Origin: Flavobacteriales bacterium
GTDB lineage: Bacteria > Bacteroidota > Bacteroidia > Flavobacteriales_D > Sanyastnellaceae
Direction of reading: 5' to 3'
NCBI GenBank assembly: GCA_044371535.1
Contig: JBILTL010000001.1
Location: forward strand, 9,668-73,667
DNA length: 64,000 nucleotides
In this document: positions 1-64,000 of the stretch, in pieces
Layout of the letters: each line of letters starts with the position of its first letter
Position numbering within the stretch: position 1 is the stretch's first letter
Translations under genes and position numbers: made by a program
Notes under the pieces: model-generated
What the model was told of the DNA's origin: nothing
What the model saw: only the letters and a program-made list of their open reading frames with translations
The model's database searches: none

Positions 1-3000
1 CGTGCAGATTGCTTCCGCGTTCACGCAAGATGTCGGTGAATTCAACCAACAAGATTCCATTGCGGACAACGATACCGGCTAGTGCCACAATACCCACTCC
101 TGTCATGACAATACTGATTGACATGTCGAAAATGGCAAGTCCTAATAATACTCCAATGACACTGAAAACAATTTCAGAAAGGATAATCATCGTTCTTCCT
201 ATCGAGTTGAATTGCATAATCAAAATCAATACGATTAATCCTATCGCAATCAAACCTGCCATTCCCAAGAAACTCGCTGTTTCAGCCTGCTCTTCTTTCT
301 CTCCTCCCATCTTCACCGAAACTCCTTTTGGAAGGTCTTTGAATTCATTAACTTTCTGCTCAATGTTCGCTACCACTTCATTCGGATTGAATCCCGTAAG
401 GACGTTCGATCCGAGGGTAACAATACGCTTCTGATCTTTTCTGCGAATACCTGCATAGGTGCTGCTGTAATGAACGTCTGCGAAGGCCGAGATAGGCACT
501 TGACGAACCATTCCCATCATGTTCATATCACGGAAAGTGATAACCATGTTGCGAACTTCTTCCAAGTTGTTACGCTGATCTTCCTTCAAACGAATCTGAA
601 TCGGATACTCGTCTTCATCATCTCGGAAGTTCGACGGATTATCAATTCCGAAAATAGATTTACGCAATTCCATACCTACTTGCGCCAACGATAAACCTTC
701 GCGATTCAAACGCTCGCGGTTAATGTCAATCACAATCTCTGGCTTGTTGCGTTGCAAATCGCTCTTCAATTCTTCAACACCCGGAATCTGCTGAGCATCT
801 AAATAATTCTTCAAATTCACACTCGCTGCAATCAAGTCTTCGAAATTCTCACCGGTAATTTCTACGCTAATTGGTTTCGCCGTGGGCGGACCGTTTTGCT
901 CTTGATCTACAGAGATTTCAACCCCAGGAATTCCTTGAACAGCAACGCGAATTTTTTCCAAATACTCCAACGTACTTTGTCCGTTACGCTTCGAAAATTC
1001 AACGAACCCAACACCTACTTTCGCTTTGTGCGAATACGGTGCACGGTCATCGCGAGACTCGTTCGCACCCACTGCAACGTTGGTAATGACAGACTCAACC
1101 ATCGGATTGTTTTCTCCAATTACGCTGTACACGCGCTCTTCAATAATTCGAGCCACACTGTCGGTTGCTTCTGGCTTCGTTCCAACCGGAAGACTTGCAT
1201 ACACATACACGAAATTCGGATCGGCCTTCGGGAAGAATACCACTTCAGGTTTACGCAAACCGGTAACAAAGAACGACAAGAGTAACAACGCTAAGGTGCT
1301 AAACAAAATCGTCTTCGGACGCGTTAATGCCCATGCTAAGAATCGAGCATACACTGCCTGAACACCGGGCCAAGTCTTGTTTTGGAAACGTTCGATCATG
1401 CGTTTCAAAATGAAACGATAGAAGATGTAAATGATTAACATGAACATCGTGAAGTTGCCCATTCCGACATTTCCACTGATGTAAAAGAGAATTCCAACTA
1501 CAATAAAAATAACCGAAGTAATTCCCAATTTCTTTACGTTCACTCCCTTGTCTTCTTTGTGCGGTTTCATGAAGTCTACCGCGAAAACCGGACTAATGAT
1601 ATACGCAACAATCAACGATGCGCTCAGCGTAATGATCAATGTAATGGGAAGGTATCCCATGAACTTTCCAATCACACCATCCCAAAACGCAAGCGGAACG
1701 AACGGTGCAAGTGTAGTTGCCGTTCCAGATAGTACAGGAAGGAAAATTTCTCCTGCCGCTTTCTTAGCCGCGATCCTAATTGGAACTTTTCCGTTGTCGT
1801 AAATACGGTGCGTATTTTCAACAACAACAATCGCATCATCTACCACAATTCCCAATCCCAGAAGGAAGGCGAACAAGACAATCATGTTCATGGTGAAATC
1901 CAAACCAGGTAACAACAAGAAGGCAATGAACATCGAAAGCGGAACAGAAAGTCCAACGAAAATCGCGTTCGTTGCTCCCATGAAGAACATCAAAATCAAG
2001 GTTACTAAAACGAAACCAATGATGATGGTGTTAATCAAATCGTGCAGCGTAATACGCGTTGTTCTACTCTGATCTCCGGTTACAACAACACTTAAATCTT
2101 GCGGAAACTTGTCTTTCTTCATTTCCTCAATAATGGCCTGAATTCCGTCAGACGCATTAATCAAGTTTTCTCCTCCGCGCTTAATAACGTTCAACGTTAT
2201 AACGTTCTTCTTGTCCAATCTCCCGTAAGACTCTTGCTCTTTGTGTCCGTCTACCACTTCCGCAATGTCTTTCAAATACATGTGCGCACCGGTCTGTCCA
2301 GATACAATCGAGTTTTTAATTTCTTCAATGTCTTTGAATTCTCCACTCACACTTAGCGTGCGCTTCATGTCGTCGAGTACTACGCTACCACCACTGATGG
2401 TTAAGTTTTCGTAGTTCAAGGTGCGTTCAATATCGCCAATGCTAATTTGTGCAGCAGCGGCTTTATACATGTCTACGTTCACTTGAATCTCGCGCTCCAA
2501 CGCTCCCACCATGTCAACACGCGTGATCTCTTTCATTCCTTCAATTTTATCTTGAAGTTCTTCCGCGTATTTTTTCAATTCATCGAGACTGTAATTACCT
2601 GCAATGTTCACGAACAAAATAGGCATCTCAGAAAACTCAACTTCCATAACGTTCGGATCGGCAGGAAGATCTTGTGGAAGATCTTTCTTAGCCTTGTCCA
2701 CAGCGTCTTTCACCTTTTGCTTCGCAACAGGTACGTCTACGTTCGTGTTGAATTCAACTACCACACTCGAGAAATCTTGAATGCTGGTACTAGTTACTTT
2801 CTTCACACCGGCAATTGACTTGATTTGCTTTTCAATGTTTTTTGAAACCAAATTTTCAACGTCCTTCGGTGCTGCTCCCGGATAAACAGTACTCACATAA
2901 ATTGTTGGAATAACAATGTCTGGAAACTGTTCCTTCGGAATGCTTCTGTATGTAAGAATACCCGCTAACGTAATGAATATCGTTAGCAAATAAATGGTAG

Positions 3001-3055
3001 TCTTATTATCAATGGCCCAACTGGTGGGTTTGAATTCTTTAAATTTTTCTAGCAT
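1..3055 (-). CDS. RND-family efflux transporter permease (AcrB/CzcA-like); 3' end runs off the window
   Basis: Absent from the ORF track because no stop lies inside the window. Hand translation from ATG at 3055 gives MLEKFKEFKPTSWAIDNKTTIYLLTIFITLAGILTYRSIPKEQFPDIVIPTIYVSTVYPGAAPKDVENLV. The same frame at nt 70-2 reads VVRNGILLVEFTDILRERGSNLH, an RND TM11/12-type motif. It is the last gene of the tetR-tolC-mfp-rnd operon. Confidence 0.9.
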   Translation of the reverse strand, partial: MLEKFKEFKPTSWAIDNKTTIYLLTIFITLAGILTYRSIPKEQFPDIVIPTIYVSTVYPGAAPKDVENLVSKNIEKQIKSIAGVKKVTSTSIQDFSSVVVEFNTNVDVPVAKQKVKDAVDKAKKDLPQDLPADPNVMEVEFSEMPILFVNIAGNYSLDELKKYAEELQDKIEGMKEITRVDMVGALEREIQVNVDMYKAAAAQISIGDIERTLNYENLTISGGSVVLDDMKRTLSVSGEFKDIEEIKNSIVSGQTGAHMYLKDIAEVVDGHKEQESYGRLDKKNVITLNVIKRGGENLINASDGIQAIIEEMKKDKFPQDLSVVVTGDQSRTTRITLHDLINTIIIGFVLVTLILMFFMGATNAIFVGLSVPLSMFIAFLLLPGLDFTMNMIVLFAFLLGLGIVVDDAIVVVENTHRIYDNGKVPIRIAAKKAAGEIFLPVLSGTATTLAPFVPLAFWDGVIGKFMGYLPITLIITLSASLIVAYIISPVFAVDFMKPHKEDKGVNVKKLGITSVIFIVVGILFYISGNVGMGNFTMFMLIIYIFYRFILKRMIERFQNKTWPGVQAVYARFLAWALTRPKTILFSTLALLLLSFFVTGLRKPEVVFFPKADPNFVYVYASLPVGTKPEATDSVARIIEERVYSVIGENNPMVESVITNVAVGANESRDDRAPYSHKAKVGVGFVEFSKRNGQSTLEYLEKIRVAVQGIPGVEISVDQEQNGPPTAKPISVEITGENFEDLIAASVNLKNYLDAQQIPGVEELKSDLQRNKPEIVIDINRERLNREGLSLAQVGMELRKSIFGIDNPSNFRDDEDEYPIQIRLKEDQRNNLEEVRNMVITFRDMNMMGMVRQVPISAFADVHYSSTYAGIRRKDQKRIVTLGSNVLTGFNPNEVVANIEQKVNEFKDLPKGVSVKMGGEKEEQAETASFLGMAGLIAIGLIVLILIMQFNSIGRTMIILSEIVFSVIGVLLGLAIFDMSISIVMTGVGIVALAGIVVRNGILLVEFTDILRERGSNLH

Positions 3056-3066
3056 GATTCGGCTTC

Positions 3067-4191
3067 TTATAATTCAATTGCCATTCCTTCTGTTAACTCT
3101 GCGTAACCTGTGGTGATTAACTTATCGCCAATGCTCAAACCGCCCGTCAATTCAGCGTTTCCAGCGTACACTTGTCCAACAGTAACCGCTCTTCTGCGCG
3201 CAGTTAACACACCGTTTTCGTTCACTGCAACGTAAACGAATTGCAAGTTGTTTTCATTTTGAATGATGTTCAATGGTGCTAAGATGGCGGCAGGATTTTC
3301 ATAGTCAACAATCTTCATGATGCTTACCATATTCGGACGAAGCATTTCGTTTGAACCCGACAACATGGCTTCAGCCGTGAAGGTGCGAGACATAGGACTA
3401 ATGAATTTTGCTGTGAATGAAATGCTTCCTTCAATCTCTGTTGCAATGTCTGGGAAGTACAACAATACTTTGTTTCCTTTCTTCACTTTGTTTGCATAAG
3501 TTTCAGCAACTTCAGACTTCACTTTCAATGAAGCTAAGTTCACAATTCGGAAGCAAGGATCTGGATTTTGCGCGGTTGCAAATTGTCCAACACGCGCGCC
3601 AATGTGATCTACCACTCCGTTAATTGGCGCCTTCACTTTCGTTAATTCGATTTGCGCTTGAATGGCACTGATTTGTTTTGCCATTGCATCTACTTGAGTC
3701 TTTGCTTGAAGGTATTGCACTTCGCTTCCGATCTTTTGTTCCCACAAACGTTCTTGTCTTAAGAATACGTCTTTCGCCAATTCCAATTGTGGTTGAATAG
3801 CAGCAATCTGTGCGGCATACGCACTGTTATCTGTCTCTGCCAACAACTGTCCAGCTACAACAGCATCGCCTTCGTTCACATAAATCTTTGTAACTAATCC
3901 AGGAATTTGCGGAGCAACAACCACGTTGTTCTCAGCATCTACTGTTCCTTGAATTTCAACACAATGCTTGAATGGTGCAGTTACAACATCTGTTGTCACA
4001 ACCTTTCTCGCTTTCGCAGCGTTGGTAATTCCCAATTCTTTTTCAAGGGAAGCAATTTGTCCGTCCAATTCAGAACGCTTCGCTTTCAAATCGTTCAACT
4101 CTGCATTCTTATCTTTCGATCCGCAAGAGGCCAACAACACAGCAGCTAATCCTAGTGAAGCTGCGATTTTAGAGATATACATGGATTTCAT
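3067..4191 (-). CDS. Efflux RND periplasmic adaptor (membrane fusion protein, HlyD family) lipoprotein
   Basis: 374-aa ORF with lipobox LLASCGS, a coiled-coil segment and a beta-barrel C-terminus. It lies 11 nt upstream of the RND permease. Confidence 0.9.
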   Translation of the reverse strand: MKSMYISKIAASLGLAAVLLASCGSKDKNAELNDLKAKRSELDGQIASLEKELGITNAAKARKVVTTDVVTAPFKHCVEIQGTVDAENNVVVAPQIPGLVTKIYVNEGDAVVAGQLLAETDNSAYAAQIAAIQPQLELAKDVFLRQERLWEQKIGSEVQYLQAKTQVDAMAKQISAIQAQIELTKVKAPINGVVDHIGARVGQFATAQNPDPCFRIVNLASLKVKSEVAETYANKVKKGNKVLLYFPDIATEIEGSISFTAKFISPMSRTFTAEAMLSGSNEMLRPNMVSIMKIVDYENPAAILAPLNIIQNENNLQFVYVAVNENGVLTARRRAVTVGQVYAGNAELTGGLSIGDKLITTGYAELTEGMAIEL

Positions 4192-4204
4192 TTTTTCTTA
4201 AATA

Positions 4205-5548
4205 TTATAATGCGTTCAACGATTTTGAAAGTCTGGTTTGAGCGTTCATTAAACTTAAACGCGCTTGAATAAGTGATACTTGTGCTTGCAACAATTGCGA
4301 AGTTTGTCTCGACAATTCGAAGCTGGAAGAAGTTCCTTGATCGAATTTAATTTGCGTCTTCTGTAATATGCTTGAAGCCAAATTGTAAGACTGCATAGCT
4401 AAGTCTACGTTCTGTGTAGCGTTCATGTATTCAGCCATTCCAACTTGGTATTCCAACTTCGCTGCATTGGTTGAAAAAGAAAGTGTCTCTTCCATACGCT
4501 TCACTTCCACTTCAGCACGCTGAATGCTCTTTGTTTTGCGTCCACCAGAAACAATGGGGATATTCATTGAAAGTCCCCACAACTGTGTCGGGTACCAAGC
4601 TTCATCGCCATCGAAGAAGTTAAACTCTTGTCGTTGCGCCTGACGCTGAAGACTGTAAAAAGCAGCTAGGTTTGGAAGCAAACCCGCTTGTTCGTTCTTT
4701 ACATTTAATTTTTGAAGCGATAATCCTTCCTTGATAATTTGATTGTCGATAAGGTTATCTGCATTGAAAGGCGTTTGAATCAATTGAGCGTTGAATGCTT
4801 CCAATATGGTCTTGCTGTTGTCTGCAAGCGTAATGTCTTCATCTACGTTCATTCCTATGGTGAATTTCAATAGCGCCTTCGCAATTAACGCTTGTGCTTC
4901 TGCAACGCGAATGCGTGCTTCCAATTCATTCAATGAAAGGGTCAATTGCTCAACGTCTTGTGTTTCTACAAATCCTTCCTTGTTCAACGCGATAGTTTGG
5001 TCTAAAGTAGTCTTCAACAAATCGCGCGATGCTGTTAAAAGCGCAATGCTTTCTTGCGCAATTACAGCGTAGTGATAAGCCTCTTCCGTTGCCTTCTTCA
5101 CATCGATTTCGCTTTTAATGATGTTCTTGTTTTGCAAAGCAGCATAGGCTTTCGACGCTTGCAAACCAATTAACCATGAACCGTCGAACAACAACTGCGA
5201 AGCATTAATGCCAGCCGTTAATGTTTGCGGAACACCGAATTGTACAGCAACGTTTTGTCCTGGCATGCCGAAGAAATCTCCAGGTAAAATGCTAGTCGGA
5301 CGATCAATGAAATTTTGGTACTGCATAGAACCGCTGATTTGCGGAAGTCCGATAGCGATAAGCTCTTCTGTTTGAAGTTTCGCCGACTGTGCATCTAGAT
5401 TCGTATTCTTCAGTTGGAACGCATTCTTTAACGCGTACTCTTTCGCTGCAGCCAAGGTCAGCGCCTGTTGGGCGTTTCCGAGAGAAACAAAACCAAGCGC
5501 CACTGCGAGCAGGACACTTACTTTTTTGTTTATGTTGAATTGTATCAT
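4205..5548 (-). CDS. TolC-family outer membrane efflux protein
   Basis: 447 aa with a signal peptide and two long alpha-helical repeat halves typical of the OEP/TolC family. Operon position is between tetR and the adaptor. Confidence 0.9.
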   Translation of the reverse strand: MIQFNINKKVSVLLAVALGFVSLGNAQQALTLAAAKEYALKNAFQLKNTNLDAQSAKLQTEELIAIGLPQISGSMQYQNFIDRPTSILPGDFFGMPGQNVAVQFGVPQTLTAGINASQLLFDGSWLIGLQASKAYAALQNKNIIKSEIDVKKATEEAYHYAVIAQESIALLTASRDLLKTTLDQTIALNKEGFVETQDVEQLTLSLNELEARIRVAEAQALIAKALLKFTIGMNVDEDITLADNSKTILEAFNAQLIQTPFNADNLIDNQIIKEGLSLQKLNVKNEQAGLLPNLAAFYSLQRQAQRQEFNFFDGDEAWYPTQLWGLSMNIPIVSGGRKTKSIQRAEVEVKRMEETLSFSTNAAKLEYQVGMAEYMNATQNVDLAMQSYNLASSILQKTQIKFDQGTSSSFELSRQTSQLLQAQVSLIQARLSLMNAQTRLSKSLNAL

Positions 5549-5556
5549 GAATTGAA

Positions 5557-6174
5557 TTATTGCTTTTTCGTTGATTTTTTCTTGGTTGAAGGAGAAGTGT
5601 TCAGAATGTTTTTGTTCAACAACTCTATTCCCTTAACCGTTGCCATTCCATGAATGTGGTAGGAAAACCATTCCATATAAATATCACTCACTTTGTATTC
5701 TTTGCTAGGAAACAAATTCTGATCGAACATGGCTTCCATTCTTCCAACATACAGTTTGGCCAATACATCTGGATTAATCTCCTTTCTGTACAAACCGTCT
5801 TTCTGTCCTTTTACAATGTTTTCGAAAACGCATTTGTAAATAATCTCCTGACGGGAAGCGAGCATTTTCTGATGAACGCGTGGATGAAATTTCTCCATGT
5901 CGTACGCCACAGACGGATGAATATTTTGCAACATTTCCAACACCCAGCGCTTGATCTCTAGACTTTCATCTATCGCATTCAAACCTCTTCCACAAATTTC
6001 TTCTATCTGATGTTGCTCTGCCTTGCTGAATAAAACCACCGCATTTTCCAACAAATCTTCTTTGTCTTTCACATGCGCATACAGCGTCTTCTTTGAGATG
6101 CAGAGCTTCCGCGCAATATCGTCCATAGTCAGGCTTTTAATCCCAAACTTCAGGAACAACGGAAGCGTTTCCAT
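5557..6174 (-). CDS. TetR/AcrR-family transcriptional regulator
   Basis: HTH motif FGIKSLTMDDIARKLCISKKTLYAHVKDKEDLL. I place the start at the internal ATG at 6174 (METLPLF), because the 48-codon extension in the ORF track reads through a repeat array. Confidence 0.85.
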   Translation of the reverse strand: METLPLFLKFGIKSLTMDDIARKLCISKKTLYAHVKDKEDLLENAVVLFSKAEQHQIEEICGRGLNAIDESLEIKRWVLEMLQNIHPSVAYDMEKFHPRVHQKMLASRQEIIYKCVFENIVKGQKDGLYRKEINPDVLAKLYVGRMEAMFDQNLFPSKEYKVSDIYMEWFSYHIHGMATVKGIELLNKNILNTSPSTKKKSTKKQ

Positions 6175-6233
6175 GAGAATATGTTTCTTCTTGTTTTCCA
6201 AATCGCCGCGAAGATAGACACAAAATTCACATT

Positions 6234-6261
6234 GGAAACGAAAAATGGAAAAAATGTTTCC
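6234..6261. promoter_or_regulatory. Inverted repeat upstream of tetR (candidate operator)
   Basis: ggaaac-N16-gtttcc, nested inside acacaaa...tttgtgt, 60-90 nt upstream of the tetR ATG at 6174. Confidence 0.2.
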
Positions 6262-6277
6262 TTTACACACTTTGTGT

Positions 6278-6343
6278 GATGACCCTGCGGGATGACCGCG
6301 GAGCGGATGACGCAACAAGGTTGCGATGACCAGGGAAGCTGGT
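6278..6343. repeat. GATGAC-word mini-hairpin array (4 units)
   Basis: GATGAC at 6278, 6291, 6306 and 6325, each followed by a short palindrome (cc-tgc-gg, cgc-gga-gcg, gcaac-aag-gttgc, accag-ggaag-ctggt). Lies between the OMP stop and the tetR start. Confidence 0.8.
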
Positions 6344-6348
6344 AAAGA

Positions 6349-8757
6349 TTACTTCACTCTTTTAAACTCATCCACCTGACTCGCCTTCTTCTCCTTCAAC
6401 TTCTGATTACCGATCTTCCAAGTGAGGTTGATACGCGCGGTGCGCGATTCCCACAGGCCGCTGGCGTCCATGTACAGGCCTGCGTATTGCGAGATACCTC
6501 TCCAACGCATGGTGCGAAGAATGTCGCCGTAGGCGAGGCGAAGAACAAGCTTGTCGTCTAAGAAAGTTTTTTGAAAAGCAACATCTAAACCTCCCATAGG
6601 CTTGTTGCGGAAGGTGCCGCCCCAAACGCTTGGACCGTTGAAGAATCCTGAGAGTTCAAACGAAGTAGTCTTGTTCACCTTAAAGGTGTTTTGCATGAAA
6701 ATATTGTACGACGTTGCGCGAAGGTCTATCGTGTTGCCATCGTCAAAGGTTGCGCGGTTGTGAATGTTGTAAACGCCCATGTTCACATAACCGTCCCACC
6801 ACTTGGCAATGGTAACCGGACTGCCGAGATTGAAGGTAATGTTCTCGCGATAACCCAAGTTGCGCGTTTGAATGAACGAACGCGAGAACTCTGTCGTATC
6901 CGTAATCTCGGTGAAGAATCCATTGGTCTTGCTATAGCCGATGGAACTGGTGATCATATAGAACAACGTGTGACTTAACTCGAACGCATCGGTATATTGC
7001 GGTTGAAGGAAGGCATTGCCTCTCGAATACGAAAGTTCGTCGAGACGCGATTCAAACGGATTCAACGACTGATAACTTGGTCTGTCTATTCGGCGACTGT
7101 AAGTTAAGTTGAAGGTACTGGTTTCTTTGTGATCGAAGGTAATAGCAGCACTTGGAAAGAAGTTCGTGTACAAGCGATCGACTTTTGAAAGCGGTTGCGG
7201 GGTTAATGCGAATAACTCTCCATTGCTCTTCGTATTTTCCGCACGCACTCCCACTTGCCATCCGAATTTTTTATACTTCCCCGAGGCGTTTGCATATCCC
7301 GCAAGCACGCGTTCCTTATAGTCGAATGCATTGGTGAGGTTTGAATCTACACTGAATACATTTCCATACACATTGAAAAAATCAAGTTTGTTGTTCGTGC
7401 TCACCTGTGTGCCTTTCACTCCCGCTTCCCACTTCACTTTTTTCCAACTGAAACTGTAGTCTGCCCGAACAATAGCAATGTTAATCTTAGTTGCAGTATT
7501 ATTTTGATAAACACGCTCGTTCAACAAGCTTCCATCAGAACCAATATATCTGTTGGGTTGGAAGTTCCCGTTGTCAATGTCGTACAATCCATAGTTCGCA
7601 TCAACTGTCAGTTCTTGTTCGTTAGACCCTTTCCATTGATAGTTCACATTCGCTCCGTAATTGTTGCGGTATCCGTCATTTGTCGAATTCGCTTCCAACG
7701 TGCTGTCAACTCCAGCACCTGGGATTAAACTTCCGATAGGTGTTGAACCGTGACTGTCCCACAAATCATTCGAAAGATTGCCGTTCACCGAAAAGCCGAT
7801 GGTGTTTTTATCGTTGATGGAAATATCAATACCCGCCTTTCCGTAGTGAGATTTATTTTTAGAATATGTGTATGAATTCTGATCGAAGAAAATTCCGTTT
7901 TGTTCTTTGTAAAAACGCATGTATCCCCAATCTTCGCTGAAAGAGTTTCCGTAGGTTGCGTAAACATTGGTCTTGCCCTTTCTTCTGTTGTAAGTGAAAG
8001 ATCCATTCGTCTTGCCATAAATCTGATTGCCATATCCCAATCCGAAGGTCGCATTCTGTCCGTAATTACTGTTCTTCTTCATCACAATATTCAGAATGCC
8101 CGCGGTACCAGCTGCATCGAAGCGTGCAGAAGGATTGGTGATGATTTCAATTTTTTCAATGGATGAAGAAGGTGTGCTCTTCAAAAAGTCAGACAACTGC
8201 GAACCTTGAAGCGGAGAAATTCTCCCGTCGATGTAAACCGTAATTCCTGACTTTCCTTTTACCGAAATGTTGTTGTTGTTATCAATCACAACACCTGGCG
8301 CGCGACGCAACAATTCCAAAGCATTCAGTCCAACCGCATTCGCCGTTCCTTCCACATTGAAAATGGTTTTATCGGCTTGCACTTGCACGAGCGGTTTCTT
8401 CGCCACGAATTCCATTTCAGACGTAACGGCTGAAGTGCGCATCAATTCTAACGTTCCGAGATTCACACTTGTGCTCGCCGCAATCTTTTTCCAAATAGGT
8501 TTGTATCCAATAATGTTGAAATACACCAACACCGAATCAGCACTTTCAACTTCCAAACTAAACGCACCGCTATTATCTGAAGCCGTCGCCTTCAACACAA
8601 GGCTGTCTTTCACAGCATGAACACTTACGCTTACGAATGCTAAGCTCTCTTTCTTTTCAGCATCAACGCCTTCAACCACACCAGTAAGGGTCGAGGTTTG
8701 AGCGAAAGAAAATAGGGTGAATAAGATGAAGGAAAACGTGAAGAAGAGATTTTTCAT
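6349..8757 (-). CDS. Outer-membrane beta-barrel, TonB-dependent-receptor-like protein with an N-terminal CarboxypepD_reg domain
   Basis: Signal peptide MKNLFFTFSFILFTLFSFAQ (start moved to ATG 8757), a carboxypeptidase-regulatory-like domain, a plug-like segment (TIFNVEG, RRAPGV) and a long beta-strand-rich C-terminus. Confidence 0.8.
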   Translation of the reverse strand: MKNLFFTFSFILFTLFSFAQTSTLTGVVEGVDAEKKESLAFVSVSVHAVKDSLVLKATASDNSGAFSLEVESADSVLVYFNIIGYKPIWKKIAASTSVNLGTLELMRTSAVTSEMEFVAKKPLVQVQADKTIFNVEGTANAVGLNALELLRRAPGVVIDNNNNISVKGKSGITVYIDGRISPLQGSQLSDFLKSTPSSSIEKIEIITNPSARFDAAGTAGILNIVMKKNSNYGQNATFGLGYGNQIYGKTNGSFTYNRRKGKTNVYATYGNSFSEDWGYMRFYKEQNGIFFDQNSYTYSKNKSHYGKAGIDISINDKNTIGFSVNGNLSNDLWDSHGSTPIGSLIPGAGVDSTLEANSTNDGYRNNYGANVNYQWKGSNEQELTVDANYGLYDIDNGNFQPNRYIGSDGSLLNERVYQNNTATKINIAIVRADYSFSWKKVKWEAGVKGTQVSTNNKLDFFNVYGNVFSVDSNLTNAFDYKERVLAGYANASGKYKKFGWQVGVRAENTKSNGELFALTPQPLSKVDRLYTNFFPSAAITFDHKETSTFNLTYSRRIDRPSYQSLNPFESRLDELSYSRGNAFLQPQYTDAFELSHTLFYMITSSIGYSKTNGFFTEITDTTEFSRSFIQTRNLGYRENITFNLGSPVTIAKWWDGYVNMGVYNIHNRATFDDGNTIDLRATSYNIFMQNTFKVNKTTSFELSGFFNGPSVWGGTFRNKPMGGLDVAFQKTFLDDKLVLRLAYGDILRTMRWRGISQYAGLYMDASGLWESRTARINLTWKIGNQKLKEKKASQVDEFKRVK

Positions 8758-8775
8758 GAGCGCGAAAATACAATA

Positions 8776-8893
8776 ATCCGGTGGATCAATTGCTACGCAA
8801 TCAATCAACTTCGTTGATCAATACTACGTATCAATCACCTACGGTGATCAATTCTACGAATCAATCGCTGCGCGATCAATCAACTTCGTTGAT
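8776..8893. repeat. GATCAAT-word mini-hairpin array, one arm only (8 units, all TNC-type loops on + strand)
   Basis: atcc-ggt-ggat, attgc-tac-gcaat, atcaac-ttc-gttgat, atac-tac-gtat, atcacc-tac-ggtgat, attc-tac-gaat, atcgc-tgc-gcgat and atcaac-ttc-gttgat, joined by CA linkers. Confidence 0.9.
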
Positions 8894-9088
8894 TACTTCT
8901 TTCGACTTAAGAAAACTTCCAAAAAAGAGATATCCCAAAAATCCTCCGTAAGGAATGCTGATGTATGGATTGCTGCTAATCATACAGCCTCCAGAAGAAC
9001 AACCCACGAAGTAGTAATATGCCCAACCGGCAAAAGAACCAATAGCAATGGCTATGAATTCTTTTCGATATTTCTTAATGAAATTCAT
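8876..9088 (-). CDS. Small membrane protein, DUF6132-like
   Basis: Two TM segments and a VGCSSGGCMISSNP motif. ATGA start/stop overlap with the upstream DUF2892 gene. The last 5 codons and the stop lie inside the repeat array at 8776-8893. Confidence 0.6.
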   Translation of the reverse strand: MNFIKKYRKEFIAIAIGSFAGWAYYYFVGCSSGGCMISSNPYISIPYGGFLGYLFFGSFLKSKEVINEVD

Positions 9089-9288
9089 TTTTTCTCGCAC
9101 GTATTAATTCCAAAAGGCATATACAACGGACAAAAAGAAACAAGACTAGTCAATAAGAATATCGCACCAAAGACAAAAAGTGTGTTTCCTAAAAATCCTG
9201 AAACCGCATCGGTAAAAAACAGATACGCGAAAATCAGTGCTGCAACCACTCGCATTCCGCGATCAAAATTTCCCATGTTCTTTTTCAT
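9085..9288 (-). CDS. DUF2892 (YgaP-like) small membrane protein
   Basis: 67 aa with N-terminal GNFDRGMRVVAAL followed by two hydrophobic helices and CPLY, which is the DUF2892 signature. Confidence 0.7.
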   Translation of the reverse strand: MKKNMGNFDRGMRVVAALIFAYLFFTDAVSGFLGNTLFVFGAIFLLTSLVSFCPLYMPFGINTCEKK

Positions 9289-9352
9289 AGTATTATATTT
9301 TCTACGAAGGTGAGGGATTGTTGTGGGGTGGTTTGTAACTTATATCACCACG

Positions 9353-9494
9353 TTATCAATCCTTCGGATCAATCTGACTGCGTCAGATCAATACTCCGTA
9401 TCAATCACTTCGTGATAAACTGCATCCGCAGGATTGATTGCAACGCAATTGATCGCATAGCGATTGATCCGAAGGATTGATCACCGTAGGTGAT
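9353..9494. repeat. GATCAAT-word mini-hairpin array, two inverted arms (9 units)
   Basis: Left arm: atcc-ttc-ggat, atctgac-tgc-gtcagat, atac-tcc-gtat, atcac-ttc-gtgat (CA linkers). Centre: aaactgc. Right arm: atcc-gca-ggat, attgc-aac-gcaat, atcgc-ata-gcgat, atcc-gaa-ggat, atcacc-gta-ggtgat (TG linkers). Confidence 0.9.
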
Positions 9495-9500
9495 GGATTG

Positions 9501-10346
9501 TTATTTCAATTTTCTTACCAACGCCTGAAAATACTCCTTCGACCAAATGTCTAATTCCGATTGATCTGGAATAAAACGAATGACATCGTCTTTGACTTTG
9601 TTTATATCGACTGAATTGATTTTGTTATCTAACAAGAAAATTAATTGTGCTCTGCTAATGGTTGAATCTTGCCAATCGCCGCTTTCGATTGCGCGGTTAC
9701 AAAAGTGTTCTAAGTTTAGTTGCACTCCATTCTTAATATACCACGCTAAGTCATACCAGTCGCGGCCTTTGACTCTATCCTTCCATTTTCGAAAAAGCAA
9801 AGCATGCATTTTTCCAGCGAACAGATTGGGCAAAGTAAAGCAATTGACGTAAAAAGAATATGGCCTAGTTAAGAGGAGATTTTCAGTTTCAAAATGAAGG
9901 GGAGGATTCGTATCGACTTCAATTTTTATTTTTATCATCGGCTTCGTTGTTAAACGAATCTGAGGAATAGAACTTTCAAAAATTAATTCGCTCCACAGTG
10001 TGTCTGATTTTAGAAAAGCAGAATCTATTGACGAGCTTTTTGATTTTGTTTTGTGCTGAAGATTTACCTTTAGACCAAGAGCTTCAAACTCTTCAATGAC
10101 CGAATTGAAGTATGGCTCCAGATTGAATTCAAGGTTCTTCTCCAACAGAGAAAAATCAAGATCTTCCGAAAACCTTTCAAGATCATGAAATATGCGAAGC
10201 GCAGTGCCACCATAAAATGCAGCATGCTTAAAGAAATTAGCTCTGTATAATCCAGCAAGTGTTATCTCTTGCATAATCTCTCTAAGCGCCTGTTCGGTTT
10301 CTTGAACATTCTTTGGCTCGTAAGACTCAATCCATTGCTTTATCAT
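9501..10346 (-). CDS. abiEii: AbiEii/AbiGii-family nucleotidyltransferase toxin (type IV TA / abortive infection)
   Basis: 281 aa with a DUF1814-type NTase core (FYGGTALRIFHDLERFSEDLDF). ATGA overlap with the upstream AbiEi-like gene. Confidence 0.85.
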   Translation of the reverse strand: MIKQWIESYEPKNVQETEQALREIMQEITLAGLYRANFFKHAAFYGGTALRIFHDLERFSEDLDFSLLEKNLEFNLEPYFNSVIEEFEALGLKVNLQHKTKSKSSSIDSAFLKSDTLWSELIFESSIPQIRLTTKPMIKIKIEVDTNPPLHFETENLLLTRPYSFYVNCFTLPNLFAGKMHALLFRKWKDRVKGRDWYDLAWYIKNGVQLNLEHFCNRAIESGDWQDSTISRAQLIFLLDNKINSVDINKVKDDVIRFIPDQSELDIWSKEYFQALVRKLK

Positions 10347-10981
10347 AATTCTGAAATTGCTTCAATCAGTATTTTCAAACTATTCGCCTTTGGCGCTACT
10401 GACAGCCAATTCGACATTTCTTCTATATTCAACTCGCCTAATTTTTCTTGATCTATTCGTAAATCATCCAATAAATAGGATTGTGCTTGCTTCTTACTTC
10501 GAAGATTAATTCCAGCCGTGGTTACTATTTTGTCGCAAAGACTTTTCTCGGGACTAGCTATTAACACACGCTGTGTTTCTGTGAGAGCTACTGACTGAAT
10601 ACCCAAAGGATAATACGATTTCGGGAGATGCGAAAAACTAAATGTTCCTACTTCAATTGAGAAACTCTTCGACAGTCGCACTGTAACGCTAGTTGTTTCA
10701 AATACCCTTTCCGGAATGAATCCCCAATAAGATAGAGCCGAATCTATAGACACGTAACTCGGACCGTACAATTGATTGGCAATTAAAAACGGTTCAGGAA
10801 ATGTTGAGCTTACTTTTCTTGAGGTCATATAAAGCCCCTTTCTCAATTGAGAAAGATATCCCTGTTGGACAAGATCATTTATCTTGTCATATGGACGGCT
10901 ATAACCCCTAAGTATTCCCAGCAATACTTGCGTACCAAAGGGCTGGTCTTTGAATTTTAATAGCTCTAAAACAGGGTTCAT
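10343..10981 (-). CDS. abiEi: AbiEi-family antitoxin / transcriptional autoregulator
   Basis: 212 aa with an N-terminal wHTH-like region and the conserved block LRKGLYM...LIANQLYGPSYVSIDSALSYWGFIPERV typical of AbiEi_4. Translationally coupled to abiEii. Confidence 0.8.
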   Translation of the reverse strand: MNPVLELLKFKDQPFGTQVLLGILRGYSRPYDKINDLVQQGYLSQLRKGLYMTSRKVSSTFPEPFLIANQLYGPSYVSIDSALSYWGFIPERVFETTSVTVRLSKSFSIEVGTFSFSHLPKSYYPLGIQSVALTETQRVLIASPEKSLCDKIVTTAGINLRSKKQAQSYLLDDLRIDQEKLGELNIEEMSNWLSVAPKANSLKILIEAISEL

Positions 10982-10985
10982 TTGT

Positions 10986-10993
10986 CAAATTTA
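10986..10993 (-). promoter_or_regulatory. Candidate Bacteroidota -7 box (TAAATTTG) for abiEi-abiEii
   Basis: The minus strand reads TAAATTTG-acaa-ATG, matching TAnnTTTG. The spacing implies a leaderless or near-leaderless mRNA. Confidence 0.35.
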
Positions 10994-10998
10994 AGACA

Positions 10999-11023
10999 TT
11001 AATTCGGTATTTTTCCGAATTAA
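10999..11023. promoter_or_regulatory. 9-bp inverted repeat upstream of abiEi (candidate AbiEi operator)
   Basis: ttaattcgg-tattttt-ccgaattaa is a perfect 9-bp inverted repeat with a 7-nt spacer. Its near arm starts 18 nt upstream of the abiEi ATG. Confidence 0.4.
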
Positions 11024-11043
11024 GGCGTTATTTTTTACATTTA

Positions 11044-11133
11044 CTGCGGATGACACCGAAGGTGATGACCAGCGAAGCTGGATGACAATCTGCGATTGAT
11101 GACGATTTACAATCGATGACGAACAAGTTCGAT
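11044..11133. repeat. GATGAC-word mini-hairpin array (5 units)
   Basis: GATGAC at 11049, 11064, 11081, 11098 and 11115, each followed by a 4-bp stem and triloop: acc-gaa-ggt, cagc-gaa-gctg, aatc-tgc-gatt, gatt-tac-aatc, gaac-aag-ttc. Confidence 0.85.
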
Positions 11134-11197
11134 ACCGCCCTTATTTAAGAACCTCTATTCTAAATTCGCTTGAATATGTATCCGTCTAGAAAAGACA

Positions 11198-11380
11198 ATC
11201 GCTGAACGATCAATCTGACTTCGTCAGATCAATTCTACGAATCAATCGCTACGCGATCAATCACTTCGTGATAAACTGCATCCGCAGGATTGATTGCAAC
11301 ACAATTAATCGCGTAGCGATTGATCAACAAAGTTGATTGATCACGCAGTGATTGATCCGTAGGATTGATCGCTAAGCGAT
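11198..11380. repeat. GATCAAT-word mini-hairpin array, two inverted arms (about 12 units); homologous to 9353-9494
   Basis: Left arm: atctgac-ttc-gtcagat, attc-tac-gaat, atcgc-tac-gcgat, atcac-ttc-gtgat. Centre: aaactgc. Right arm: atcc-gca-ggat, atcgc-gta-gcgat, atcaac-aaa-gttgat, atcac-gca-gtgat, atcc-gta-ggat, atcgc-taa-gcgat. Confidence 0.9.
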
Positions 11381-11386
11381 TTAGGG

Positions 11387-12721
11387 TTAACGCGCAAATG
11401 TTAGCGCCATTCCACTCCTCGTACCCGTCAACTTCCCATTCTCAAACACCAACTTGCCGTTGCACCAAGTGGATACGATTGTGCTGGAAAACGTATGTCC
11501 TTCGAACGGAGACCAACCACATTTGTATAAGAGATTTTCTTTGGTGACTGTGTAAGGTGCATTCAAATCCACCAACACTAAATCGGCACTGTAGCCTTCG
11601 CGAATGTACCCTCTGCCATCAATTTGAAACAGGTCGGCAACTGCGTGAGAAGCCTTTTCAACTATTTTCTCTAAAGTGAAAACACCCTGTTTGTGCAAGT
11701 CAATGAGTGCTTGCAAACTGTGTTGAACAAGGGGGCCACCGCTTGGTGCTTTCAAGTATTCTTGCTCTTTTTCTTCAATGGTATGCGGAGCGTGGTCGGT
11801 GGCAATGACATCTATGCGTCCATCATTTACCGCCTCCCGAATGTTCATTCGGTCGTTGAACGATTTCACTGCCGGATTCCATTTGATGTAGTTTCCTTTC
11901 GTTGCGTAGTCTTCTTCTGTGAACCACAAATGATGAATACATGCTTCCGCTGTGATGCGCTTGTCTTTCATTGGAATGGCGTTTGTAAACAACTCCAATT
12001 CCTTCGCGGTGCTGATGTGAAGTATGTGCAATCGCGCATCGTGCTTCTTGGCCAATTCAACAGCCATAGAACTTGAGGCGTAACATCCTTCGGCATTGCG
12101 AATAACAGGGTGATCGGCTGCGGTGAGTGATCTACCCGTTGCTTGTAAGGCTTCTAAATTTCTTTTGATAATACCGTCGTCTTCACAATGGGTTGCAATG
12201 AGCGTCTTCACTTTCGAGAAAATAATTTCCAACGCTTCGCGCCTTTCCACCAATAAATTTCCTGTGGAAGACCCCATGAATATTTTCACGCCACACACTT
12301 CCTTCGGATTCACTTGTGCTAAAATATCGGCGTTCTCAGGAGTGGCTCCCATGAAGAAGTTGTAATTCACTGTTGAAACTTCTGCAGCACGATTGAACTT
12401 TTGCTCAAGCAATTCAAGCGTGGTTGCACTCGGACTGGTGTTCGGCATTTCCATATAGGAAGTTACTCCGCCTGCTGCTGCTGCTGCTGATTCCGTCGTC
12501 AAATCTCCTTTGTGCGTCAACCCCGGTTCTCTGAAGTGAACCTGGTCGTCGATTAATCCCGGGAACAAATGCTTTCCTGTTCCATCTACGATTGAATCTG
12601 CGTTATTGTAATCCATAGTTCCAACCGGCAACACGTGCGCGATTTTCGAACCGTTAATCCATACGTCGCTAACGGTCTGTTTTCCTTCGTTAACAACCGT
12701 GACATTTTTAATGACTTGCAT
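11387..12721 (-). CDS. pyrC: Dihydroorotase (cyclic amidohydrolase superfamily)
   Basis: 444 aa with DDQVHFREPGLTHKGD metal-binding motif, AAAAGGVTS, ATDHAPH and further amidohydrolase motifs. Confidence 0.85.
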   Translation of the reverse strand: MQVIKNVTVVNEGKQTVSDVWINGSKIAHVLPVGTMDYNNADSIVDGTGKHLFPGLIDDQVHFREPGLTHKGDLTTESAAAAAGGVTSYMEMPNTSPSATTLELLEQKFNRAAEVSTVNYNFFMGATPENADILAQVNPKEVCGVKIFMGSSTGNLLVERREALEIIFSKVKTLIATHCEDDGIIKRNLEALQATGRSLTAADHPVIRNAEGCYASSSMAVELAKKHDARLHILHISTAKELELFTNAIPMKDKRITAEACIHHLWFTEEDYATKGNYIKWNPAVKSFNDRMNIREAVNDGRIDVIATDHAPHTIEEKEQEYLKAPSGGPLVQHSLQALIDLHKQGVFTLEKIVEKASHAVADLFQIDGRGYIREGYSADLVLVDLNAPYTVTKENLLYKCGWSPFEGHTFSSTIVSTWCNGKLVFENGKLTGTRSGMALTFAR

Positions 12722-12726
12722 AGTGA

Positions 12727-13431
12727 TTAGATTTTTTGAAAGCGCATTTTCAATACGCCAAAGAATGCTTCGTGAAAAATATTCAAACTCATCTTGCTTG
12801 TTCCTTTCACGCGGTCGGCGAAGAGAATAGGAACTTCCGCTATTTTAAATCCAAGACGCTTCGCCTTGTATTTCATTTCAATTTGAAACGCATAACCAAT
12901 GAATTGTATGCCGTCTAAATTCATTTTGGAAAGGACATCGCGATGGTAACAAACGAATCCGCCTGTGCTGTCCTTCACGCCCAATCCCAAAATTAAATTG
13001 ACATAGATGCTTCCGCCTTTGCTAATGACTCTGCGGTGCCACGGCCAATCGACAGTGCCACCTCCCTTCACATATCGAGAACCCACAGCTACGCCGCGAT
13101 TCTTTTCGCAGGCTTCCAGTAAACGTGGAAGATCTTTCGGATTGTGTGAAAAATCGCAATCCATTTCGAAAATGTATTCGTAGTTGTTCTTCAACCCCCA
13201 TTTGAATCCCGCTATGTATGCCGTTCCGAGACCTAGCTTACCGCTGCGCTCAAGGATGTGCAATCTTCCAGCAAATTCAGCTTGCTTTTCCTTCACCATT
13301 GCAGCAGTTCCATCAGGAGAACCGTCGTCTACAATAAGCAAATGAAACCCCTCGGGTTGATCGAGCACCGCGTGAATCATATCAACAATGTTCTCGCGCT
13401 CGTTGTAGGTGGGAATAATTACCAGTTTCAT
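12727..13431 (-). CDS. GT2 polyprenol-phosphate mannosyltransferase (Dpm1-like)
   Basis: MKLVIIPTYNERENI...LIVDDGSPDGT...GLGTAYIAGF...EMDCDFSH...GSRY...GYAFQIEMK. Start moved to ATG 13431. Confidence 0.85.
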   Translation of the reverse strand: MKLVIIPTYNERENIVDMIHAVLDQPEGFHLLIVDDGSPDGTAAMVKEKQAEFAGRLHILERSGKLGLGTAYIAGFKWGLKNNYEYIFEMDCDFSHNPKDLPRLLEACEKNRGVAVGSRYVKGGGTVDWPWHRRVISKGGSIYVNLILGLGVKDSTGGFVCYHRDVLSKMNLDGIQFIGYAFQIEMKYKAKRLGFKIAEVPILFADRVKGTSKMSLNIFHEAFFGVLKMRFQKI

Positions 13432-13467
13432 TTGCAACGCGAAAATACAACAGGCGCTAGGCAAATT

Positions 13468-14799
13468 CTAATTTCCGCTCGAATATTCCATTTCGGCCAT
13501 ATAACGGGCGTCGCGCATGATCATGGTATCGAGGGAAACCTTATTCACCTTGGCTTTTTCCTCAATGGCCTTCACCCAATTTGGGTCAGAAAGGATATTA
13601 TTCTTGAATTTTTGCACGCGCAATTCAAACGAATCTATGTTCTCTTCCAAAACGAAATACTTGTAGGCGTTCGAAATAAATCCCCATCCCAACTTGTCCA
13701 TGTTACACTCGGTTGCCATGATGAAGACAACGTCTGACTTCTCAATCTCTTTCATTTGTGAAAGGGGATCGGAGTTCGTGGTGATGCCTGAAGGTCGCTG
13801 ATGCAACTGCTTGTTGTAGAAGTAAAAATTCAATTCAGAAAAAATATCCGGCGCCCATGGCAATTGCATCAAATTGAAGAAGTAACTGTCGGAAATCACT
13901 GCTACTTTGGGTTGAATGCCTTTGTTTCCAAAGTCTACGCTGTACTTCATGTTGACTCCCACCCGTGGATAAGCCATCGGAAGAACATCTATTGGCCAAT
14001 ACAAATTCATTCCCAAGCCAATGTCGTCGTCTACACTTTCCATGGTTGTTTGAAGCGGTAAATTCTTCTTGTCCCACCCAAACTCGTTCATCTCCTTTCC
14101 GAAAAGATTCATACAATAATTCACCAACGAATCGGCTGCTAAAGTTGCACCATATTGACTCCAATGAATACCAGTCTTTGGGAAAAGTGGTGCAGGCGTT
14201 TTGCCCTTCATTTCACGAAACCATTTTCCGAAATCGACGTGCTGAATGCCTTTTGCCTTCAATCCTTTCTGGTATTCCGAATAATAACTTCTGTCGGAAA
14301 CCACAGGAAATTCATCGGGAATGTATTCCGGATAAAACGAAGCCTTCCCGGGATTTAATACTACCACTAGCTCAATGCCTTTTTCTTTCAATTTATTTTG
14401 AAGGGCATTCAGCATAACCAAGTTCGAATCGACTTTCGATTGACTCACCTCTTCCGCACCGCGAAAGGCATTGATGTATTTGATCTCGTACAAATAATCT
14501 TCTTTCCCGATAATAACTCCGTTGGCCTTTGCCTTTCCGAAAAGTGAATATGCAATCTGATTGTGAATGCGAACGGCAGTATTGCGAAATCCGAATTGTT
14601 CGTTGATGTAGTTGTTCCTGTTTTCTTGGTAGGTCCCGCTGAACCACGACTCTGCAGTCAATGAATCTTTTGCTGTTGGAACAATGGAACCGAAAAGATA
14701 TCCCACTTCAACAAACGGTTTCACCATTTGAATCATGGGAAGAAACATTCCGAGGAGAACGATCGAGAACAAGACGGTATGAAAGCGGTTGTTCTTCAT
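13468..14799 (-). CDS. Hypothetical AlgX/AlgJ/DltD-like partner of the MBOAT acyltransferase
   Basis: 443 aa with one N-terminal TM and a GIHWSQYGA motif resembling AlgX/AlgJ SGNH-like domains. TAATG stop/start overlap with the MBOAT gene. Confidence 0.5.
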   Translation of the reverse strand: MKNNRFHTVLFSIVLLGMFLPMIQMVKPFVEVGYLFGSIVPTAKDSLTAESWFSGTYQENRNNYINEQFGFRNTAVRIHNQIAYSLFGKAKANGVIIGKEDYLYEIKYINAFRGAEEVSQSKVDSNLVMLNALQNKLKEKGIELVVVLNPGKASFYPEYIPDEFPVVSDRSYYSEYQKGLKAKGIQHVDFGKWFREMKGKTPAPLFPKTGIHWSQYGATLAADSLVNYCMNLFGKEMNEFGWDKKNLPLQTTMESVDDDIGLGMNLYWPIDVLPMAYPRVGVNMKYSVDFGNKGIQPKVAVISDSYFFNLMQLPWAPDIFSELNFYFYNKQLHQRPSGITTNSDPLSQMKEIEKSDVVFIMATECNMDKLGWGFISNAYKYFVLEENIDSFELRVQKFKNNILSDPNWVKAIEEKAKVNKVSLDTMIMRDARYMAEMEYSSGN

Positions 14800-16250
14800 T
14801 AGAATCGGAAATAAATGAAGGGGTTAAATCCGCTTGCCGTGATGTAGCTCAACGACAAAACAAATAGGGCTGCTGAAACTACTGTCAATGCTAGATGTCC
14901 AGCGTTTCCTATACTTCGCTGACCGAATACGGCATCTTGAAATTTCGTTGTTTTTGGAAGGAGTAAGAAGAATGAAAACAAAGTCGCCAATGCGGCTATG
15001 AGCATCCATTCGGAATCAATTTTCACATCAACCGTTCCATGCGCAGAGAACATGGCTCCCACATATCCCCAAGCCAAGTGCAAATCTTCCACACGGAAAA
15101 ACACCCACCCGATTACTACCACGACAAACGTGAACGCTACGCGTGTTAGTTTACCGATGGAACCAAACCAACGAATTAAAAATGCACGTTCTAAAACCAA
15201 GAACAGTCCGTGCCAAGCGCCCCAGATGATGTAGTTCCAAGAAGCTCCGTGCCACAATCCGGAAAGCAAAAACACTAACCATAGATTGAAATACAAACGT
15301 CCTTTGCTCACCTTGTTTCCACCTAAAGGAATGTAGAGGTAATTGCGCATCCAGCTACCCAAGGTCATATGCCAACGTCTCCAGAATTCAGTAATGTTTT
15401 GCGAGATATACGGATTGTTGAAGTTCTCTGGGAATTTGAAACCGATCATTCTTCCTATACCAATCGCCATGTCGGAATAACCGCTGAAGTCGAAATAAAT
15501 TTGAAGCGTGTATGAAATCGCCGCCAGCCAAGCGGTTCCTGCGGCCAAGGTATTCGGATCAAGCGCACCAGCGCCTGTTTCGGCATTGCCATAGATGCTG
15601 TCTGCAAAGGCCGCCAGCGCATTGGCTATTAGAACCTTTTTTCCTAACCCGATACAAAATCTATAAAAACCGAGCAAACGTTCGGTACTGTTTTCTGTCT
15701 TCGAACGATCGGGAATTTGATCGGCAATGTCGTGGTACCTGATTATAGGACCTGCAATTAATTTCGGAAAAAGAATGATGTACAACTGATAGTCCCAGAA
15801 ATTTTTCAAAGGCTTGTGCACCCTTCTGAACACATCTACCACGTAGGTCAGCGTTTCAAACGTGTAAAATGAAATACCTATCGGAAGCACCAACTTCGTC
15901 CACGGGATGCTGCTTTCCAACCCCACTCCCTTCATGGCCACATTCACATTCTCGATGAAGAAGTTCATGTATTTGAAATACACCAACAGACCCAAGTTCA
16001 TGATAACCGAAAAAACCAAAAGTGCTTTTCTTTCTGTCTCGTTCTTGCTTCGATCCATTCTTCCCACCAAGAAAAAATCGATGAGGGTAGTTCCAATAAT
16101 GACGAAGATAAATTTCGGCGCACCCCATGCGTAGAAGAACACGCTTGACAGCAATAAGAAGGCATTCTTGAATTTCTTCGGACATATCCAATACAGCAGC
16201 AGAAAGGCTGGGAGGAAGATGGTTAGGAAGATTGCTGAGGAAAAAACCAT
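14799..16250 (-). CDS. MBOAT-family O-acyltransferase (AlgI/DltB-like)
   Basis: Polytopic membrane protein with FWRRWHMTLGSWMRNYLYIPLGG and LWHGASWNYIIWG motifs. Start moved to ATG 16250 (MVFSSAIFL). Confidence 0.9.
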   Translation of the reverse strand: MVFSSAIFLTIFLPAFLLLYWICPKKFKNAFLLLSSVFFYAWGAPKFIFVIIGTTLIDFFLVGRMDRSKNETERKALLVFSVIMNLGLLVYFKYMNFFIENVNVAMKGVGLESSIPWTKLVLPIGISFYTFETLTYVVDVFRRVHKPLKNFWDYQLYIILFPKLIAGPIIRYHDIADQIPDRSKTENSTERLLGFYRFCIGLGKKVLIANALAAFADSIYGNAETGAGALDPNTLAAGTAWLAAISYTLQIYFDFSGYSDMAIGIGRMIGFKFPENFNNPYISQNITEFWRRWHMTLGSWMRNYLYIPLGGNKVSKGRLYFNLWLVFLLSGLWHGASWNYIIWGAWHGLFLVLERAFLIRWFGSIGKLTRVAFTFVVVVIGWVFFRVEDLHLAWGYVGAMFSAHGTVDVKIDSEWMLIAALATLFSFFLLLPKTTKFQDAVFGQRSIGNAGHLALTVVSAALFVLSLSYITASGFNPFIYFRF

Positions 16251-16254
16251 CTCA

Positions 16255-16262
16255 CAAATATA
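16255..16262 (-). promoter_or_regulatory. Candidate -7 box (TATATTTG) for the MBOAT operon
   Basis: The minus strand reads TATATTTG-tgag-ATG, the same geometry as at abiEi. Confidence 0.3.
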
Positions 16263-16313
16263 AGGTGCTTTGAAAGTTAAGAGAAGGGAAGAAAAGTTAA
16301 GAAAGGGGAACAA

Positions 16314-16448
16314 ATCACTTCGTGATCAATTCTTCGAATCAATCGCGTTGCGATCAATCGTTCCGATAAATCCGTAGGATTGATCACCGTAGGTGATTGA
16401 TTGCACAGCAATTGATCTGACAACGTCAGATTGATCACCGCAGGTGAT
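16314..16448. repeat. GATCAAT-word mini-hairpin array, two inverted arms (9 units), in a divergent promoter region
   Basis: Left arm: atcac-ttc-gtgat, attc-ttc-gaat, atcgc-gtt-gcgat, atcg-ttc-cgat. Right arm: atcc-gta-ggat, atcacc-gta-ggtgat, attgc-aca-gcaat, atctgac-aac-gtcagat, atcacc-gca-ggtgat. Confidence 0.9.
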
Positions 16449-16456
16449 TATATTTG
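16449..16456 (+). promoter_or_regulatory. Candidate -7 box (TATATTTG) for pgm
   Basis: The TAnnTTTG match starts 1 nt after the last hairpin of the 16314-16448 array and ends 16 nt before the pgm ATG. Confidence 0.35.
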
Positions 16457-16472
16457 TTTCAAACAAAGAGAA

Positions 16473-18293
16473 ATGACCCCCTTAGAATCCGCAAAAGAAA
16501 AAGCTGCACTTTGGAAAACATACGACCTAGACGCAGAGACACGTGTAGAGATTGAACGCATGGAGCGTGAAGACGAGAAGTTGTTTATTGATTCGTTTTA
16601 TTCCGATTTGGAATTTGGGACAGGAGGATTGCGCGGCGTCATGGGTGTGGGAAGCATGCGCATGAACAAGTATACCGTGGGTATGGCTACGCAGGGATTG
16701 GCGAATTATATTTTGAAACACCATGCGCAAGTGGGTGGAGAGGGTTCGGTGGCGATCGCGTATGATTCGAGAAATAACTCGAGTTACTTCGCGCAAATTG
16801 CTGCAGATATTTTAGCTGAAAACGGCATACGCGTTTATCTCTTTTCTGAATTGCGTCCGACTCCGTTGTTGTCGTTTACCGTTCGTGAATTGAAATGCAC
16901 TGCGGGTATTGTTATAACCGCTTCACACAATCCGAAAGAGTACAACGGGTATAAGGTTTATTGGAGCGATGGTGGGCAGATATTGCCGCCGAATGACAAA
17001 GGGATAATCACCGAGGTTAAGATTGCCATGACTGGCAAAGATTCTTCGAAAGATGCAAATGCTTTGCAAGATGTTGCACAAGATGCACCTTCGGTGCAAG
17101 ATGCTACGCAAGATGCGATGCAAGATTCCTTCGGAAAGAGGGGAATGATAAACGAAGTGCCTCAGGCTGTTGAGGAAAAATATTTGGAATTGGTGCGCGG
17201 TCTTACCTTATCTGAAGAGGCAGTGAAGCAAGAGAAAGATATTTCCATTGTGTATACCTCTATACATGGTTCGGGGATAACGTTGGTGCCGAAGACGTTG
17301 TCTGCGTTGGGATTTTCGAATGTGAGTGTGGTGGAAGAGCAGGCGGTGCCCGATGGAAATTTCCCGACAGTGGAGTCTCCAAATCCGGAAGAGAAGTCAG
17401 CTATGAAAATGGCGTTGGAGTTGGGAGAGAAGGTGAATGCTGAATTGGTTTTGGGAACAGATCCAGATACCGATCGCGTGGGATTGGCGGTGAGAAATGA
17501 TCAGAATGAATTGGTATTGATCAATGGTAATCAAGCGGGAAGCTTGTTGGTGTATTATCGTTTGTTGGTCGGAAAGGAAAAAGGAAAATTACCTGAACAT
17601 CCGTTTATTGGAAAGACCATTGTTACCACTGAATTGATTGCGCGCATTGCGGAATCGTTCGGGGTGCCGTGTTACGACACGTTAACGGGATTCAAGTTTA
17701 TAGCGGGACTCATTAAAGAAAAAGAAGGGAAGGAAAATTTCGTAGCGGGAGGAGAAGAAAGCTACGGCTATTTAGTAAGTGATTTCGTTCGCGACAAGGA
17801 TGCGGCTTTGTCGGCGGTTCAGTTTGCAGAGATCGCAGCTTACGCGAAGAGCAAAGGAACATCGATATGGGGAATGTTGAAAGACCTTTACCTGCAACAC
17901 GGCGTGTTTCAGGAAGAGTTGGTAAGCATTACATTGAAGGGAATCGACGGTGTTGCGCAGATTCAAAGCATGATGTCGCGTCTTCGCACCACCCCTCCCA
18001 AAACCCTTGGCGGAGTAGCCCTTGCAGAATTGCACGATGTGAAAGCAGGCACCTGCAAAAACATGACTACCGGAGAAACTACGACACTCCCCTATCCAAG
18101 TTCAGACGTCTTGCAATTCATCTTAACCGACGGCAGCAAGATTAGCGCTCGCCCGAGTGGAACGGAACCGAAGATTAAGTTTTACTTTTCGCTTCGCAAG
18201 GAAGTATCTTCTGCTTCTGAGATTTCTGAAGCGCAATTTGAGCTTATGCAGAGAATTGAGCTAATTAAAAACGAAATGCTAAATGCGGGGTAA
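16473..18293 (+). CDS. pgm: Phosphoglucomutase/phosphomannomutase (alpha-D-phosphohexomutase) carrying an in-frame repeat insertion
   Basis: Active-site block GIVITASHNPKEYNGYKVYW, metal loop GTDPDTDR and sugar loop GGEESYG. Start at ATG 16473. Codons at 17037-17141 (KDSSKDANALQDVAQDAPSVQDATQDAMQDSFGKR) are encoded by a CAAGAT-type repeat array. Confidence 0.9.
   Translation: MTPLESAKEKAALWKTYDLDAETRVEIERMEREDEKLFIDSFYSDLEFGTGGLRGVMGVGSMRMNKYTVGMATQGLANYILKHHAQVGGEGSVAIAYDSRNNSSYFAQIAADILAENGIRVYLFSELRPTPLLSFTVRELKCTAGIVITASHNPKEYNGYKVYWSDGGQILPPNDKGIITEVKIAMTGKDSSKDANALQDVAQDAPSVQDATQDAMQDSFGKRGMINEVPQAVEEKYLELVRGLTLSEEAVKQEKDISIVYTSIHGSGITLVPKTLSALGFSNVSVVEEQAVPDGNFPTVESPNPEEKSAMKMALELGEKVNAELVLGTDPDTDRVGLAVRNDQNELVLINGNQAGSLLVYYRLLVGKEKGKLPEHPFIGKTIVTTELIARIAESFGVPCYDTLTGFKFIAGLIKEKEGKENFVAGGEESYGYLVSDFVRDKDAALSAVQFAEIAAYAKSKGTSIWGMLKDLYLQHGVFQEELVSITLKGIDGVAQIQSMMSRLRTTPPKTLGGVALAELHDVKAGTCKNMTTGETTTLPYPSSDVLQFILTDGSKISARPSGTEPKIKFYFSLRKEVSSASEISEAQFELMQRIELIKNEMLNAG
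17038..17138 (+). repeat. CAAGAT-word mini-hairpin array inserted in-frame inside pgm
   Basis: AAGAT recurs 7 times at spacings of 12, 18, 12, 18, 12 and 12 nt. Between them lie palindromes ttc-ttc-gaa, gcaaa-tgc-tttgc, gcacc-ttc-ggtgc, tgc-tac-gca and ttcc-ttc-ggaa. The word and grammar match the intergenic arrays at 28-49 kb. Confidence 0.85.
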
Positions 18294-18295
18294 TT

Positions 18296-18501
18296 CCACT
18301 ACGTGGGTAAATTAAAGTAAATAGCCTGCGGCTGTAATAAAGAGCAGTCGAGCTTACGACGCAGCGACTTAATTCAATTTACTGCGAAGCAATTTATCCT
18401 CCTTCAAATAAGTCCACTTGCGTGGGTAAATTGAAGTAAATAGCCTACGGCTGTAATTAAGTACAATCCAACTTACGGCGCAGCCACTTACTTTAACTTA
18501 C
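18296..18501. repeat. Two ~88-nt direct copies, start-to-start period 118 bp, built from short hairpins and TAA-rich words
   Basis: Copy 1 starts at 18296: ccactacgtgggtaaattaaagtaaatagcctgcggctgtaataaag... Copy 2 starts at 18414: ccacttgcgtgggtaaattgaagtaaatagcctacggctgtaattaag... Embedded hairpins are ccac-tac-gtgg and agcc-tgc-ggct. Lies between convergent pgm and rfbA. Confidence 0.85.
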
Positions 18502-18512
18502 ACCGAAGGTAT

Positions 18513-19373
18513 TTATTTCAATAGCCCCAAAAGATAGCCGCCGTACCCACTCTTCACCAACGGTTCCGCCAGTGCAATCAATTCCTCTTGATTGATATAC
18601 CCCATCCGATAAGCAATCTCTTCAATACACGAAATCTTTTGGCCTTGTCTTTGCTCCATAACCTGAACAAACTGTCCCGCCTGCATCAATGATGCAAATG
18701 TTCCAGTATCCAGCCAAGCAGTGCCGCGATTAAAGACAGTTACCGTGAGTTGTCCGCGTTTCAAGTATTCTTGATTCACATCGGTAATCTCGTATTCTCC
18801 GCGTGCAGAAGGTTTTAGATTTTTAGCAATTTCCACTACTGAATTGTCATAGAAATACAATCCAGGAACGGCATAATTGCTTTTCGGTTGTGAGGGTTTT
18901 TCTTCAATGGAAATGACTTTCCCTTCCGAATCGAATTCCACCACACCGTAGCGTTCTGGATCGTTCACGTGATAGGCAAATACTTTTCCGCCAACTACTT
19001 CGGTGCTTGCTTGTAATAATTTGCTGAGCCCACTCGCGTAAAAAATATTGTCCCCTAATATTAAAGCGACTTTTTCTTTTCCAATGAATTCTTCTCCAAT
19101 CACAAAAGCTTGCGCAAGTCCATTGGGTTCGGTTTGTTCAGCGTATTCGAAGGTGCAACCCAATTGAGATCCGTCTCCTAATAATTTTTGAAATCCGGGT
19201 AAATCGTGCGGCGTAGAAATAATCAAGATCTCACGAATACCCGCCAACATCAATACCGAAAGCGGATAGTAAATCATGGGCTTGTCGTACACCGGCATGA
19301 GCTGCTTGCTTACGGCCAAGGTTAACGGATGCAAGCGCGTTCCTGAACCACCCGCGAGAATTATTCCTTTCAT
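18513..19373 (-). CDS. rfbA: Glucose-1-phosphate thymidylyltransferase
   Basis: [18 protein letters not shown]...[17 protein letters not shown], the canonical RmlA sequence. 286 aa. Confidence 0.95.
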
Positions 19374-19376
19374 GGC

Positions 19377-20435
19377 TTAACGATTAACGTATTGATTGTT
19401 GTAATAAGTCTGGTACGCACCTGAAGTGACGTTGTTTAACCACTCGGTATTGTTCAAATACCAATCGACTGTTTTTTCAATGCCTTCTTCAAACTGTAAA
19501 GAAGGTTTCCATCCCAATTCATTCATGATTTTGGTTGAATCTATGGCGTAACGCAAATCGTGTCCCGCGCGGTCGGTGACGAATTGAATCAGCTTTTCCG
19601 ACTCGCCTTCCGTTCGATTTAATTTACCGTCTAAAATCTTACACAGCAATTTCACCACATCTATGTTCTTCCATTCATTGAATCCGCCTATGTTGTAGGT
19701 CTCTCCTATTTTCCCTTCGTGAAAAACTTTGTCAATGGCTTTTGCATGATCTTCCACGAACAACCAATCGCGCACATTCTCTCCTTTTCCGTAGACAGGA
19801 AGGGGTTTTTGGTGAATGATGTTGTGAATGATGAGTGGAATTAGTTTTTCTGGAAAGTGATTCGGACCGTAGTTGTTCGAGCAATTGCTTATGACAATTG
19901 GAAGTCCGTACGTGTTTCCGTAAGCACGAACAAAATGGTCGGAAGCCGCTTTGGAAGCGGAATACGGGGAACGCGGATCGTAAGAAGTTTCTTCGGTGAA
20001 GAAGTCTTCCGCGTTATGCAGTTCTCCGTACACTTCATCGGTAGAAACATGGTAAAAGCGTTTGCCTTCGAAGTTGTTTTTCCAATGTGCAACGGCTGCA
20101 TTTAACAACGTAACCGTTCCAACCACATTCGTTTGCACAAACTCCATGGGATTCGTAATGCTTCGGTCTACGTGCGACTCTGCGGCCAAATGAATGACAC
20201 CATCGAAGTTGTATTTGTCGAATAACGACTGTACAAAAGCGGCATCTGCTACATCTCCTTTCTCAAACGCGTAATTCGCAAGATGGTCCACATCTTTGAG
20301 ATTCTCTAGGTTACCTGCGTAAGTAAGCTTATCAAGATTTACAACTTTGACATCGGCATGCGTCAACAAAAAATGACGAACCACATGCGAACCAATGAAT
20401 CCGGCTCCGCCTGTGATAAGAATTGTTTTATACAT
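19377..20435 (-). CDS. rfbB: dTDP-glucose 4,6-dehydratase
   Basis: ILITGGAGFIGSH Rossmann motif, the YSASKAASD catalytic motif and RmlB-type length of 352 aa. Confidence 0.95.
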   Translation of the reverse strand: MYKTILITGGAGFIGSHVVRHFLLTHADVKVVNLDKLTYAGNLENLKDVDHLANYAFEKGDVADAAFVQSLFDKYNFDGVIHLAAESHVDRSITNPMEFVQTNVVGTVTLLNAAVAHWKNNFEGKRFYHVSTDEVYGELHNAEDFFTEETSYDPRSPYSASKAASDHFVRAYGNTYGLPIVISNCSNNYGPNHFPEKLIPLIIHNIIHQKPLPVYGKGENVRDWLFVEDHAKAIDKVFHEGKIGETYNIGGFNEWKNIDVVKLLCKILDGKLNRTEGESEKLIQFVTDRAGHDLRYAIDSTKIMNELGWKPSLQFEEGIEKTVDWYLNNTEWLNNVTSGAYQTYYNNQYVNR

Positions 20436-20454
20436 TATAAAGAATTAATAAAAC

Positions 20455-21510
20455 TCAAGCCAATGACTTTAAATCACTCTCAACCATAATTCGAATTAGC
20501 TCCTCTATTGACGTCTGTTTTGGGTTCCAACCTAAATCTTGCATTGCGCTTTTTGGATCTCCAACCAACTCTTCTACTTCACTCGGTCTATACTGTGTCG
20601 GGTCAACTTCAACTAAAATTTTTCCAGTTTCTAAATCAACACCTTTTTCATCTATTCCTACTCCCTGCCATTCAATTTTAATGCCTATGAGATTAAATGC
20701 CATTGCACAAAAATAACGGACAGAATAAGATATGCCAGTAGCAATTACATAATCCTTTGGAGTGCTATTCTGCAACATTAACCACATGCATTTAACATAG
20801 TCTTTAGCATATCCCCAATCTCTTTTCGCATCTAAATTTCCCAAATACAACTTATCTTGAAGCCCCAATTTGATTCTTGCTACAGACATTGTTATTTTTC
20901 TCGTAACAAAGGTTTCTCCTCGCCTTTCACTTTCATGATTAAACATAATTCCGTTAACCGCGAAAAAACCGTATGCCTCCCTATAATTTTTCGTTATCCA
21001 AAATGCATATAACTTCGCAACTCCATAGGGAGAACGAGGATAAAAAGGAGTTTTTTCATTTTGAGGAACCTCCGTTACCTTTCCATACAATTCACTCGTT
21101 GAGGCTTGATATATTCTACACGTTTTCTCGAGATTTGTTAAACGAACAGCCTCCAACACTCGCAAGGCTCCAAGAGCATCAACCTCGGAAGTATACTCAG
21201 GAACTTCAAAAGAAACTTTAACATGACTTTGAGCCCCTAGATTGTAAATTTCATCTGGTTGTATTTTTCCGATTATAGATATTAATGATGATAAATCCGT
21301 TAAATCGCCATAGTGCAATTCCAACCTTCTTTCTTTACTGGTATCAATAATCCAATTATTAAAATATAAGTGCTCTATTCTTTTAGTATTAAAGCTTGAC
21401 GATCTTCTAATTAGACCATGCACCTCATAATTCATTTCTAACAAGAATTCAGCTAAATAAGATCCGTCTTGTCCGGTTATTCCTGTAATAAATGCAACTT
21501 TTTTTTTCAT
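20455..21510 (-). CDS. gmd: GDP-mannose 4,6-dehydratase
   Basis: [21 protein letters not shown]...[19 protein letters not shown]...[20 protein letters not shown], the canonical Gmd sequence. Markedly AT-rich gene. Confidence 0.95.
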
Positions 21511-21524
21511 TCTTTAAATAAAGT

Positions 21525-22835
21525 CTATAATCGACAATCCGAAATTCGTCGAGGTAAAATTCCTTTCAAATCAAAAATTACTTTATCATCGCTGTTAATA
21601 AAATTATATTCAATAAATTCAGAATGTGCAACTCCAATTATTACACCTTGATACTCAGAAATCATCTGATTACTAACGTTTTTAATAAGATCTATTCCAA
21701 ACTCTTGCTTTACCTCATCTACATTGGCCCATGGGTCATAAATATCAACAATACATCCAAATTGAATTAATTCAGAATGTATGTCTATAATCTTTGTATT
21801 CCTAACATCAGGACAATTTTCTTTGAATGTAATTCCTAAAATTAATATTCTTGCATTTTTTATTAGAATTCCTTTAGCTATAAGTTTCTTTATCATCTTA
21901 TTTGCCACGAATTCCCCCATTCGGTCATTAACTCTTCTACCCGATAAGATTACAGCCGGATGATAACCCGCTTGCTCTGATCTAAAAGCGAGATAATAAG
22001 GATCAACTCCGATGCAATGCCCTCCAACCAGACCAGGTTTGTATTTCAGAAAATTCCATTTAGTACTTGCCGCATCCAATACTTCATGAGTATCTATTCC
22101 TAATTTGTCAAAAATAAGTGCTAACTCATTAACAAAAGAAATGTTTACATCTCTTTGAGCATTTTCGACTGCCTTGGAAGCTTCTGCAACTTTTATTGAA
22201 GTCGCTCTATATGTTCCTGCTGTGATAATGCTTTGGTACAATTTGTCAACCAAATCCGCAATCTCTAATGTACTTCCACTCGTAACTTTCTTGATACTTG
22301 TTAGAGTATTTACTTTATCACCCGGGTTAATTCTTTCAGGTGAGTATCCACAAAAAAAATCTATATTAAATTTCAATCCAGATTCCTGTTCTAAAACAGG
22401 AACACATTCCTCCTCAGTACACCCAGGATATGTTGTGCTTTCATAAATTACTATGTCCCCTTTTTTAAGTATTGATCCTATTGATTTCGAAGCAAGAATT
22501 AATGGACTTAAATTCGGTCTTTTACTTTCATCAACAGGTGTAGGAACGGTTACAATGTAAATGTTAGCAGACCCTAAATCATAGATTGCATTCGAAAGAT
22601 ACAATCCATTATTCTTCCATTTTTTTTCTTTTTTAAGAACTTCTAATAGTTCTGTACTATCAGTTTCCCTGGTAATATCAAACCCCGAATTCAGCTCATC
22701 GATTCTTTTTTTATTAATATCAAATCCTATTACGCTATATTTTTTACTAAATTCTACCGCAAGTGGCAATCCAACATAACCTAATCCTATTACTGCAATT
22801 CGTTTATTAGCTAACATACCCAGAATTTTCAACAA
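21525..22835 (-). CDS. Nucleotide-sugar (UDP-N-acetyl-hexosamine) 6-dehydrogenase, TviB/WbpO-like
   Basis: KRIAVIGLGYVGLPLAVEF Rossmann motif and catalytic GGHCIGVDP. An alternative start at 22817 is possible. Very AT-rich. Confidence 0.85.
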   Translation of the reverse strand: MLKILGMLANKRIAVIGLGYVGLPLAVEFSKKYSVIGFDINKKRIDELNSGFDITRETDSTELLEVLKKEKKWKNNGLYLSNAIYDLGSANIYIVTVPTPVDESKRPNLSPLILASKSIGSILKKGDIVIYESTTYPGCTEEECVPVLEQESGLKFNIDFFCGYSPERINPGDKVNTLTSIKKVTSGSTLEIADLVDKLYQSIITAGTYRATSIKVAEASKAVENAQRDVNISFVNELALIFDKLGIDTHEVLDAASTKWNFLKYKPGLVGGHCIGVDPYYLAFRSEQAGYHPAVILSGRRVNDRMGEFVANKMIKKLIAKGILIKNARILILGITFKENCPDVRNTKIIDIHSELIQFGCIVDIYDPWANVDEVKQEFGIDLIKNVSNQMISEYQGVIIGVAHSEFIEYNFINSDDKVIFDLKGILPRRISDCRL

Positions 22836-22913
22836 AGATAGAGTATGTTAACTTATAGAAAACTAAATTAGTTTGAAACAAAAATCTGCAAGAATTCAAA
22901 AATTGCCAACTCG

Positions 22914-24401
22914 CTAGTTTTCTAACAATGCAATTCTAATCACAGAACCCTCCGCAGGCGAACTCGAAAGCACATAGATCGCGCCTTTATGATAATTCTT
23001 CACAATGCGCTTTGCAAGAGAAAGTCCAAGACCCCAACCGCGGAGCTTCGTGGTGAAGCCAGGTTCGAAGATGGTTTTCCATTTGCGTTTCGGGATACCC
23101 TTGCCGCTGTCTTTGACGTCAATGTATACCTTGCCGTTGGCTTCGTGAATGGATACAGTTAGCTGTCCTTTCGCATCCATGGCGTCTACGCTGTTCTTCA
23201 CAAGGTTTTCAATGACCCAACTGAACAAGGCGACGTTCACATTCACATTCGGATTGCCTTCCGATTCAACGAGAATAACGACTTCAGAGGATATACGGAC
23301 GCGCAAGTAATCTAAGATTTCTTCCACCAAGTCTTTTGCGCCGACTGGCGTGAGCGCTGCTTCTGAGCCGATTTTAGAGAAGCGTTCTGTTATGGTTGAA
23401 AGGCGCTCGATGTCTTTGTTAAACTCATCGATGAGCGCCTTCGAAACGCCTTGCTGCTCGAACAAATCGCGCCAAGCCATAAGCGCAGAAAGCGGAGTGC
23501 CCAACTGATGCGCCGTCTCCTTCGCCATACCCACCCATACCAAATTCTGCTCGGATCTTCTAAACGTAGAGAACAACACATACGCCACAACTAAGAATAC
23601 GCCTATGAGCGACAACTGTAAATACGGAAACAACTTCAACTGCTGAATGGTAGCAGAGTCGTCGTAGAAAATATACTGCGTTGGCCTTCCTGGAATTTTA
23701 ATTTCAATGGGCTCATACCCTTCCTTCATTTCAGCCAAGACCTCATTCACATTGCATTTCAGCGTGTCTATCTTTCCAACCTGAACAACATTCATCTTCG
23801 TGCTGTCGGTAACAATTACAGGCACAGAAGCGGTGTTAATTACCGTTTCATTGAAGAACGAAGAAACCAAATCGTCGATGGTTTGCTTCAATTCTTTGTA
23901 CATGTAACTGTTGCTGTAGTAAACCACAATGTTGACGTCTGGAAAAGCAATGGGTTTGTACTCTTGCTCGTACTGAAGACGCAATTCTTCTATGCGAACG
24001 GGATCTTTGATGTACACCGAATCGATGTTGCGCGAAAGCTGAAATTTATTTTTGTTATTGCAAACCAACAAAGGAATGCTGTTGTTTAGCGAAAGAACAT
24101 CTACCGGAAATGTAAGATCTCCCCGCGCATCCGCAATTGCCTTCACTGCACGTCCCAAAACTTCCGCTTTGCTCGTTTCCTCGGAACGCAAGCTGTCGAA
24201 CAAGACCTGCGTAAGCTTCACCAATTCTTCCTTCTTGCGAATGGCGCTGTGCCACAATTCGACCTTCGCTTTTTCTTCATCGCGAATGCGACGCGCAATG
24301 CTGTTGGTGTACCACAACGTAACGCCCGCAATGGTCGCTGCTAAAAGCAACAAGACCACTTTCCAACGTTGTTTATTCTGCAATACAGCCATGTTCTTCA
24401 A
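22914..24401 (-). CDS. Membrane sensor histidine kinase (no cognate response regulator in window)
   Basis: Two TM segments flanking an extracytoplasmic domain, H-box ETAHQLGTPLSAL, and HATPase_c N/G boxes (VIENLVKNSVDA, DSGKGI, GWGLGLS). Confidence 0.85.
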   Translation of the reverse strand: MKNMAVLQNKQRWKVVLLLLAATIAGVTLWYTNSIARRIRDEEKAKVELWHSAIRKKEELVKLTQVLFDSLRSEETSKAEVLGRAVKAIADARGDLTFPVDVLSLNNSIPLLVCNNKNKFQLSRNIDSVYIKDPVRIEELRLQYEQEYKPIAFPDVNIVVYYSNSYMYKELKQTIDDLVSSFFNETVINTASVPVIVTDSTKMNVVQVGKIDTLKCNVNEVLAEMKEGYEPIEIKIPGRPTQYIFYDDSATIQQLKLFPYLQLSLIGVFLVVAYVLFSTFRRSEQNLVWVGMAKETAHQLGTPLSALMAWRDLFEQQGVSKALIDEFNKDIERLSTITERFSKIGSEAALTPVGAKDLVEEILDYLRVRISSEVVILVESEGNPNVNVNVALFSWVIENLVKNSVDAMDAKGQLTVSIHEANGKVYIDVKDSGKGIPKRKWKTIFEPGFTTKLRGWGLGLSLAKRIVKNYHKGAIYVLSSSPAEGSVIRIALLEN

Positions 24402-26477
24402 TTATGATTTGTGTGCAAGGTCTAACAAAAACGCATATTCTAAGGCTACTTCCTTCAGGGCTTCAAATCTTCCAGACTTGCCGCCGTGTCCGGCTTCCAT
24501 GGTGCATTTGAAAAACAATTTATTCGAATCGGTCTTCATCTCACGCAACTTCGCCACGTACTTCGCAGGCTCCCAATATTGCACTTGGCTGTCCCAATAC
24601 CCTGTGGTTACAAGGGTATGCGGATAGTCCTTCGCCTCAATATTATCGATAGGAGAATAACTTAACATGTAGTCGTAATATTGCTTGTCTTTCGGATTTC
24701 CCCACTCGTCGAATTCGAACGTAGTAAGTGGAATGCTCTCGTCTAACATCGTCGTCACCACGTCTACAAATGGCACTGCGCTTATGATTCCGTTGAATAG
24801 CGAAGGCGCCATGTTGGCCACCGCACCCATTAACAAACCGCCTGCACTTCCGCCCATAGCGAACAAGTGCTTGCTCGCGGTGTAGTTTTCTTTCACCAAA
24901 AATTCTCCGCAAGCAATGAAGTCGGTGAAGGTGTTTCGCTTCTTCAATAATTTTCCGTCTTCGTACCAGTTGCGTCCCATGTCGCTTCCTCCGCGAATGT
25001 GCGCAATGGCAAAAACAAATCCTCTGTTTAACATGGAAAGTCTTGCACTGCTGAATCCAGCGTCCATGCTGTGTCCGTAGCTTCCGTATGCGTAAAGCAG
25101 ACACGGCGCACTTCCGTTGCGTTCGAAGCCTTTTTTGTATACCAAAGAAATAGGAACCTTCACGCCATCTGATGCCATTGCAAAAATGCGTTCACTGGTA
25201 TAATCACTCGCATTGAATTCACCCAACACCGGTTGTTGTTTTTTCAATTCACGCTCGCGTGTTTTCATGTTGTAATCGAACACGCTTCCCGGGGTGGTCA
25301 TGGATGAATATCCGAAACGAAGCGTCTCGGTATCGAATTCCGGATTTGCTCCAACTCCCGCGCTGTATGTAGGGTCTGGGAATTCGAGGTAGTGCTCTTC
25401 AGACTTGTCCCAACGTGTTACGCGAATGTGCGCCAACCCTTCGGTGCGTTCTTCCAACACCAAATATTCTTTGAACATCTCAACCGATTCCAACAACGTA
25501 TTCTCGCGATGCGGAATCACTTCTTCCCAACTTTCTTTTTCGGTGGAATGAATGGGACATGACATCAATCTGAAGTTCTTCGCTTCCAAATTCGTGAGGA
25601 CGTAGAACTTGTCTTCGTATTGCGTGATGCTGTATTCCAAGTCGCGTTTTCGCTTTTGAAACAAGCGAAACTCTCCTTTCGGGTTATTCGATTCTAACAC
25701 ACGATATTCATCTGAAACCGTTTGAGAACTGCCAATCATTAAGAATTTCTTCGTTTTCGTCTTGAAAACAAAACACGAAAATTCTTCGTCTTTTTCATCG
25801 TAAACCAAAACATCGGAAGCCGTATCTGTTCCCAATTCGTGACGCCAAATCTGACTGTCACGCAGGGTTTGCGCATCTTTCTTCGTGTAGAAAAAATGAA
25901 GGTTGTCTGAAGCCCACGTTGCAGAACCTGAAGTTCCTTCAATGACTTCGTTGAACATTTCTCCCGTTTGAAGATCGCGGACATGCAACGTATAGACTCT
26001 TCGACTTACTTCATCTATTCCGTAAACCATGAAGCGGTTGTTCTCTGAAATGCTCAATCCGCCTAGCGCCCAGTAATCTTTTCCTTTTCCCATTTCTGGA
26101 CCGTTGATGAGAATTTCTTCTTCCCCGGTTTCCATGCTGTCTTTCTTTCTGCAGTTGAAGGCGTAGTCTTGTCCAACTTCAAAACGTGTATAATACCAAT
26201 ATCCGTTTTGCTTTACAGGAACAGAAGAATCGTCTTCTTTGATGCGGCCTTTCATCTCTTCGAACAACTGCTTCTGCAATTCTTCGGTGTGCTTCATTCC
26301 CGCGTCTACGTAGTCGTTCTCTTCCTTCAGATAAGCTAAGACATCGGCAGTTTGCTCGTCTGGAGTAGCAGCGTTTTTCTGTTCGTCTGAAAGGCGCATC
26401 CAGTAGTAGTTGTCGACACGGGTATGTCCGTGTTCCACCAATTCTTTCGCTATTTTCTTTGCACTCGGTGTCTTCAT
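24402..26477 (-). CDS. ptrB: Oligopeptidase B / prolyl oligopeptidase family S9A serine protease
   Basis: 691 aa with a beta-propeller N-domain and a catalytic domain with GGSAGGLLMG nucleophile elbow and C-terminal EAGHGG. Confidence 0.9.
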   Translation of the reverse strand: MKTPSAKKIAKELVEHGHTRVDNYYWMRLSDEQKNAATPDEQTADVLAYLKEENDYVDAGMKHTEELQKQLFEEMKGRIKEDDSSVPVKQNGYWYYTRFEVGQDYAFNCRKKDSMETGEEEILINGPEMGKGKDYWALGGLSISENNRFMVYGIDEVSRRVYTLHVRDLQTGEMFNEVIEGTSGSATWASDNLHFFYTKKDAQTLRDSQIWRHELGTDTASDVLVYDEKDEEFSCFVFKTKTKKFLMIGSSQTVSDEYRVLESNNPKGEFRLFQKRKRDLEYSITQYEDKFYVLTNLEAKNFRLMSCPIHSTEKESWEEVIPHRENTLLESVEMFKEYLVLEERTEGLAHIRVTRWDKSEEHYLEFPDPTYSAGVGANPEFDTETLRFGYSSMTTPGSVFDYNMKTRERELKKQQPVLGEFNASDYTSERIFAMASDGVKVPISLVYKKGFERNGSAPCLLYAYGSYGHSMDAGFSSARLSMLNRGFVFAIAHIRGGSDMGRNWYEDGKLLKKRNTFTDFIACGEFLVKENYTASKHLFAMGGSAGGLLMGAVANMAPSLFNGIISAVPFVDVVTTMLDESIPLTTFEFDEWGNPKDKQYYDYMLSYSPIDNIEAKDYPHTLVTTGYWDSQVQYWEPAKYVAKLREMKTDSNKLFFKCTMEAGHGGKSGRFEALKEVALEYAFLLDLAHKS

Positions 26478-26483
26478 GATAAT

Positions 26484-27161
26484 CTATTTTGAAGTTAGTG
26501 ATTCGCCCACGATGAGGTCAATGGGCGATGTTATTTTAATGTTTTCCAAATTTCCTTCCACCAAAAAAACCGAATGACCGTTCGCTTCCACTACGGAAGC
26601 ATCGTCGGTGAACAACGGGCTGAAAGGCTTGCTATACGCCTCTTTCAACACAGTAGATTCAAAACATTGGGGAGTTTGAATGCGTTTGTACATCGAACGA
26701 TCGACACTCTTGTTGAAAATACCATGCACTTCACGAATGGAATCGTTGATCGGAATAGCGGGTACGACAGCGTTATGTTCATTCAAAGTATTGAAGCAAC
26801 GCGTGAGTGTTTCGTGCGAAACAAGCGGACGCACTGCGTCGTGAATAGCAATATGTTCTACGTCGGAAGAGACGGCTTCAATGCCGTTTCTCACGCTGTG
26901 AAAACGTTCTTCTCCGCCAGCAACGACGGTGTGTTCAGGAACATCTTCAAACTGAAGACACAGGTCTTTCCAGAATGAAATGTAGTCGTGGTGCATGACT
27001 ACAATCATTTCGAAATTCCGATTGAACGAAAAGAAATTTCGAAGCGTATGAATGAGAATGGGCGTGTTGTTGAGTGTTAGGAATTGCTTCGGAAGGGGGC
27101 TTCCCATGCGGGTTCCGGTGCCTCCTGCGACAAAAATGACTGCTTGTTTCACTGTGTTCAT
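26484..27161 (-). CDS. ispD: 2-C-methyl-D-erythritol 4-phosphate cytidylyltransferase
   Basis: VAGGTGTRMGSPLPKQF, HDAVRP, QTPQCF, TDDASV and NIKITSPIDL motifs. Confidence 0.9.
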   Translation of the reverse strand: MNTVKQAVIFVAGGTGTRMGSPLPKQFLTLNNTPILIHTLRNFFSFNRNFEMIVVMHHDYISFWKDLCLQFEDVPEHTVVAGGEERFHSVRNGIEAVSSDVEHIAIHDAVRPLVSHETLTRCFNTLNEHNAVVPAIPINDSIREVHGIFNKSVDRSMYKRIQTPQCFESTVLKEAYSKPFSPLFTDDASVVEANGHSVFLVEGNLENIKITSPIDLIVGESLTSK

Positions 27162-27171
27162 GTCGCAGAAA

Positions 27172-28209
27172 TTAATCTTCTAAATGCGTTGGATATATCA
27201 CCTCATTGGCTGGAACGGTAGCATTCACGCGCTTTCCAACCACTAAATTTCGTTGTGCCCATTTGAATCCATCGCCAGGAGAAAGCATGCACAAATCGGA
27301 TTCTTCAATCACACTTCCCGCAGGAATATCTTTCACCGCGGCAATGCTGCGCTCTAACTTCAATCGAGCAGAAGCCACTGAATCTTCGATCTTCATTTCC
27401 ACTTCACCCATAGACAATTCGAGTTCTCGAATGTCGCGCACCATGCGACGAATACCGTCGGGACCCAACGAACCTTTTTGGTCGGTGCCTTTCAAGTTGC
27501 GGTCGGTGGTGATGTGTTTTTCAATGATGGTTGCACCCATGGCAACTGCTGCCACCGGCGTAAAGATGCCGAGGGTATGGTCGCTGAAACCAATGTTGTA
27601 CTTGGGGTAATTCGCTTGTAAAAAACGAAGGGTATTGAGGTTCACGTTCTTCGGCTGCGTCGGGTATTCACTCGTGCAGTGAAGAATGCTGATGTTCGAA
27701 TGATAATGCGAAATGGTGTCTAACGCGTGATCGAGCTCTTCTTTCCCGGCCATTCCAGTTGAAAGAATAATTGGAATTTTGGTTTCCGCAAGGGCCTCAA
27801 GCAAAGGCAAATTGGTTAAGTCGCGACTGGCTACTTTCAGATAATCGGGCGTGAATCGTTTCAACAAAGAGAGACATCCGCGTGCGCAAAGTGTTTCCAC
27901 AAAATCGAGTCCCTTTGCTTTGGCGCAGTGAAACAACTCTTCGTGTTGTTCGTCGTTGAACTCAAGAAAGGCGCGGTGTTCGCCATAGGTGGCACCGAAG
28001 GAATGTGGACTGTTGTAGGGGGCATTCATTTGCGACTGACTGAGTTCTTCGTTCAGGTCGCGCTTGGTGAACTTCACGGCGTTCATGGGTTTCAGAGAAA
28101 GCTGAAAATAATCTTCAACGACGGGTTGCGCCGCAAGATCCATGATCTCCTTCGCCAGTTCCACGGAACCGTTGTGGTTTTGTCCTATTTCTCCGATTAT
28201 GTAGGTCAC
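27172..28209 (-). CDS. N-acetylneuraminate synthase family protein (NeuB/PseI/SpsE-like) with C-terminal SAF domain
   Basis: IIGEIGQNHNGS start motif, TIM-barrel aldolase core (KFTKRD, ILHCTSEYPT, GFSDHT) and a SAF-like C-terminus. 345 aa. Confidence 0.85.
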   Translation of the reverse strand: MTYIIGEIGQNHNGSVELAKEIMDLAAQPVVEDYFQLSLKPMNAVKFTKRDLNEELSQSQMNAPYNSPHSFGATYGEHRAFLEFNDEQHEELFHCAKAKGLDFVETLCARGCLSLLKRFTPDYLKVASRDLTNLPLLEALAETKIPIILSTGMAGKEELDHALDTISHYHSNISILHCTSEYPTQPKNVNLNTLRFLQANYPKYNIGFSDHTLGIFTPVAAVAMGATIIEKHITTDRNLKGTDQKGSLGPDGIRRMVRDIRELELSMGEVEMKIEDSVASARLKLERSIAAVKDIPAGSVIEESDLCMLSPGDGFKWAQRNLVVGKRVNATVPANEVIYPTHLED

Positions 28210-28250
28210 CTTACAAAGATAGTATTATTCACGGGGTGAAAGTTGCTAAA

Positions 28251-28352
28251 GCAAGGTTCTGCGAAAGGTGTGTTACAAGATTCTATCGAAAGATGTTTCA
28301 CAAGGTGCGGAGCAAGATTCTGCGAAAGATGTTTCACAAGGTGCTTCGCAAG
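28251..28352. repeat. CAAGAT/CAAGGT-word mini-hairpin array (one arm)
   Basis: gcaaggttctgcgaaaggtgtgttacaagattctatcgaaagatgtttcacaaggtgcggagcaagattctgcgaaagatgtttcacaaggtgcttcgcaagg. Lies between the neuB-like start and the DUF2480 stop. Confidence 0.85.
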
Positions 28353-28364
28353 GAACTGAGATTG

Positions 28365-28859
28365 TTATCGTTTGAAGAGGGGAACAGTGGAGCAGGGTTC
28401 TCCATACATGATGCGGTTGGAGACAGGTTGCAGTTTTTGAGAAAGTTGAATGTAAACTTCTTCTGTTAGTCGAAGGGAAGTGCAGCCCTTAACGACTACA
28501 TTTTTATCTTGAAATTTCGAAATATCCAATTGTTGAATAAAGGCTAGTGCTCTTAGTGTGTCTAAATTTTCTGGAGATGAAAAATGACATTGGGCATTCA
28601 CTTCGGCAAGTTTCAATGCCAATAGCATGTATGCCCAAACGGGTATAATGGCATCTACCGAACAGTAAATAGCTACTATTTTATTCTCGAAAACGGAAGT
28701 GTCTAATGCAGAAACAAATTCACGAAAATCCTTTTCTTTCAGCGCTATGCCTTGCCACAACTGCGGAGCAATATCTATTGTCGCACCTGCAAACGTTTCT
28801 ACTTCTTCAGCTATATCTAGCGTAATGAGTTTACTATTTGCAACTTTGTTTTCTATCAT
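28365..28859 (-). CDS. DUF2480-like hypothetical protein
   Basis: 164 aa, soluble. Recalled similarity to the Bacteroidota DUF2480 family (LWQGIALKEKDFREF..., AIYCSVDAIIPVWAYMLL). Flanked on both sides by CAAGAT arrays. Confidence 0.55.
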   Translation of the reverse strand: MIENKVANSKLITLDIAEEVETFAGATIDIAPQLWQGIALKEKDFREFVSALDTSVFENKIVAIYCSVDAIIPVWAYMLLALKLAEVNAQCHFSSPENLDTLRALAFIQQLDISKFQDKNVVVKGCTSLRLTEEVYIQLSQKLQPVSNRIMYGEPCSTVPLFKR

Positions 28860-28883
28860 GTTTCAAAAGTACTTTATTCTGGT

Positions 28884-29046
28884 GAAAGATTTTTCAAAAG
28901 ATGCTGAAGGCAAGATTCTGCGAAAGGTGTGTTTCAAGATGCCGGAGGCAAGATTCTGCGAAAGATGACAAGCAAGAAGCCTGCGGCTAGAAGCATACAC
29001 TTACGACGTATCTTTCAAGGAATCTTGTGAAACATCTTGCAAAGCT
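28884..29046. repeat. CAAGAT-word mini-hairpin array, two inverted arms
   Basis: The left arm uses AAGAT words (gatgccggaggcaagattctgcgaaagat). The centre is aagcc-tgc-ggct. The right arm uses ATCTT words (tatctttcaaggaatcttgtgaaacatcttgcaaag). Confidence 0.85.
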
Positions 29047-29089
29047 TGGGAGGAAGAATTGAGATTGTCTTTCCAAAGAGAAAGAAATC

Positions 29090-29764
29090 TTAATTCGCGT
29101 AACGCTCACTCACAAAATTCCAATTCACAACTGTGAAAATAGCCGTTAAATAATCTGCTCGTTTGTTCTGATATTTCAAGTAATAGGCGTGCTCCCAAAC
29201 GTCGATGCCAAGGATTGGAGTGCCTGGCTTGTCAACGACCTTCGACATAAGCGGATTGTCTTGATTGGCAGTTGACGTAACGAACAGTCCGCCTTTAGCG
29301 TCTTTGCATAACCACACCCATCCACTGCCGAAACGTGACTTCCCTTCATCGGTCATAACCTTTTTTAGGTTGTCAATACTTCCGAAGTCGCGCTGAATTG
29401 CGGCGGCTAATTCCTTACTTGGCTCTCCTGCTGTGCTTGGAGCAGACAAACAATTCCAGAAAAAAGTGTGATTGAAATGCCCGCCGCCGTTGTTGCGAAT
29501 AGCCATGTCTTTCGCATCTACTGCCGCGCACAATTGCTCAATTGTAAGTTTCGCGTACTTCTGATTTGCCTCGACCTTCATGGCAGTATTCAAATTTGTG
29601 ACGTAAGCCAAGTGATGCTTATCGTGGTGAATATGCATGGTCTCTGCGTCAATTGCAGGTTCCAAGGCCTCATAGGCATAGGGCAATTCTGGGACAATCC
29701 AATCCTGAGCGAAGCTCATTGTTCCACAAAAAAGAAAACCTACAGCAAGCAACAAATTTTTCAT
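29090..29764 (-). CDS. Fe/Mn superoxide dismutase, secreted (signal peptide)
   Basis: LPYAYEALEPAIDAETMHIHHDKHH and DVWEHAYYLKYQNKRADY are canonical SOD motifs. N-terminal signal sequence. Confidence 0.95.
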   Translation of the reverse strand: MKNLLLAVGFLFCGTMSFAQDWIVPELPYAYEALEPAIDAETMHIHHDKHHLAYVTNLNTAMKVEANQKYAKLTIEQLCAAVDAKDMAIRNNGGGHFNHTFFWNCLSAPSTAGEPSKELAAAIQRDFGSIDNLKKVMTDEGKSRFGSGWVWLCKDAKGGLFVTSTANQDNPLMSKVVDKPGTPILGIDVWEHAYYLKYQNKRADYLTAIFTVVNWNFVSERYAN

Positions 29765-29860
29765 AGTTAGCGTTATTGGTTCGTTCGAACAACGAGTTGT
29801 GAGTTACTTCACAACTCCTTCCCAAAAGTAGTTCATACACCGTGTACTTTTAAACTAAGA

Positions 29861-32572
29861 ATGGAAGAAGTAAAAGAAATCGATGGAGGAGCAGTTCTTC
29901 AGGAAAATAAAAAACCGAAGAAGCGCTTCAAGTGGATCAAGCGCATATTCTTAGGCTTGTTCATCATTGCCGCGCTCTTGTTCTCGGGTTTGGTTATTGC
30001 GGTTACCGTGTACGAAGATGAAATTGTAACCTACGCCCTTCAAACCGTGCAAGGAAATTTAAAAACGAAGTCCAGCATTCGCGAAGCAGACCTTACCCTT
30101 TGGAACAACTTCCCTTCTGTTTCCATTCGATTCAAAGAGGTCTATGTGGAAGAGAATTCTTCCGCGCACGATACGCTTTTATTTGCCAAAGAATTGTACT
30201 TGTCTTTCGACATCGTTGATCTTTTCAGCGGGAAGTACAACATTGATGAAATTGAAGCGAAAGACGGCACATTCAACATGCGGGTTGACAATAAGGGGAA
30301 GATGAACTGGGACGTTTGGAAGCCCGACACTTCTTCCACCCCGAATGAAAAATTTAAAATTCATTTGGAAGACATTGTAGGTGAAAACATATCTTACCTC
30401 TACGAAGACGAACAAGAAAAAACGTTCATCGATGTCAAACTGAATGAACTGCAAGCTTCCGGAAAATTCACCGAAAAACAATTCCTTCTCGACATTGAAA
30501 CGAATGCCTTCATGAATGTGTTGTATGCTGGAGAAACAGAGATGCTTCGCAAGCGAAAGATTGGTCTCGATTCAGAGATGCAAGTGAATCTCGATAACAA
30601 TACGTTCGTGATTCAAACAGGAGAATTCTTGCTAGAAGAAGTTCCATTAAATATCACTGGAAGCCTTGATTACGGTGAGCATCCGAGCATTGATTTACAC
30701 ATTGCAGAAACTGAATTGGAGTTGAAAGAAGGAATCTTGTTGCTTCCGAATTCCATGCAAGTACAGCTTCAGCCCTACGCTCCTGCGGGTAATGTTCATT
30801 TCAATTTCGATATGAGCGGTCCGTTCGAAAACCTTGCAATTTCTTCCAAATTTTCAGTGAAAGACGGTGAGTTGGTTGAAATAAATTCGGGCGCGGATTT
30901 GCACTCGATTCAACTCGATGCGAATTATGTGTTGAAGGAAGGAACAGACAGTGTGACCATAGCTAACTTCCAGTCTGTACTGGGCACAGGGACACTTAGC
31001 GGAAAAGGAAGCATTCGAAATTTGAGCGACCCTGTGTTGAATCTCGCAGTGAATGCCGAAACCAATTTGGGCGATGTGAAAGGTTTCTTCGGCTGGGATT
31101 CGCTTGCGGTGTGCGACGGACAAATTTCTGCGCAATCGACTATTCAAGGAAAGATCGCTTTCCAAGAAGCCGATAGTACCTTCGACTGGTCGCAACTGCA
31201 TTTAAACGGAAGAGCGCAAGTAACAGAAGGGAGCTTTCAATGGGCGACTTCGAATGGTCTTTTCAAAAATATAAATGGAGCATTTTTACTGAACGGTTCC
31301 GATGCGCGTGTAGAGCAATTGAACTTCAACATAAACGATAATTACTGTAATTTTTCGGGTGAATTCTATTCGCTTATTCCCTTCTTCACCACAGACAATT
31401 CGGTGCTTACGGTGCAAGCGCATTTGTATTCCAACAGATTGGACTTAGAGAAGCTGTTAAGCGCAGCAGGCTCTTCCGATAGTGAACTTCAAATTGCATT
31501 GCCCACAACAGTGAAGCTGAATTTAACTACGCAGATAGACCAATTCTTATTCAAGTCTTTCAACGCTTCCAACATCAAAGGAACCGTGAATTATGCGAAT
31601 GGAAATCTTACCATTTCTCCGCTGAGCATGAACCTTGCGAGCGGCAGTCTAGCCGCCGACTTCAGCTTGTCTCCAACGAGTAATGGACAATTCGGTGTGA
31701 CTTGCACTGGAGCATTGAATAACATAGACATTCAACAATCGTTCTTACTGTTCGATAATTTCGGACAATCGTATTTAACGCAAAACAACATCAAAGGAAA
31801 CGCAACCGTGTTGGCCGATTTCCAGACAACATTGGGCGCAGATTTAAGTGTACTTCCGAACAGCATTAAATCTGATTTGCAGGTGAACATTGAAAACGGT
31901 GAGCTTAATGATGTTGAGTCTTTTCAATATCTCATCACCTACATCAAAGGAAACAAGTGGATAGCTCCGTTGGTAAAGGAAGATGATTTCGCAGAGAAAC
32001 TTCGTCACATTAAATTCTCTACGCTTCAAAATTCCATTCACATTGAAAACTCGATAATTTCATTTCCTTTAATGGACATTGAATCGAGTGCCATGTCGAT
32101 AACCATGGAGGGAACGCATAGCTTCGATAATGTGCTCGACTATCGCATCGGTTTCGACTTGAAAGAAGTGTTGCTGAATGCTTCTAGCACAGCGGGAGAA
32201 AAGAGCGGAAGACAGATCTATTTGTACATGCGCGGACCCATTGACAACTTAGAATTTGGCTTAGATAAAGACGCCCTTCGCAGCGATCGTGTTTCGGCAA
32301 AGCTGATAGAAAAAGAAAAATTAAATCGAATTTTCTCCAACGCCTTTGCCTGGAGAAAGGAACGTGAAAGTAATCGCGAGAGTACTCGTGAGCCCATATT
32401 TTCCGGACTTCGAAATGAAAAACCGAATGAACCTTCGGTTGTAAAACCACCCATTCAAGAACGCATTGCTCCATACATAAAAGACAATGTTACTCCGGAA
32501 GCCAAAGCGGCAAAGGAGAAGAAAACGCCCAAGTGGCTTCAAGAGAAACAAGAATACGAAGAGGAAGAATGA
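29861..32572 (+). CDS. AsmA-family outer-membrane biogenesis protein
   Basis: 903 aa with a single N-terminal TM anchor and a long beta-rich periplasmic domain with an AsmA-like C-terminal region. Charged low-complexity tail. Confidence 0.7.
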   Translation: MEEVKEIDGGAVLQENKKPKKRFKWIKRIFLGLFIIAALLFSGLVIAVTVYEDEIVTYALQTVQGNLKTKSSIREADLTLWNNFPSVSIRFKEVYVEENSSAHDTLLFAKELYLSFDIVDLFSGKYNIDEIEAKDGTFNMRVDNKGKMNWDVWKPDTSSTPNEKFKIHLEDIVGENISYLYEDEQEKTFIDVKLNELQASGKFTEKQFLLDIETNAFMNVLYAGETEMLRKRKIGLDSEMQVNLDNNTFVIQTGEFLLEEVPLNITGSLDYGEHPSIDLHIAETELELKEGILLLPNSMQVQLQPYAPAGNVHFNFDMSGPFENLAISSKFSVKDGELVEINSGADLHSIQLDANYVLKEGTDSVTIANFQSVLGTGTLSGKGSIRNLSDPVLNLAVNAETNLGDVKGFFGWDSLAVCDGQISAQSTIQGKIAFQEADSTFDWSQLHLNGRAQVTEGSFQWATSNGLFKNINGAFLLNGSDARVEQLNFNINDNYCNFSGEFYSLIPFFTTDNSVLTVQAHLYSNRLDLEKLLSAAGSSDSELQIALPTTVKLNLTTQIDQFLFKSFNASNIKGTVNYANGNLTISPLSMNLASGSLAADFSLSPTSNGQFGVTCTGALNNIDIQQSFLLFDNFGQSYLTQNNIKGNATVLADFQTTLGADLSVLPNSIKSDLQVNIENGELNDVESFQYLITYIKGNKWIAPLVKEDDFAEKLRHIKFSTLQNSIHIENSIISFPLMDIESSAMSITMEGTHSFDNVLDYRIGFDLKEVLLNASSTAGEKSGRQIYLYMRGPIDNLEFGLDKDALRSDRVSAKLIEKEKLNRIFSNAFAWRKERESNRESTREPIFSGLRNEKPNEPSVVKPPIQERIAPYIKDNVTPEAKAAKEKKTPKWLQEKQEYEEEE

Positions 32573-33903
32573 CCCTACCGGAAGCTTTTGTCAACCGTCT
32601 GAAAACGCAATTTCCCGCCGAGTGGGAACTCATGATTCCCGCATACGACCGCGAGATTCAGACCTCAGTGTTAACACATCCAACGAAATTCAAAAACACT
32701 TCCATTCAAGGCAAGCCTGTTGCTTGGAATGCGCTTGGTCTGTTGTTGGAAGAACGCCCGAAATTTACTTTCGATCCGCATTATCACGCTGGAGCATATT
32801 ATTCGCAGGAGGCGAATTCAATGCTCATTGGACATTTGTTTCAGCATGCCATTCAAGAAATTGAAAATCCCGCTGTGCTCGATCTCTGCGCTGCTCCAGG
32901 TGGAAAGAGCTTAATCTATTCTACCCTACTTGGCGAAAACGGTGTTTTGGTAGCGAATGAAGTGATGCCCCAACGTTTAAGCATACTTCGTGAAAACCTT
33001 GACAAATGGGGCATTCCGAATGTATTCACGTTGGGAATGTATCCGAATAAAATTCCTTTTACCCATGCCTTCGATGTGGTTGCTGTAGACGCTCCGTGCA
33101 GCGGAGAAGGTTTGTTCCGTAAGCAAGTCGACTATCGCGGCGAGTGGAAAGAATCGTTTGCACAAAGCTGCGCTATTCGTCAGCATGAAATACTTCAAGA
33201 AGCTGTTCGCTTATTGAAGCCAGGTGGTTACTTATTGTATTCAACATGCACGTTCGCACCTGAAGAAAATGAAGACATGCTTCAGTATTTAAGCGATGAA
33301 TTTCAACTTGAAAATATACCGGTTGAAATGCAATCAGATTGGAAAGTAGATGTCGTAAAATGCGCTGCTGGAGAGGGATACCGAATGCTTCCGCACAACA
33401 CACCTGGCGAAGGATTCTTCTGTACGCTCTTGAAAAAGCCAGAAGGGCAATCTGAAAAAACGCGCTTCAAACCGAACATGAAAATTGTTCCGTTGAATGC
33501 AAAAGAACGCGCCACTACGAATGTCTTTATTCGTGAAGATGTTGCGCTGGTTAAAAATGAAAAAGGATTGGTATTTCTCGATACCCTTCAACATACATTC
33601 AAAGATCTTTGGCGTGCGATGCTACCGAATGCAAACGCGGGAACGCTTGTGGGCGAGTTCATGAAAGATAAATTCATTCCCGGTCAAGGTATTGCGAATA
33701 CTGGCGTTGAAGCGCATTCGGTTAAAAAGCTAGAGCTGTCTTACGAAGACGTGATTCGTTATTTGAAGAAGGAAGTGATACAGGTTGAAGCCGAGGCGGG
33801 TTTTGTTTTAGTCACCTTCGAACAACAAAATATTGGATGGGGTAAAGTGGTTGGAACCCGCTTGAACAATAACTATCCGAATGAATGGCGGATTCGTTCT
33901 TAA
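32569..33903 (+). CDS. SAM-dependent RNA cytosine-C5 methyltransferase (RsmF/RsmB, NOL1/NOP2/Sun family)
   Basis: DLCAAPGGKS SAM motif and the DAPCSG / STCT catalytic cysteines. Start at ATG 32569 gives an ATGA overlap with the asmA stop. Confidence 0.8.
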   Translation: MTLPEAFVNRLKTQFPAEWELMIPAYDREIQTSVLTHPTKFKNTSIQGKPVAWNALGLLLEERPKFTFDPHYHAGAYYSQEANSMLIGHLFQHAIQEIENPAVLDLCAAPGGKSLIYSTLLGENGVLVANEVMPQRLSILRENLDKWGIPNVFTLGMYPNKIPFTHAFDVVAVDAPCSGEGLFRKQVDYRGEWKESFAQSCAIRQHEILQEAVRLLKPGGYLLYSTCTFAPEENEDMLQYLSDEFQLENIPVEMQSDWKVDVVKCAAGEGYRMLPHNTPGEGFFCTLLKKPEGQSEKTRFKPNMKIVPLNAKERATTNVFIREDVALVKNEKGLVFLDTLQHTFKDLWRAMLPNANAGTLVGEFMKDKFIPGQGIANTGVEAHSVKKLELSYEDVIRYLKKEVIQVEAEAGFVLVTFEQQNIGWGKVVGTRLNNNYPNEWRIRS

Positions 33904-34403
33904 GACGTTTTTTCTGGAATTTGCTTGTCGAAATCTTCGATTGCTGGAATAACGGTTTTCGAAAAATCGTTCACCGGTTCGTACACAATTGAAGCGTCTT
34001 TTTGCGATTGCGGAATCATGTGGAACTTGTCGTCAAGTGCATGCAGCATGACGAACAGCGAGCTAGTTCCAAGTAGATACTTCGCCAATGAAAATGTTGC
34101 GCCCAAAGCTTTGTTCCACTTCTCGCCACTTCCCTTTATGTTTTTCGAAATAAGTTTTCCGAGGAAATACATTCCAATGACAACAACCAAAAAGATTCCC
34201 AAGAACACCCCTACTCGCGTGCTTATTGAACCGTCGGTTGCACCGATCATTTTCGCAACAGTTTCAGACAAGTACACTGCAGCGTAAATGCCCACAAAGA
34301 AGGCCAAGAACGAGAACAATTCCGAAACGAAACCGTTCATCCAACCGCGCCAAAGTGCCCACACCAAGATGAGTACTAGAATTATATCGAGATAGCTTAC
34401 CAC
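33900..34403 (-). CDS. cvpA: CvpA-family membrane protein
   Basis: 167 aa with four predicted TM helices and N-terminal DIILVLILVWALWRGWMNGF typical of CvpA. Confidence 0.75.
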   Translation of the reverse strand: MVSYLDIILVLILVWALWRGWMNGFVSELFSFLAFFVGIYAAVYLSETVAKMIGATDGSISTRVGVFLGIFLVVVIGMYFLGKLISKNIKGSGEKWNKALGATFSLAKYLLGTSSLFVMLHALDDKFHMIPQSQKDASIVYEPVNDFSKTVIPAIEDFDKQIPEKTS

Positions 34404-34467
34404 ATTTCGAAACTAATCTAATTTTCAAGCCTTTCTGTTTATGGCTTCAGTACTTTTTCACTTCTGA

Positions 34468-35292
34468 ATGTTCAACAAATCGAGTCTAAGTTTCGGCTTT
34501 TTGGCTTTGCTTTGTAAGGTGAACGTACGTCCGAAAAAACACCTGGGTCAGCATTTCCTTTTGGACATGTCTGTCTGCGAAAGAATTGCTGAAGCCATTA
34601 CTGGCGTTGGCGAAACAAAGAAAATTGTAGAGGTGGGTCCGGGAACGGGTGCACTCACACAATTCCTCATGAAACTTCCTTACGAGACTTCTGTGGTGGA
34701 AGTAGACGATGAGTCTGTTGCGTATTTGAACGCCTACTATCCGGCGCTCCGTGGAAGAATTTACGAGGAAGACTTTCTTCGTATGAATTTGAAAGAGCGC
34801 TTCGGCGACAATTTTTGTGTGGTTGGAAATTTTCCGTACAACATTTCTTCGCAAATTTTATTCAAGGTTCTTGACGAATGGGAATGCGTTCCCGAGTTGG
34901 TAGGAATGTTTCAAAAAGAAGTGGCAGAGCGTGTGGCTTCGGGCCCTGGCAGCAGAGACTACGGCATCTTGTCGGTATTGCTTCAGGTGCACTATGAAAT
35001 CAAATATCTTTTCACTGTTGAACCGGAAGTATTCAATCCTCCGCCCAAAGTGAAAAGCGGCGTGTTGCGCATGCAGCGCAGACCTGCGCCGTTGGTGACT
35101 TCTCAACAAAAAGAATTCAAGCAGGTGGTTAAGTTGGCGTTCAACCAACGAAGAAAAACCATTCGCAATTCAGTGAAGTCGTTGCTTCAACCGGGAATAA
35201 CTTCGGAGAACGATTTGTTCAACAAAAGACCGGAGCAATTATCGGTTGAACAATTTATTGAATTGACTCGCATTCTCTTCCCAAACAAATAA
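34468..35292 (+). CDS. rsmA: 16S rRNA (adenine1518/1519-N6)-dimethyltransferase
   Basis: RPKKHLGQHFL, EVGPGTGALT and GNFPYNISS motifs. The true start may be GTG at 34519 rather than ATG 34468. Confidence 0.9.
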   Translation: MFNKSSLSFGFLALLCKVNVRPKKHLGQHFLLDMSVCERIAEAITGVGETKKIVEVGPGTGALTQFLMKLPYETSVVEVDDESVAYLNAYYPALRGRIYEEDFLRMNLKERFGDNFCVVGNFPYNISSQILFKVLDEWECVPELVGMFQKEVAERVASGPGSRDYGILSVLLQVHYEIKYLFTVEPEVFNPPPKVKSGVLRMQRRPAPLVTSQQKEFKQVVKLAFNQRRKTIRNSVKSLLQPGITSENDLFNKRPEQLSVEQFIELTRILFPNK

Positions 35293-35315
35293 CACATTCA
35301 GCTTAAATTAGCAAC

Positions 35316-36323
35316 ATGGCAGCATTGGTAACACTTAATGAATTCGTAATGGAACGTCAGTCAGACTTTCCTTATGCATCAGGCGATTTAACGCGACTAC
35401 TTACCGACATTGGTATAGCAGGAAAGATCATTAACCACAAGGTGAATAAGGCGGGTCTTCAAGATATTTTGGGCGCAGCAGCGAACATTAATGTTCAAGG
35501 CGAAACGCAAATGAAGATGGACGTGTTCTCTGACGAAACATTGTTGAACGCGATGCGCTGGGGTGGACAAGTGGCGGGAGCAGGAAGCGAAGAGAATGAA
35601 AAGTATTTCGCGTTTGATCAAGAGCATTGCAAGAAAGCGAAGTATGTGATCTTGTTCGATCCGTTAGACGGCTCTTCGAACATTGATGTGAACGTGAGCA
35701 TTGGAACGATCTTCTCCATTTTCAGAAGGAAAAGTAGCATTGGTGATTTGGCGAATGTGAACGACTTTTTGCAAAAAGGAGATGAGCAAGTTGCCGCTGG
35801 ATATATCATTTATGGAAGTAGCACAATGCTCGTTTATACGACCGGTCATGGTGTGAATGGCTTCACCCTTCAACCGAGTATTGGCGAGTTTTTCCTTTCA
35901 CATCCGAATATGAAAATTCCGGAAGACGGCGCCATCTATAGCATGAACGAAGGAAACTTGAACTCGTGTGAAAAGGGTGTTCAAGAATACATTGCTTGGT
36001 GCAAGGAAAGCGATAAGAAGACGAATCGTCCGTATTCTGCGCGCTACATTGGATCCTTGGTAGCAGACTTCCATCGCAATTTGATTAAAGGTGGAATTTA
36101 TATTTATCCGGGAACTACGAAAAACAAGAGCGGCAAATTGCGAATGCAATATGAATGCAATCCGCTGGCATTCATCGTAGAGCAAGCGGGTGGAAAAGCA
36201 ACCGACGGCCACCGCAGAATTATGGAAATTGTTCCAACCGATTTGCACCAACGTTCTCCTCTTTTCATAGGCTCGAAGAACATGGTGGAAAAAGTAGAAG
36301 GGTTAATTAAACAACACTCGTAA
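35316..36323 (+). CDS. fbp: Fructose-1,6-bisphosphatase class 1
   Basis: [11 protein letters not shown] metal site, [21 protein letters not shown]. 335 aa. Confidence 0.95.
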
Positions 36324-36324
36324 G

Positions 36325-36693
36325 ATGCGCACTGTTTTCTTGCTTTGCTTTTTGTTCTTCGGAATTTCAACATTCGGACAAGAATCTTTTGGAAGAAATT
36401 CTTCCTTGAAAGGAGCCTCGCAAGAAAAATTCAACAACAGAAAAATCGTAAAAAAGCTTCGCACGCTTGACAACCAAAGGGCTGTTGCTATTGGGTTAGA
36501 CGTGAGTTTGGGGCTGTTCGGTGTTCATCGCATGTACCTTGGAACAGACTTAAAAGTTCCTGTCATTTATACCACTACCATTGGAGGAGGTGGCGTTTTG
36601 TGGTTGGTAGATTTGGGGTTGTTAATCGCTGTGAAAGACCTCACGCCATTCAAGAATAATCCGAATGTGTTTATGTGGAACAACGCTCACTAA
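36325..36693 (+). CDS. TM2-domain membrane protein
   Basis: Signal peptide plus two TM helices with the GVHRMYLG motif characteristic of TM2 domains. Confidence 0.7.
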   Translation: MRTVFLLCFLFFGISTFGQESFGRNSSLKGASQEKFNNRKIVKKLRTLDNQRAVAIGLDVSLGLFGVHRMYLGTDLKVPVIYTTTIGGGGVLWLVDLGLLIAVKDLTPFKNNPNVFMWNNAH

Positions 36694-36696
36694 ATC

Positions 36697-37449
36697 ATGA
36701 CTGAAGGCTTATCTGTTGTGCTCATTGCCTTCAACGAAGGTCATCACATTGCAAAATGTTTGTTGGCGGCACAAGAGGTAGCCGATGAAATTATTGTGAT
36801 TGATTCAGGGTCTACTGATAACACCGTTGATGTGTGTAAGGCCTATGGAGCAAGGGTTATCACCAATCCATGGTGCGGATATTCCGAACAAAAAAACTTT
36901 GGAAACGCGCAAGCTTCATTTGATTGGATATTGAGTTTAGACGCGGATGAAGTGTTAAATGAAACACTTATTCAATCGATACTGAAGTGGAAACATACGC
37001 CGCAGCCCGCGTGCTTCAAGCGCATGACCAACTATTGCGGAACGTTCATTAAACACGGCGGATGGTATCCAGATACAAAAGTTCGTCTCTTCAATAAGCA
37101 AGAAACAAAGTGGGAAGGAACCATTCACGAAGCGCTTCGTGGATTAACGAAAGAGAATACTTTTTTGTTGGAAGGAGATTGTTTGCATTACTCCTACTAC
37201 TCTATTGAACAGCACTACGCACAAGCGGAAAAGTTCACCACCATACAAGCCGAGGATTTATTTCAACAAGGAAAAAAATCACCTTGGTACAAACGCCTTT
37301 TCAGTCCCATTTCGAAATTCGTTGTAGACTATTTCTTCCGTTTCGGATTTCTAGACGGAAAGGCTGGCTTCACCGTGGCGCGCATCTCAGCCTATGCCAC
37401 ACATTTGAAATACAAAAAAATTCATGAGCACATTCGCCTTTCCAAGTAG
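36697..37449 (+). CDS. Family 2 glycosyltransferase (LPS core-type)
   Basis: LSVVLIAFNEG...VIDSGSTDNT...LDADE DxD region. Adjacent to the GT9 gene. Confidence 0.8.
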   Translation: MTEGLSVVLIAFNEGHHIAKCLLAAQEVADEIIVIDSGSTDNTVDVCKAYGARVITNPWCGYSEQKNFGNAQASFDWILSLDADEVLNETLIQSILKWKHTPQPACFKRMTNYCGTFIKHGGWYPDTKVRLFNKQETKWEGTIHEALRGLTKENTFLLEGDCLHYSYYSIEQHYAQAEKFTTIQAEDLFQQGKKSPWYKRLFSPISKFVVDYFFRFGFLDGKAGFTVARISAYATHLKYKKIHEHIRLSK

Positions 37450-38365
37450 CATCGCTATCTCGCGCACAGACAGCATTGGCGATGTAATTGTGACATTGCC
37501 GTTGTGCGGTTTCATAAAAAAGTATTCCCCGAATACGCGCATTGTATTTATTGGAAGAAGCTATACACAGGCCATTGTAGAGGCTTGTCCGTTTGTTGAT
37601 GAATTCGTGAATTTCGATAAGCATGCAGAAACTTCTTTGAAGGTTGAAGCCTGCGTCTTCGCCTTTCCAGATGCGGAAGTCATGCAGTGGGTGAAGGCGC
37701 AAGGCGTTAAGAAACGCATTGCAACTGGAAGTAGAATAGCTTCTTGGAAATTCGCGAATGACCGTGTTTTCTTTTCAAGAAAGAATTCAGACTTGCACGA
37801 ATCGCAATTGAATTTTCATTTGCTTTATCCATTCGGTGTAAAGAACATTCCAACCCTCGAAGAAATTCGCGAATGGCATGTCTTAAAACCACAAGTGGCA
37901 AGCCCCATTCAACTCGAACCGAATAAACGTTCGGTTGTGTTCCACATGCTCAGTAAAGGCAGTGCTTTAAATTGGTCGTTGGAGCAATATCAAAAATTAG
38001 CATCACTTCTACCCGCATCAGAATTCAGCATATACATTACAGGGACCGTAGAAGAAGGCGTGCGCATTCGTCAGGGATTTCAATTCGATGAGCATATTGT
38101 AGATGTCAGTGGAAAGCTTTCCCTTCCACAATTAATAGCGTTTATCTCTTCTTGCGACATGCTAGTTGCCGCAAGCACTGGTCCGCTGCATATCGCTTCT
38201 GCTGTTGGTATTCACGCCATAGGTCTTTATCCGTCTAAACGCCCCATGCATCCAGGAAGATGGATGCCATTAGGAGGCAATGCGAGTTATTTGGAAGATG
38301 GAAATTCGGGGCAAAAAGAAAGCCTCGAGATTTCTCCCGAGGCTGTGCTGAAAAGGATCATATAG
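37424..38365 (+). CDS. Family 9 glycosyltransferase (heptosyltransferase-like)
   Basis: ISRTDSIGDVIVTLP N-terminus and STGPLHIASAVG C-terminal motif typical of GT9. 26-nt overlap with the upstream GT2 gene. Confidence 0.8.
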   Translation: MSTFAFPSSIAISRTDSIGDVIVTLPLCGFIKKYSPNTRIVFIGRSYTQAIVEACPFVDEFVNFDKHAETSLKVEACVFAFPDAEVMQWVKAQGVKKRIATGSRIASWKFANDRVFFSRKNSDLHESQLNFHLLYPFGVKNIPTLEEIREWHVLKPQVASPIQLEPNKRSVVFHMLSKGSALNWSLEQYQKLASLLPASEFSIYITGTVEEGVRIRQGFQFDEHIVDVSGKLSLPQLIAFISSCDMLVAASTGPLHIASAVGIHAIGLYPSKRPMHPGRWMPLGGNASYLEDGNSGQKESLEISPEAVLKRII

Positions 38366-38366
38366 T

Positions 38367-39251
38367 CTACCTCAACTTTAAAACAGTCCCGAGCTTCAAT
38401 TCAGCTCCGTGCTCTAGATTGTTCTTGCGTTCAATGCTACGAATACGAATGCCATATTGCTGGGAAATATCACGAATGCTTTCACCGCGTTTCACTTTGT
38501 GTTCCTTCACGCTTCCTTTGAGACGCTTGGGTTGTAGATAGACTATCTCCTTTTCTTGGAACACATGTCCTTCTTCAATATCGTTGTACTTCTTTAATAA
38601 ACCTTCAGAAATCCCTGTTCTATCTGACAGTTCTTTAAGAGACTCTTTCTTCTTCGCGGAAACATACTTGATCCGGTTATTTGAAATATTAATTGCCACC
38701 GAATGTTCATTCGGTTTTTGCTCTGTGTCGAATTGTGTTAGCTCATACTTTTCAATCAGATCTATCAAGCTTTTTGCATAGGTTGGACTTGTAGCGTAGC
38801 CGCATTTCTTCAGGCCCTGCGCCCATCCTTTATAGTCTGTGATTTCCAAGGCGAATAATTCTTGGTAGCGGGGCTTTTTAAGGAATAGACTGTGGTCTTC
38901 AAACGATTGCTCAACAGACTTGTACTTACGAAAACATTCATTCGGTGCGTCGTCATCTAAATGCACCGTAGCGCCGTTCCAAGTGTCGTGGCATTTAATT
39001 CCGAAATGATTATTGGCCTCCACAGCAAGTTTTGATTTGCCACTGCCACTTTCAAGAATTCCCTGAGCCAATGTAATACTTGCGGGGATTCCATATTTAC
39101 GCATTTGTTCCTGCGCGGCAGACGAATACTTTTGGATATAGGTGTCAGGAGATTGGGCCAGAGAGGCCGAGAAAGGGAGAAGAATCAGCAGGAGAAACAG
39201 AATGGGAATGAGAGAAGGCTTAATACTTCTTACGTTCCTTTTCAGAGCCAT
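38367..39251 (-). CDS. Peptidoglycan N-acetylglucosaminidase (GH73) with two C-terminal LysM domains
   Basis: ITLAQGILESGSGKSKLAVEANNHFGIK glucosaminidase motif and two LysM repeats near the C-terminus. Start placed at ATG 39251 (MALKRNVRSIKPSLIPILF signal peptide), not the track's 39368, which overlaps the upstream gene. Confidence 0.8.
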   Translation of the reverse strand: MALKRNVRSIKPSLIPILFLLLILLPFSASLAQSPDTYIQKYSSAAQEQMRKYGIPASITLAQGILESGSGKSKLAVEANNHFGIKCHDTWNGATVHLDDDAPNECFRKYKSVEQSFEDHSLFLKKPRYQELFALEITDYKGWAQGLKKCGYATSPTYAKSLIDLIEKYELTQFDTEQKPNEHSVAINISNNRIKYVSAKKKESLKELSDRTGISEGLLKKYNDIEEGHVFQEKEIVYLQPKRLKGSVKEHKVKRGESIRDISQQYGIRIRSIERKNNLEHGAELKLGTVLKLR

Positions 39252-39645
39252 CTTCTTTGTAGAAAATCCACTCACCCACTTCTTTTCCATTTTCATATTC
39301 TCCTTCAACATATAGTTTTCCGTTTTCATGCCATGCTTTGTATTCGCCTTGCAGCACTCCATTTTCAAACGTATTCAAACTCCATTTGTTACCATTTTCA
39401 TAAAACGTATAACATTCACCATGTCGTTTGTTGTCTTTAAATCGCATTTCAATGTAGCACTGCTGGCTGTTTGGATAGAATGCGCGTTCTCCAATTTTAT
39501 TGTTTGTACCCTCTTCGAAATATCCAACGATGCGCATTCCATTTTCAGCGACCTTAATCTCCCTGGCTTCGGCATCGTCTAACGACGGGGTACATGAAGC
39601 GAAAATGATCGTGAAAATTGATAGTATCCAAAATATTTTTTTCAT
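39220..39645 (-). CDS. MORN-repeat lipoprotein (YwqK-like)
   Basis: Lipobox IIFASC and repeated GxxxxY/W...NG motifs (HGECYTFYENGNKW, QGEYKAWHENGKLY, EGEYENGKEVGEWIFYKEDG). Confidence 0.65.
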   Translation of the reverse strand: MKKIFWILSIFTIIFASCTPSLDDAEAREIKVAENGMRIVGYFEEGTNNKIGERAFYPNSQQCYIEMRFKDNKRHGECYTFYENGNKWSLNTFENGVLQGEYKAWHENGKLYVEGEYENGKEVGEWIFYKEDGSEKERKKY

Positions 39646-39649
39646 ACAA

Positions 39650-40624
39650 TTATTTTTTTCGTTCGATGGTGTAATTCACTAACAATTTCAAGGATGCTCG
39701 AGCAGGAGTGTCTTCAAACTGATTTAAGATTTCCAATGCCTTATCGCGGAATTCAAACATCTTTTCAGTTGCATAAACAAGTCCGCCAAACTCCACCACT
39801 TGGGCCATTAGCGCTTCTACTTTCTCCTTATCTGTATTGAACTTCCGAACGGTACGAATCAATTTCTTCGCGGTATCGCGATCGACTTTTCCCAAAACAT
39901 GAATCAATGGAAGCGTTAGCTTTCTTTCCTGAATGTCAATCCCCACAGGCTTTCCAATAGCATCGGTAGTTCCGTAATCGAACAAGTCATCTTTGATCTG
40001 GAAGGCCATTCCCACGTATTCTCCAAACAACGCCAATTGCTTCACTTGCTCATCTGTAGCGGAAGTAGATGCTGCGCCGCTTTCGCAACAAGCTGAAATA
40101 AGTGAAGCTGTTTTCTGACGAATGATGTCGTAATAAACCTCTTCTGTAATATCTAACTTTCTTGATTTTTCTTGTTGAAGTAACTCTCCCTCGGCCATGT
40201 CCTTCACGGCTTTGCTCATAATTCCTAACAGACGAAACTGTTGGGTTTTCACGCTCAACGAAAGACCTCTTGACAACAAATAATCTCCAACCAATACCGC
40301 AATCTTATTTTTCCAAAGTGCGTTAATGCTGAAGAATCCGCGACGCATTTGCGCATCGTCCACCACGTCGTCGTGCACGAGTGTTGCGGTGTGCAGCAGT
40401 TCAATCATGGTTGCTGCCACGAACGTGGGCTCTTCTGGTTTTTCAAAAAGCTTCGCTGAAAGGAAAACAAAAAGCGGACGCATCTGCTTCCCTTTTCTTT
40501 TCACAATGTAATTGGTAACCTTATCTAACAAGCGATGTTCGCTTTTCATCTGTTCTTTGAAGAACGATTCAAACGCATTCATTTCGCCTTCAACGGGCGC
40601 TTGTATTTGGGATAGAGCTGACAC
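39650..40624 (-). CDS. ispB: Polyprenyl (octaprenyl/solanesyl) diphosphate synthase
   Basis: LVHDDVVDD and FQIKDDLFDY aspartate-rich motifs. 324 aa. Confidence 0.9.
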   Translation of the reverse strand: MSALSQIQAPVEGEMNAFESFFKEQMKSEHRLLDKVTNYIVKRKGKQMRPLFVFLSAKLFEKPEEPTFVAATMIELLHTATLVHDDVVDDAQMRRGFFSINALWKNKIAVLVGDYLLSRGLSLSVKTQQFRLLGIMSKAVKDMAEGELLQQEKSRKLDITEEVYYDIIRQKTASLISACCESGAASTSATDEQVKQLALFGEYVGMAFQIKDDLFDYGTTDAIGKPVGIDIQERKLTLPLIHVLGKVDRDTAKKLIRTVRKFNTDKEKVEALMAQVVEFGGLVYATEKMFEFRDKALEILNQFEDTPARASLKLLVNYTIERKK

Positions 40625-40640
40625 GGAGGCAAATGTATAA

Positions 40641-40772
40641 CAAGATTCTTACGAAAGATGTTGCACAAGATGCTGAAGCAAGATTCTTACGAAAGATGTT
40701 GCACAAGATGCTGAAGCAAGATTCTTACGAAAGATGTTGCACAAGATGCTGAAGCAAGATTCTAGAGAAAGA
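40641..40772. repeat. CAAGAT-word array: three perfect 38-bp tandem copies plus a partial fourth
   Basis: caagattcttacgaaagatgttgcacaagatgctgaag starts at 40641, 40679 and 40717, with a partial copy from 40755. Each copy is three word-plus-hairpin units (ttc-ttac-gaa, tgt-tgc-aca, tgc-tgaa-gca). Confidence 0.95.
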
Positions 40773-40850
40773 TAATTCATCAGAACCTCTCTGTTAAAAA
40801 ACAATTATACCCAAGGAAATAAGAATGAAGAAAACTTGTTGATTTGTAAA

Positions 40851-41708
40851 ATGAGACTTTCAATCTTCGCGATATTGTTTTTCGTTAGTGCTTTGTCATT
40901 CGGACAGCGCAGAACGACCTTGAAAACGCTTTTCTATGAGCGCACTTCGTATATGCCGAAAGGACTTGTGGTGTCGATCGGGCCAACCTTTGCTTATGGA
41001 AAGAGATGGAATGCAACGGACACCATTGCTTCTCCAGATTTTTCTGCGGGTACCTACAAGGCCAGACCACGCATGGGTTGGACGGCAGATATTGGTAAAT
41101 ACTGGATCACGAACAAACTCTACTTCTTCAATCGATTCGATTTGAATGCTCATTACGTTCGATTCAATGGATCAGAGAAGTTCAATGGAATCGATGAATT
41201 CGGACAATCTATTTATGAAAAGCGCATTTTCCATGAAAATAGATTTGGACTCACTTTTTCAACCAGTAATATTACTCCGTTCGGAAAAGGAAAGTGGATT
41301 CAAAATGAATTCGGAATATTCGCCGATTACGCCTACAAACGTTCTACATGCGGCGAATACTATGCACTTCCGAGAGCTTACTCTGAAAAAATTCGTTCGC
41401 AATTGTATTATGGTTTAGGTTATGGTATGCTCGTTAACGATGGACTCTATGCCACCTTCGAAGTGGAAGTACCTGTGCTTCAAATTTTCCCAAACACCCT
41501 TGGCGACATTCGCATGGACTATTTCCATTCGCACTATTGTCCCATTGTTTTCAAAGCATCTCTGCTCTTCGCCAAACATAAGCCCAATCGTTCTTGTGAA
41601 GACGTGAACAAAGGTCCGAGCGACGTTAGCACCGACAAGCCTGGCAAACATGATGGCGGTGATCTTTTTGGTCCGGATATTAAAAAGAAGAAGAAGAGGA
41701 GGAGGTAG
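40851..41708 (+). CDS. Hypothetical secreted protein, possibly an outer-membrane beta-barrel, with a polybasic tail
   Basis: Signal peptide MRLSIFAILFFVSALSFGQ (ATG 40851), alternating aromatic/hydrophilic strands, and a C-terminal KKKKKRRR encoded by an AAG/AGG triplet run abutting a repeat array. Confidence 0.5.
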   Translation: MRLSIFAILFFVSALSFGQRRTTLKTLFYERTSYMPKGLVVSIGPTFAYGKRWNATDTIASPDFSAGTYKARPRMGWTADIGKYWITNKLYFFNRFDLNAHYVRFNGSEKFNGIDEFGQSIYEKRIFHENRFGLTFSTSNITPFGKGKWIQNEFGIFADYAYKRSTCGEYYALPRAYSEKIRSQLYYGLGYGMLVNDGLYATFEVEVPVLQIFPNTLGDIRMDYFHSHYCPIVFKASLLFAKHKPNRSCEDVNKGPSDVSTDKPGKHDGGDLFGPDIKKKKKRRR

Positions 41709-41713
41709 TTCCT

Positions 41714-41934
41714 AGATGCCGGAGGCAAGATTCTGACGAAAGATGTTTCACAAGATGCCGGAGGCAAGATTCTGACGAAAGATGTTTCACAAGATGCCGG
41801 AGGCAAGATACTTCGTAAGATTCTGACGAAAGATGCTACGCAAGCAGAGCGGCCTGGCCGTAGGCTTCTTTTGCAAAATCTTGTGAAACATCTTACAAAG
41901 TATCTTGCGATAAAATCTTGCAAAATCATTTGCA
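41714..41934. repeat. CAAGAT-word mini-hairpin array, two inverted arms (39-bp period in the left arm)
   Basis: agatgccggaggcaagattctgacgaaagatgtttcaca starts at 41714 and 41753, with a third copy from 41792 that diverges after agatgccggaggcaagat. The centre is ggcc-gta-ggcttctt. The right arm uses ATCTT words (aaatcttgtgaaacatcttacaaagtatcttgcgataaaatcttgcaaaatcatttgca). Confidence 0.9.
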
Positions 41935-41976
41935 TCAAATCCCTTAAATGTGGTATTTTTGCAGCCCAAACGACTT

Positions 41977-41999
41977 CTATTTAGATTTTTTCTAAATAG
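41977..41999. promoter_or_regulatory. 9-bp inverted repeat upstream of the suf operon (candidate operator)
   Basis: ctatttaga-ttttt-tctaaatag is a perfect palindrome ending 50 nt upstream of the sufA-like ATG. Confidence 0.3.
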
Positions 42000-42049
42000 T
42001 TTTCGAAATGGGTAAACATGTTGAACGTGTTGTTGTTAAACTTTGACAA

Positions 42050-42376
42050 ATGATTAAGATAACAGAAAGTGCGAAAGCACAAGTGGCAAAGCTGATTGCA
42101 GATGAAGGACATCCTTCGGATGCCTTCGTTCGTGTAGGCGTTGATGGTGGAGGTTGCAGCGGACTTATGTACAAGCTGGAATTCGATACTGAAATGAAAG
42201 ACGGCGATCAGACCTTTGAAGACAATGGAGTAAAAGTGGTTGTAGACCGCAAGAGCTTCTTGTACTTGGTTGGAACCGAATTGGAATACACGGGAGGGTT
42301 GAACGGAAAAGGATTTGTGTTTAACAATCCGAATGCCTCTCGCACGTGTGGATGTGGTGAAAGCTTTTCAATCTAA
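42050..42376 (+). CDS. Fe-S cluster insertion/scaffold protein (HesB/IscA/SufA family)
   Basis: 108 aa with the GGGCSG and C-terminal CGCGESF cysteine motifs. First gene of the suf operon. Confidence 0.9.
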   Translation: MIKITESAKAQVAKLIADEGHPSDAFVRVGVDGGGCSGLMYKLEFDTEMKDGDQTFEDNGVKVVVDRKSFLYLVGTELEYTGGLNGKGFVFNNPNASRTCGCGESFSI

Positions 42377-42382
42377 AAACAT

Positions 42383-43831
42383 ATGGCTTACGAAGGCGAT
42401 GAGTTGTTAGAAAACGTAACCTCGAAAGAGTACGAATTCGGATTTACAACCAACATAGAATCAGACAAAGCTCCGGCTGGATTGAACGAAGACATTATTC
42501 GCTTAATCTCTTCGAAGAAAAACGAGCCGCAATGGCTACTAGACTGGCGTTTAGAGGCATTCAAGATTTTTCAGAAAATGACTGAACCCGAATGGGCGCA
42601 TGTGAAGTATGAAAAACCAAATCTTCAAGCCATCTCCTTTTACGCCGCACCTAAGCAAAAGAAGGTGTTAAACAGTTTGGACGAAATGGATCCAGAACTG
42701 CGTAAAACCATGGAAAAGCTTGGTATTTCCATTGAAGAACAAAAACGATTGAGTGGCGTTGCGGTTGATTTCGTGATGGATTCTGTATCTGTTGCTACTT
42801 CATTCAAAGAAAAATTAGGCGAACTCGGAATCATCTTTTGCAGCATCAGCGATGCCATTCAAGAGCATCCTGAACTTATCAAGCAATACCTCGGAACAGT
42901 AGTTCCGCGTACCGATAACTACTACGCAGCATTGAACTCTGCTGTATTCACCGACGGTTCATTCTGCTACATTCCGAAAGGCGTGCGTTGCCCCATGGAA
43001 TTAAGCACTTACTTCCGTATTAACGAAGCAGGCACAGGTCAATTCGAGCGCACGCTACTTATTGCAGACGAAGAAAGCTACGTAAGTTATTTGGAAGGAT
43101 GCACCGCTCCTCAGCGCGACGAGAATCAACTTCACGCAGCAGTTGTAGAATTGGTTGCTATGCGCGATGCTGAAATAAAATACAGCACCGTTCAAAATTG
43201 GTATCCAGGAGATAAAGACGGAAAAGGCGGCGTCTTCAATTTCGTTACAAAACGCGGAATGTGTGAAGGAGCGAACTCCAAAATTTCTTGGACTCAAGTC
43301 GAAACAGGCAGTGCCGTTACTTGGAAATATCCAAGTTGCGTGTTGAAAGGTGACAACAGTGTAGGCGAATTTTATTCCGTTGCTGTGACGAATCACTTCC
43401 AACAAGCAGACACTGGAACGAAGATGATTCACATTGGAAAAAACACCAAGAGCACCATCATTTCAAAAGGTATTTCTTCAGGAAGAAGTCAGAACTCGTA
43501 CAGAGGTTTGGTTCAAATTGGAAAGAACGCAACGAATGCAAGAAATTTCTCGCAATGCGATTCGCTCCTAATGACCGACACGAGCGGAGCACACACCTTC
43601 CCATACATTGAAGTAAACAACAGCACCGCGAAAGTGGAGCACGAAGCAACGACTTCAAAAATTGGTGAGGACCAAATCTTCTATTGTCTGCAACGCGGAC
43701 TTGATGAAGAGCAAGCCGTGAGCATGATTGTAAACGGATATGCAAAAGATGTATTGAATAAACTCCCAATGGAGTTTGCAGTTGAAGCACAAAAACTACT
43801 CGCCATTTCTTTGGAAGGAAGCGTAGGATAA
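42383..43831 (+). CDS. sufB: Fe-S cluster assembly protein SufB
   Basis: 482 aa, canonical SufB sequence ([26 protein letters not shown]). Confidence 0.95.
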
Positions 43832-43841
43832 AAAGATAACT

Positions 43842-44597
43842 ATGTTAAAGATTGAAAATTTACAAGCGCGCATTGAAGAGAAAGAAATTCTCAAAGGACT
43901 TTCGTTAACCGTTGGTGAAGGCGAAGTGCACGCGATTATGGGTCCGAACGGATCTGGAAAAAGTACTCTTGCATCTGTTCTTGCAGGAAGAGAAGACTAC
44001 GAAGTAACCGGAGGTTCAGTAACCTTCAACGACAAAGATTTGCTTGATATGCCCGCTGAAGAACGTGCAAGAGAAGGTCTGTTCTTAGCGTTTCAATACC
44101 CAGTAGAAATTCCAGGAGTAAGCAACATGAACTTCCTGAAAGCTGCAGTTGGCGAGGTTCGCAAACACAGAGGTCTAGAAGCACTCACAGCGAAAGAGTT
44201 CTTGCAACTGGTAAAAGAAAAATCAGAATTGGTTGAATTAGACGGTCAACTTGCGAACCGCGCAGTGAACGAAGGATTCAGTGGTGGAGAGAAAAAACGC
44301 AATGAAATATTTCAAATGGCGATGCTCGACCCATCGCTTTGTGTGCTGGATGAAACAGATAGCGGATTGGACATTGACGCGTTACGCATTGTGTCTGAAG
44401 GAGTGAATGCCATGCGCGACGGAAAGCGTTCGTTCGTTGTGATTACGCACTACCAAAGACTTTTGGATCATATCGTTCCAGACTTCGTACACGTCTTGTA
44501 CAAAGGAAAAATTGTGAAGAGTGGAACGAAAGAATTGGCGCTAGAGCTAGAAGAAAAAGGTTACGACTGGTTAAAAGAAACGGAAGACGCAAAATGA
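43842..44597 (+). CDS. sufC: Fe-S cluster assembly ATPase SufC
   Basis: Walker [13 protein letters not shown] signature FSGGEKKR and Walker [13 protein letters not shown]. Confidence 0.95.
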
Positions 44598-45796
44598 GTA
44601 TTGTAGCGGAAATAAAACCCACAAACACATTCAGCTTCAAACCGAACAAACATTCGGTTGCTGATTTTCCAATGCCCACTACTCGCGTAGAGTCTTGGAA
44701 ATACACACGTGTTGGAGCCATTGATACCACTTGGAAACAAGCTGAACGCAATGCAAACCCAACAGTTTTAGAGCATGCCATTCGTATTGAAAACGGATTT
44801 ATAACTCTTCCTTCAACCTGCATTGCAGGAATTCAACTTACGTTGGGAAAGAATCTTTCTGCCAATCAGCAAGAGACCATTCTTTCTGTATTGTCGAAAG
44901 AAAACAGAACAGATGTGTTCGATGCGATTTCTGAGAACGCTTCAAACGATCTTGTATTAATTGAAGTGGAAAAAGGAAAATTGGTTGAAGAAGTTTTAGC
45001 CATTGAATTGGGAAACTCTTCGAACATGTGTATGAGTGCACCATATGTATTCATCGTTTCGAAAGAAAACTCGGTTGCAAAATTCACCGTTGATTTCAAA
45101 GGAGAATCAGAGCAGTCATTTCATTTGGTGAATGTATACGCCCATGTTGAAGCATCTGCTCAACTCGAGATTCACCAACTTCAAAACACATCGAAGAACG
45201 AATGCATCTTGTTGAGAGAGTCTATTTCTCAAGCGGAAAAAAGTGTTTTCAAAATCACAACTGTTACTGCCAGCGGAACATGGGTGCGCAATGAGTTGAA
45301 CATTCGTATTGAAGGACAACATTGTGAAACATTTCTAAGTGGAGCTTACTTCCCGAAGCAAGATCAATTGATCGACAATCATACGTTTGTTGACCATCAG
45401 GTTGCAAATTGCTACAGCAACGAGCTGTATAAAGGGGTGTTGTTTGAAAACGGAAAAGGCGTGTTCAACGGAAAAGTGTATGTGCACATTGATGCGCAAA
45501 AGACGAACGCCTATCAAAGCAACGCGAACATTATGATGAGCGACAACGCAAGCATGTTCACGAAGCCTGAATTGGAAATTTATGCCGACGATGTGAAGTG
45601 TAGCCACGGAACAACTACTGGTCAATTCGACGAAGAAGCTTTATTTTACTTGCGCGCAAGAGGATTGAGCGAAGAATCTGCGAAGAGACTTTTGGTTTCT
45701 GCATTTACTTCAGATGTGATGAACCGCATTTCCATTCCAAGTTGGAAGGAATACGTTCTTGCAACGCTTATTCAAAACGAAATCATAACCGAATAA
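44594..45796 (+). CDS. sufD: Fe-S cluster assembly protein SufD
   Basis: 400 aa with a beta-helix core shared with SufB ([19 protein letters not shown]). ATGA overlap with sufC. Confidence 0.9.
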
Positions 45797-45813
45797 TCAT
45801 TCGGTTTCAAAAT

Positions 45814-47046
45814 ATGGACAACGACACCCTTCAACATAAAATGAAAGAATTGAAAGCTCAATTCCCAGCGTTGAATCAAGCGGTATACGGACGTCCACTT
45901 GTTTATTTAGACAACGCTGCAACCACGCAGAAGCCGCAGCGCGTGATCGATTCGGTGACGGAGTATTACACAAAGTGGAATGCGAATATTCACCGAGGTG
46001 CGCATTTTTTAGCGAATGCCTCTACTGAGAAATTCGAAGCTACCCGCTCTGCGTTAGCTGAAATGTTGCACGCGAATTTCCGCGAAGAAATTATTTTCAC
46101 GCAAGGAAGCACAGACAGTGTGAACATGCTTTCAACCATTTTAGAAAAAGAAGTTGAAGAAGGAGATGAGATCTGGGTAACAGAGATGGAACACCACGCG
46201 AACTTCGTTCCTTGGCAAGTGTTGGCAGAAAAGAAGAAAGCTGTTTTTCGATATATACCTATGACACCTTCGGGCGAATGGGATATGGATTACGCGAAAA
46301 GAGAATTGGGAAGCAAAGCGAAAATCGTTGCGTTCAATTACGTTTCGAATGCACTGGGAACCATTAATCCTGTTGAAGAATTAATAGCCCTTGCAAAGAG
46401 CACAGGAGCTTATGTTGTCATAGACGGCGCACAAGCGGTAGCCCATTTCGACATAAATGTTCAAGCCTTGAATTGCGATTTCTTCTTGTTCTCTGCTCAC
46501 AAAATGTACGGTCCAACAGGGCTTGGTGTTTTGTGGGGAAAGAAAGAGTTGTTGGAGAAACTTCCTCCATACAGATACGGTGGTGAAATGATTCGTCAGG
46601 TATCTGTAACAGGAACCACCTTCAACGAACTGCCTTTCAAGTACGAAGCAGGAACTCCGAACATTGAAGCAGTGATTGCATTCAACGAATCCATTTCATT
46701 CTGCAAGGAAGTGGGAAGAGAGAACATGCATGCGCATGAATATTTCTTGTTGAAGACTGCAACAGCTCGATTGAAAGAAATAGAAGGAATGACTGTTTAC
46801 GCAGACCTTCCGAATAAAGTAGGCGTGTTGAGTTTTAATGTGGAAGGCATTCATTCGGCCGATATTGGAACGTTGCTCGATCAGCAAGGTGTTGCTGTAA
46901 GAACGGGACATCACTGCACACAACCACTTTGGGAAAAGCTAGGAACCACGGGGTCTGTAAGAGCATCTTTTGCTTGTTACAATACCGTTGAAGACGTAGA
47001 ACTATTTATTGCTGCGCTGAACAAAAGCGTAAATATGTTGAGATAA
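45814..47046 (+). CDS. sufS: Cysteine desulfurase SufS (class II aminotransferase V)
   Basis: YLDNAATTQKP, SAHKMYGPTG (PLP lysine) and RTGHHCTQP catalytic cysteine loop. Start at ATG 45814. Confidence 0.95.
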   Translation: MDNDTLQHKMKELKAQFPALNQAVYGRPLVYLDNAATTQKPQRVIDSVTEYYTKWNANIHRGAHFLANASTEKFEATRSALAEMLHANFREEIIFTQGSTDSVNMLSTILEKEVEEGDEIWVTEMEHHANFVPWQVLAEKKKAVFRYIPMTPSGEWDMDYAKRELGSKAKIVAFNYVSNALGTINPVEELIALAKSTGAYVVIDGAQAVAHFDINVQALNCDFFLFSAHKMYGPTGLGVLWGKKELLEKLPPYRYGGEMIRQVSVTGTTFNELPFKYEAGTPNIEAVIAFNESISFCKEVGRENMHAHEYFLLKTATARLKEIEGMTVYADLPNKVGVLSFNVEGIHSADIGTLLDQQGVAVRTGHHCTQPLWEKLGTTGSVRASFACYNTVEDVELFIAALNKSVNMLR

Positions 47047-47474
47047 TGATAGAGCAAAAGCAACAAGAGATAATTGAAGAGTTTGCATTTTTCGAAGAAT
47101 GGATGCACAAGTACGAGCACATTATTGAGTTAGGAAAAGAAATGAAAGGCCTAACCGATGATGAGAAAAAAGACGACTTGCTTGTGGCTGGATGCCAATC
47201 GAAAGTTTGGTTGAAAGCATCGCTTCAAGAAAACGGAACAGTGAATTTCGAGGCGGATAGCGACGCTATTATTACACGTGGATTGGTGGCATTGGTCGTT
47301 GGCGTTTTCAATGAAGAAACGCCAGACGATATCTTAAAAGCTAACATTCATTTCATGAATGATATCGGATTGGTTTCAAACTTAAGTCAAACAAGAAGCA
47401 ACGGGCTTTCAGCAATGGTGAAACAAATCTTGTTGTATGCCACAGTTTTTCAAGCACAACAAAAAAGCAATTAA
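47046..47474 (+). CDS. sufE: Sulfur acceptor SufE
   Basis: 142 aa with the GCQSKVW active-site cysteine motif. Immediately follows sufS. Confidence 0.85.
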   Translation: MIEQKQQEIIEEFAFFEEWMHKYEHIIELGKEMKGLTDDEKKDDLLVAGCQSKVWLKASLQENGTVNFEADSDAIITRGLVALVVGVFNEETPDDILKANIHFMNDIGLVSNLSQTRSNGLSAMVKQILLYATVFQAQQKSN

Positions 47475-47476
47475 AT

Positions 47477-47788
47477 ATGGAGAAGGCCGCATTAACAGAG
47501 GATATTATTGCCAAATTGAAAACCATTTTCGATCCGGAAATTCCGGTAGATATTTATGAATTGGGGTTAATCTATGGAATTGACATTGCGGAAGACGCTG
47601 CTGTGAAAATAACCATGACCCTAACCTCGCCTTCTTGTCCAGTTGCAGAAACATTGCCTCCTGAAGTAGAAGATAAAATCAAGTCGGTTGAAGGTGTTTC
47701 AGATTGTAAAGTTGAAATTACCTGGGAACCCACTTGGGACAAAAGCATGATGAGTCAAGAGGCTCAACTTGAACTTGGGTTTTTGTAA
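47477..47788 (+). CDS. DUF59/MIP18-family Fe-S assembly protein (SufT-like)
   Basis: 103 aa with DPEIPVDIYELGLIY and TLTSPSCP motifs. Last gene of the suf cluster. Confidence 0.85.
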   Translation: MEKAALTEDIIAKLKTIFDPEIPVDIYELGLIYGIDIAEDAAVKITMTLTSPSCPVAETLPPEVEDKIKSVEGVSDCKVEITWEPTWDKSMMSQEAQLELGFL

Positions 47789-47796
47789 TCTGTGTT

Positions 47797-48561
47797 TTGA
47801 AAAAAATATTTTTCATATCATTCTTACTCACGCAATTCTTTGTGTGTCTTGGGCAATCCTCTGTCAGAAACATCCAACCGAACAACAACAGCTGGTTCAT
47901 GTATTTCGGTGATCATAAATTCTCAGAACATTGGGGAATTCATTTGGAAGCACAAATCAGAAGAAATGAAATCGTAACGAAACCTCTTCAACTTCTTTTA
48001 AGAACCGGTATCAATTATCACTTCGCGCCGAATGCTTTTGCAACTGCTGGATATTGTTACGTCCATACTTCACCTTATGGGGTATTCCCGGCTAAATCGG
48101 GTTTTCCAGAAAACAGATTTTGGGAACAGCTTCAAGTGAAATCACAAGCTGGACGAATTGAAATGATTACGCGTTTGCGCTTAGAACAACGCTTCTCGAA
48201 ACTTCCTGTTGCACAGTCAACAGGAGAATACGCGCCAGGCGATGATGCATACACCAATCGGGCGCGTATTCTTGTGCGTCTATCTGTTCCATTCAAAGGA
48301 AAAACCATTGAAGACAAATCTCTGTACTTCTCTTGCTACGACGAAGCGTTCATCAACTTCGGAGAAAATGTGCAAGCCAACATCTTCGATCAAAACCGGG
48401 CATACGCCGCACTTGGTTACAAATTTACTAAATGGGGAAAACTTGAAATCGGATACATGAATCAACTCCTTATAAAGGCAGACGGAGTAAAGATTGAAAA
48501 CAATCATACGCTTCAAGTAGGGTTTAGTTCGACCTTAGATTTCAGAAAGAAACATTCTTAA
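47797..48561 (+). CDS. DUF2490-like outer-membrane protein
   Basis: TTG start, signal peptide and beta-rich sequence (WFMYFGDHKFSEHWGIHLEAQIR) recalled as DUF2490. Confidence 0.65.
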   Translation: MKKIFFISFLLTQFFVCLGQSSVRNIQPNNNSWFMYFGDHKFSEHWGIHLEAQIRRNEIVTKPLQLLLRTGINYHFAPNAFATAGYCYVHTSPYGVFPAKSGFPENRFWEQLQVKSQAGRIEMITRLRLEQRFSKLPVAQSTGEYAPGDDAYTNRARILVRLSVPFKGKTIEDKSLYFSCYDEAFINFGENVQANIFDQNRAYAALGYKFTKWGKLEIGYMNQLLIKADGVKIENNHTLQVGFSSTLDFRKKHS

Positions 48562-48712
48562 GAAAGATACTTTGTAAGATGCTTCGCAAGATTCTGATGA
48601 AAGATACTCTGTAAGATGCTTCGCAAGATTCTATCGAAAGAAACTTCGTTAGTGTATCCACTAGCCGAAGGCTTCTTGTAAAACATCTTGTGAAACATCT
48701 TGCGAAGCATCT
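48562..48712. repeat. CAAGAT-word mini-hairpin array, two inverted arms (37-bp period in the left arm)
   Basis: aagatac(t/c)ttgtaagatgcttcgcaagattct repeats at 48564 and 48601. The centre is agcc-gaa-ggcttctt. The right arm is gtaaaacatcttgtgaaacatcttgcgaagcatctt. Confidence 0.9.
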
Positions 48713-48724
48713 TACCTTAGCCTT

Positions 48725-49228
48725 ATGAGTGGGGAGAGTTTTTTATACATACGTATTGTTGGAATAGCTCTTTTGCTTTCAACTGTTTCGTGCGCAACGG
48801 ATCAGGAGAAGGCACGCGACTACAACAACAAAATAACCGTTGAATTAGAGACCTGTGGTGTAGCTATTTTTCAGTTGGAAGAACAATTGGGTCAGCCGCA
48901 AAATCTGAATGAATTTTACTCGAAAGCTGAATCAACATTAAACACAGCAAAAGAGAATTTAACTGAAATTGGAAACTTCAAGGAAGACACACTTCTTGTT
49001 AATCCTGCACTCCGAACCGTAGAAAAATTTCAGGAAATTCTTTCAACGTATTACAAGCCACTTTGCAATTTGCATCAACTTCCACAAGAACAAATATCCT
49101 TCGCAACAACCGATAGCTGCAGGGTTCTGCGCATGTTCATTCAAAACGAATCGGTCTTCACACAACAAGATTTCGAAAACGCGCAACAGTCGTTTGCCGA
49201 TAAGTACAAGCTTGATTTAGCGGAATAA
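48725..49228 (+). CDS. Hypothetical lipoprotein
   Basis: 167 aa with lipobox LLSTVSC and a helical, charged mature part. No family recognised. Confidence 0.5.
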   Translation: MSGESFLYIRIVGIALLLSTVSCATDQEKARDYNNKITVELETCGVAIFQLEEQLGQPQNLNEFYSKAESTLNTAKENLTEIGNFKEDTLLVNPALRTVEKFQEILSTYYKPLCNLHQLPQEQISFATTDSCRVLRMFIQNESVFTQQDFENAQQSFADKYKLDLAE

Positions 49229-49229
49229 C

Positions 49230-50318
49230 TCAATCCTTCATTTCAGAAAAAATTCGACCCAAAATGATGGTCAATTTTTCTTCTGGAACGAGCGTTTGAA
49301 AGACCGGACTCTTTCCTTTCTCTTTCTCAACTCTGATCCCATTCTCATAGGGTTCTATGGCTAAAATGGTTTTGAAGGTCCATGTATTGTTTCTCACCAA
49401 TCCATCGAAAATAAGACGTTGATTGGTAACATATAAAACTCCAACATCCAACTCTTTCATTTCATCTGTGGTAATTCGCTGCACCGCCGTTCTTCCTGCT
49501 CGGAAAGAAACTCCTTTCATAATTTTAAATCTCAAGGCAGGACCACCATAAGAAAATCCATGTGTTACTGTTCGTAGTTCATGCCACGAAACATTCGTTT
49601 TATAGTAACAGACTTCATCCTTTTTTAGATTTATATCGACAGCCATAGGCACTAAAGGAGCATTCTCTAAACTCCAATTTTCCTTAAATCCATCAATGAT
49701 TTTTTGTGAATCTTCCTGAAAGGAATAGTTAACTCCCAAACTTGAACACGTCGAAAAGAATACATCTAATTCACCCGGACCAACTCGCTTATCGTCAATT
49801 ATTCCTTTGATGAGTCTATTGGCAATTTCAGAAACGTGCTTTTGAACTAGACTTGAGATTGCCTCCTCCTTCAAAGAAAAAGCTTCTTGAATTTTTAATA
49901 GAATCGCTTTCTCCTCATCAGACAACAATTCGTCTAGAACGAACTTCGCATACAATTCATCATATACTTTCAATCCCGAACTTGTATAGATCTTTTCTTT
50001 TTCTTCATTCGTTATGCAAAGCAACGCAGCTAGGTGCTCGAGCTCTTCAACTTCAGAAGCGGAAATTTCAGAGTCTGCAAGGAAGAAAGCAATCGCCAGA
50101 ACAAAACAATTCCGTAACTCTTCATTAAACTCCTTCTTCCAATCTTCAATTTTATAAGTCTCGCAAATCGACAAAACGTGTTCTTTTGTTACACCTAAAA
50201 TGCCGCGTTCGGCAAGAAGATTATTGAATTCAATAAAGGCATTCATCGAATTTTTCGAACCCGAAATGCGTTGCCAAAAACTAGATTCTAGTAAGGGTTT
50301 TTTCTCGAATAATTTCAT
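49230..50318 (-). CDS. Hypothetical protein with N-terminal TerB-like helical repeats and a C-terminal bacterial PH-like domain
   Basis: 362 aa and cytoplasmic. Three D-x-x-hydrophobic-x-x-x-E...L repeats (LADSEISASEVEELEHLAALL, LDELLSDEEKAILLKIQEAF, IDDKRVGPGELDVFFSTCSSL). C-terminus has GVLYVTNQRLIFDG, a PH/GRAM-like strand pattern. The domain call is inference. Confidence 0.55.
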   Translation of the reverse strand: MKLFEKKPLLESSFWQRISGSKNSMNAFIEFNNLLAERGILGVTKEHVLSICETYKIEDWKKEFNEELRNCFVLAIAFFLADSEISASEVEELEHLAALLCITNEEKEKIYTSSGLKVYDELYAKFVLDELLSDEEKAILLKIQEAFSLKEEAISSLVQKHVSEIANRLIKGIIDDKRVGPGELDVFFSTCSSLGVNYSFQEDSQKIIDGFKENWSLENAPLVPMAVDINLKKDEVCYYKTNVSWHELRTVTHGFSYGGPALRFKIMKGVSFRAGRTAVQRITTDEMKELDVGVLYVTNQRLIFDGLVRNNTWTFKTILAIEPYENGIRVEKEKGKSPVFQTLVPEEKLTIILGRIFSEMKD

Positions 50319-50434
50319 GAGAACTAAGATAGTCTAAAGTTATGCTGACGAATAAACAGCATATAACTTATAGGAATTTGGCATAAACATGAGGTGCCAA
50401 GTGGTTTTTCCTTTGGCTCAAAATTAATTGAGTC

Positions 50435-51061
50435 ATGAAAACCAAAAAAACAATTCTCTCCCTCTCTCTTTTGCTCGCGCTCTATTCGTGCGAAAAAGAG
50501 AAACCCATTCCTAACATTCAATGTCGCGTTGTTGAGCAAGGCTCTAACGTACCTATACCCTTCGCAGAAGTGCAATGGTATGAAATCGAAGGATTCGGAG
50601 GTTCCATCAACTATGTCCCCTCCTTCATTTCAATTGCAAATGAATCGGGTGAATTCGAAATGCCGAAAGATGCAACAGTCGATGTTGCAAAAGCAATAGC
50701 GAATTCAGCTAATCAGTATTCTGAATTCGGATTCACCGACGTTTCCTTTTTCGCAGGAAGCTCTTCAATTAGTATTCCCGTTTCATGCAAATCCACACTG
50801 CGTCTTCAACTCATAGACGATGCGAATACACCGCAGAACATAGTAGGCGCTTCTTTCAAAGTAAACAACGGCTTTCGAGGAGTTACGCAACAGGCAGATT
50901 TAGCTGGTCACGAAGATGAATGCTTCTTTGAAGTCCCTGCCCATTTCCCCATTGAACTAGAAATAAAAAAGCATTACGCCTCTGGAAATTATTCTTCGGA
51001 ATGGATAACCATTGAGCCCATACAAGCCAATGAAATCAGTACATACACCTTATACTATTAA
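50435..51061 (+). CDS. Hypothetical lipoprotein
   Basis: 208 aa with lipobox LALYSC and a beta-rich mature part. Lies directly upstream of the large T9SS cargo gene. Confidence 0.5.
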   Translation: MKTKKTILSLSLLLALYSCEKEKPIPNIQCRVVEQGSNVPIPFAEVQWYEIEGFGGSINYVPSFISIANESGEFEMPKDATVDVAKAIANSANQYSEFGFTDVSFFAGSSSISIPVSCKSTLRLQLIDDANTPQNIVGASFKVNNGFRGVTQQADLAGHEDECFFEVPAHFPIELEIKKHYASGNYSSEWITIEPIQANEISTYTLYY

Positions 51062-51065
51062 ACCC

Positions 51066-54000
51066 ATGAAAAAAATCTCTACCCTTTTTCTGTGCTTTTG
51101 CTCTTTGATAAATTTCGCGCAGAGCACCTACACACCTGTTATGAAATCGACAGCGTTCAGTCAAAACTTATCTAAAAACAATTCGCTTGTTTTTTCAAAA
51201 AGTCAAGCTGCAAAAGATGCATTTCTTTTTCTATGTGGAAAAGATTCAACGCATCTCTACTTCCCAGATTACGCGAACCACATTCGAAATCTTCCAAATG
51301 AAAACAACACAACCCATCTGGAAGTTTGGGATGTTCAATACACGCGAGAATCGAATAATACTGCCGATACCAGCCAATTCATTCTGAGCAATTCGCAAGG
51401 ACTGACTCCGGGTGTTCATGTATTCAACACAAGTAACTTCATTCACTCGAACTACTATTCGAACACACCCATTCAAGCAATAAGTTTCGATGATGGTATA
51501 ACATGGAACTCACTCGTGAATAATTCCATTTCAATCGTTGTTCCTTCCAACACAAATTGGTTTTCTGTTGCCGTGAAGTATTCAGTAAACGGAAAAACGA
51601 AAAAAACAGGAATCAAATTTCAAGTTGAAACGAAGAGCTTAATGAATCCCGATACTGCACCATGGCAAGTAAGCAGCTCGTTTGAAATTGATACGCTTTT
51701 AGGAAATAATTTTGTGAAAGGAAACGCCTATACGTTAATGAGTGCAGACGGCGTCTTCGATAAACCTTTTGTGTTCGTTGAAGGAATTGACTTCGGGACT
51801 GATCATCTTCCAACAAGAAACGGAACGTTTGGATGGGATGCGTTTTCTTCTGGTGCTTCAACCGGACAGTACGCTATGCTGCAATTGATGCCCTATTGGA
51901 TAGATACACTGCAGCAACATGGTTACGATTTAGTGCTCATTGATTTTTACGATGGTGCACGAAACATCAAAGAAAATGCTGCATTGGTTGAGAAGGTAAT
52001 TAATCTGTGCAATGCCCACAAGAATAGCACTGAAAGCATTGTCGTTGCTGGCGCAAGTATGGGTGGACTTATTTCGCGCTATGCGCTTCGCAACATGGAA
52101 ATTCAAAACAAACAGCATTGCACGCGTTTGTATATCAGCCTCGATGCGCCCCATTTGGGCGCCTACATTCCACTTAGCTTGCAATCGACCTTGCACTTTA
52201 TGGCTCCTCACAGTTCCGAGGCTCACAGCTTCGTTTACGATAAACTCAAACGTCCAGCAGCAAAGCAACTGCTGTTCTATCAATGGGGAATACCCGATCC
52301 CTTGCTTCCAACTGAATTCCTTCAATTTCAATCGGAGCTCAGTAGCCTCGGTCTTCCTCAACACTGCAGAAACATTGCTATTGCAAATGGAAATAAAAAC
52401 GGAATTGGACTAAGCGCAAATCCAGGAACACCGCTGCTCTTGGAATCATGCAATGCCACAAGCCTCCTTTCTGGAGACGAATTTAGATTGAAACTATTTC
52501 CGCTTCCGGGTTCTACAAACGACTCGGAAAGCACAGATGACTATCACATTCTTGCAGACTTAAAACTAACTGAAGTCGATTTCGATTTTCTCAGTATGTC
52601 TATCTCTGAGTATTCAGCGAAACCAAAAGTCTCGGCCTCTGCCCTTCCTTTCGACTATTCATGCGGCGGCTATTCCACTTCTATAAAAGAATTCGTAGAT
52701 GCGATCAATGAAAACAGTTCCTTCAGCAATGCGTGCGGGAATATCAGTTCCGACTTCTTCCAACTCTATCACAATTTTGTGCCAACCACAAGCGCCTTGC
52801 ACAGCAGCGTTAACGAACCGTTCACAGCAATTAACGAAGAGGAAATTCCCTTTGACAATTGGTATGCACCGTCAGGAAGCAATCAACCCCACTCGGGAAT
52901 CAACTACGGGAACTTGGCATTCATTGCGCAAGAAGTGTTCGCAGACGAACTACCGAATGGACATTCGGTTTTCAGAATGAATGTGGAAAATGGTTCGAAC
53001 TTCAACTTCGGAAAAACCGGTTTACAAGTGCTTCCTTCAACCATCATTGAAAACAATGCAATCGTAAGTGTTGGTGCACTCGGCGAAAGTCATTCATCTT
53101 TGAATAGCCTTGTATTTCCTGGAGATGAAGTAAACATTGAAACAGGCATTGACTGCGGACAAGGGAGCATTGATATTCGTGAAGGAGGTAGTCTTCTCAT
53201 TGGCGATGCGAATGGTACTGTGAACGCGAGGCTGCATGTTCAACAAACAACAACAATTAATCTTCAAAACAACGGAACGCTATTCATTCATCCGAATGGA
53301 CAGCTCATTCTTGAAAACAACGCTACCTTGAACCTTCTCGGAGGAACACTTCAAGTGGAAGGAAAAGTCGTCCTTCTTCCCGGAGGGAAAATTGTTTTTT
53401 CTTCAGGAGAAGTTGTATTAAACAACACAGCGGCTTCCGTTGAATTTCGAGGCGGACAACTTCACTTAACCGCACAATCAAATTTCAATGTTGAAGCGAT
53501 TCTAGGAGGGTTCGATATTTATTCTTCTTGGAATGAAACAGACGTGATCTTCGAATCGGGAAGTCGCATGCATGTTGAAGGAATCAATTCTGAAAACACC
53601 CTTCTTCGTATTCATGAAGGCGCTATGTTCAACGAGGCTGGAACTGCCAATTACATTCGATTCCAAAACGGAAGAATAGAACTTCAAGAAAACGCAACGC
53701 TTCTTTCCTACCAACGAATGTTCTTCAATAACGCAGAAATCATCGGCGCTGAAAATGCACTGTGTCAAGTCGACTACAACAATGTTACCTTCTTAAACAC
53801 TTCTTCCAACAACTGCAGAATAAAAAGCAACTATGGAAAACTGTCTGCGGTAAATTCAGATTTCACAAACAACAGCGCTATTAGCATTCGTTACGGAAAC
53901 TACAATTTCGAAGAATGTCTTTTCAATGCGTCCAATCTATTCTCTGAACATTTGAAATCCTTGAGTAAAATCAAAAATTCTGTTTTCGAAAACAACGACG

Positions 54001-55445
54001 TTGCGCTTTCAGACTATAGTCTTATTGAAATTGGTGTTACCTCTTGCACCTTCAGCAGCAACGCTATAGCAGCGCAAAAAAAGGGCGGAGTCTTCACCAT
54101 TCGTTGCACTGAATTTTCTCAGAATGGAACGGCGTTGGAAATTGGAAAAGGCTGCGTGCTAAACATGTCTTCCAGCAGCGCGGGTGGATACAATGTTTTC
54201 GAACTGAACGACGAGCACATTCATTTCTATCACAGCTCAACACCCTTGTTGAACAAAGGGTTTAACGTCTTCAGTGGAGCCACCGATTGCAATCTTTGCG
54301 GAAACATTGCAACCATCACTTCAACCAATTGCGCACCTATTGCATTAGCCAGTGCACAAAATGAATGGCTTCCTATTGCATCGGGTAGCTCAGGTATTTC
54401 AATTTACACTTCAAATGTTTGCGCAAACGGAAACCTTTGCTCAATCTTGCTAAGTCCATCTACCGCGGTTAATGCGCTATGCCCTTCGGTCATCGGAATT
54501 CTGAGTCCGACGAAGTCCCTTGCGCAAGCGAGCATTCAACAAAAAACACTTTCAGATTTGCCTGTGATTTCAACCACAGAATACGGACAAATGCCGTTAG
54601 ATTCTGCGCTCTCGTTGGCAGCAACTTTGGCTTACGCAACCGACAGTTTATTCGAAGGAAAACGTTCCATTAAACTCTTTCATGAAATTCTCACATCACC
54701 GTTGGATCGCGGCAACAGCGAGGTTCGCTCATTGTCGAACTGGGGAATAGGCATGATGAAAAAGATGATTGAAGAACTTGTTCTTCGCGGAGAAATAGTT
54801 CCAGAAAACAATTCAGAATCGTTCGAGATTTCAGTTCAACGTTATGTCAGCGCATTGAACGCTTGCACCGACAGCACCGTGAGTGACTCTTCCTTCCATT
54901 CACAATTCTGGATTGAACTTTCCAAAGCACAACTCTTTCGTTCGTTGGGAAATTCAAACTTGTGTCACGCCATTCTAGACCAACTGAACACCTGCAACAT
55001 CGAAGGGGAAGAATTAGAGGAACTGCTCTATTGGAAAGCCCTCACAGCCCATGAATTGAACAACACAACAGCGTTAACTTCGAACGTAAACGATTCAATC
55101 TTCACGAGTTTGAGCAATTCTAATTTTCCATTCGGAATTGAAATTCTTGGACCGCAAGAAGTCATGTTCTTTACCTGCTTTTCAGATGACAAGCAATTGG
55201 ATACTCATTCGGAAAAAATTATTCCTTCCATCAACAATGGCGAATTCAAACTGAAACTCGACAGGAAAAACAAATCTGTAAAATGGAAAATACTCTCGAC
55301 TTCAGGAAGTGTGATTGACGAAGGATTGGAGCAACAGTGCTCTGAGATTTCATTCGATGTGCTTTTTCCAAACGGAATTTACTTCTTACAATTTGTATTG
55401 GAAGATGGAAAGACGAAGACTGAAAAATTTGTAATTGAAAATTAA
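51066..55445 (+). CDS. Large T9SS-secreted protein with alpha/beta-hydrolase (lipase/esterase-like), beta-helix-like repeat and T9SS C-terminal sorting domains
   Basis: Signal peptide MKKISTLFLCFCSLINFAQS (ATG 51066). GxSxG nucleophile elbow GASMGG at 52050-52067. A long N/G/S-rich region has periodic hydrophobics. The C-terminal ~80 aa (GEFKLKL...GIYFLQFVLEDGKTKTEKFVIEN) looks like a type A Por sorting domain. Confidence 0.75.
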   Translation: MKKISTLFLCFCSLINFAQSTYTPVMKSTAFSQNLSKNNSLVFSKSQAAKDAFLFLCGKDSTHLYFPDYANHIRNLPNENNTTHLEVWDVQYTRESNNTADTSQFILSNSQGLTPGVHVFNTSNFIHSNYYSNTPIQAISFDDGITWNSLVNNSISIVVPSNTNWFSVAVKYSVNGKTKKTGIKFQVETKSLMNPDTAPWQVSSSFEIDTLLGNNFVKGNAYTLMSADGVFDKPFVFVEGIDFGTDHLPTRNGTFGWDAFSSGASTGQYAMLQLMPYWIDTLQQHGYDLVLIDFYDGARNIKENAALVEKVINLCNAHKNSTESIVVAGASMGGLISRYALRNMEIQNKQHCTRLYISLDAPHLGAYIPLSLQSTLHFMAPHSSEAHSFVYDKLKRPAAKQLLFYQWGIPDPLLPTEFLQFQSELSSLGLPQHCRNIAIANGNKNGIGLSANPGTPLLLESCNATSLLSGDEFRLKLFPLPGSTNDSESTDDYHILADLKLTEVDFDFLSMSISEYSAKPKVSASALPFDYSCGGYSTSIKEFVDAINENSSFSNACGNISSDFFQLYHNFVPTTSALHSSVNEPFTAINEEEIPFDNWYAPSGSNQPHSGINYGNLAFIAQEVFADELPNGHSVFRMNVENGSNFNFGKTGLQVLPSTIIENNAIVSVGALGESHSSLNSLVFPGDEVNIETGIDCGQGSIDIREGGSLLIGDANGTVNARLHVQQTTTINLQNNGTLFIHPNGQLILENNATLNLLGGTLQVEGKVVLLPGGKIVFSSGEVVLNNTAASVEFRGGQLHLTAQSNFNVEAILGGFDIYSSWNETDVIFESGSRMHVEGINSENTLLRIHEGAMFNEAGTANYIRFQNGRIELQENATLLSYQRMFFNNAEIIGAENALCQVDYNNVTFLNTSSNNCRIKSNYGKLSAVNSDFTNNSAISIRYGNYNFEECLFNASNLFSEHLKSLSKIKNSVFENNDVALSDYSLIEIGVTSCTFSSNAIAAQKKGGVFTIRCTEFSQNGTALEIGKGCVLNMSSSSAGGYNVFELNDEHIHFYHSSTPLLNKGFNVFSGATDCNLCGNIATITSTNCAPIALASAQNEWLPIASGSSGISIYTSNVCANGNLCSILLSPSTAVNALCPSVIGILSPTKSLAQASIQQKTLSDLPVISTTEYGQMPLDSALSLAATLAYATDSLFEGKRSIKLFHEILTSPLDRGNSEVRSLSNWGIGMMKKMIEELVLRGEIVPENNSESFEISVQRYVSALNACTDSTVSDSSFHSQFWIELSKAQLFRSLGNSNLCHAILDQLNTCNIEGEELEELLYWKALTAHELNNTTALTSNVNDSIFTSLSNSNFPFGIEILGPQEVMFFTCFSDDKQLDTHSEKIIPSINNGEFKLKLDRKNKSVKWKILSTSGSVIDEGLEQQCSEISFDVLFPNGIYFLQFVLEDGKTKTEKFVIEN

Positions 55446-56750
55446 TTAGAGATGCATGAGAATGTAAACTCCTGCACCGCTAAAGAAACCTAACATGGCC
55501 CAGAGTGAGATGTTCTTCAGGTACCACGTGAACGACATCTTCTCTAGCCCCATTGCAGCCACACCTGCGGCAGATCCAATGATGAGCATACTGCCGCCGG
55601 TGCCTGCAGTGTAGGCCAAGAAATGCCAGAACGTTCCGTCTTGTACAAAATGCGACGCCCATACATCGGTTGTACCAGCAGCTTCTACCGGATACATGCC
55701 AATGCTTGCTGCAACCAACGGAACGTTGTCTACAATAGCCGAAAGCACGCCAATCGCAATGTTTATCGCGTAGGTGTTGTTCAACTGTTCTTTCAACAAA
55801 AAGGACATTTGAGTCAAGTGTCCTGCTTCTTGCAACGCGCTTACGGAAAGTAGAATTCCCAAGAAGAAAAGAACCGAAGGCATGTCTATCTTTCGCAATG
55901 CACTCAACGCTGAATACTTCGCCTTGTCGGAATCCATTTGTCTTCCATTCATCAAATCAGTCACTAACCATAATACTCCGACAGAAATCATCATTCCCAT
56001 GAACGGAGGTAAATGCGTAAGCGTTTTAAAAACAGGAACGAAAAGTAATCCGCCCAATCCTAAAACAAACACAATCATCTGTTTCGAACGTGTCAAATCA
56101 GTTGTTGCAGATTCATGCGATTTAGGACGTTCTAAATTTCCCTTCAACACAAACGACAAAACAATCACAGGCACTAAAAGACTGATTAAGCTTGGTAAAA
56201 AAAGTTCTGATATTAAAGGGCCTGTTGTTAGTTGTCCACCAATCCAAAGCATCGTTGTCGTCACATCACCTATCGGACTCCAAGCCCCACCTGCGTTCGC
56301 TGCAATAACAATTACACCTGCGAAAAACCAACGCGACTTTTGATTACTAATGAGCTTGCGCGCAAGACTAACCATGACAATAGCAGTGGTTAAATTATCT
56401 AGCGCAGCTGACAGAAAGAACGAAAGCAAAGAAATAATCCACAACAACTTCACTTGACTCGTTGTTGAAATACGATCGGTGATAATCGCGAATCCGTTGT
56501 GCGCATCAATGATTTCAACAATGGTCATTGCTCCCATTAAGAATAACAAGATGCCTGAAATCTCTTCAATGTGATGACCTAAGCGACCTTCTAACACTTC
56601 ATGAGAAATGCCTGTTGGCGCGAGGACTAAAAGTGTCCAACACAAAACTCCTGCAATAAGCGCCGTCGCTGCTTTGTCAATTTTAACGGCGTGTTCAGCA
56701 GCAATAAGAATGTATGCGAGAACAAAAACAAATAAAATTGCTGTTATCAT
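55446..56750 (-). CDS. nhaD: NhaD/ArsB-type Na+/H+ antiporter
   Basis: 434 aa, about 12 TM segments, with conserved SAALDNLTT and SAIVDNVPLVAA paired motifs. Confidence 0.8.
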   Translation of the reverse strand: MITAILFVFVLAYILIAAEHAVKIDKAATALIAGVLCWTLLVLAPTGISHEVLEGRLGHHIEEISGILLFLMGAMTIVEIIDAHNGFAIITDRISTTSQVKLLWIISLLSFFLSAALDNLTTAIVMVSLARKLISNQKSRWFFAGVIVIAANAGGAWSPIGDVTTTMLWIGGQLTTGPLISELFLPSLISLLVPVIVLSFVLKGNLERPKSHESATTDLTRSKQMIVFVLGLGGLLFVPVFKTLTHLPPFMGMMISVGVLWLVTDLMNGRQMDSDKAKYSALSALRKIDMPSVLFFLGILLSVSALQEAGHLTQMSFLLKEQLNNTYAINIAIGVLSAIVDNVPLVAASIGMYPVEAAGTTDVWASHFVQDGTFWHFLAYTAGTGGSMLIIGSAAGVAAMGLEKMSFTWYLKNISLWAMLGFFSGAGVYILMHL

Positions 56751-57154
56751 TCTCCTTCAACTTTGGACGTTTTTAAATACATGCGAATATCGCTTTTCGC
56801 ACCCAACTGCATCACTTCCACTAAATCTTGAACAGGTAAATTTCTATCCATTGAAATGGAACAAGTGCTCTCCGGAAAAGTCTTTCCTATGTATTCCAAG
56901 CGCTGACCCAATTGCTCAACAGTCATTTTCTCTCCATCGAGATAGTAATCGTGATATTCATCTACCGCTAACTGTAACGACTTCTTGGGCTCGCGCTGCT
57001 GCGTCTCTCCTGCCTCTGGCAACAACACTTTAATGACATTCGGATTAGCAAGCGTTGAGAGAATTAGGAAAAACAAAAGCAAGAAGAACATAATGTCGTT
57101 CAACGCATGTGTGTTTACCACAGCACCTCGCTTCTTTCTTCTTTTTATATTCAT
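56747..57154 (-). CDS. exbD: ExbD/TolR biopolymer transport protein
   Basis: 135 aa with N-terminal TM segment ALNDIMFFLLLFFLI. Overlaps the exbB stop. Confidence 0.85.
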   Translation of the reverse strand: MNIKRRKKRGAVVNTHALNDIMFFLLLFFLILSTLANPNVIKVLLPEAGETQQREPKKSLQLAVDEYHDYYLDGEKMTVEQLGQRLEYIGKTFPESTCSISMDRNLPVQDLVEVMQLGAKSDIRMYLKTSKVEGE

Positions 57155-57807
57155 TTTCCTTGAAGGAATAATGTTTTAAGTTGAAGTGAATACTCCTCCA
57201 TTTGTGCTACAAACTTGTCTACTGAATTTTGTAGCAACTGATAAAAAACGAAGGCAATAATTCCAACCACCAATCCGCCTGCTGAGGAAACCATCTTTTG
57301 GTAAAGACCTTCAGAAATAACTCCAATGCTAATATCTGCTGTAGTTGAAATGTCGAAGAAGATAGTAATTACCCCGGCTATGGTTCCAATGAATCCCAAG
57401 AGCGGTGCAACACCGGCAACAATCGACAACACGTTTAATCTTCTTTCCAAATAAGCCACTTCAACATTGGCCGCTTGTTCCATCAACTTCTCTTGCTCGT
57501 CGCCAGAGATTTCGGTTAGCGCTGCATATTGAAAAATGCGCGACCATGCTGCGTTGTCTTCTTCACACAAACGCATGGCTTCTTTGTTGTTTCCAACTTT
57601 CAAAGCCGCTAAAAAACTTTCGAAATTGTTCTTCTTTCCAACACCTTGTTTGCCAAGAAAAAGGTAGCGCTCGATAACAATCACAATCGTTAAAATAGAG
57701 AGAAGCAATAGTGGAATCATTACCCATCCACCTTTGAAGATAAGGCCAATTAAATCCAACGATTTCTCGTAGGTTGCTCCATCCGGCGCGGCTTGCAAAT
57801 AGATCAT
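57151..57807 (-). CDS. exbB: MotA/TolQ/ExbB proton-channel protein
   Basis: 218 aa, three TM segments, with conserved GVAPLLGFIGTIAGVI and SEGLYQKMVSSAGGL motifs. Confidence 0.85.
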   Translation of the reverse strand: MIYLQAAPDGATYEKSLDLIGLIFKGGWVMIPLLLLSILTIVIVIERYLFLGKQGVGKKNNFESFLAALKVGNNKEAMRLCEEDNAAWSRIFQYAALTEISGDEQEKLMEQAANVEVAYLERRLNVLSIVAGVAPLLGFIGTIAGVITIFFDISTTADISIGVISEGLYQKMVSSAGGLVVGIIAFVFYQLLQNSVDKFVAQMEEYSLQLKTLFLQGK

Positions 57808-57808
57808 C

Positions 57809-59044
57809 TTAAACTAATTTTTTTAATGCAATTTCAAATGCGTGCTTCGAAACGAATAGTTCTTCGTTTCCTTGTTGATGAACATTTTTCAACGCTTCAC
57901 CAATAACTTTAGAAGTATCAGAGAAGATTCCTTCGTCAGACAAATCAACTTCAGAATCGCTCATCAAATAAGCGAAAACTCTCGCCATTCCACAATTCGA
58001 AATGAAATCTGGAACCACGCTGAAATGTGCATCGCACCATTCTGAAATAGGTCCGTAGAAGATTTGCTGATCTGCAAACGGAACATTCGCTCCACATGCA
58101 ATAACAGATACCCCCGCTTTGTGCATGCGCTCTGCCTGATCTTGACTCACCAAGCGCGATGCCGCGCATGGAAGGAATACATCGGCTTGAAGGTCCCAAA
58201 CTTTCGCATTAATTTCTTCGAACGAAAGCATTCCATCAGCAACCAATGTGTTATTCACGCGATTCAAAAACAAGGTGCGAATCTCTTCGAACGAATATCC
58301 GTTTTCGTTAATTACACCGCCTTTTCTGTCAATGATTCCAACAACAGAAGCACCGGCTTGACTCATATAGAACGCTGCAGCAGCACCTACATTTCCCCAA
58401 CCTTGAACAATCACTTTCTTCCCTACAAGACTCTTCTCATTTTTCCATATTTCGAAAAAATGACGAACGCTTTCCGCAACACCATAGCCCGTAATCATAT
58501 CGGCTACTTTGAATTTCATATTTACATCCGGTGAAAATTTCTCGTCTTCAATGATGCTAACAACGCCTCTTCTCAAATTTCCAATGCGCTTTACCTTCTG
58601 CGCTTCCGTAGGCTTGAAGTGTCCGTTGAACACACCTTCCTGCGGATGCCATACACCGCAATCTTCCGTCATTGGAATAACTTCATGAATCTCGTCTACG
58701 TTCAAATCGCCACCTGTTCCGTAGTAATGTTTCAATAAAGGAGTTACCGCAGCATACCAACGCTTCAACACTTCCTTCTTGCGAGGATCGGCCGGATCGA
58801 AATTAATTCCACTCTTCGCGCCACCAATTTGTGGTCCGCTAACGGTGAACTTCACTTCCATGGTTTTCGCCAATGACAAAACCTCGTGCTTGTCTAATCC
58901 AACTCTCATGCGGGTTCCACCACCTGCGGCTCCACCTCTTAACGAGTTAATCACTACCCAACCTTGTGCTTCTGTGAACGGATCGTTCCATTCAAAAACT
59001 ACTTCTGGTTTTTTATTTTCGTACTGCGATAATAAATCCTTCAT
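57809..59044 (-). CDS. Glu/Leu/Phe/Val-family amino acid dehydrogenase
   Basis: GGAAGGGTRM and catalytic-lysine block GPQIGGAKSG, with Rossmann motif VQGWGNVGAAAA. 411 aa. Confidence 0.9.
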   Translation of the reverse strand: MKDLLSQYENKKPEVVFEWNDPFTEAQGWVVINSLRGGAAGGGTRMRVGLDKHEVLSLAKTMEVKFTVSGPQIGGAKSGINFDPADPRKKEVLKRWYAAVTPLLKHYYGTGGDLNVDEIHEVIPMTEDCGVWHPQEGVFNGHFKPTEAQKVKRIGNLRRGVVSIIEDEKFSPDVNMKFKVADMITGYGVAESVRHFFEIWKNEKSLVGKKVIVQGWGNVGAAAAFYMSQAGASVVGIIDRKGGVINENGYSFEEIRTLFLNRVNNTLVADGMLSFEEINAKVWDLQADVFLPCAASRLVSQDQAERMHKAGVSVIACGANVPFADQQIFYGPISEWCDAHFSVVPDFISNCGMARVFAYLMSDSEVDLSDEGIFSDTSKVIGEALKNVHQQGNEELFVSKHAFEIALKKLV

Positions 59045-59083
59045 TCTCTTGTTAATTTAGACTTCACAAAACTAACACAAAAC

Positions 59084-59827
59084 ATGCGTTTAACGAGTAT
59101 TCCCTTCCTGTTTACAACAGTTCTATTGGCTTCGACTTTTCTAACTTCTTGCGCTTATGAAAAATCTGCTGCTTACGATTACGATAACAACACGAACGGA
59201 GGGTTTGAAAGACAGTACGACGGACTCTACGCTAACGCGAATTTAGAAGAAAGTAGAGATAAGGTTGACTTCAGCAGTCTCTCTGCAACGAAAGAATACA
59301 GCGGACCGAAAATGTTGGTGTACAATGCGAACATGGGATTAATCGTAAAGAATTCCGACACCACCATTTCACAAATCACCCGCATTGCGGAAGAGCAAAA
59401 AGGATATGTAGTTAGCAAAAGCAACTATCGAATCACCATTCGCATTGAATCTGAAAAACTAGAAAGCACTATCACGCAAGTCTCAAAGTTGGGTAAAATG
59501 ACGAGCAAGAGCGTTTCAACCACCGATGTTTCGGACAATTATGCCGACATTAAAATTCGTCTCGATAACGCAGAGAAAGCACGCACACGCTACCTCGAAT
59601 TACTTGCTAAAGCAGAAAACGTAGAAGCCGCGTTGAAAGTGGAAAAAGAACTCGAGCGCTTGAACACCGAGATTGATCAACTTCGCGGACAAATGATTAA
59701 AATGGAACACGACGTTCGCTTTTCAACTTTAACCGTTAGCGTGAATCAAAAACAAAAACTCGGACCGCTTGGATACCTTTTCGTTGGAATCGGAAAGGGC
59801 ATTGGTTGGTTATTTGTGCGCGGATAA
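59084..59827 (+). CDS. DUF4349-like lipoprotein
   Basis: Lipobox FLTSC, central coiled-coil (RLDNAEKARTRYLELLAKAENVEAALKVEKELERL) and a C-terminal TM segment. Confidence 0.65.
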   Translation: MRLTSIPFLFTTVLLASTFLTSCAYEKSAAYDYDNNTNGGFERQYDGLYANANLEESRDKVDFSSLSATKEYSGPKMLVYNANMGLIVKNSDTTISQITRIAEEQKGYVVSKSNYRITIRIESEKLESTITQVSKLGKMTSKSVSTTDVSDNYADIKIRLDNAEKARTRYLELLAKAENVEAALKVEKELERLNTEIDQLRGQMIKMEHDVRFSTLTVSVNQKQKLGPLGYLFVGIGKGIGWLFVRG

Positions 59828-59872
59828 ACAATTCTGCATTTCCTTTGTTTTGAAATAAAACTTAGGAAAATC

Positions 59873-62293
59873 ATGTTGCGTTCTGTTCTCGTTTTCATTG
59901 CATTCATCGCATGTTCAATTGCTTCTGCACAAAACGGAAGTATCTCTGGTGTCATCATTGACAAAAATGCCCAAACTCCGCTAATAGGCGCCACTATTCA
60001 GTTAGACAACACCCCGTTGGGAGCGATTTCCGACATCGATGGAAAATTCTACATCGAAAGAATTCAACCCGGAACCTACAATGTAAATATTTCATTGTTG
60101 AATTTTCTTCCGGTACAACTCTTCAACGTTGTAATTACAAACGGTAATACGAATACGTTCACTGTTGAATTGGAACGAAGTAGCGAGCAAATGAATACGC
60201 TAGAGATTAAACGCTACACCTACGGAAAAGCAACAGAGACGCCGCTTAGCGTGCAAAGCCTTACGGCAGAAGAGATTCGAAGCAATCCGGGCGGAAACTT
60301 CGACATCTCAAAAGTAATTCAAGCACTTCCCGGTGTTGGTGGACTTTCAGGAGCTGGTGAAAGAAATGATCTTCTGATTCGCGGAGGTGCACCAAGTGAA
60401 AACGTTTATTATTTAGATGGAATTGAAGTTCCGCAAATCAATCACTTCAGCACGCAAGGATCTTCAGGCGGGCCACAAGGAATTATCAATGTAAGTTTTA
60501 TTGAAACAGCTACGCTGAACAGCAGCAGCTTCAATGCGAAATACGACAACGCGCTTTCTTCTGTCCTTCAATTCAAACAACGAAACGGAAACGCGCAAGA
60601 GATTAAAGGAAATGGACGTGTATCAAGCACAGAAGTGGCGGGCACTTTAGAGGGTCCTATTGGAAAGAATACCACGTTCTTAGCTTCGGTTCGACGTTCG
60701 TATTTACAATACTTCTTTCAACTCATTGACCTTCCGATTCGTCCAAACTATTGGGATTTTCAATACAAAATCAACACACAGCTCAACAAGAAAAATACAC
60801 TTACCGCCATTGGCTTGGGTGCTATCGATGAGTTTTCATTTGCTGTTCCTAAAGAATCTGATGCAACGAAAGAGTACATCATTCGTTCGAATCCGAACAT
60901 CAACCAATGGAACTACACCGTTGGTGTTACCCTGAAACACACGCTTGAAAACGGTTACTACAATTTAAGTTTAAGTCGAAACATGTTCGAGAACAGACTT
61001 GACCGTTTCGAAGACAACGACGTAGAAAACGAATCGCGCAGAACATTGAAAAGCGTGAGCCAAGAAATCGAAAACAAATTGCGTTGGGAAGTGAATCAGT
61101 TCTTCGGCGATTGGAAAGTCGTTTACGGATTGTCTGCGCAATACGTGAAATACAACAACGACTTCTTCGCTAGACTAGCTCCAGCTATTTCAGATAGCAC
61201 AGGGGCTATTGTAGTTCCTCAAATCAATCTCTCATTCTACAACGCGATCGACTTCGCGCGATACGGTGCATTCGTCTCAATAAACAAAAAGATGTTCGGC
61301 GAAAGGCTTTCATTAACGGGCGGAATTCGCGCCGACATGAATTCCTTCACCACAACAGGAAACAATCCGTTAAACGCTCTCTCTCCGCGTGTAGCAGCAT
61401 CCTTCGCCATTAACGAGAAGTGGAACATGAATGCTTCTGTTGGAAGATATGCGAAGCTTCCGGTATACACGGTTCTTGGATTCAAACAAGATGGAAGGTC
61501 TGTCAATCGCGACAGCGAGTATATCCTGTGCGATCATTACGTATACGGATTCGAATTCCTTCCGAAAAACAGTTTACGCATGACCGCTGAAGGATTCTAT
61601 AAGCAATATAGCAACTACCCAGTTTCAGTAATCACGGGCGTTTCGCTTGCCAACCAAGGTTCAGCCTATGGTGCAATTGGAAACGAACAAGTGACTTCTA
61701 ATGGAAACGGACGCGCATACGGATTCGAGTTGTTCCTTCAACAAAAATTCACCAAGTCGTATTTCTTGACAGCTTCGTACACTTTCTTTAAAAGTGAATT
61801 CACAGGCGCTGACGGAAAATACGCACCTTCAGCATGGGACAATAGACATTTGCTTTCTGTTATTTTCGGAAAGAAATTCAAGAAAGGCTATGAGCTTGGC
61901 GTGAAGTACAGACTTGCGGGTGGAGCGCCTTACACGCCTTATGACATGGTTACTTCACAATTGAATTATGTAACTCTTGGAACAGGTTCATTCGACTTTA
62001 CACAACTGAACAGTCAGCGCTTGCCGGTATTCAACCAGTTAGATATTCGTATCGACAAGAAGATAAACTTCAAAAAATCATCACTCGACTTCTTCTTAGA
62101 CATTCAAAACGTAACCAACGCGAAGAGCTTCAGTCAAGATTTATATTCGTTCCAACGCAATGCCGACAACAGCGGTTTCGCAACCACCGACGGACAAGCC
62201 TTGCGTGCAGACGGAAGCAACGGAATACCAATTCTCATCCCCAATGTGAATGGAAGTATTCTTCCTGCGTTTGGAATTATTTATGATTTCTAA
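59873..62293 (+). CDS. TonB-dependent receptor with N-terminal CarboxypepD_reg domain
   Basis: Signal peptide, GSISGVIIDKNAQTPLIGATIQL carboxypeptidase-regulatory fold, plug motifs (IQALPGV, IRGGAPSENVYYLDG) and a C-terminal beta-barrel ending in an aromatic residue. Confidence 0.85.
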   Translation: MLRSVLVFIAFIACSIASAQNGSISGVIIDKNAQTPLIGATIQLDNTPLGAISDIDGKFYIERIQPGTYNVNISLLNFLPVQLFNVVITNGNTNTFTVELERSSEQMNTLEIKRYTYGKATETPLSVQSLTAEEIRSNPGGNFDISKVIQALPGVGGLSGAGERNDLLIRGGAPSENVYYLDGIEVPQINHFSTQGSSGGPQGIINVSFIETATLNSSSFNAKYDNALSSVLQFKQRNGNAQEIKGNGRVSSTEVAGTLEGPIGKNTTFLASVRRSYLQYFFQLIDLPIRPNYWDFQYKINTQLNKKNTLTAIGLGAIDEFSFAVPKESDATKEYIIRSNPNINQWNYTVGVTLKHTLENGYYNLSLSRNMFENRLDRFEDNDVENESRRTLKSVSQEIENKLRWEVNQFFGDWKVVYGLSAQYVKYNNDFFARLAPAISDSTGAIVVPQINLSFYNAIDFARYGAFVSINKKMFGERLSLTGGIRADMNSFTTTGNNPLNALSPRVAASFAINEKWNMNASVGRYAKLPVYTVLGFKQDGRSVNRDSEYILCDHYVYGFEFLPKNSLRMTAEGFYKQYSNYPVSVITGVSLANQGSAYGAIGNEQVTSNGNGRAYGFELFLQQKFTKSYFLTASYTFFKSEFTGADGKYAPSAWDNRHLLSVIFGKKFKKGYELGVKYRLAGGAPYTPYDMVTSQLNYVTLGTGSFDFTQLNSQRLPVFNQLDIRIDKKINFKKSSLDFFLDIQNVTNAKSFSQDLYSFQRNADNSGFATTDGQALRADGSNGIPILIPNVNGSILPAFGIIYDF

Positions 62294-64000
62294 ATCCTCG
62301 GAAATCTTGCAGGATTTCCTTCAGACATAACCGCATAAATAGCTTCAACAATATCGTCAACCGATGGCTTACTGAAGTAATCTCCGTCTGTTGAATAGGC
62401 CGGTAAATGCGGCTTTGAAGTAATTGTAATTGGTTGTGCGTCTAAGTAATTGAAAGCGCGTTGCTTGTTAATGATCTGATCTAATAAGTACGCAGAAGCT
62501 CCTCCTTCCACATCTTCATCAACAACAACCAAACGATTTGTTTTCTGAACGCTCGATGCTGAAATTCCCGTCGTATCGAATGGAAGAAGCGTTTGCGCAT
62601 CTACCACTTCCACAGAAATTCCCATGTTCGCTAATTCGTCGGCAGCGTTCAAACACAAGTGAAGCGTGCTACCGTATGAAACAACAGTGATGTCACTTCC
62701 CACTTTCACAACCTCTGCAACACCAATAGGAACAACCATTTCAGAAAGATTGCTCGGCATTTTTTCTTTTTTGCGGTATCCGTTCAAACACTCAACAACC
62801 AACGCTGGGTCGTTTCCTTTCAACAAATTATTGTACATACCCGCCGCTTGAGTCATGTTCCTTGGAACACACACCACCATTCCGCGAACACTGCTAATGA
62901 TAGCACCCATAGGGCTTCCGCTGTGCCAGATACCTTCTAGTCTGTGACCGCGCGTGCTGATAATTGCCGGAGCCATTTGACCGCCTGCAGATCTGTAACG
63001 CACACTAGCCAAGTCGTCGCGCATAATTTGAAGCGCGTAATAGATGTAATCCAAGTACTGAATTTCAGCAACCGGACGAAGTCCGCGCATAGCCAAACCA
63101 ATCGCTTGTCCAACAATCGTTGCCTCGCGAATACCTGTATCGGTCACGCGCAATTCTCCGTATTTATCTTGAAGTCCTTCGCACGTTTGGTTTACTCCAC
63201 CAATCTTTCCAACGTCTTCTCCGAAGATTAAAACTTCCGGCATTTCAGCCAACTTCGCATCCCAAAAATCACGCAACACAACGCGCCCATCTACCATCTC
63301 TGCATCGCTTGCATATTGAATTGAAACGGAACGATCTAAATCATGACGGTCGCTATAAAGCTCGCTGCTGTAAGCTTTGTGCATGCGCTCTTGCGCATTG
63401 GCTAACCAATTTTTTATATTTTGAATTTCAGCTGAGTGCTGACCACGAACCTTGCGCAACACTTTTCGAATAGCTTCGAAAACATCTTTGCGAATGGCTT
63501 CGCCGTTGTTTTTCAAAGAAGCTGCAACTTCTGATTCTCCAGCTGCTTCTAGCAAAGCAATGGCCGCGTTTACGTCGGCCTGAATTTGCGCGCGGAATTC
63601 GTCCCATGCTGTGCGTTGTTCGGTACGTGCTTGTGCTTTTGCTTTCGCGCGCAACTCGTCTAACTCTTCTTGTTTTGCAACTTTCTTGTCTGTCAAAAAT
63701 TTTCCAAACTGAACAATACAATCGAATTCGTCATACCACTCCAACAGCTCTTTCGTCTTGTAACGCTCATGAGAACCGCTCGTGCTGTGGCCTTGCGGCT
63801 GCGTCAATTCTTCAACATGAATTAAAACAGGTTGATGGTGTGTGCGCGAATGCTTCACCGCTTGCTCAAACATGAGCATCAATTCCGCATAATCCCAACC
63901 CTTCGCCTTGAATATTTTTATTCCGCCAGCACCCGGTTCGCTTTGCATTCCGCTTAACGAATCAGAGATGCTTTCTTTCGCTGTCTGATATTTTTTCGGA
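62290..64000 (-). CDS. Fused 2-oxoacid (branched-chain) dehydrogenase E1 alpha/beta subunit; 5' end runs off the window
   Basis: The reading frame stays open upstream of the track's Met to nt 64000 (PKKYQTAKESISDSLSGMQSEPG). The C-terminal two thirds have transketolase-like pyrimidine-binding and C-terminal domains (VLIFGEDVGKIGGVN, VVDAQTLLPFD). Confidence 0.85.
   Translation of the reverse strand, partial: PKKYQTAKESISDSLSGMQSEPGAGGIKIFKAKGWDYAELMLMFEQAVKHSRTHHQPVLIHVEELTQPQGHSTSGSHERYKTKELLEWYDEFDCIVQFGKFLTDKKVAKQEELDELRAKAKAQARTEQRTAWDEFRAQIQADVNAAIALLEAAGESEVAASLKNNGEAIRKDVFEAIRKVLRKVRGQHSAEIQNIKNWLANAQERMHKAYSSELYSDRHDLDRSVSIQYASDAEMVDGRVVLRDFWDAKLAEMPEVLIFGEDVGKIGGVNQTCEGLQDKYGELRVTDTGIREATIVGQAIGLAMRGLRPVAEIQYLDYIYYALQIMRDDLASVRYRSAGGQMAPAIISTRGHRLEGIWHSGSPMGAIISSVRGMVVCVPRNMTQAAGMYNNLLKGNDPALVVECLNGYRKKEKMPSNLSEMVVPIGVAEVVKVGSDITVVSYGSTLHLCLNAADELANMGISVEVVDAQTLLPFDTTGISASSVQKTNRLVVVDEDVEGGASAYLLDQIINKQRAFNYLDAQPITITSKPHLPAYSTDGDYFSKPSVDDIVEAIYAVMSEGNPARFPRI

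Follow-up and report, generated by a model that had tools for sequence, protein, structure and literature searches.

Why should nearly every long spacer in a stretch of bacterial genome be filled with short palindromes that keep their pairing while their sequence changes? The window (the whole 64,000-nt stretch of a Flavobacteriales contig that we analyzed) raises this question at 13 loci, where short palindromes take turns with a constant word, which is ATCAAT, GATGAC, or AAGAT. Traced as chains of words spaced 9 to 24 nt apart, these loci comprise 18 arms and 93 words over about 1.8 kb. An initial annotation had proposed the 13 loci and their single grammar; we recovered all of them in place and found the grammar to be common to several word families, of which there are at least five. 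The arrays are real, and an assembly artefact is excluded because the same grammar occurs at orthologous sites in independent JGI, ENA, and NCBI assemblies. Perfect palindromes make up 71 of the 75 inter-word units, compared with about four (4.2) when each spacer was shuffled, and 199 of 211 stem positions (94%) are paired, compared with 60.5 ± 6.6 after the same shuffling. The initial annotation had also suggested a comparison with dinucleotide-shuffled controls. A word-free detector, which demanded at least three perfect hairpins with one constant linker between them, returned 20 chains of up to 11 units, as opposed to 0.27 per dinucleotide shuffle.

The extent and anatomy of the arrays depend on how they are defined. 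The earlier estimate of about 1.8 kb, or near 3% of the window, stands only if terminal hairpins, centres, AAGGT variants, and a GTAAAT-type array at 18291–18516 are included; strictly defined arrays occupy 1,165 nt (1.8%). Likewise, 11 of the 12 spacers longer than 100 bp contain an array, as had been claimed, provided that 6127–6348 and 18294–18512 are counted. The 5- to 7-nt words are indeed constant, but their outer bases belong to the stems (AT..AT, C..G, T..A), and the truly unpaired linkers are just CA, ATGA, and AGA. A unit consists of a constant linker of 2 to 4 nt, one or two constant outer pairs, one to four variable inner pairs, and a C-TNC-G apex. That the loop is "almost always" a TNC or GNA triloop was an overstatement: this holds for 47 of 61 triloops, and the loop is 4 nt long in 14 of 75 units. 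A C-G pair closes the loop in 126 of 173 units. TNC loops predominate in the sense of the word, and the opposite strand of this apex reads C-GNA-G or C-GNNA-G.

When mapped against genes, the arrays were found in spacers whatever the orientation of the flanking genes, extending as far as stop codons, and once inside a phosphoglucomutase (PGM) loop. Units within an arm run strictly head to tail, and two-armed arrays, which occur between −/−, −/+, and +/+ gene pairs, all have the same polarity, independent of transcription direction. GATGAC words form plus-strand arrays at 6266–6330 (four words; hairpins CC-TGC-GG, CGC-GGA-GCG, and GCAAC-AAG-GTTGC), flanked on one side by a TetR-like gene and on the other by an outer-membrane barrel gene (its 3′ end), and at 11049–11135 (five words; mixed loops GAA, TGC, and TAC). 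An ATCAAT array of seven words at 8776–8895 (+), upstream of the outer-membrane barrel gene, has six of six inter-word units perfect with C-TNC-G centres. ATCAAT words also build the left arms (+), and ATTGAT words the right arms (−), of three two-armed arrays. At 9345–9416 (TNC loops) and 9424–9494, the outer units of the arms are true inverted copies, the centre is AAACTGC, and the right arm abuts the stop codon of an AbiEii gene. Its paralog at 11209–11272 and 11280–11380, which shares a core of about 70 nt, abuts the 3′ end of a dihydroorotase-like gene. The third, at 16314–16367 and 16370–16448, lies between the divergent MBOAT and PGM genes and ends 25 nt ahead of the PGM start codon. 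At 18291–18516, a GTAAAT/ATTTAC-family array consists of a two-armed 119-nt block repeated 1.9 times (hairpins CCAC-TAC-GTGG, AGCC-TGC-GGCT, and TGC-GAA-GCA); in relatives, a four-helix-bundle (23S_rRNA_IVP) gene sits at its centre.

AAGAT arrays, which hold the majority of units, begin with the coding array discussed below and continue with a mixed AAGAT/AAGGT array at 28249–28352 (+), between a NeuB gene and a DUF2480 gene. A left arm of six AAGAT words at 28886–28970 (+) faces a right arm of three ATCTT words at 29002–29042 (−), upstream of the stop codon of a SOD gene. The 11 words at 40634–40775 (+) contain a block of three units and 38 nt that is present in 3.2 copies at 100% identity. 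A left arm of nine words at 41717–41842 (+) begins at the stop codon of the upstream gene and contains a 39-nt block repeated 2.5 times, also at 100% identity, and a right arm of four ATCTT words at 41869–41923 (−) follows a central GC-rich hairpin. Finally, a left arm of six words at 48555–48650 (+) overlaps the stop codon of a DUF2490 gene; the right arm (ATCTT) at 48663–48713 (−) includes GCGAAGC, the canonical mini-hairpin, and stops 12 nt short of the next start codon. Exact GCGTAGC units occur as well.

Comparison with relatives revealed how quickly these arrays change. At orthologous spacers, relatives have different sets of units or different word families, or lack an array, and unit number, word family, and array presence vary even between close strains. 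For example, L166 and L167 align over their first 8.7 kb without mismatch except for one short patch, while one spacer is replaced wholesale; L170 differs from L166 by a 59-nt block duplication, and L165 has one arm and its centre inverted. In the relative L291, the array at 40634–40775 has a single block copy, a GTCATC arm stands in place of the one at 41869–41923, and the array at 48555–48713 is wholly absent, leaving a spacer of 9 nt. Arrays also persist at the same spacers across relatives. Arrays thus gain, lose, duplicate (in blocks of two or three units), invert, and swap units, while the flanking genes diverge far more slowly. The initial annotation had taken regional word usage as a sign of local spread. 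The regions are evident in the window (GATGAC at 6278–11120, ATCAAT at 8785–16435, AAGAT at 17019–48713), but relatives have AAGAT, GATGAC, or ATCTT at ATCAAT sites. Local growth itself is supported by the tandem duplication of two- to three-unit blocks at 100% identity and by two paralogous copies that flank one cassette. Close relatives have 22 chains per 64 kb, and variable-hairpin arrays of at least four units were absent from 159 other Bacteroidota loci (2.34 Mb). Judged by these loci, the arrays are apparently specific to one uncultured freshwater lineage of Flavobacteriales.

The array inside PGM (17019–17136, +) shows what a gene will tolerate. Its eight AAGAT words are in frame, with unit periods of 12 and 18 nt, and translate as GKDSSKDANALQDVAQDAPSVQDATQDAMQDSFG. 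Among 117 PGM orthologs of at least 85% identity there are 94 different versions of the insert, with loops spanning 47 to 101 amino acids, and a full two-armed array is translated within this essential enzyme. The insert is missing from distant PGMs, and the loop of minimal alleles is as long as the ancestral one. Of 41 periods in coding arrays, 36 measure 12 or 18 nt, whereas spacers often have periods of 13 to 15 nt; none of 37 units in the coding array would create a TAA stop, compared with 4 of 65 in spacers. The PGM loop is permissive, and survivors are limited to in-frame, stop-free units.

Our tentative explanation, and the one we consider most plausible, is that the arrays are a lineage-specific, structure-prone minisatellite, that is, noncoding selfish or neutral DNA in which slippage and recombination at the constant words bring about turnover. 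Because they accumulate wherever they are tolerated, they look selfish or neutral, unlike a conserved RNA. Misalignment or unequal recombination at identical words would drive expansion and contraction, assisted by hairpins extruded on single-stranded DNA during replication, and identical neighbors would be lost fastest, leaving heterogeneous arrays. Palindromes might be kept perfect by intrastrand template switching that symmetrizes them, or by the copying of hairpin-competent units alone. We infer that hairpins form in vivo and that templates switch. Yet slippage by itself does not account for words that are constant next to inner stem pairs that are not, for the 31 of 34 ATCAAT unit types that are perfect palindromes, or for the excess of pair-preserving double changes over one-sided changes (13 to 3) between unit types. 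Nor does it explain the strict two-armed polarity or the near-absence of identical neighbors (0 of 153 adjacent pairs, with about six expected; at a distance of three positions, 21 of 69 pairs are identical). Nearest-neighbor folding gives no signal for AAGAT arrays, and restriction to a single lineage hints at a specific factor that the minisatellite model leaves unnamed.

Such a factor is central to a less likely reading, in which the units are miniature nonautonomous mobile elements moved in trans by a hairpin-recognizing, single-strand DNA enzyme of the RAYT or IS200/IS605 type. The word would serve as cleavage and target site, any C-GNA-G-capped hairpin would be the recognition structure, and insertion beside a word would duplicate it, so that repeated insertions build an array of different hairpins. 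A constant short motif with a structure-defined hairpin is what Y1 transposases target in REPs (PMC3733652; REPIN/RAYT literature). Neighbors that are never identical would be expected if units come from elsewhere, and unit types are shared by nonhomologous loci (the CTGAC..GTCAG stem, for instance, is present at 9368, 11209, and 16411), drawn from a small catalogue of 34 types per family. In the window, 59 of 75 units have the same sense, and third-codon GC skew places their GNA hairpins on the probable lagging-strand template, the strand used in IS200/IS605-type transposition. A lineage-specific enzyme would also fit the one-lineage restriction. However, Pfam revealed no Y1, HUH, or other transposase domain in those open reading frames of the window that were scanned, and the called genes of relatives' loci include none either; neither the window nor these called genes showed a RAYT or Y1 gene. 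At 12 to 19 nt with stems of 2 to 5 bp, the units are far below any described REP (20 to 40 bp, stems mostly 6 to 9 bp), carry no GTAG or CGTC tag, and are arranged head to tail rather than alternating. At least five word families would require several specificities, and exact multiunit block duplications favor slippage or recombination.

It is improbable that the arrays are functional elements selected for structure or protein binding, with hairpins kept by compensatory evolution, whether as strings of RNA hairpins with a role in protecting or punctuating transcripts or as DNA sites at regular intervals that a nucleoid or structure-specific protein would bind. The initial annotation had read pairing despite varying stems as selection on structure. 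Pairing alone is insufficient evidence, since palindromes would also stay perfect through template switching in replication or preferential copying of hairpin-competent units. The 94% stem pairing and the excess of pair-preserving differences do suit function, as does retention at the same spacers in relatives; differing neighbor stems would ensure independent local folding, and the polarity, by which purine-rich linkers precede T-rich ones on each strand, is loosely reminiscent of a bidirectional terminator. ATCAAT and GATGAC arrays fold as hairpin strings, with z of −3.0 to −4.5 as DNA. But the 2- to 3-bp stems of AAGAT arrays fold no better than shuffles in nearest-neighbor models (z of −1.7 to +1.0 as DNA and −2.7 to +1.0 as RNA), the excess of G:T over A:C mismatches (9 versus 4) is not significant, polarity ignores transcription, and strains vary in unit number, family, and presence; for these reasons, selection on structure is not demonstrated. 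Furthermore, terminator-like sites are not enriched (16 versus 13.4 ± 4.3), no Rfam family matches, and a full two-armed array is translated within PGM. Finally, guide-RNA arrays of a TIGR-Tas-like or CRISPR-like system are hardly credible, since the superficial resemblance to TIGR "stem-loop arrays" with "variable but consistently palindromic" segments (PMC12045711) is contradicted by unit anatomy: there are no unpaired variable spacers, only one to four self-complementary variable pairs, the period is 12 to 19 nt instead of at least 36 nt, box C/D (CCA/UG) motifs are absent, and none of more than a dozen arrays in 64 kb adjoins a Nop-domain or Cas gene.

We could not find a description of this repeat type: Rfam, phage and plasmid collections, and the literature searched gave no match to a family that the initial annotation had not recognized either. 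Elhai et al. 2008, a study cited in PMC3116915, reportedly described cyanobacterial tandem heptamer repeats (STRR) with embedded, hairpin-forming small dispersed repeats (SDR) of 21 to 27 nt. These are said to be similar in placing tiny hairpins within tandem short-word repeats, in being lineage specific, and in having SDRs inside genes; SDRs reportedly form discrete families of conserved sequence inserted in heptamer runs. The present arrays, in a different phylum, have one word and one hairpin per period and a combinatorial hairpin set. Bacterial minisatellites such as MIRU share strain hypervariability in copy number, intergenic location, and block duplication and deletion, but their units are near-identical copies, whereas no two neighbors in the present arrays are identical, and stem changes that preserve pairing set them apart.

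The arrays lack the defining features of REP, TIGR, and CRISPR repeats, and their units are far shorter than those of REP, MITE, or CRISPR, as had been noted. REP/BIME/REPIN elements with RAYT are likewise short palindromes dense in intergenic spacers, clustered and occasionally within ORFs, with a conserved short motif beside a variable-sequence stem and clusters that grow by tandem reiteration (PMC3733652). REPs terminate in GTAG or CGTC and usually occur in pairs or in alternating orientation (PMC3733652), unlike the 12- to 19-nt units here, with two to five variable-plus-constant pairs and words ATCAAT/GATGAC/AAGAT set head to tail. TIGR arrays are also tandem, with a variable but always palindromic segment (PMC12045711), but their units have two 8- to 12-nt guide spacers, box C/D flanks, and an adjoining Tas (Nop-domain) gene, none of which occurs here. 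The array strand opposite the word sense, with its C-GNA-G or C-GNNA-G apices, resembles the extraordinarily stable DNA mini-hairpins d(GCGNAGC) and d(GCGNNAGC) (PMC13037366). GCNNNGC sequences form mini-hairpins only with GNA loops, with a Tm of 70 to 76°C, a stability that current thermodynamic models miss (PMC13037366). Many array units, unlike GC mini-hairpins, have A-T beside the C-G closing pair, and their stability is putative; known natural mini-hairpins are single, at phage or plasmid priming sites and promoters, rather than tandem arrays across a genome. Rickettsia palindromic elements (PMC3733652) and Borg tandem repeats (PMC9879509) resemble the PGM array in being in frame in functional proteins, multiples of three in length, and rapidly evolving. 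The former are single insertions of 100 to 150 bp and the latter perfect direct repeats without the word-plus-palindrome grammar.

Under the minisatellite reading, we infer no sequence-specific cellular function for the arrays. Their consequences for these bacteria would instead be side effects, namely, spacers that vary among strains, hotspots for recombination and insertion, and a hypervariable peptide insert.

The arrays are not an assembly artifact: independent JGI, ENA, and NCBI assemblies show the same grammar at orthologous sites. When we chained exact words spaced 9 to 24 nt apart in the window, we recovered 18 arms (runs of words in one sense) at 13 loci, and their coordinates agree with those of the initial annotation. 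GATGAC words fall at 6278-11120, ATCAAT words at 8785-16435, and AAGAT words at 17019-48713. The spacing is quantized as the word plus 2k + 3, which gives 13, 15, 17, or 19 nt for six-letter words. Among 75 inter-word segments, 71 are perfect end-to-end palindromes with a 3- or 4-nt center and 199 of 211 stem positions are paired; after each segment was shuffled, the counts fell to 60.5 ± 6.6 for paired positions and 4.2 for perfect units. A word-blind detector, which required at least three perfect hairpins with one constant linker between them, found 20 chains in the window, each of at most 11 units, compared with 0.27 per dinucleotide shuffle. Both the arrays and their pairing thus stand far above shuffled sequence, as the initial annotation had supposed.

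Maximal palindromes extend into the words, which can be written AT-CA-AT, G-ATGA-C, and A-AGA-T. The true unit is therefore a linker followed by outer pairs, inner pairs, a closing pair, and a loop. The unpaired linker is CA in the ATCAAT family, ATGA in the GATGAC family, and AGA in the AAGAT family, and each stem has one or two constant outer pairs and then 1 to 4 variable inner pairs. Units recur with a period of 12 to 19 nt, and stems measure 2 to 5 bp between words, or 3 to 7 bp when word bases are included. The closing pair is C-G in 126 of 173 units from the window and five relatives. Triloops in the window are mainly TNC (40/61) and less often GNA (7/61), and half of the 14 four-base loops have the form C-TNNC-G. 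Read in word sense, the ATCAAT family uses the loops TTC, TAC, TGC, TCC, TGT, GTT, and TTT, with no GNA loop in 66 units; in GATGAC arrays, both TNC and GNA loops occur. Because word-sense loops are mostly TNC or TNNC closed by C-G, the apex of the complementary strand is C-GNA-G or C-GNNA-G, and exact GCGAAGC and GCGTAGC are present. The sequence GCNNNGC forms a mini-hairpin with GNA loops only (Tm, 70 to 76°C), and its stability is, according to a review, beyond conventional thermodynamic models (PMC13037366), a limit that bears on how the following folding scores are read. As DNA, ATCAAT and GATGAC arrays fold into strings of hairpins (z, -3.0 to -4.5), and the array at 9345-9494, which has a left arm of words and a right arm of reverse-complement words, folds as a single long inverted repeat (z, -7.8 to -8.9). 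For AAGAT arrays, folding is no different from that of shuffles, whether modeled as DNA (z, -1.7 to +1.0) or as RNA (z, -2.7 to +1.0). In a test for RNA wobble, G:T mismatches outnumbered A:C mismatches by 9 to 4, numbers too small to decide. A further word family, GTAAAT/GTAAGT, bears the same C-TNC-G hairpins and forms an array at 18291-18516 (a 119-nt repeat in 1.9 copies), and relatives carry the additional families GAATG and GATACGT.

Polarity, neighbor exclusion, and a small combinatorial catalog are regularities absent from the initial annotation. In all six groups of two-armed spacers in the window, the leading arm carries the purine-rich word and TNC loops, and the reverse-complement arm follows it. 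The same order was found in relatives, in mixed pairs (GATGAC then ATCTT), and in the translated array of phosphoglucomutase (PGM), with no case of the reverse order among the two-armed arrays of the window or the relatives. Since the order is fixed, a TNC arm precedes a GNA arm on either strand, and this polarity is independent of the orientation of the flanking genes (-/-, -/+, +/+). Adjacent units were never identical (0/153, with about 6 expected by permutation), while units three positions apart were identical in 21 of 69 comparisons. This pattern arises because exact blocks of two to three units (30 to 51 nt) have been duplicated, for example at 40641-40763 (38 nt, 3.2 copies) and 41714-41809 (39 nt, 2.5 copies), each with 100% identity between copies. 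Across about 250 kb from at least six genomes, the catalog comprises 34 ATCAAT and 34 AAGAT unit types, and 31 of the 34 ATCAAT types are perfect palindromes. Pairs of unit types related by a pair-preserving double change numbered 14 by script, or 13 after removal of one whose change lies in the loop, compared with only 3 pairs related by a one-sided change.

The surrounding window is ordinary chromosome. It holds an RND efflux operon, a TonB-type barrel gene, genes for polysaccharides and nucleotide sugars, SOD, KsgA, and FBPase genes, a SUF operon, and ExbBD. The efflux operon consists of an AcrB-type transporter gene (1-3055, minus strand), a HlyD-like gene (3067-4191), and an OEP gene (4205-5548). 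The AcrB-type gene runs off the window edge, which is why no long open reading frame (ORF) was listed there, and we rejected the region (1-3066) as a noncoding oddity. In at least two cases, ORF lists or gene calls have drawn gene 5' ends into arrays, and start-codon annotation is therefore distorted: the TetR-like ORF at 5557-6318 is listed with 253 aa and called with 189 aa in relatives, and the MBOAT gene (14799-16313) has 514 aa in one relative (L166, 8138-9682) and 484 aa in another (L167, 8219-9673). Arrays also reach back to the upstream gene, starting at its stop codon or overlapping it, at 41706-41720, where TAGAT is the first "word" (41706), and at 48555-48565, where the hairpin TTC-TTAA-GAA includes the TAA stop at 48559. 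Right arms stop just 12 to 25 nt short of the next start codon.

The arrays are restricted to a single lineage. The best relative in a species-level collection is a freshwater Flavobacteriales MAG with 89% PGM identity, the next standing at 56%, and a protein database contains at least 120 PGM clusters at 85 to 94% identity from lake metagenomes. Arrays are dense in every close relative retrieved (22 chains per 64 kb). There were none in other Bacteroidota (159 loci, 2.34 Mb), where chains of at least four units were plain octamer repeats only; metagenome relatives retrieved by PGM, with about 50% identity among the matches listed, served as negative controls only. An apparent array in a Bernardetiaceae locus was rejected as a plain (AAATCATT)n repeat. 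Matches of three ATCAAT words to viral contigs were, after filtering and among the matches listed, only simple AT-rich tandem repeats of identical units, and phage and plasmid collections gave no match to the arrays. The initial annotation did not recognize the family, and Rfam bears this out: the whole window has no match at gathering score, so that the arrays belong to no Rfam family, and with an E-value threshold the sole match at 8700-11450 was a chance miRNA (E = 0.14). Literature searches and the sequence libraries consulted yielded no description of such a grammar, though a prior account, for example in Dfam or REP collections, may have gone unnoticed.

Array content turns over rapidly between relatives. 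In the spacer upstream of PGM, one relative (L165) has the window's array with one loop change, a second (L164) differs in two units and has a right arm grown by a three-unit block, and three others (L081, L001, and L166) instead carry GAATG, GATGAC, and ATCTT arrays together with a MITE-like element. Except for one short patch, L166 and L167 align without mismatch over their first 8.7 kb; they differ in this same spacer, which has been replaced within a recombination tract. L166 and L170, whose PGM proteins are identical, differ by duplication of a 59-nt block 3' of PGM. In an independent region, the 38-nt block present 3.2 times in the window is single in relative L291, which also has a GTCATC arm at the site of the window's AAGAT and ATCTT arms and, at the 48.6-kb site, no array and a spacer of only 9 nt. 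Paralogous two-armed ATCAAT arrays have about 70 nt of core sequence in common and diverge by whole units toward their periphery, and in L165 one arm and the center are inverted.

Several other elements adjoin the arrays. One strain-variable cassette (8876-10981), with flanking arrays at 8776-8895, 9345-9494, and 11049-11380, combines an AbiEii/AbiEi toxin-antitoxin pair with small DUF6132/YgaP-like membrane ORFs; it is present in L164 and absent from L081, L166, and L167. Because paralogous two-armed ATCAAT arrays with the core of about 70 nt bracket this cassette, arrays may be hotspots of recombination or insertion. A gene for a 113-aa four-helix-bundle protein (PF05635, 23S_rRNA_IVP) occupies the exact center of a GTAAAT-family two-armed array 3' of PGM in relatives (L166:11996-12337; also L164, L001, and L167 to L170), and the window counterpart at 18291-18516 is an array without this gene. 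PF05635 is the family of DGR Avd proteins. As an array-associated protein, the four-helix-bundle protein was rejected, having homologs across phyla and few close orthologs; many homologs come from very short contigs. An inverted-repeat element of about 190 nt (GGCATTCGAAATGCCCCC ... GGGGGCATTTCG), called a 62-aa ORF by one gene caller, adjoins arrays at L081:9650-9850, L081:1890-2110, and L166:9660-9850 and resembles a separate MITE.

PGM itself contains an in-frame array, at 17019-17136. Distant PGMs have a short loop at the insert site, and the shortest alleles of the clade are of the same length. Among 117 orthologs there are 94 different versions of the insert, assembled from Q/K-D units (CAAGAT sense), Q-G units (an AAGGT variant), and x-N/D-L units (the ATCTT arm), which means that a full two-armed array is translated. 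Periods of 12 or 18 nt make up 36 of 41 in coding arrays, where spacers commonly have 13 to 15 nt, and a TAA stop is created by 0 of 37 coding units compared with 4 of 65 in spacers. This bias in period and stops is a tolerance filter on the same grammar, not coding design.

By kind, the arrays are filed as short palindromic intergenic repeats or minisatellites. Like a minisatellite, they vary in tandem copy number between strains by gain and loss of whole units, but they are atypical in that neighboring units are never identical. CRISPR arrays have identical repeats of 24 to 48 nt, unique spacers of similar size, and cas genes, whereas here the constant part is 5 to 7 nt and the variable part a palindrome of 6 to 14 nt, spread over 13 loci with no cas gene. 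MITEs are discrete elements of 50 to 500 bp with terminal inverted repeats and target-site duplications. The two-armed ATCAAT arrays do share their core at several loci; their ends are variable strings of units rather than fixed inverted repeats, and no target-site duplication was definable at them. Terminator-like sites (a GC-rich hairpin and T run, expected at gene 3' ends) were not enriched (16 versus 13.4 ± 4.3 in shuffles), and arrays also occupy divergent promoter spacers and coding sequence, so intrinsic terminators were rejected. What is unusual is the unit size (to our knowledge the smallest), the mini-hairpin apex, the polarity rule, the exclusion of identical neighbors, and the hypervariable in-frame insertion. 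REP sequences have a terminal GTAG/CGTC tag, units of 20 to 40 bp, and stems mostly of 6 to 9 bp (range, 5 to 13) (PMC3733652); array periods and stems fall below this size, and the tag is absent from ATCAAT, GATGAC, AAGAT, and GTAAAT, with GTA occurring only as a loop.

Hypervariability, block duplication, the frame filter, and the C-GNA-G signature are established, as are independence from transcription and restriction to one lineage. We tentatively favor, at a little under even confidence, a structure-prone minisatellite whose constant words are the sites of expansion, contraction, inversion, and exchange and which accumulates where extra DNA is tolerated. Hairpins would extrude on single-stranded DNA and promote misalignment, identical neighbors would be lost fastest, and perfect palindromes might be kept through intrastrand template switching or preferential copying of hairpin-competent units. 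Our confidence goes no further because the minisatellite model leaves word constancy, the polarity rule, and single-lineage restriction unexplained. A bolder reading, somewhat doubtful in our judgment, is a new class of self-propagating DNA repeat, in which strings of GNA-capped mini-hairpins are written and rewritten beside a short target word by a lineage-specific activity. Either a nuclease or transposase directed to hairpins or a polymerase engaged in snap-back synthesis would supply this activity, which would fix the polarity of the arms and keep identical units from being neighbors; in-frame protein diversification and hotspots of cassette exchange would be its by-products.

The main rival to the minisatellite is mobilization by a hairpin-recognizing single-strand enzyme, which would account naturally for a constant word beside a structure-defined hairpin, for nonidentical neighbors, and for a dispersed unit catalog. 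It also predicts strand bias, and 59 of the 75 window units share one sense. Window genes in both orientations have a third-codon GC skew of -0.09 on the top strand, which implies a probable replication-associated bias, with that strand C-rich and lagging-type throughout. Taken with the shared sense of the units, this skew would make the GNA strand of most units the probable lagging-strand template, a lead from one window. Nevertheless, we consider such mobilization rather unlikely: no such gene was seen in the window or at the relatives' loci, with no RAYT (Y1 transposase) gene, usually flanked by the repeats in REP-bearing genomes, in the 64 kb or among the genes called in relatives, and the units are far under REP size and without GTAG/CGTC tags (PMC3733652). 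Neither transposase, Cas, nor Nop domains turned up in a scan that covered window ORFs of 70 aa or more, the AcrB ORF cut by the window edge, and 39220-39645. That the arrays have a selected RNA or DNA function appears improbable. Array presence varies at the strain level, the arrays show no link to the direction of transcription, the commonest family (AAGAT) has no folding signal, terminator-like sites are not enriched, and a full array is translated within an enzyme. On the first three of these grounds, selection on structure, which the initial annotation had read from the variable stems, is not established. TIGR "stem-loop arrays" are the sole described tandem arrays with variable yet always palindromic segments, but they can be set aside as highly improbable, since their units have two 8- to 12-nt variable guide spacers, box C (CCA) and box D (UG), and a period of about 36 nt or longer (PMC12045711), whereas here the variable part is 1 to 4 self-complementary pairs without unpaired spacers, and box C/D motifs and an adjacent Nop-domain Tas gene are absent (window ORFs scanned).

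The arrays offer a natural system for asking how palindromes with no obvious function stay perfect, what DNA mini-hairpins do in vivo, and how repeat DNA becomes protein sequence, with 94 enzyme-loop alleles already visible. The arrays probably fragment metagenome assemblies, and they could serve as high-resolution strain markers. If the pattern is genome-wide, this would be the smallest structured repeat unit known to colonize a bacterial chromosome, and the arrays would account for most of the intergenic DNA that an abundant freshwater lineage can dispense with.

Follow-up and report, generated by a model that had tools for sequence, protein, structure and literature searches.

The locus and its array

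Within the 64-kb stretch of Flavobacteriales DNA analysed here, referred to below as the window, the MBOAT operon and pgm are transcribed divergently, and the spacer between them is filled by an array of nine perfect palindromes with stems of 4–7 bp and loops of 3 nt, as can be read directly from the sequence (Table 1). CA linkers go with four of the units and TG with the other five. After 1000 dinucleotide shuffles the mean number of units was 0.86 and the maximum six. TAnnTTTG is the −7 consensus of Bacteroidetes promoters, and there is one such box on each side of the array. The initial annotation, made from the letters alone, was right that the array fills this spacer and reaches the pgm promoter, though the single nucleotide that it placed between the last hairpin and the −7 box is not there: the hairpin ends at 16448 and TATATTTG begins at 16449, a gap of 0 nt.

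Table 1. Features of the MBOAT/pgm spacer and of the other arrays in the window (a dot stands for a feature without strand)
Feature	Coordinates	Strand	Remarks
MBOAT −7 box (TATATTTG on the minus strand)	16255..16262	-	4 nt from MBOAT ATG (16250..16248), 51 nt from array
Purine-rich 20-nt x2 module (AAAGTTAAGAAAAGGGAACA)	16273..16313	+	adjoins left arm
Two-armed mini-hairpin array, family A (linker AT-CA-AT / AT-TG-AT)	16314..16448	.	nine units, 135 bp; counterparts in L126, L244, L220
Left (L-type) arm, CA linkers	16314..16367	.	minus strand bears C(GNA)G version
Left-arm unit ATCAC(TTC)GTGAT	16314..16326		
Left-arm unit ATTC(TTC)GAAT	16329..16339		
Left-arm unit ATCGC(GTT)GCGAT	16342..16354		
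Left-arm unit ATCG(TTC)CGAT	16357..16367		
Centre junction AA, point of polarity flip	16368..16369	.	TA in many other copies
Right (R-type) arm, TG linkers	16370..16448	.	plus strand bears C(GNA)G version
Right-arm unit ATCC(GTA)GGAT	16370..16380		
Right-arm unit ATCACC(GTA)GGTGAT	16383..16397		
Right-arm unit ATTGC(ACA)GCAAT	16400..16412		
Right-arm unit ATCTGAC(AAC)GTCAGAT	16415..16431		
Right-arm unit ATCACC(GCA)GGTGAT	16434..16448		
pgm −7 box TATATTTG, Bacteroidota TAnnTTTG type	16449..16456	+	adjoins array directly; pgm ATG at 16473
GATGAC-linker (A') single arm	6262..6343	.	immediately past TonB-dependent receptor stop codon
Family A single L-type arm, 8 units	8776..8894	.	
Family A two-arm array, centre AAACTGC ('type ii')	9359..9494	.	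end 6 nt from AbiEii stop codon
GATGAC-linker (A') single arm	11046..11131	.	
Family A two-arm array, type ii centre	11198..11380	.	end 6 nt from amidohydrolase stop codon
AAGAT-linker (B) single L-type arm	28250..28350	.	after stop codon of DUF2480 gene
AAGAT/ATCTT (B) two-arm array	28884..29046	.	
B single arm	40640..40773	.	three-unit 38-nt block x3.2, 100% identity
B two-arm array	41714..41934	.	begins 6 nt past a stop codon
B two-arm array	48562..48712	.	begins at base next to DUF2490 stop codon; ends 13 nt before next start codon

The array is not alone. In all, the 64 kb contain upwards of 60 hairpin units distributed over about 12 arrays, every one of them intergenic, and the units are both shorter and more perfect than those of classical REPs. 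Direct reading bears out the two-arm layout that had been described for the spacer array and for five others, and arrays of a single arm exist as well, five of them listed in Table 1. The families are grouped locally, with A and A' at 6–16 kb and B at 28–49 kb. The centres of the two type ii arrays share 41 identical nt. The single arm at 8776–8894 matches the left arm of the one array present at the same place in a relative (L131), and so suggests that a small-ORF segment has split an array here, or that an array has recombined about it.

Polarity and pairing

Loops in the spacer array are TNC in three of the four left-arm units and GNA in three of the five right-arm units, with the opposite polarity in none. 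For the three ATCAAT-type arrays of the window together, TNC makes up 11 of 13 left-arm loops with no GNA, and GNA 10 of 17 right-arm loops with no TNC. It had been proposed that the right arm is the left-arm type of unit inverted, that units are polar and that the C(GNA)G version switches strand at the array centre; a census of loop type by arm was named as the place where the idea could fail. Run on ~1 Mb of related metagenome DNA, that census has the bias. Among 70 non-identical family A arrays of related contigs, loops flanked by CA are TNC in 132 of 199 cases and GNA in six, while those flanked by TG are GNA in 103 of 177 and TNC in two. The order of the arms is CA then TG in 28 arrays and the reverse in none; over the four linker families (their 'feet' being ATCAAT, GATGAC, AAGAT and GAATG), six hybrids included, it is constant 42 to 0. 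Within an arm the units are direct repeats whose orientation does not alternate, and it is the two arms that are inverted with respect to each other. The proposals about arm, polarity and strand switch are thereby supported. The rule of loop type stands for family A, but loops of the GATGAC family are mixed (44 TNC, 31 GNA), and there are minorities of TNT/ANA or GTT/AAC.

The units themselves are tightly specified. A C-G pair closes the loop in 318 of 403 units, in keeping with the initial claim for most of them, and the loop has 3 nt in 378 of the 403. Loop positions 1 and 3 are fixed (G..A or T..C), the middle base is free to vary, and roughly two units in three have GNA on one of their strands. 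Stems are perfect Watson–Crick palindromes in 356 of 379 units (94%). If only one strand were read as RNA, the rare mismatches might betray which, but among the single mismatches there is no bias of G-T against A-C (4 versus 5), and both strands are equally constrained.

Conservation, dispersal and turnover

How well is such a small thing kept? In the relatives with an orthologous array (L126, L244 and L220), 131–133 of the 135 bases are identical to those of the window, and in L126 and L244 not one of the 108 stem or linker positions has changed, the differences being confined to loops. The genes flanking it are ~9% diverged between the lineages, third codon positions of pgm are 79% identical to those of the same relatives (21% differ), and the non-array spacer next to it has indels. 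By these comparisons the array is under purifying constraint.

Conservation at one site goes with dispersal over many. The same order of units recurs in 20 copies with different flanks and in both orientations; no target-site duplication or common flank is visible among the 20, the fuzziness of the element ends weakening the test for duplication. Two-arm arrays are in co-directional gaps in 14 cases, convergent gaps in seven and divergent gaps in six. Where an array end faces a stop codon, the two lie within 20 nt of each other in half of the cases, with overlap in some. Single-arm arrays point either way with respect to the gene upstream, with no preference. There is turnover too: blocks of three units are duplicated in L220, L136, L123 and at 40641–40763 of the window, the inner units of the array in L166 are inverted relative to MBOAT, one family is exchanged for another at the same site, hybrids occur, and arrays bracket variable gene cassettes. 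Fold-back (inverted duplication) was considered as the origin of the right arm and dismissed, since neither arm mirrors the other and hybrids combine linkers of more than one family.

Wider scans were less productive. The pattern ATCAATN{7,13}ATCAATN{7,13}ATCAAT, applied to a genome collection, was too loose and matched simple tandem repeats, the only true array among the matches listed being that of a Flavobacteriales MAG (L018). In scans with ATCAATCGCNNNGCGATCAAT, isolated matches in coding sequence, not arrays, made up about two thirds of what was matched in metagenomes and all eight matches in viruses, so that the eight viral matches provide no evidence of carriage by phage.

Relation to known repeats

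With what should the arrays be compared? The initial comparison with REPIN/BIME organisation is still the best available, and what the arrays most resemble are the proteobacterial REP/BIME repeats. Like these they are extragenic palindromes in many copies, with several families per genome; they are clustered, have two inverted arms in a fixed arrangement that recalls the inverted doublets of REPs, lie after stop codons and between operons, are reiterated as blocks and flank polysaccharide gene clusters. For REP, BIME and REPIN, roles have been proposed in supercoiling, termination and mRNA stability. The differences are those of scale and of order: units are 11–17 nt as against 20–40 nt, stems are perfect, loops are of 3 nt and GNA or TNC, and many different stems go with one linker; units run head to tail within an arm, with a single polarity flip, whereas REP/BIME clusters alternate in orientation; and the GT[AG]G (or CGTC) tag of REPs is absent, GTAG occurring only within loops (C-GTA-G).

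In Bacteroidetes the REPs associated with RAYT subclass 2.6 have perfect stems, 3-nt loops (for the most part TCC, TCT, TGC or TGT) and a short conserved 5' foot (PMC6006769). Phylum, stem perfection and T-N-C/T loops are thus shared with the arrays (Quentin et al. 2018, PMC6006769), but those REPs have single stems of 8–10 bp and a GCTRG-type foot and lie beside a RAYT gene, in contrast to stems of 4–7 bp, 4–13 units and other feet here. Such arrays are absent from the tables of that work. At a different scale, there are the d(GCGNAGC) mini-hairpins of phage N4 virion-RNAP promoters, the complementary-strand origin of phage G4 and ssiA of RSF1010, with two G-C pairs, C-G closing, a GNA triloop with a sheared G-A pair and stems of 5–7 bp. 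Those are single, in phage or plasmid DNA, and each is read by a dedicated polymerase or primase, whereas the arrays have 8–13 tandem units, lie between genes of the chromosome and bear GNA on one strand in the one arm and on the other strand in the other.

Bidirectional intrinsic terminators, too, give the same reading from either strand, with an A-rich 5' side and a T-rich 3' side, and they occupy convergent gaps and places directly behind stop codons, but the arrays have many tiny hairpins in place of a long G+C stem, have no U tract and occur in divergent spacers as well. MITEs resemble them in being dispersed in non-coding DNA, of 130–220 bp, with two inverted arms and in both orientations; array arms, though, are alike only in architecture and linker, and arms of different families can be combined. 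Identity with MITEs was rejected, unit order not being mirrored between the arms, so that there are no matching terminal inverted repeats. A CRISPR array, in which repeats of 24–48 bp alternate with unique spacers about as long, was likewise rejected: the constant word is of 6 nt and the 'spacers' are palindromes of 5–13 nt from a small shared vocabulary. The STRR heptamer TAACTGA forms intergenic arrays in cyanobacteria, Beggiatoaceae and some Bacteroidetes (PMC4679880); these resemble the present arrays in being abundant, intergenic and built on a short constant word, and in their occurrence in Bacteroidetes, but they are plain direct repeats that lack palindromic spacers and mirror arms, and are judged unrelated. 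The arrays are a previously undescribed type of strongly conserved intergenic repeat.

Proposed hairpins in DNA

The reading tentatively preferred here, to which we would give somewhat less than even chances, is that the spacer array belongs to a set of dispersed copies of a modular extragenic repeat, similar to REP/BIME, in a lineage of uncultured freshwater Bacteroidota, and that the working form of this repeat is DNA hairpins. The kinship of its units with the d(GCGAAGC)-type mini-hairpin, seen at the outset, is literal: stems ATCGC and ATTGC give the heptamer GCGNAGC, and ATCC and ATCACC give CCGNAGG, in many units. Among all 64 triloops only GNA forms mini-hairpins, with a Tm of 70–76 °C in DNA, and with a GAAA loop d(GCGAAAGC) melts at 76.5 °C as against 39 °C for its RNA form r(GCGAAAGC) (PMC13037366). 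The array sequence has the GNA triloop, the closing C-G and the second G-C pair that define the motif, and a corresponding stability can be predicted from that literature. In phage N4, promoter hairpins with 5–7 bp and a 3-nt loop are extruded in vivo and when the superhelical density is −0.035, provided that the closing pair is C:G and that the loop has both its 5'G and its 3'A (PMC4496689). By analogy, the conserved features of the arrays match those that decide DNA hairpin stability and supercoil-driven extrusion in N4.

What might then happen? The module is a perfect palindrome of 4–7 bp round an asymmetric triloop, C-G-closed G-N-A on one strand and T-N-C on the other, with a short polar linker after each; modules set head to tail make an arm, and two arms always meet in one relative orientation such that each strand has the version with A-rich linkers in its 5' half and the GNA version in its 3' half. 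Under negative superhelical stress, or on opening by replication, repair or polymerases, modules could snap into hairpins or cruciforms, so that arrays may serve to punctuate, structurally and topologically, the non-coding gaps that separate transcription units. They could also be substrates on which duplication, inversion and recombination act, and be spread and reshuffled in this way. It is possible, if rather unlikely, that they are chains of supercoil-extrudable mini-cruciforms acting as topological boundaries or sensors between transcription units and as recombination sites for the gain, loss and flipping of variable cassettes, their polarity dictated by the DNA-specific stability of the GNA strand.

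The folding prediction suggested initially, when carried out, did not bring out an advantage of the GNA strand: nearest-neighbour DNA energies are −26.3 and −25.7 kcal/mol, i.e., equal for the two strands with standard parameters, and the advantage of GNA is one taken from published melting data. In the single-strand folds predicted, complementary linkers also bring the two arms into pairing with each other, so units may not fold independently, and with 4-bp stems separated by 2-bp linkers it is sterically unlikely that neighbouring units extrude together. A cruciform, moreover, leaves the fixed arm order unexplained, as the strand that bears GNA should not matter. Another point against the reading is that the searches described below revealed no Y1/HUH transposase in the window or in ~1 Mb of array-bearing loci. 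The single arm order, 42 of 42, is a clean rule; polymerases stalling on templates with GNA hairpins might account for it, as might an enzyme that reads single-strand hairpins.

Other readings

Proximity to stop codons fits a role at RNA 3' ends as well as it fits DNA hairpins. Could the arrays be orientation-independent, bidirectional modules of transcript ends, i.e., terminators, insulators or 3'-end stabilisers in the classical role of REPs? A transcript from either side would meet the hairpins with A-rich linkers first and then those whose linkers are U-richer. Besides the crowding of array ends near stops described above, arrays fill whole convergent gaps in L137, L138, L168 and L242, and in the window they follow five stop codons by 0–7 nt (6343/6349, 9494/9501, 11380/11387, 41708/41714 and 48561/48562). 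In each of the four linker families the arms are ordered so that either strand is A-rich towards its 5' end and T-rich towards its 3' end, the same polarity as in an intrinsic terminator working in both directions. Canonical sites of hairpin plus T run are at chance level, 65 against ~61 expected in 60 kb, with no excess over shuffles and one convincing site (38344..38321); this too counts for the model, and pairing that is Watson–Crick only is expected also if both senses of RNA must fold. Against this, linkers hold only 2–3 T and there is no U tract, a simple scan having revealed no T run after array units, with only the last unit together with the −7 box scoring, by way of the promoter's TATTTGTTT. 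The conserved G-N-A and C-G features stabilise DNA exceptionally and not RNA. Arrays are found where no transcript should arrive, as in the divergent MBOAT/pgm spacer and at 40640–40773; the 13 nt between the array end at 48712 and the start codon at 48725 leave no room for a promoter if the array terminates; and a preferred sense relative to the upstream gene is missing from single-arm arrays. In favour of DNA hairpins, Rfam had no match at the gathering threshold in the window, L121, L123 or L126, the only hit being a chance miRNA match with E = 0.49. Overall the transcript-end role is a candidate, but an unlikely one.

That the arrays are selfish REPIN-like DNA with no host function, single units or complete two-arm elements being copied as single-strand hairpins by a single-copy Y1 HUH transposase (RAYT-like, of subclass 2.6), is also unlikely, and distinctly so. 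Conservation would then reflect recognition by the enzyme and continual re-copying. The dispersal of an identical unit order over different flanks in both orientations is what copying would give, as are the co-existence of several families, each with its own 'feet', and their local clustering; the perfect stem, 3-nt T-N-C/T loop and 5' foot are in the style of subclass 2.6, and tandem reiteration of REPs, like their presence on the flanks of polysaccharide gene clusters, is documented (PMC3733652). But neither the window nor the other array-bearing loci contained a RAYT or an IS200-like ORF by the searches made: Pfam scans detected no Y1/HUH transposase among the 49 window ORFs, and neither a regular expression for HUH and Y motifs nor phmmer with E. 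coli TnpA-REP (the query verified against 4ER8) revealed a RAYT-like ORF there or in the ~1 Mb of array-bearing loci, which is weak evidence as RAYTs, flanked by their repeats in a REPtron, are single copy per genome. The invariance of all 108 stem and linker positions beside genes ~9% diverged is hard to explain without selection, the GTAG-type tag is absent, and no REP with demonstrated processing is nearly as short as these units.

It is improbable that the words GATCAATC and GATTGATC are duplex iterons, recognised by a DNA-binding protein or by some methylation-dependent system, with the palindromes incidental. Each does contain GATC, often as TGATCA, so that GATC is at almost every family A junction; the linker is invariant, the period is regular at 13–17 bp and two opposed groups of sites recall the layouts of iterons or partition sites. 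Yet the architecture is the same in the GATGAC, AAGAT and GAATG families, which have no GATC, the spacers are not incidental, 94% of them being perfect palindromes with constrained loops, and the period is out of step with the helical repeat.

The pgm −7 box and 5' UTR up to the ATG are 24/24 identical in L126, L244 and L220, and are kept also in L123–L125, whose array belongs to another family; in close relatives the same site has another linker family or a hybrid array with the promoter unchanged, so this specific array is not required for the promoter. Throughout the census TAnnTTTG lies within 40 nt outward of six of 120 array ends, four of the six being the MBOAT/pgm locus in relatives, and adjacency to a −7 box is not general to the array family. 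Hence it is highly improbable that, as first supposed, the array is part of the divergent promoters with GNA hairpins borne by outward transcripts or unwound non-template strands: outward-reading strands are indeed the GNA strands by geometry and the junction with the pgm box is kept in relatives, but the array is upstream of both −7 boxes, and thus absent from the pgm and MBOAT mRNAs and from the open complexes, and arrays are present in convergent and co-directional gaps too. With the DNA-hairpin reading, the array could still render the pgm promoter sensitive to supercoiling.

Implications

To our knowledge the d(GCGNAGC) motif has so far been described only in phages and plasmids, in a small number of origins and promoters. 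Should the DNA-hairpin reading be correct, the mini-hairpin would gain a natural chromosomal role, and about half or more of the non-coding DNA of the window would consist of arrays of the most stable DNA hairpin known. An abundant group of uncultured freshwater Bacteroidota would carry them under selection stronger than that on synonymous sites, and the REP/BIME idea would extend to a new phylum-level setting with a module much smaller and more regular. There would also be a simple system in which to ask whether short cruciforms form in bacterial chromosomes, how they affect supercoiling and neighbouring promoters, and how repeats drive the turnover of gene cassettes.

A smaller matter is the purine-rich module next to the left arm, between it and the MBOAT promoter. 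Its array-near part is kept in L244 and L220, 12 nt exactly and ~30 nt with one mismatch. A similar module is present beside arrays in other flanks (L137, L172 and L221).

A palindrome chain between MBOAT and pgm

Read directly, the array at 16314-16448, located between the MBOAT gene and pgm, is a run of nine perfect palindromes with stems of 4-7 bp and centres of 3 nt, as against a mean of 0.86 units and a maximum of 6 in 1000 dinucleotide-preserving shuffles. Its left arm is ATCAC(TTC)GTGAT-ca-ATTC(TTC)GAAT-ca-ATCGC(GTT)GCGAT-ca-ATCG(TTC)CGAT, and after a central aa the right arm continues as ATCC(GTA)GGAT-tg-ATCACC(GTA)GGTGAT-tg-ATTGC(ACA)GCAAT-tg-ATCTGAC(AAC)GTCAGAT-tg-ATCACC(GCA)GGTGAT. 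As its last hairpin adjoins the pgm -7 box and a second box is present on the MBOAT side, the array is upstream of both. The closeness of the latter box to the MBOAT ATG (16248-16262, minus strand) suggests that the MBOAT mRNA would be leaderless or near-leaderless. A purine-rich 20-nt module, present twice (AAAGTTAAGAAAAGGGAACA), adjoins the array at 16273-16313 and may be a further type of repeat module; similar modules are beside arrays in three contigs (L137, L172, L221) whose flanks have no match to the window's MBOAT or pgm.

Features of the window with their coordinates
Feature	Position	Strand	Remark
MBOAT gene	14799..16250	minus	PF03062
pgm	16473..18293	plus	PGM_PMM I-III
pgm -7 box, TATATTTG	starts 16449	plus	base directly after last hairpin
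MBOAT -7 box, second TATATTTG	16262..16255	minus	4 nt from MBOAT ATG
GATGAC-linker arrays	6262-6343 and 11046-11131		further family
Two small membrane ORFs	9085..9288 and 8876..9100	minus	

Polarity and dispersal

The stems being palindromic, orientation can be read from the loop and the linker only. Related DNA was fetched with the pattern ATCAATCGCNNNGCGATCAAT, the loop being left unspecified, and the sample also took in orthologous loci reached via pgm homologues. Among the resulting 70 non-identical arrays of the ATCAAT family a switch from CA to TG linkers occurs in 28 and the opposite switch in none; CA-flanked loops are TNC in 132 of 199 cases and GNA in 6, and TG-flanked loops GNA in 103 of 177 and TNC in 2. 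The initial annotation had described just this, TNC loops to the left and GNA loops to the right, and the observation stands confirmed: it is supported by the census which the annotation had named as a possible refutation, with the qualification that loop polarity, though pronounced among ATCAAT and AAGAT arrays, is weak among GATGAC arrays (44 TNC, 31 GNA). Of 403 units, 318 are closed by a C-G pair and 378 have a loop of 3 nt. Four unrelated linker families are involved (ATCAAT, GATGAC, AAGAT and GAATG), the complement of each being in the opposite arm, and arm order is identical at 42/42 junctions, even including six hybrids with arms from different families. GAATG linkers, which provide the left arms of hybrids in other contigs, also join a hairpin array at 3800-3910 of L018 (Flavobacteriales MAG CANIBZ010000054.1; units GCCC(GAA)GGGC and similar), near an ATCAAT-type arm.

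A two-arm plan is likewise seen in the five further arrays that the initial annotation lists, and single arms are also present in the window. The unit order ATTC-ATCGC-ATCG / ATCC-ATCACC-ATTGC-ATCTGAC turns up between 20 different sets of flanks, and a second type, with AAACTGC at its centre, at 9359-9494, 11198-11380 and in L131, L182 and L243, which rules out chance or a locus-specific oddity. Two-arm arrays have co-directional (14), convergent (7) and divergent (6) settings. Of the array ends facing a stop codon half are at most 20 nt from it, and some arrays include it; a TAnnTTTG box is within 40 nt of just 6/120 array ends, 4 of the 6 being the same pgm site in relatives. By our own tally arrays total ~1.7 kb, which is about half, if not more, of the non-coding DNA in the window, and neighbouring intergenic regions of one genome tend to share one family. 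In the Pfam scan all 49 ORFs have the appearance of normal cellular genes, for efflux, polysaccharide synthesis, the suf operon and other functions, together with an AbiE toxin-antitoxin pair, with no transposase or recombinase among them. The array is not an annotated RNA, as Rfam has no match to the window or to three related loci.

Constraint and turnover

The array at the pgm site is common to the window and three relatives (L126, L244, L220), with identity at 131-133 of 135 bases. In L126 and L244 all differences are in loops, stems and linkers being unchanged; L220 has a three-unit duplication and one stem mismatch. Over its first 540 nt pgm has 90-91% identity, with no more than 77-79% at third codon positions, and indels occur in the spacer outside the array. 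The comparison indicates strong constraint on pairing and linkers, and near-neutral change of the middle loop base. Other relatives at similar distance retain this -7 box and 5′ UTR downstream of another kind of array: a two-arm GATGAC array in L123-L125, a hybrid in L121; L166 has its inner units in inverted orientation with respect to MBOAT. Upstream of pgm L121 (9640-9850) and L126 (3450-3640) have a common extra element with strong hairpins (GAGCTCGTTTATCGAGC, GGCATTCGAAATGCC, CCCCCAGCTTCACTGGGGG), absent from the window and without Rfam match.

In relatives an array alone lies between the TonB-dependent receptor and the amidohydrolase. The same gap in the window (8809-11386) holds two small membrane ORFs and an AbiEii/AbiEi pair, and arrays border every piece. 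In L131 AbiE is present but the small ORFs are missing, and the one array there corresponds to the window's arm at 8776 fused with the right part of 9359-9494; arrays thus act as points of recombination and turnover. The receptor and amidohydrolase genes are adjacent in several of the relatives compared (L121, L123, L131, L182, L243), and L243 has other small ORFs there.

DNA or RNA hairpins

Perfect Watson-Crick palindromes make up 356 of 379 linker-delimited units, and among the 19 single mismatches G-T (4) is no commoner than A-C (5), so both strands are constrained alike. Many units are literally GCGNAGC or CCGNAGG. Conservation falls on the C-G closing pair and on the loop G and A, with the middle base free, which agrees with published findings on DNA: out of the 64 possible triloops GNA alone forms the mini-hairpin (Tm 70-76 °C), and for a related GAAA-loop mini-hairpin the RNA, r(GCGAAAGC), melts at 39 °C and the DNA at 76.5 °C (PMC13037366). 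In phage N4 promoters, extrusion of hairpins of 5-7 bp with 3-nt loops takes place at superhelical density -0.035 as well as in vivo, and it needs the closing C:G pair and the loop 5′G and 3′A (PMC4496689). Under standard energy models the two DNA strands fold at -26.3 and -25.7 kcal/mol (z = -3.7 and -3.0), and the models predict competing arm-arm pairing via the complementary linkers; they do not capture the GNA-specific stability of DNA hairpins. Given the equal constraint on both strands and the match to the DNA literature, we favour a DNA-level hairpin or cruciform element, which would be extruded in vivo.

The strongest rival is a bidirectional role at transcript ends, exerted by RNA. 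In its favour, arrays follow stop codons and fill convergent gaps, their arm order is A-rich 5′ and T-rich 3′, and terminator-like sites in 60 kb show no excess over shuffle expectation. However, the arrays have no U tract, their conserved loop features are DNA-specific, they also occur in divergent spacers, and one stops 13 nt short of a start codon. The single convincing canonical intrinsic terminator in the 60 kb, at 38321-38344 (minus strand, after a glucosaminidase gene), has a 10-bp stem followed by TTCTTTTT. An iteron array bound by protein as duplex is less likely, as is a purely selfish RAYT-driven element; a weak search (by motif, and by phmmer with E. coli TnpA-REP, a query checked against 4ER8) found no RAYT in the window or any fetched locus. 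The initial interpretation is supported in part; its specific idea, that outward transcripts carry GNA hairpins, fails on geometry, given the place of the array relative to the -7 boxes.

Relation to REP elements

The nearest kind is REP/BIME/REPIN, with which the arrays share their extragenic and palindromic nature, the presence of several families per genome, clustering, placement after stop codons and block reiteration; their two inverted arms recall the inverted doublets of that kind. 'Atypical' REPs of the Bacteroidetes-specific RAYT subclass 2.6 have perfect stems, 3-nt loops (TCC, TCT or TGC) and a 5′ foot (PMC6006769). However, the arrays lack the GT[AG]G tag and their units are direct within arms, whereas REP units alternate. 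With these defining features missing, no RAYT found in the weak search above, and no description of such arrays found in the literature searched, we regard them as a variant of the REP-like kind outside the REP family itself. A REP/BIME-like dispersed repeat working as DNA hairpins is the best explanation, though held tentatively and with a little less than even confidence.

Other repeats

At 18291-18516 the space between pgm and the NTP-transferase gene convergent with it is taken up by a 119-nt unit, present 1.9 times (81% identity); the unit is rich in hairpins of the C(TNC)G / C(GNA)G type and appears to be another repeat family. At 40641-40763 a 38-nt block of three units is present 3.2 times, and its 100% identity points to very recent amplification. 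Within pgm itself, whose homologues are 578-647 aa long, a tandem repeat of 12/30 nt at 17037-17126 is in frame and encodes ...QDATQDANALQDVAQDAPSVQDATQDAMQD; it is made of CAAGATG words resembling AAGAT-family linkers, as though coding sequence had absorbed an array-like repeat.

Follow-up and report, generated by a model that had tools for sequence, protein, structure and literature searches.

Why should the gene for a phospho-sugar mutase carry, in its own reading frame, a run of short words and hairpins of the kind that fills gaps between genes? The gene in question (phosphoglucomutase, pgm; 16473..18293, + strand) lies in a window of 64,000 nucleotides, the whole stretch of DNA analyzed here, and an initial annotation had described within it a CAAGAT array in which every word is read as Gln/Lys-Asp. 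The locus raises three linked points: whether this segment belongs to the intergenic repeat family, how the enzyme accommodates it, and whether it is kept for a function or merely tolerated.

The array within pgm and the enzyme that carries it

The open reading frame list, Pfam, alignments and an AF2 model identify the 606-aa product as a four-domain alpha-D-phosphohexomutase. Domains PGM_PMM_I, II and III score well over their Pfam cut-offs, PGM_PMM_IV falls just under its own (22.5 bits against 23.1), and solved PGM/PMM structures match the AF2 model with a probability of 1.00 in a structure search. The catalytic motifs expected of the family (TASHNP, DxDxDR, GEES and RPSGTEP) are all intact; the Ser loop (TASHNP, T149-P154), metal loop (DPDTDR, D330-R335), sugar loop (GGEES, G426-S430) and phosphate loop (RPSGTEP, R560-P566) are invariant in close orthologues, and most of these positions stay invariant when outgroups are added to the alignments. 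The gene adjoins a variable polysaccharide gene cluster, the content of which depends on the strain. Arrays also lie upstream of pgm in relatives, where some database PGM entries are longer as gene-caller artifacts; we rejected the idea that these upstream arrays encode N-terminal extensions of PGM, because stops are present in the pgm frame.

A word scan, TRF and the low-confidence segment of the AF2 model place the in-frame array at 17037..17126 (+ strand), encoding K189-D218. It holds seven AAGAT words, five of them CAAGAT and two AAAGAT, all on the + strand and starting at 17038, 17050, 17068, 17080, 17098, 17110 and 17122, and each is read as xAA-GAT to give K/Q-D along the peptide KDSSKDANALQDVAQDAPSVQDATQDAMQDSFGKR, just as first described. 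A recount returned the same word-to-word spacings as before (12, 18, 12, 18, 12 and 12 nt), and TRF assigns the array periods of 30 and 12. All seven spacers are XY...Y'X' palindromes. Two 13-nt spacers on the + strand, GCAAATGCTTTGC (17055..17067; from sequence, DNA fold and spacer comparison) and GCACCTTCGGTGC (17085..17097; from sequence and from RNA and DNA folds), are hairpins with 5-bp stems around TGC and TTC loops (GCAAA-TGC-TTTGC and GCACC-TTC-GGTGC), and the minimum-free-energy folds include both, adding one base pair to each. Taken whole, the 109-nt stretch has ordinary stability as RNA (z = -0.6 against shuffles) and moderate stability as DNA (z = -2.3; 4 of 200 shuffles fold equally well), and the hairpin content of the pgm array is real, but local. 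The array runs out in a tail delimited by alignments (17127..17141, + strand), which consists of TCCTTCGGA plus AAGAG, a 3-bp-stem spacer and then a degenerate word, and encodes SFGKR. Because the F of this peptide lines up with a conserved F/W in outgroups, the tail probably either is native or served as the array's seed.

In the protein, the array falls where domains I and II meet, with Pfam domain I ending at residue 183 and domain II starting at 237, and not between blocks of domain I as had been proposed. The AF2 model, built with 95 diverse sequences (a run with only close orthologues was unusable, pLDDT 45), has a pLDDT of 83.9 and a pTM of 0.85, and it has a single long stretch of low confidence, residues 193-222, flanked by helix 174-187 and strand 226-228. 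The model thus predicts the block to be a disordered surface loop that would leave the catalytic core untouched, matching the earlier expectation of a surface loop.

The repeat family and its pairing rule

The repeat module consists of a 3-nt linker (AGA) and a small hairpin, T-XY-NNN-Y'X'-A; its period is 12 nt, lengthened to 18 nt by three additional base pairs in the stem. Many gaps between genes are filled by arrays of this family, in a one-armed form or in a two-armed form whose inverted arms flank a GC hairpin. The one-armed form is seen at 40642..40773 (+ strand; TRF, word scan), between divergent genes, where a 38-nt unit, repeated 3.2 times with 100% identity, accounts for 11 words at spacings of 13, 12 and 13 nt. 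The two-armed form was located by word scan at three places. At 28886..29038, in the gap between sodA and a DUF2480 gene, an AAGAT arm (28886-28966) and an ATCTT arm (29010-29038) enclose a central GC hairpin (AGCCTGCGGCT); at 41727..41919 the corresponding arms (41727-41834 and 41878-41919) enclose a central hairpin in an element that is itself a long hairpin, the fold of 41710-41945 having z = -4.3; and at 48564..48713 the element fills the gap between two co-directional genes. A further intergenic array of the same family at 28277..28330 (+ strand; TRF, word scan) mixes AAGAT and AAGGT words. Such mixing within single arrays (window ~28240-28340; also in L132) led us to reject genome-level "dialects," in which AAGGT/ACCTT in pgm would co-vary with the intergenic word. 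Across the window, clusters of at least three words occur at 9 places, whereas mononucleotide shuffles average 0.17 and never exceed 2, and CAAGAT occurs 71 times, against 48 ± 7 in shuffles. The intergenic spacings of 12-14 nt reported earlier were recovered in the word scan.

The pgm array and the non-coding arrays have both units and longer strings in common, which bears out the proposal that they follow the same word and hairpin grammar. The common units include TCTTCGA, GTTGCAC, GCTACGC and GCAAATGCTTTGC, the last of which is found in relatives' non-coding arrays upstream of pgm in L001 and in the ispG-purK gap of L088. An exact string of 19 nt is common to the pgm array and the intergenic array at 40654 (shuffled queries gave at most 15 nt), and one of 35 nt to the pgm array and the non-coding array that precedes pgm in L001. 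With a vocabulary of ~10 common units, two consecutive units common to two loci are expected fairly often, so the 35-nt match is weaker evidence of recent exchange than it appears. At the level of sequence, the unit vocabulary and the exact strings support membership of the pgm segment in the intergenic family, and we consider it likely that what pgm carries is an in-frame copy of a family found across the lineage, named here "word + mini-hairpin arrays." An Rfam scan of the whole window matched no family, viral contigs carried no arrays beyond one trivial three-word match, and within the papers searched there was no earlier account of such arrays from Flavobacteriales or other Bacteroidota.

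Base pairing in the spacers is kept closely. Both outer pairs are Watson-Crick in 434 of the 457 7-nt spacers and in 48 of the 63 distinct spacer types, with seven different stems, where chance would give 1 in 16. In coding arrays the rule leaves a footprint in the protein: within PGM, K follows D-S-x in 44/44 cases and Q follows D-(A/V/G/D/E)-x in 92/93, and the corresponding counts in the cyclase are 66/67 and 110/110. The K/Q rule is a clean example of DNA base pairing visibly dictating protein sequence.

The multiple-of-3 spacing in pgm had been attributed to selection for an open frame. This holds in the sense that spacings that are not multiples of 3 (chiefly 11, 13 or 14 nt) make up 6% in coding arrays versus 22% in non-coding arrays (Fisher p = 9e-6), but 12 nt is the modal spacing in non-coding arrays too (265 of 350, with 78% multiples of 3), and the pure 12/18 pattern with the same units occurs without coding in the ispG-purK gap of L087/L088 and upstream of pgm in L001. 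The 12/18-nt spacing is the default of the family, and selection is visible only as the loss of non-multiple-of-3 units. All three sense frames of the arrays are stop-free; the K/Q-D frame is the one used in 20/21 sense arrays, and the pgm array is read in the one frame that gives a hydrophilic peptide, (K/Q)-D-x-x.

Length variation in PGM and in other host proteins

Nearly all phospho-sugar mutases from outgroup Bacteroidota are 574-578 aa long, consistent with the excess of ~30 aa noted for the 606-aa product, and at the array position they have a 7-aa stretch of conserved length, "xSIDEVK." Given this fixed stretch and these totals, the alignments support the block as lineage-specific. Among 118 close PGM orthologues, the block takes 27 lengths from 33 to 87 aa, all odd and hence in 6-nt steps, and 95 distinct sequences, whereas flank lengths are constant and every allele is in frame. 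Proteins with 100% identical flanks differ by +14 or -10 aa in whole units; array length changes faster than any amino acid substitution elsewhere in PGM, by gain or loss of complete 12- or 18-nt modules. This is the strain variation in multiples of 3 that the initial annotation had suggested checking for, and it makes the lineage a natural insertion-tolerance experiment, with dozens of PGM length alleles in otherwise identical sequence. The three orthologous intergenic sites compared across strains likewise have conserved flanks and differ in arm length and units. In relatives L082 and L081, pgm contains in frame the two arms seen in intergenic elements, and the two-armed copy of L082 folds into a strong hairpin (-66 kcal/mol, z = -3.6). 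The pgm copy of the window has lost the second arm.

The array is also found in other genes. A DNA scan of a 588-kb metagenome sample returned 93 arrays, 22 of which sit in long open frames. The frame of L132 is spurious, and the other 21 arrays belong to seven host families besides pgm, answering the earlier suggestion to look for QD-type inserts in other reading frames. Six of the seven have Pfam domains (Cyclase, GT2, Ppx-GppA, Peripla_BP_2, DUF4846 and PMT_2), and the seventh is an acidic protein without an assigned family. Cyclase orthologues measure 256-312 aa, with lengths that mostly differ by steps of 4 aa, and the arrays of different genes have common start units, ...GATTCTTCGAAAGAT, and common end units, GATGCTTCGCAAGG. 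These hosts came from the DNA scan and not from a peptide search: a 63-aa array peptide queried against 1.84 billion representative proteins gave two relevant matches, both spurious ORFs over a non-coding array. The same search also matched one unrelated repeat protein. For annotation, the arrays create spurious ORFs (P0242, P0243) and false N-terminal extensions (P0082, P0095), and they inflate protein-cluster diversity in metagenome catalogues.

Origin of the array and its place among known repeats

We suggest a single seeding of the array in the clade's ancestor, by a copy made from another array through gene conversion or transposition, after which it would have evolved in place in pgm. 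Length would most likely change by replication slippage or unequal recombination within the array, with only the variants that are in frame and stop-free surviving. Insertion is the presumed route, and it counts against it that no empty site was found within the clade among the 118 orthologues and that the shortest alleles retain two words (KDSSKDSFGKK) and are only ~3 aa over the outgroup sequence. Growth in place from a native AAAGAT...TTCGGAAAG seed is conceivable as well. The pgm array is most likely a tolerated, near-neutral passenger and not an adaptation of the enzyme, and the best overall reading is a resident, fast-slipping, near-neutral repeat that is tolerated in permissive protein loops.

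Three other explanations have to be weighed against this one. That the pgm segment is an ordinary native low-complexity linker, lengthened by local slippage and resembling the intergenic arrays by chance or base composition, draws on the alignment of SFGKR with native outgroup residues, on the near-outgroup size of the minimal alleles and on the frequency of coding tandem repeats, which are common in bacteria. It is highly improbable and is already contradicted by the common vocabulary, which includes 13-nt hairpin units identical in non-coding arrays, by the 19-nt match to 40654, longer than any obtained with shuffled queries, by the two in-frame arms of L082 and L081 and by the presence of the repeat in seven other protein families. 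A function for the array is unlikely; it might be an array of binding sites for a host protein, a transcription or translation pausing structure, a recombination signal at the edge of the polysaccharide cluster or a length-tunable linker between domains I and II. The retention of the block in 118/118 orthologues, with full loss never seen, could mean that it is useful, and the nearly perfect pairing inside coding sequence, the strong fold of the two-armed in-gene copies, the neighboring cluster of strain-dependent content and the persistence of arrays at orthologous intergenic sites all point the same way. Yet its length and sequence are almost unconstrained, at least seven proteins unrelated to one another contain the repeat, and at unrelated positions, the copy in the window has neither a second arm nor an unusually stable RNA, and pairing could persist without selection through unit turnover or template-switch repair of quasi-palindromes.

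The third explanation, that an active non-autonomous mobile element (akin to a REPIN with a Y1/HUH transposase, or to a MITE) transposed into pgm and other genes, left the array as its footprint and is still mobile, is possible, if doubtful. The two inverted arms around a central hairpin recall REPINs and MITEs, the design of word plus hairpin recalls the tag plus hairpin of REPs (PMC3733652), identical 13-nt units recur at unrelated loci, and the many host genes have arrays with the same start and end units. Against it, presence/absence polymorphism is lacking at pgm, the cyclase and the three intergenic sites, where every strain compared has an array, and all variation seen is gain or loss of units in place; in addition, the arrays contain no GTAG or CGTC tag, and there is no Y1 transposase (RAYT/Y1_Tnp) gene among 10 small ORFs near arrays. 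It is rather unlikely that the arrays form a class of nucleic acid element that is functional or self-propagating and so far undescribed, with a pairing grammar actively maintained even in coding sequence. In that event, at least eight proteins would carry an overlapping nucleic acid code, "D-S-x then K, D-A/V-x then Q," and a dedicated protein that recognizes the arrays would be expected, such as an HUH/Y1-type enzyme or an array-binding factor.

Among described repeats, the closest parallel to the near-neutral reading is offered by the Rickettsia palindromic elements (RPEs), which, as summarized in PMC10969869 and PMC3733652 from Ogata et al. (2000, 2002), are palindromic and occur between genes and in frame in many unrelated, functional housekeeping genes, with the encoded peptide placed where the fold tolerates it, and are interpreted as selfish or neutral DNA. 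The present arrays share the intergenic and in-frame occurrence (pgm plus seven other families), the tolerant position in the fold and the selfish or neutral interpretation. RPEs are single units of ~100-150 bp in families RPE-1 to RPE-10, hosted by an obligate intracellular alphaproteobacterium, whereas here tandem arrays of 12/18-nt modules differ in unit number between near-identical strains of a free-living freshwater Flavobacteriales; the two are set apart here by architecture. RPEs are not the sole well-known precedent, as had been supposed, since intragenic GTAG/CGTC REPs, ERIC and BOX elements have been described in ORFs (PMC3733652, PMC10969869). REPs are short hairpins with a conserved flanking word, often in inverted pairs that fold into larger structures, mostly downstream of genes, and their clusters are occasionally translated inside ORFs as 20-82 aa (PMC3733652, PMC3116915). 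The REP/BIME/REPIN group thus resembles our arrays in its word-bearing short hairpins, its inverted pairs (the elements at 28886-29038, 41727-41919 and 48564-48713 each have two inverted copies), its position downstream of genes and its occasional translation. The word here is AAGAT (variant AAGGT) and not GTAG or CGTC, neither of which stands at the hairpin foot (GTAG appears in a minority of units only, where it is the reverse complement of TAC loops, and here and there at array edges), the hairpins are much smaller (2-6-bp stems), and the modules are strictly head-to-tail with a 12-nt period. The TAACTGA heptamer arrays of Beggiatoaceae, Cyanobacteria and some Bacteroidetes, which have no known function, are also intergenic, occasionally present in ORFs and built on a short conserved word, but as contiguous heptamers without hairpin spacers or two-armed architecture (PMC4679880).

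With regard to MITEs, the arms are inverted copies of each other, the sites are occupied in all strains compared and vary only in unit number and content, and there is no empty site to define a target-site duplication. Nor do the arrays behave as contingency loci, since 12/18-nt units cannot shift the frame. Intragenic VNTR loci, which serve MLVA typing, are normally locus-specific. The pgm array matches a coding VNTR or minisatellite in its head-to-tail units, multiples of 3 and slippage-type copy changes between close strains; it differs in that one family and vocabulary spans many intergenic sites and at least eight genes, with units that obey a base-pairing rule. The in-frame colonization of housekeeping genes by palindromic repeats found genome-wide, best known from Rickettsia, thus extends to abundant free-living freshwater Bacteroidota, where it takes the form of modular, VNTR-like arrays.

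The array within the phosphoglucomutase gene

The phospho-sugar mutase gene pgm (ORF list: 16473-18293, plus strand) encodes a protein of 606 aa, in which Pfam places PGM_PMM domains I, II and III at residues 47-183, 237-339 and 352-461, with domain IV scoring slightly below the cut-off and the complete set of catalytic motifs intact. Within the gene, nucleotides 17037-17126 hold seven AAGAT words, all on the sense strand (five CAAGAT and two AAAGAT), which start at 17038, 17050, 17068, 17080, 17098, 17110 and 17122, are spaced by 12, 18, 12, 18, 12 and 12 nt, and are each read as xAA-GAT, giving Lys-Asp or Gln-Asp. The initial annotation, made from the sequence alone, had described this in-frame array, and its words, positions, spacings and reading were borne out in all details. 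It had also ascribed a hairpin grammar to the segment, and here the module and the whole must be distinguished. All seven spacers (7/7) follow the palindrome rule and two of them are hairpins with 5-bp stems (GCAAATGCTTTGC and GCACCTTCGGTGC), but the copy in the window has a single arm only, with no unusual stability as RNA (z = -0.6) and moderate stability as DNA (z = -2.3), so that "hairpin array" is valid for the modules and not for the pgm segment as a whole.

We modeled the protein with AlphaFold from a diverse alignment of 95 sequences. The model (pLDDT 83.9, pTM 0.85) matches solved phosphohexomutases, and its sole long low-confidence stretch, residues 193-222, is the array, which follows the helix that closes domain I (174-187) and precedes the strand that opens domain II (226-228). 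From this position the translated block is predicted to form a disordered loop where domains I and II meet; a loop had been expected, although its site, first given as lying between domain I blocks, was slightly off. Only one species-level genome is close to that of the window, a Flavobacteriales MAG from Lake Zurich (89 % identity); identity drops to 56 % for the relative that comes next. Outgroup Bacteroidota enzymes, of 574-578 aa, carry at the array site a 7-aa stretch of conserved length, xSIDEVK, and the residues C-terminal of the array (FGKRGMINEVPQAVEEKYL) can be aligned to native residues of the outgroups. The segment of ∼33 aa is lineage-specific, as had been proposed, and probably arose by insertion.

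Pgm stands at the edge of a polysaccharide-biosynthesis cluster (18300-27500; rfbA, rfbB, epimerases and glycosyltransferases), and the gene content directly downstream of it varies by strain (NTP_transf_5, Epimerase_2, 23S_rRNA_IVP or dTDP_sugar_isom; related loci L082-L086). The convergent pgm-rfbA gap (18291-18516) contains a 119-nt unit in 1.9 copies at 81 % identity, with small GC hairpins such as AGCCTGCGGCT that resemble the centers of two-armed arrays. The divergent MBOAT-pgm gap is filled by an array of a second mini-hairpin family, with the word (T)TGAT(C) (16313-16450; also 9433-9481, 8779-8889 and 11334-11370), in which nine consecutive perfect small hairpins, for example ATCAC-TTC-GTGAT and ATCTGAC-AAC-GTCAGAT, are joined by 2-nt linkers. 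The series stops at a TAtaTTTG box, ∼30 nt upstream of the pgm ATG; four related loci (L001, L081, L082 and L085) have an ATCTT/ACCTT array in this position instead. Further periodic word arrays are built on GGATGAC(C) with a 13-nt period and on GGATA with a 15-nt period (11048-11086; L085 1335-1446; L084 68-177), and this lineage seems to have several word-array families between its genes. The ORF at 9501-10346 (minus strand) is syntenic with a gene bearing an AbiEii toxin domain (L083 2839-3702), which suggests an abortive-infection or toxin-antitoxin pair beside the alginate-type O-acetylation genes (MBOAT, ALGX). At 1-3000, a series of short ORFs (74-141 aa) separated by long gaps gives an unusually low coding density compared with the remainder of the window, and the three of these ORFs that were tested had no Pfam match.

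A modular repeat family

AAGAT words cluster in nine places in the window, against a mean of 0.17 in shuffled sequence. The pgm copy is the sole intragenic one, the other eight clusters making up five intergenic loci (28277, 28886/29010, 40642-40773, 41727/41878 and 48564/48685). Intergenic copies are one-armed, as at 40642-40773 (a 38-nt unit repeated perfectly 3.2 times), or two-armed, as at 41727/41878, where an AAGAT arm is followed by a small GC hairpin and then by an ATCTT arm in inverted orientation; when folded, 41710-41945 gives a long hairpin (z = -4.3). The 38-nt unit lies in a divergent promoter gap (40641-40763), and its 3.2 copies at 100 % identity point to expansion in the very recent past; L132, a related locus, has at the orthologous site a different array, two-armed and mainly of AAGGT/ACCTT words. 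In L166, another related locus, a strain-specific insertion of ∼330 nt, apparently encoding a small protein and missing from the window (compare 29040-29090), directly adjoins a two-armed array, between it and the sodA orthologue.

Taken together, the 598 spacers collected from the window and related loci are small palindromes nearly without exception. Both outer pairs are Watson-Crick in 434/457 of the 7-nt spacers and in 48/63 distinct 7-nt types, which use seven stems (GT/AC, TC/GA, GC/GC, AC/GT, TT/AA, CC/GG and AT/AT); spacers of 6, 8, 9 and 13 nt have the same design with stem or loop size altered. Given this design, the 12-nt module is a 3-nt linker (AGA) plus a hairpin T-XY-NNN-Y'X'-A, and the 18-nt module is the same with three base pairs more.

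That the pgm segment belongs to this family, as first claimed, is upheld by exact strings of 19 nt common to it and the 40654 array (maximum for shuffled queries, 15 nt) and of 35 nt common to it and a non-coding array directly upstream of pgm in L001, a related MAG, and by its units TCTTCGA, GTTGCAC, GCTACGC and GCAAATGCTTTGC, which are among the commonest in non-coding arrays. The intergenic arrays of the window use 8- and 9-nt spacers (TCTTACGA, GCCGGAGGC) and the pgm copy 7- and 13-nt versions. Relatives retain both arms within the gene: L082 has ten AAGAT words, next the center CAAGACCTTTCGGAGAATCTT and then ATCTT words translated as N-L, the two-armed mRNA segment folding at -66 kcal/mol (z = -3.6), and in L081 the variant words AAGGT/ACCTT give Q-G and D/N/H-L.

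Length variation, reading frame and other host genes

In 118 orthologous PGMs (85-94 % identity), the block, taken as the sequence between GG(Q)ILPP and VEEKYL, ranges from 33 to 87 aa in 27 lengths and 95 distinct sequences, while the N-terminal flank is constant at 170 aa and the C-terminal flank differs by two residues at most. All block lengths are odd, which implies a 6-nt step, as would be expected where a hairpin grows by base pairs (2 nt each) and the frame demands multiples of 3. Between PGMs with 100 % identity over the 535 residues outside the block, the block itself varies in whole units, by +14 aa in one pair (42 nt = 18+12+12) and by -10 aa in another (30 nt), and hence array length evolves faster than any substitution elsewhere in the protein. 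Strain variation in multiples of three, a proposed check, is thus what we observed.

The initial annotation had read the 12/18 spacing as selection for an open frame, which is borne out only in part. The modal spacing is 12 nt everywhere (265/350 in non-coding arrays), and pure 12/18 arrays with pgm-type units also occur in non-coding DNA, in the convergent ispG-purK gap (L087, L088) and upstream of pgm (L001, L081, L085), so the 12/18 pattern is not peculiar to genes. Selection is visible instead in coding arrays, where spacings indivisible by three, chiefly 11, 13 and 14 nt, are depleted (8/133 versus 78/350 in non-coding arrays; Fisher p = 9e-6) and the few exceptions are compensated (14+16) or have a flanking pseudo-word.

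A scan of metagenome contigs with a family-specific, non-pgm pattern found 93 arrays in 78 loci (588 kb); 22 of the arrays are within long open frames that are coding to either side of the array. The open frame over the array in L132 lacks a Pfam match and was rejected as spurious. The remaining 21 fall in seven host families, a positive outcome for the proposed check of other ORFs for QD-rich inserts: a cyclase/kynurenine-formamidase protein (array within the Pfam domain), a GT2 glycosyltransferase (array splitting the domain), Ppx/GppA, a periplasmic-binding protein, a DUF4846 lipoprotein, an acidic protein without Pfam assignment, and a PMT-like (PMT_2-like) membrane glycosyltransferase with two arrays, one per strand (L091 2915-4549; L094 10087-11010; L157). 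In this last protein one array is in the K/Q-D frame and the antisense array gives ASCETSFEES (ASCxTSFEES); the first array in L094 has at least six 12-aa repeats. Cyclase orthologues span 256-312 aa, chiefly in 4-aa steps. The consensus array is stop-free in all three sense frames, yet the K/Q-D frame, a hydrophilic one, is read in 20/21 sense arrays, which points to protein-level selection on which frame is tolerable. A spacer begins with T or G, which pairs with the A or C at its end, and this A or C also opens the AAA or CAA codon; the proteins accordingly have K after D-S-x (44/44 in PGM, 66/67 in cyclase) and Q after D-(A/V/G/D/E)-x (92/93 and 110/110). Gene callers also read across arrays and create false protein entries, among them PGMs of 645 and 647 aa (P0082, P0095) with false N-terminal extensions over upstream arrays, and P0242 and P0243 (72-73 aa), ORFs wholly within the non-coding ispG-purK array.

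Origin and relation to known repeats

Syntenic metagenome contigs (82-88 % DNA identity) allow a comparison at three intergenic sites. At all three, conserved flanks enclose an array in every strain compared, while arm lengths, units and even word variants vary by strain. Neither these sites nor the pgm and cyclase genes show presence/absence polymorphism among the strains compared, and the arrays thus behave as resident, fast-changing loci that gain and lose units in place, probably through replication slippage or unequal exchange. That unrelated loci have 13-nt units in common suggests that sequence was at some time transferred between loci, perhaps by gene conversion or transposition.

The searches gave no transposase among 10 small ORFs near arrays, no GTAG/CGTC tag, no Rfam match across the whole window and no source in viral contigs. 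We consider the pgm array to be probably a near-neutral passenger that a permissive loop tolerates. Ongoing transposition as its source is doubtful; this reading concerns origin and is compatible with that of a passenger. A selected function for the array is less likely still, and that it is purely native linker is highly improbable.

In-frame palindromic repeats are already established as a general phenomenon, and the Rickettsia RPEs, initially named as the only well-known precedent, are joined by intragenic GTAG/CGTC REPs (Opitutus, Thauera and others), ERIC and BOX (PMC10969869, PMC3733652). The AAGAT family should nevertheless surprise specialists in bacterial repeats and offers a useful natural insertion-tolerance series. 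Compared with the known repeats, it is modular and head-to-tail with 12/18-nt units, its word is AAGAT, its copy number varies in VNTR-like fashion between near-identical strains, and its host differs in phylum and lifestyle. The pgm array behaves as a coding VNTR, and is set apart from an RPE by unit size, from a REP by the tag, from a MITE by the lack of presence/absence polymorphism among the strains compared and from a contingency locus by the lack of frame shifting.
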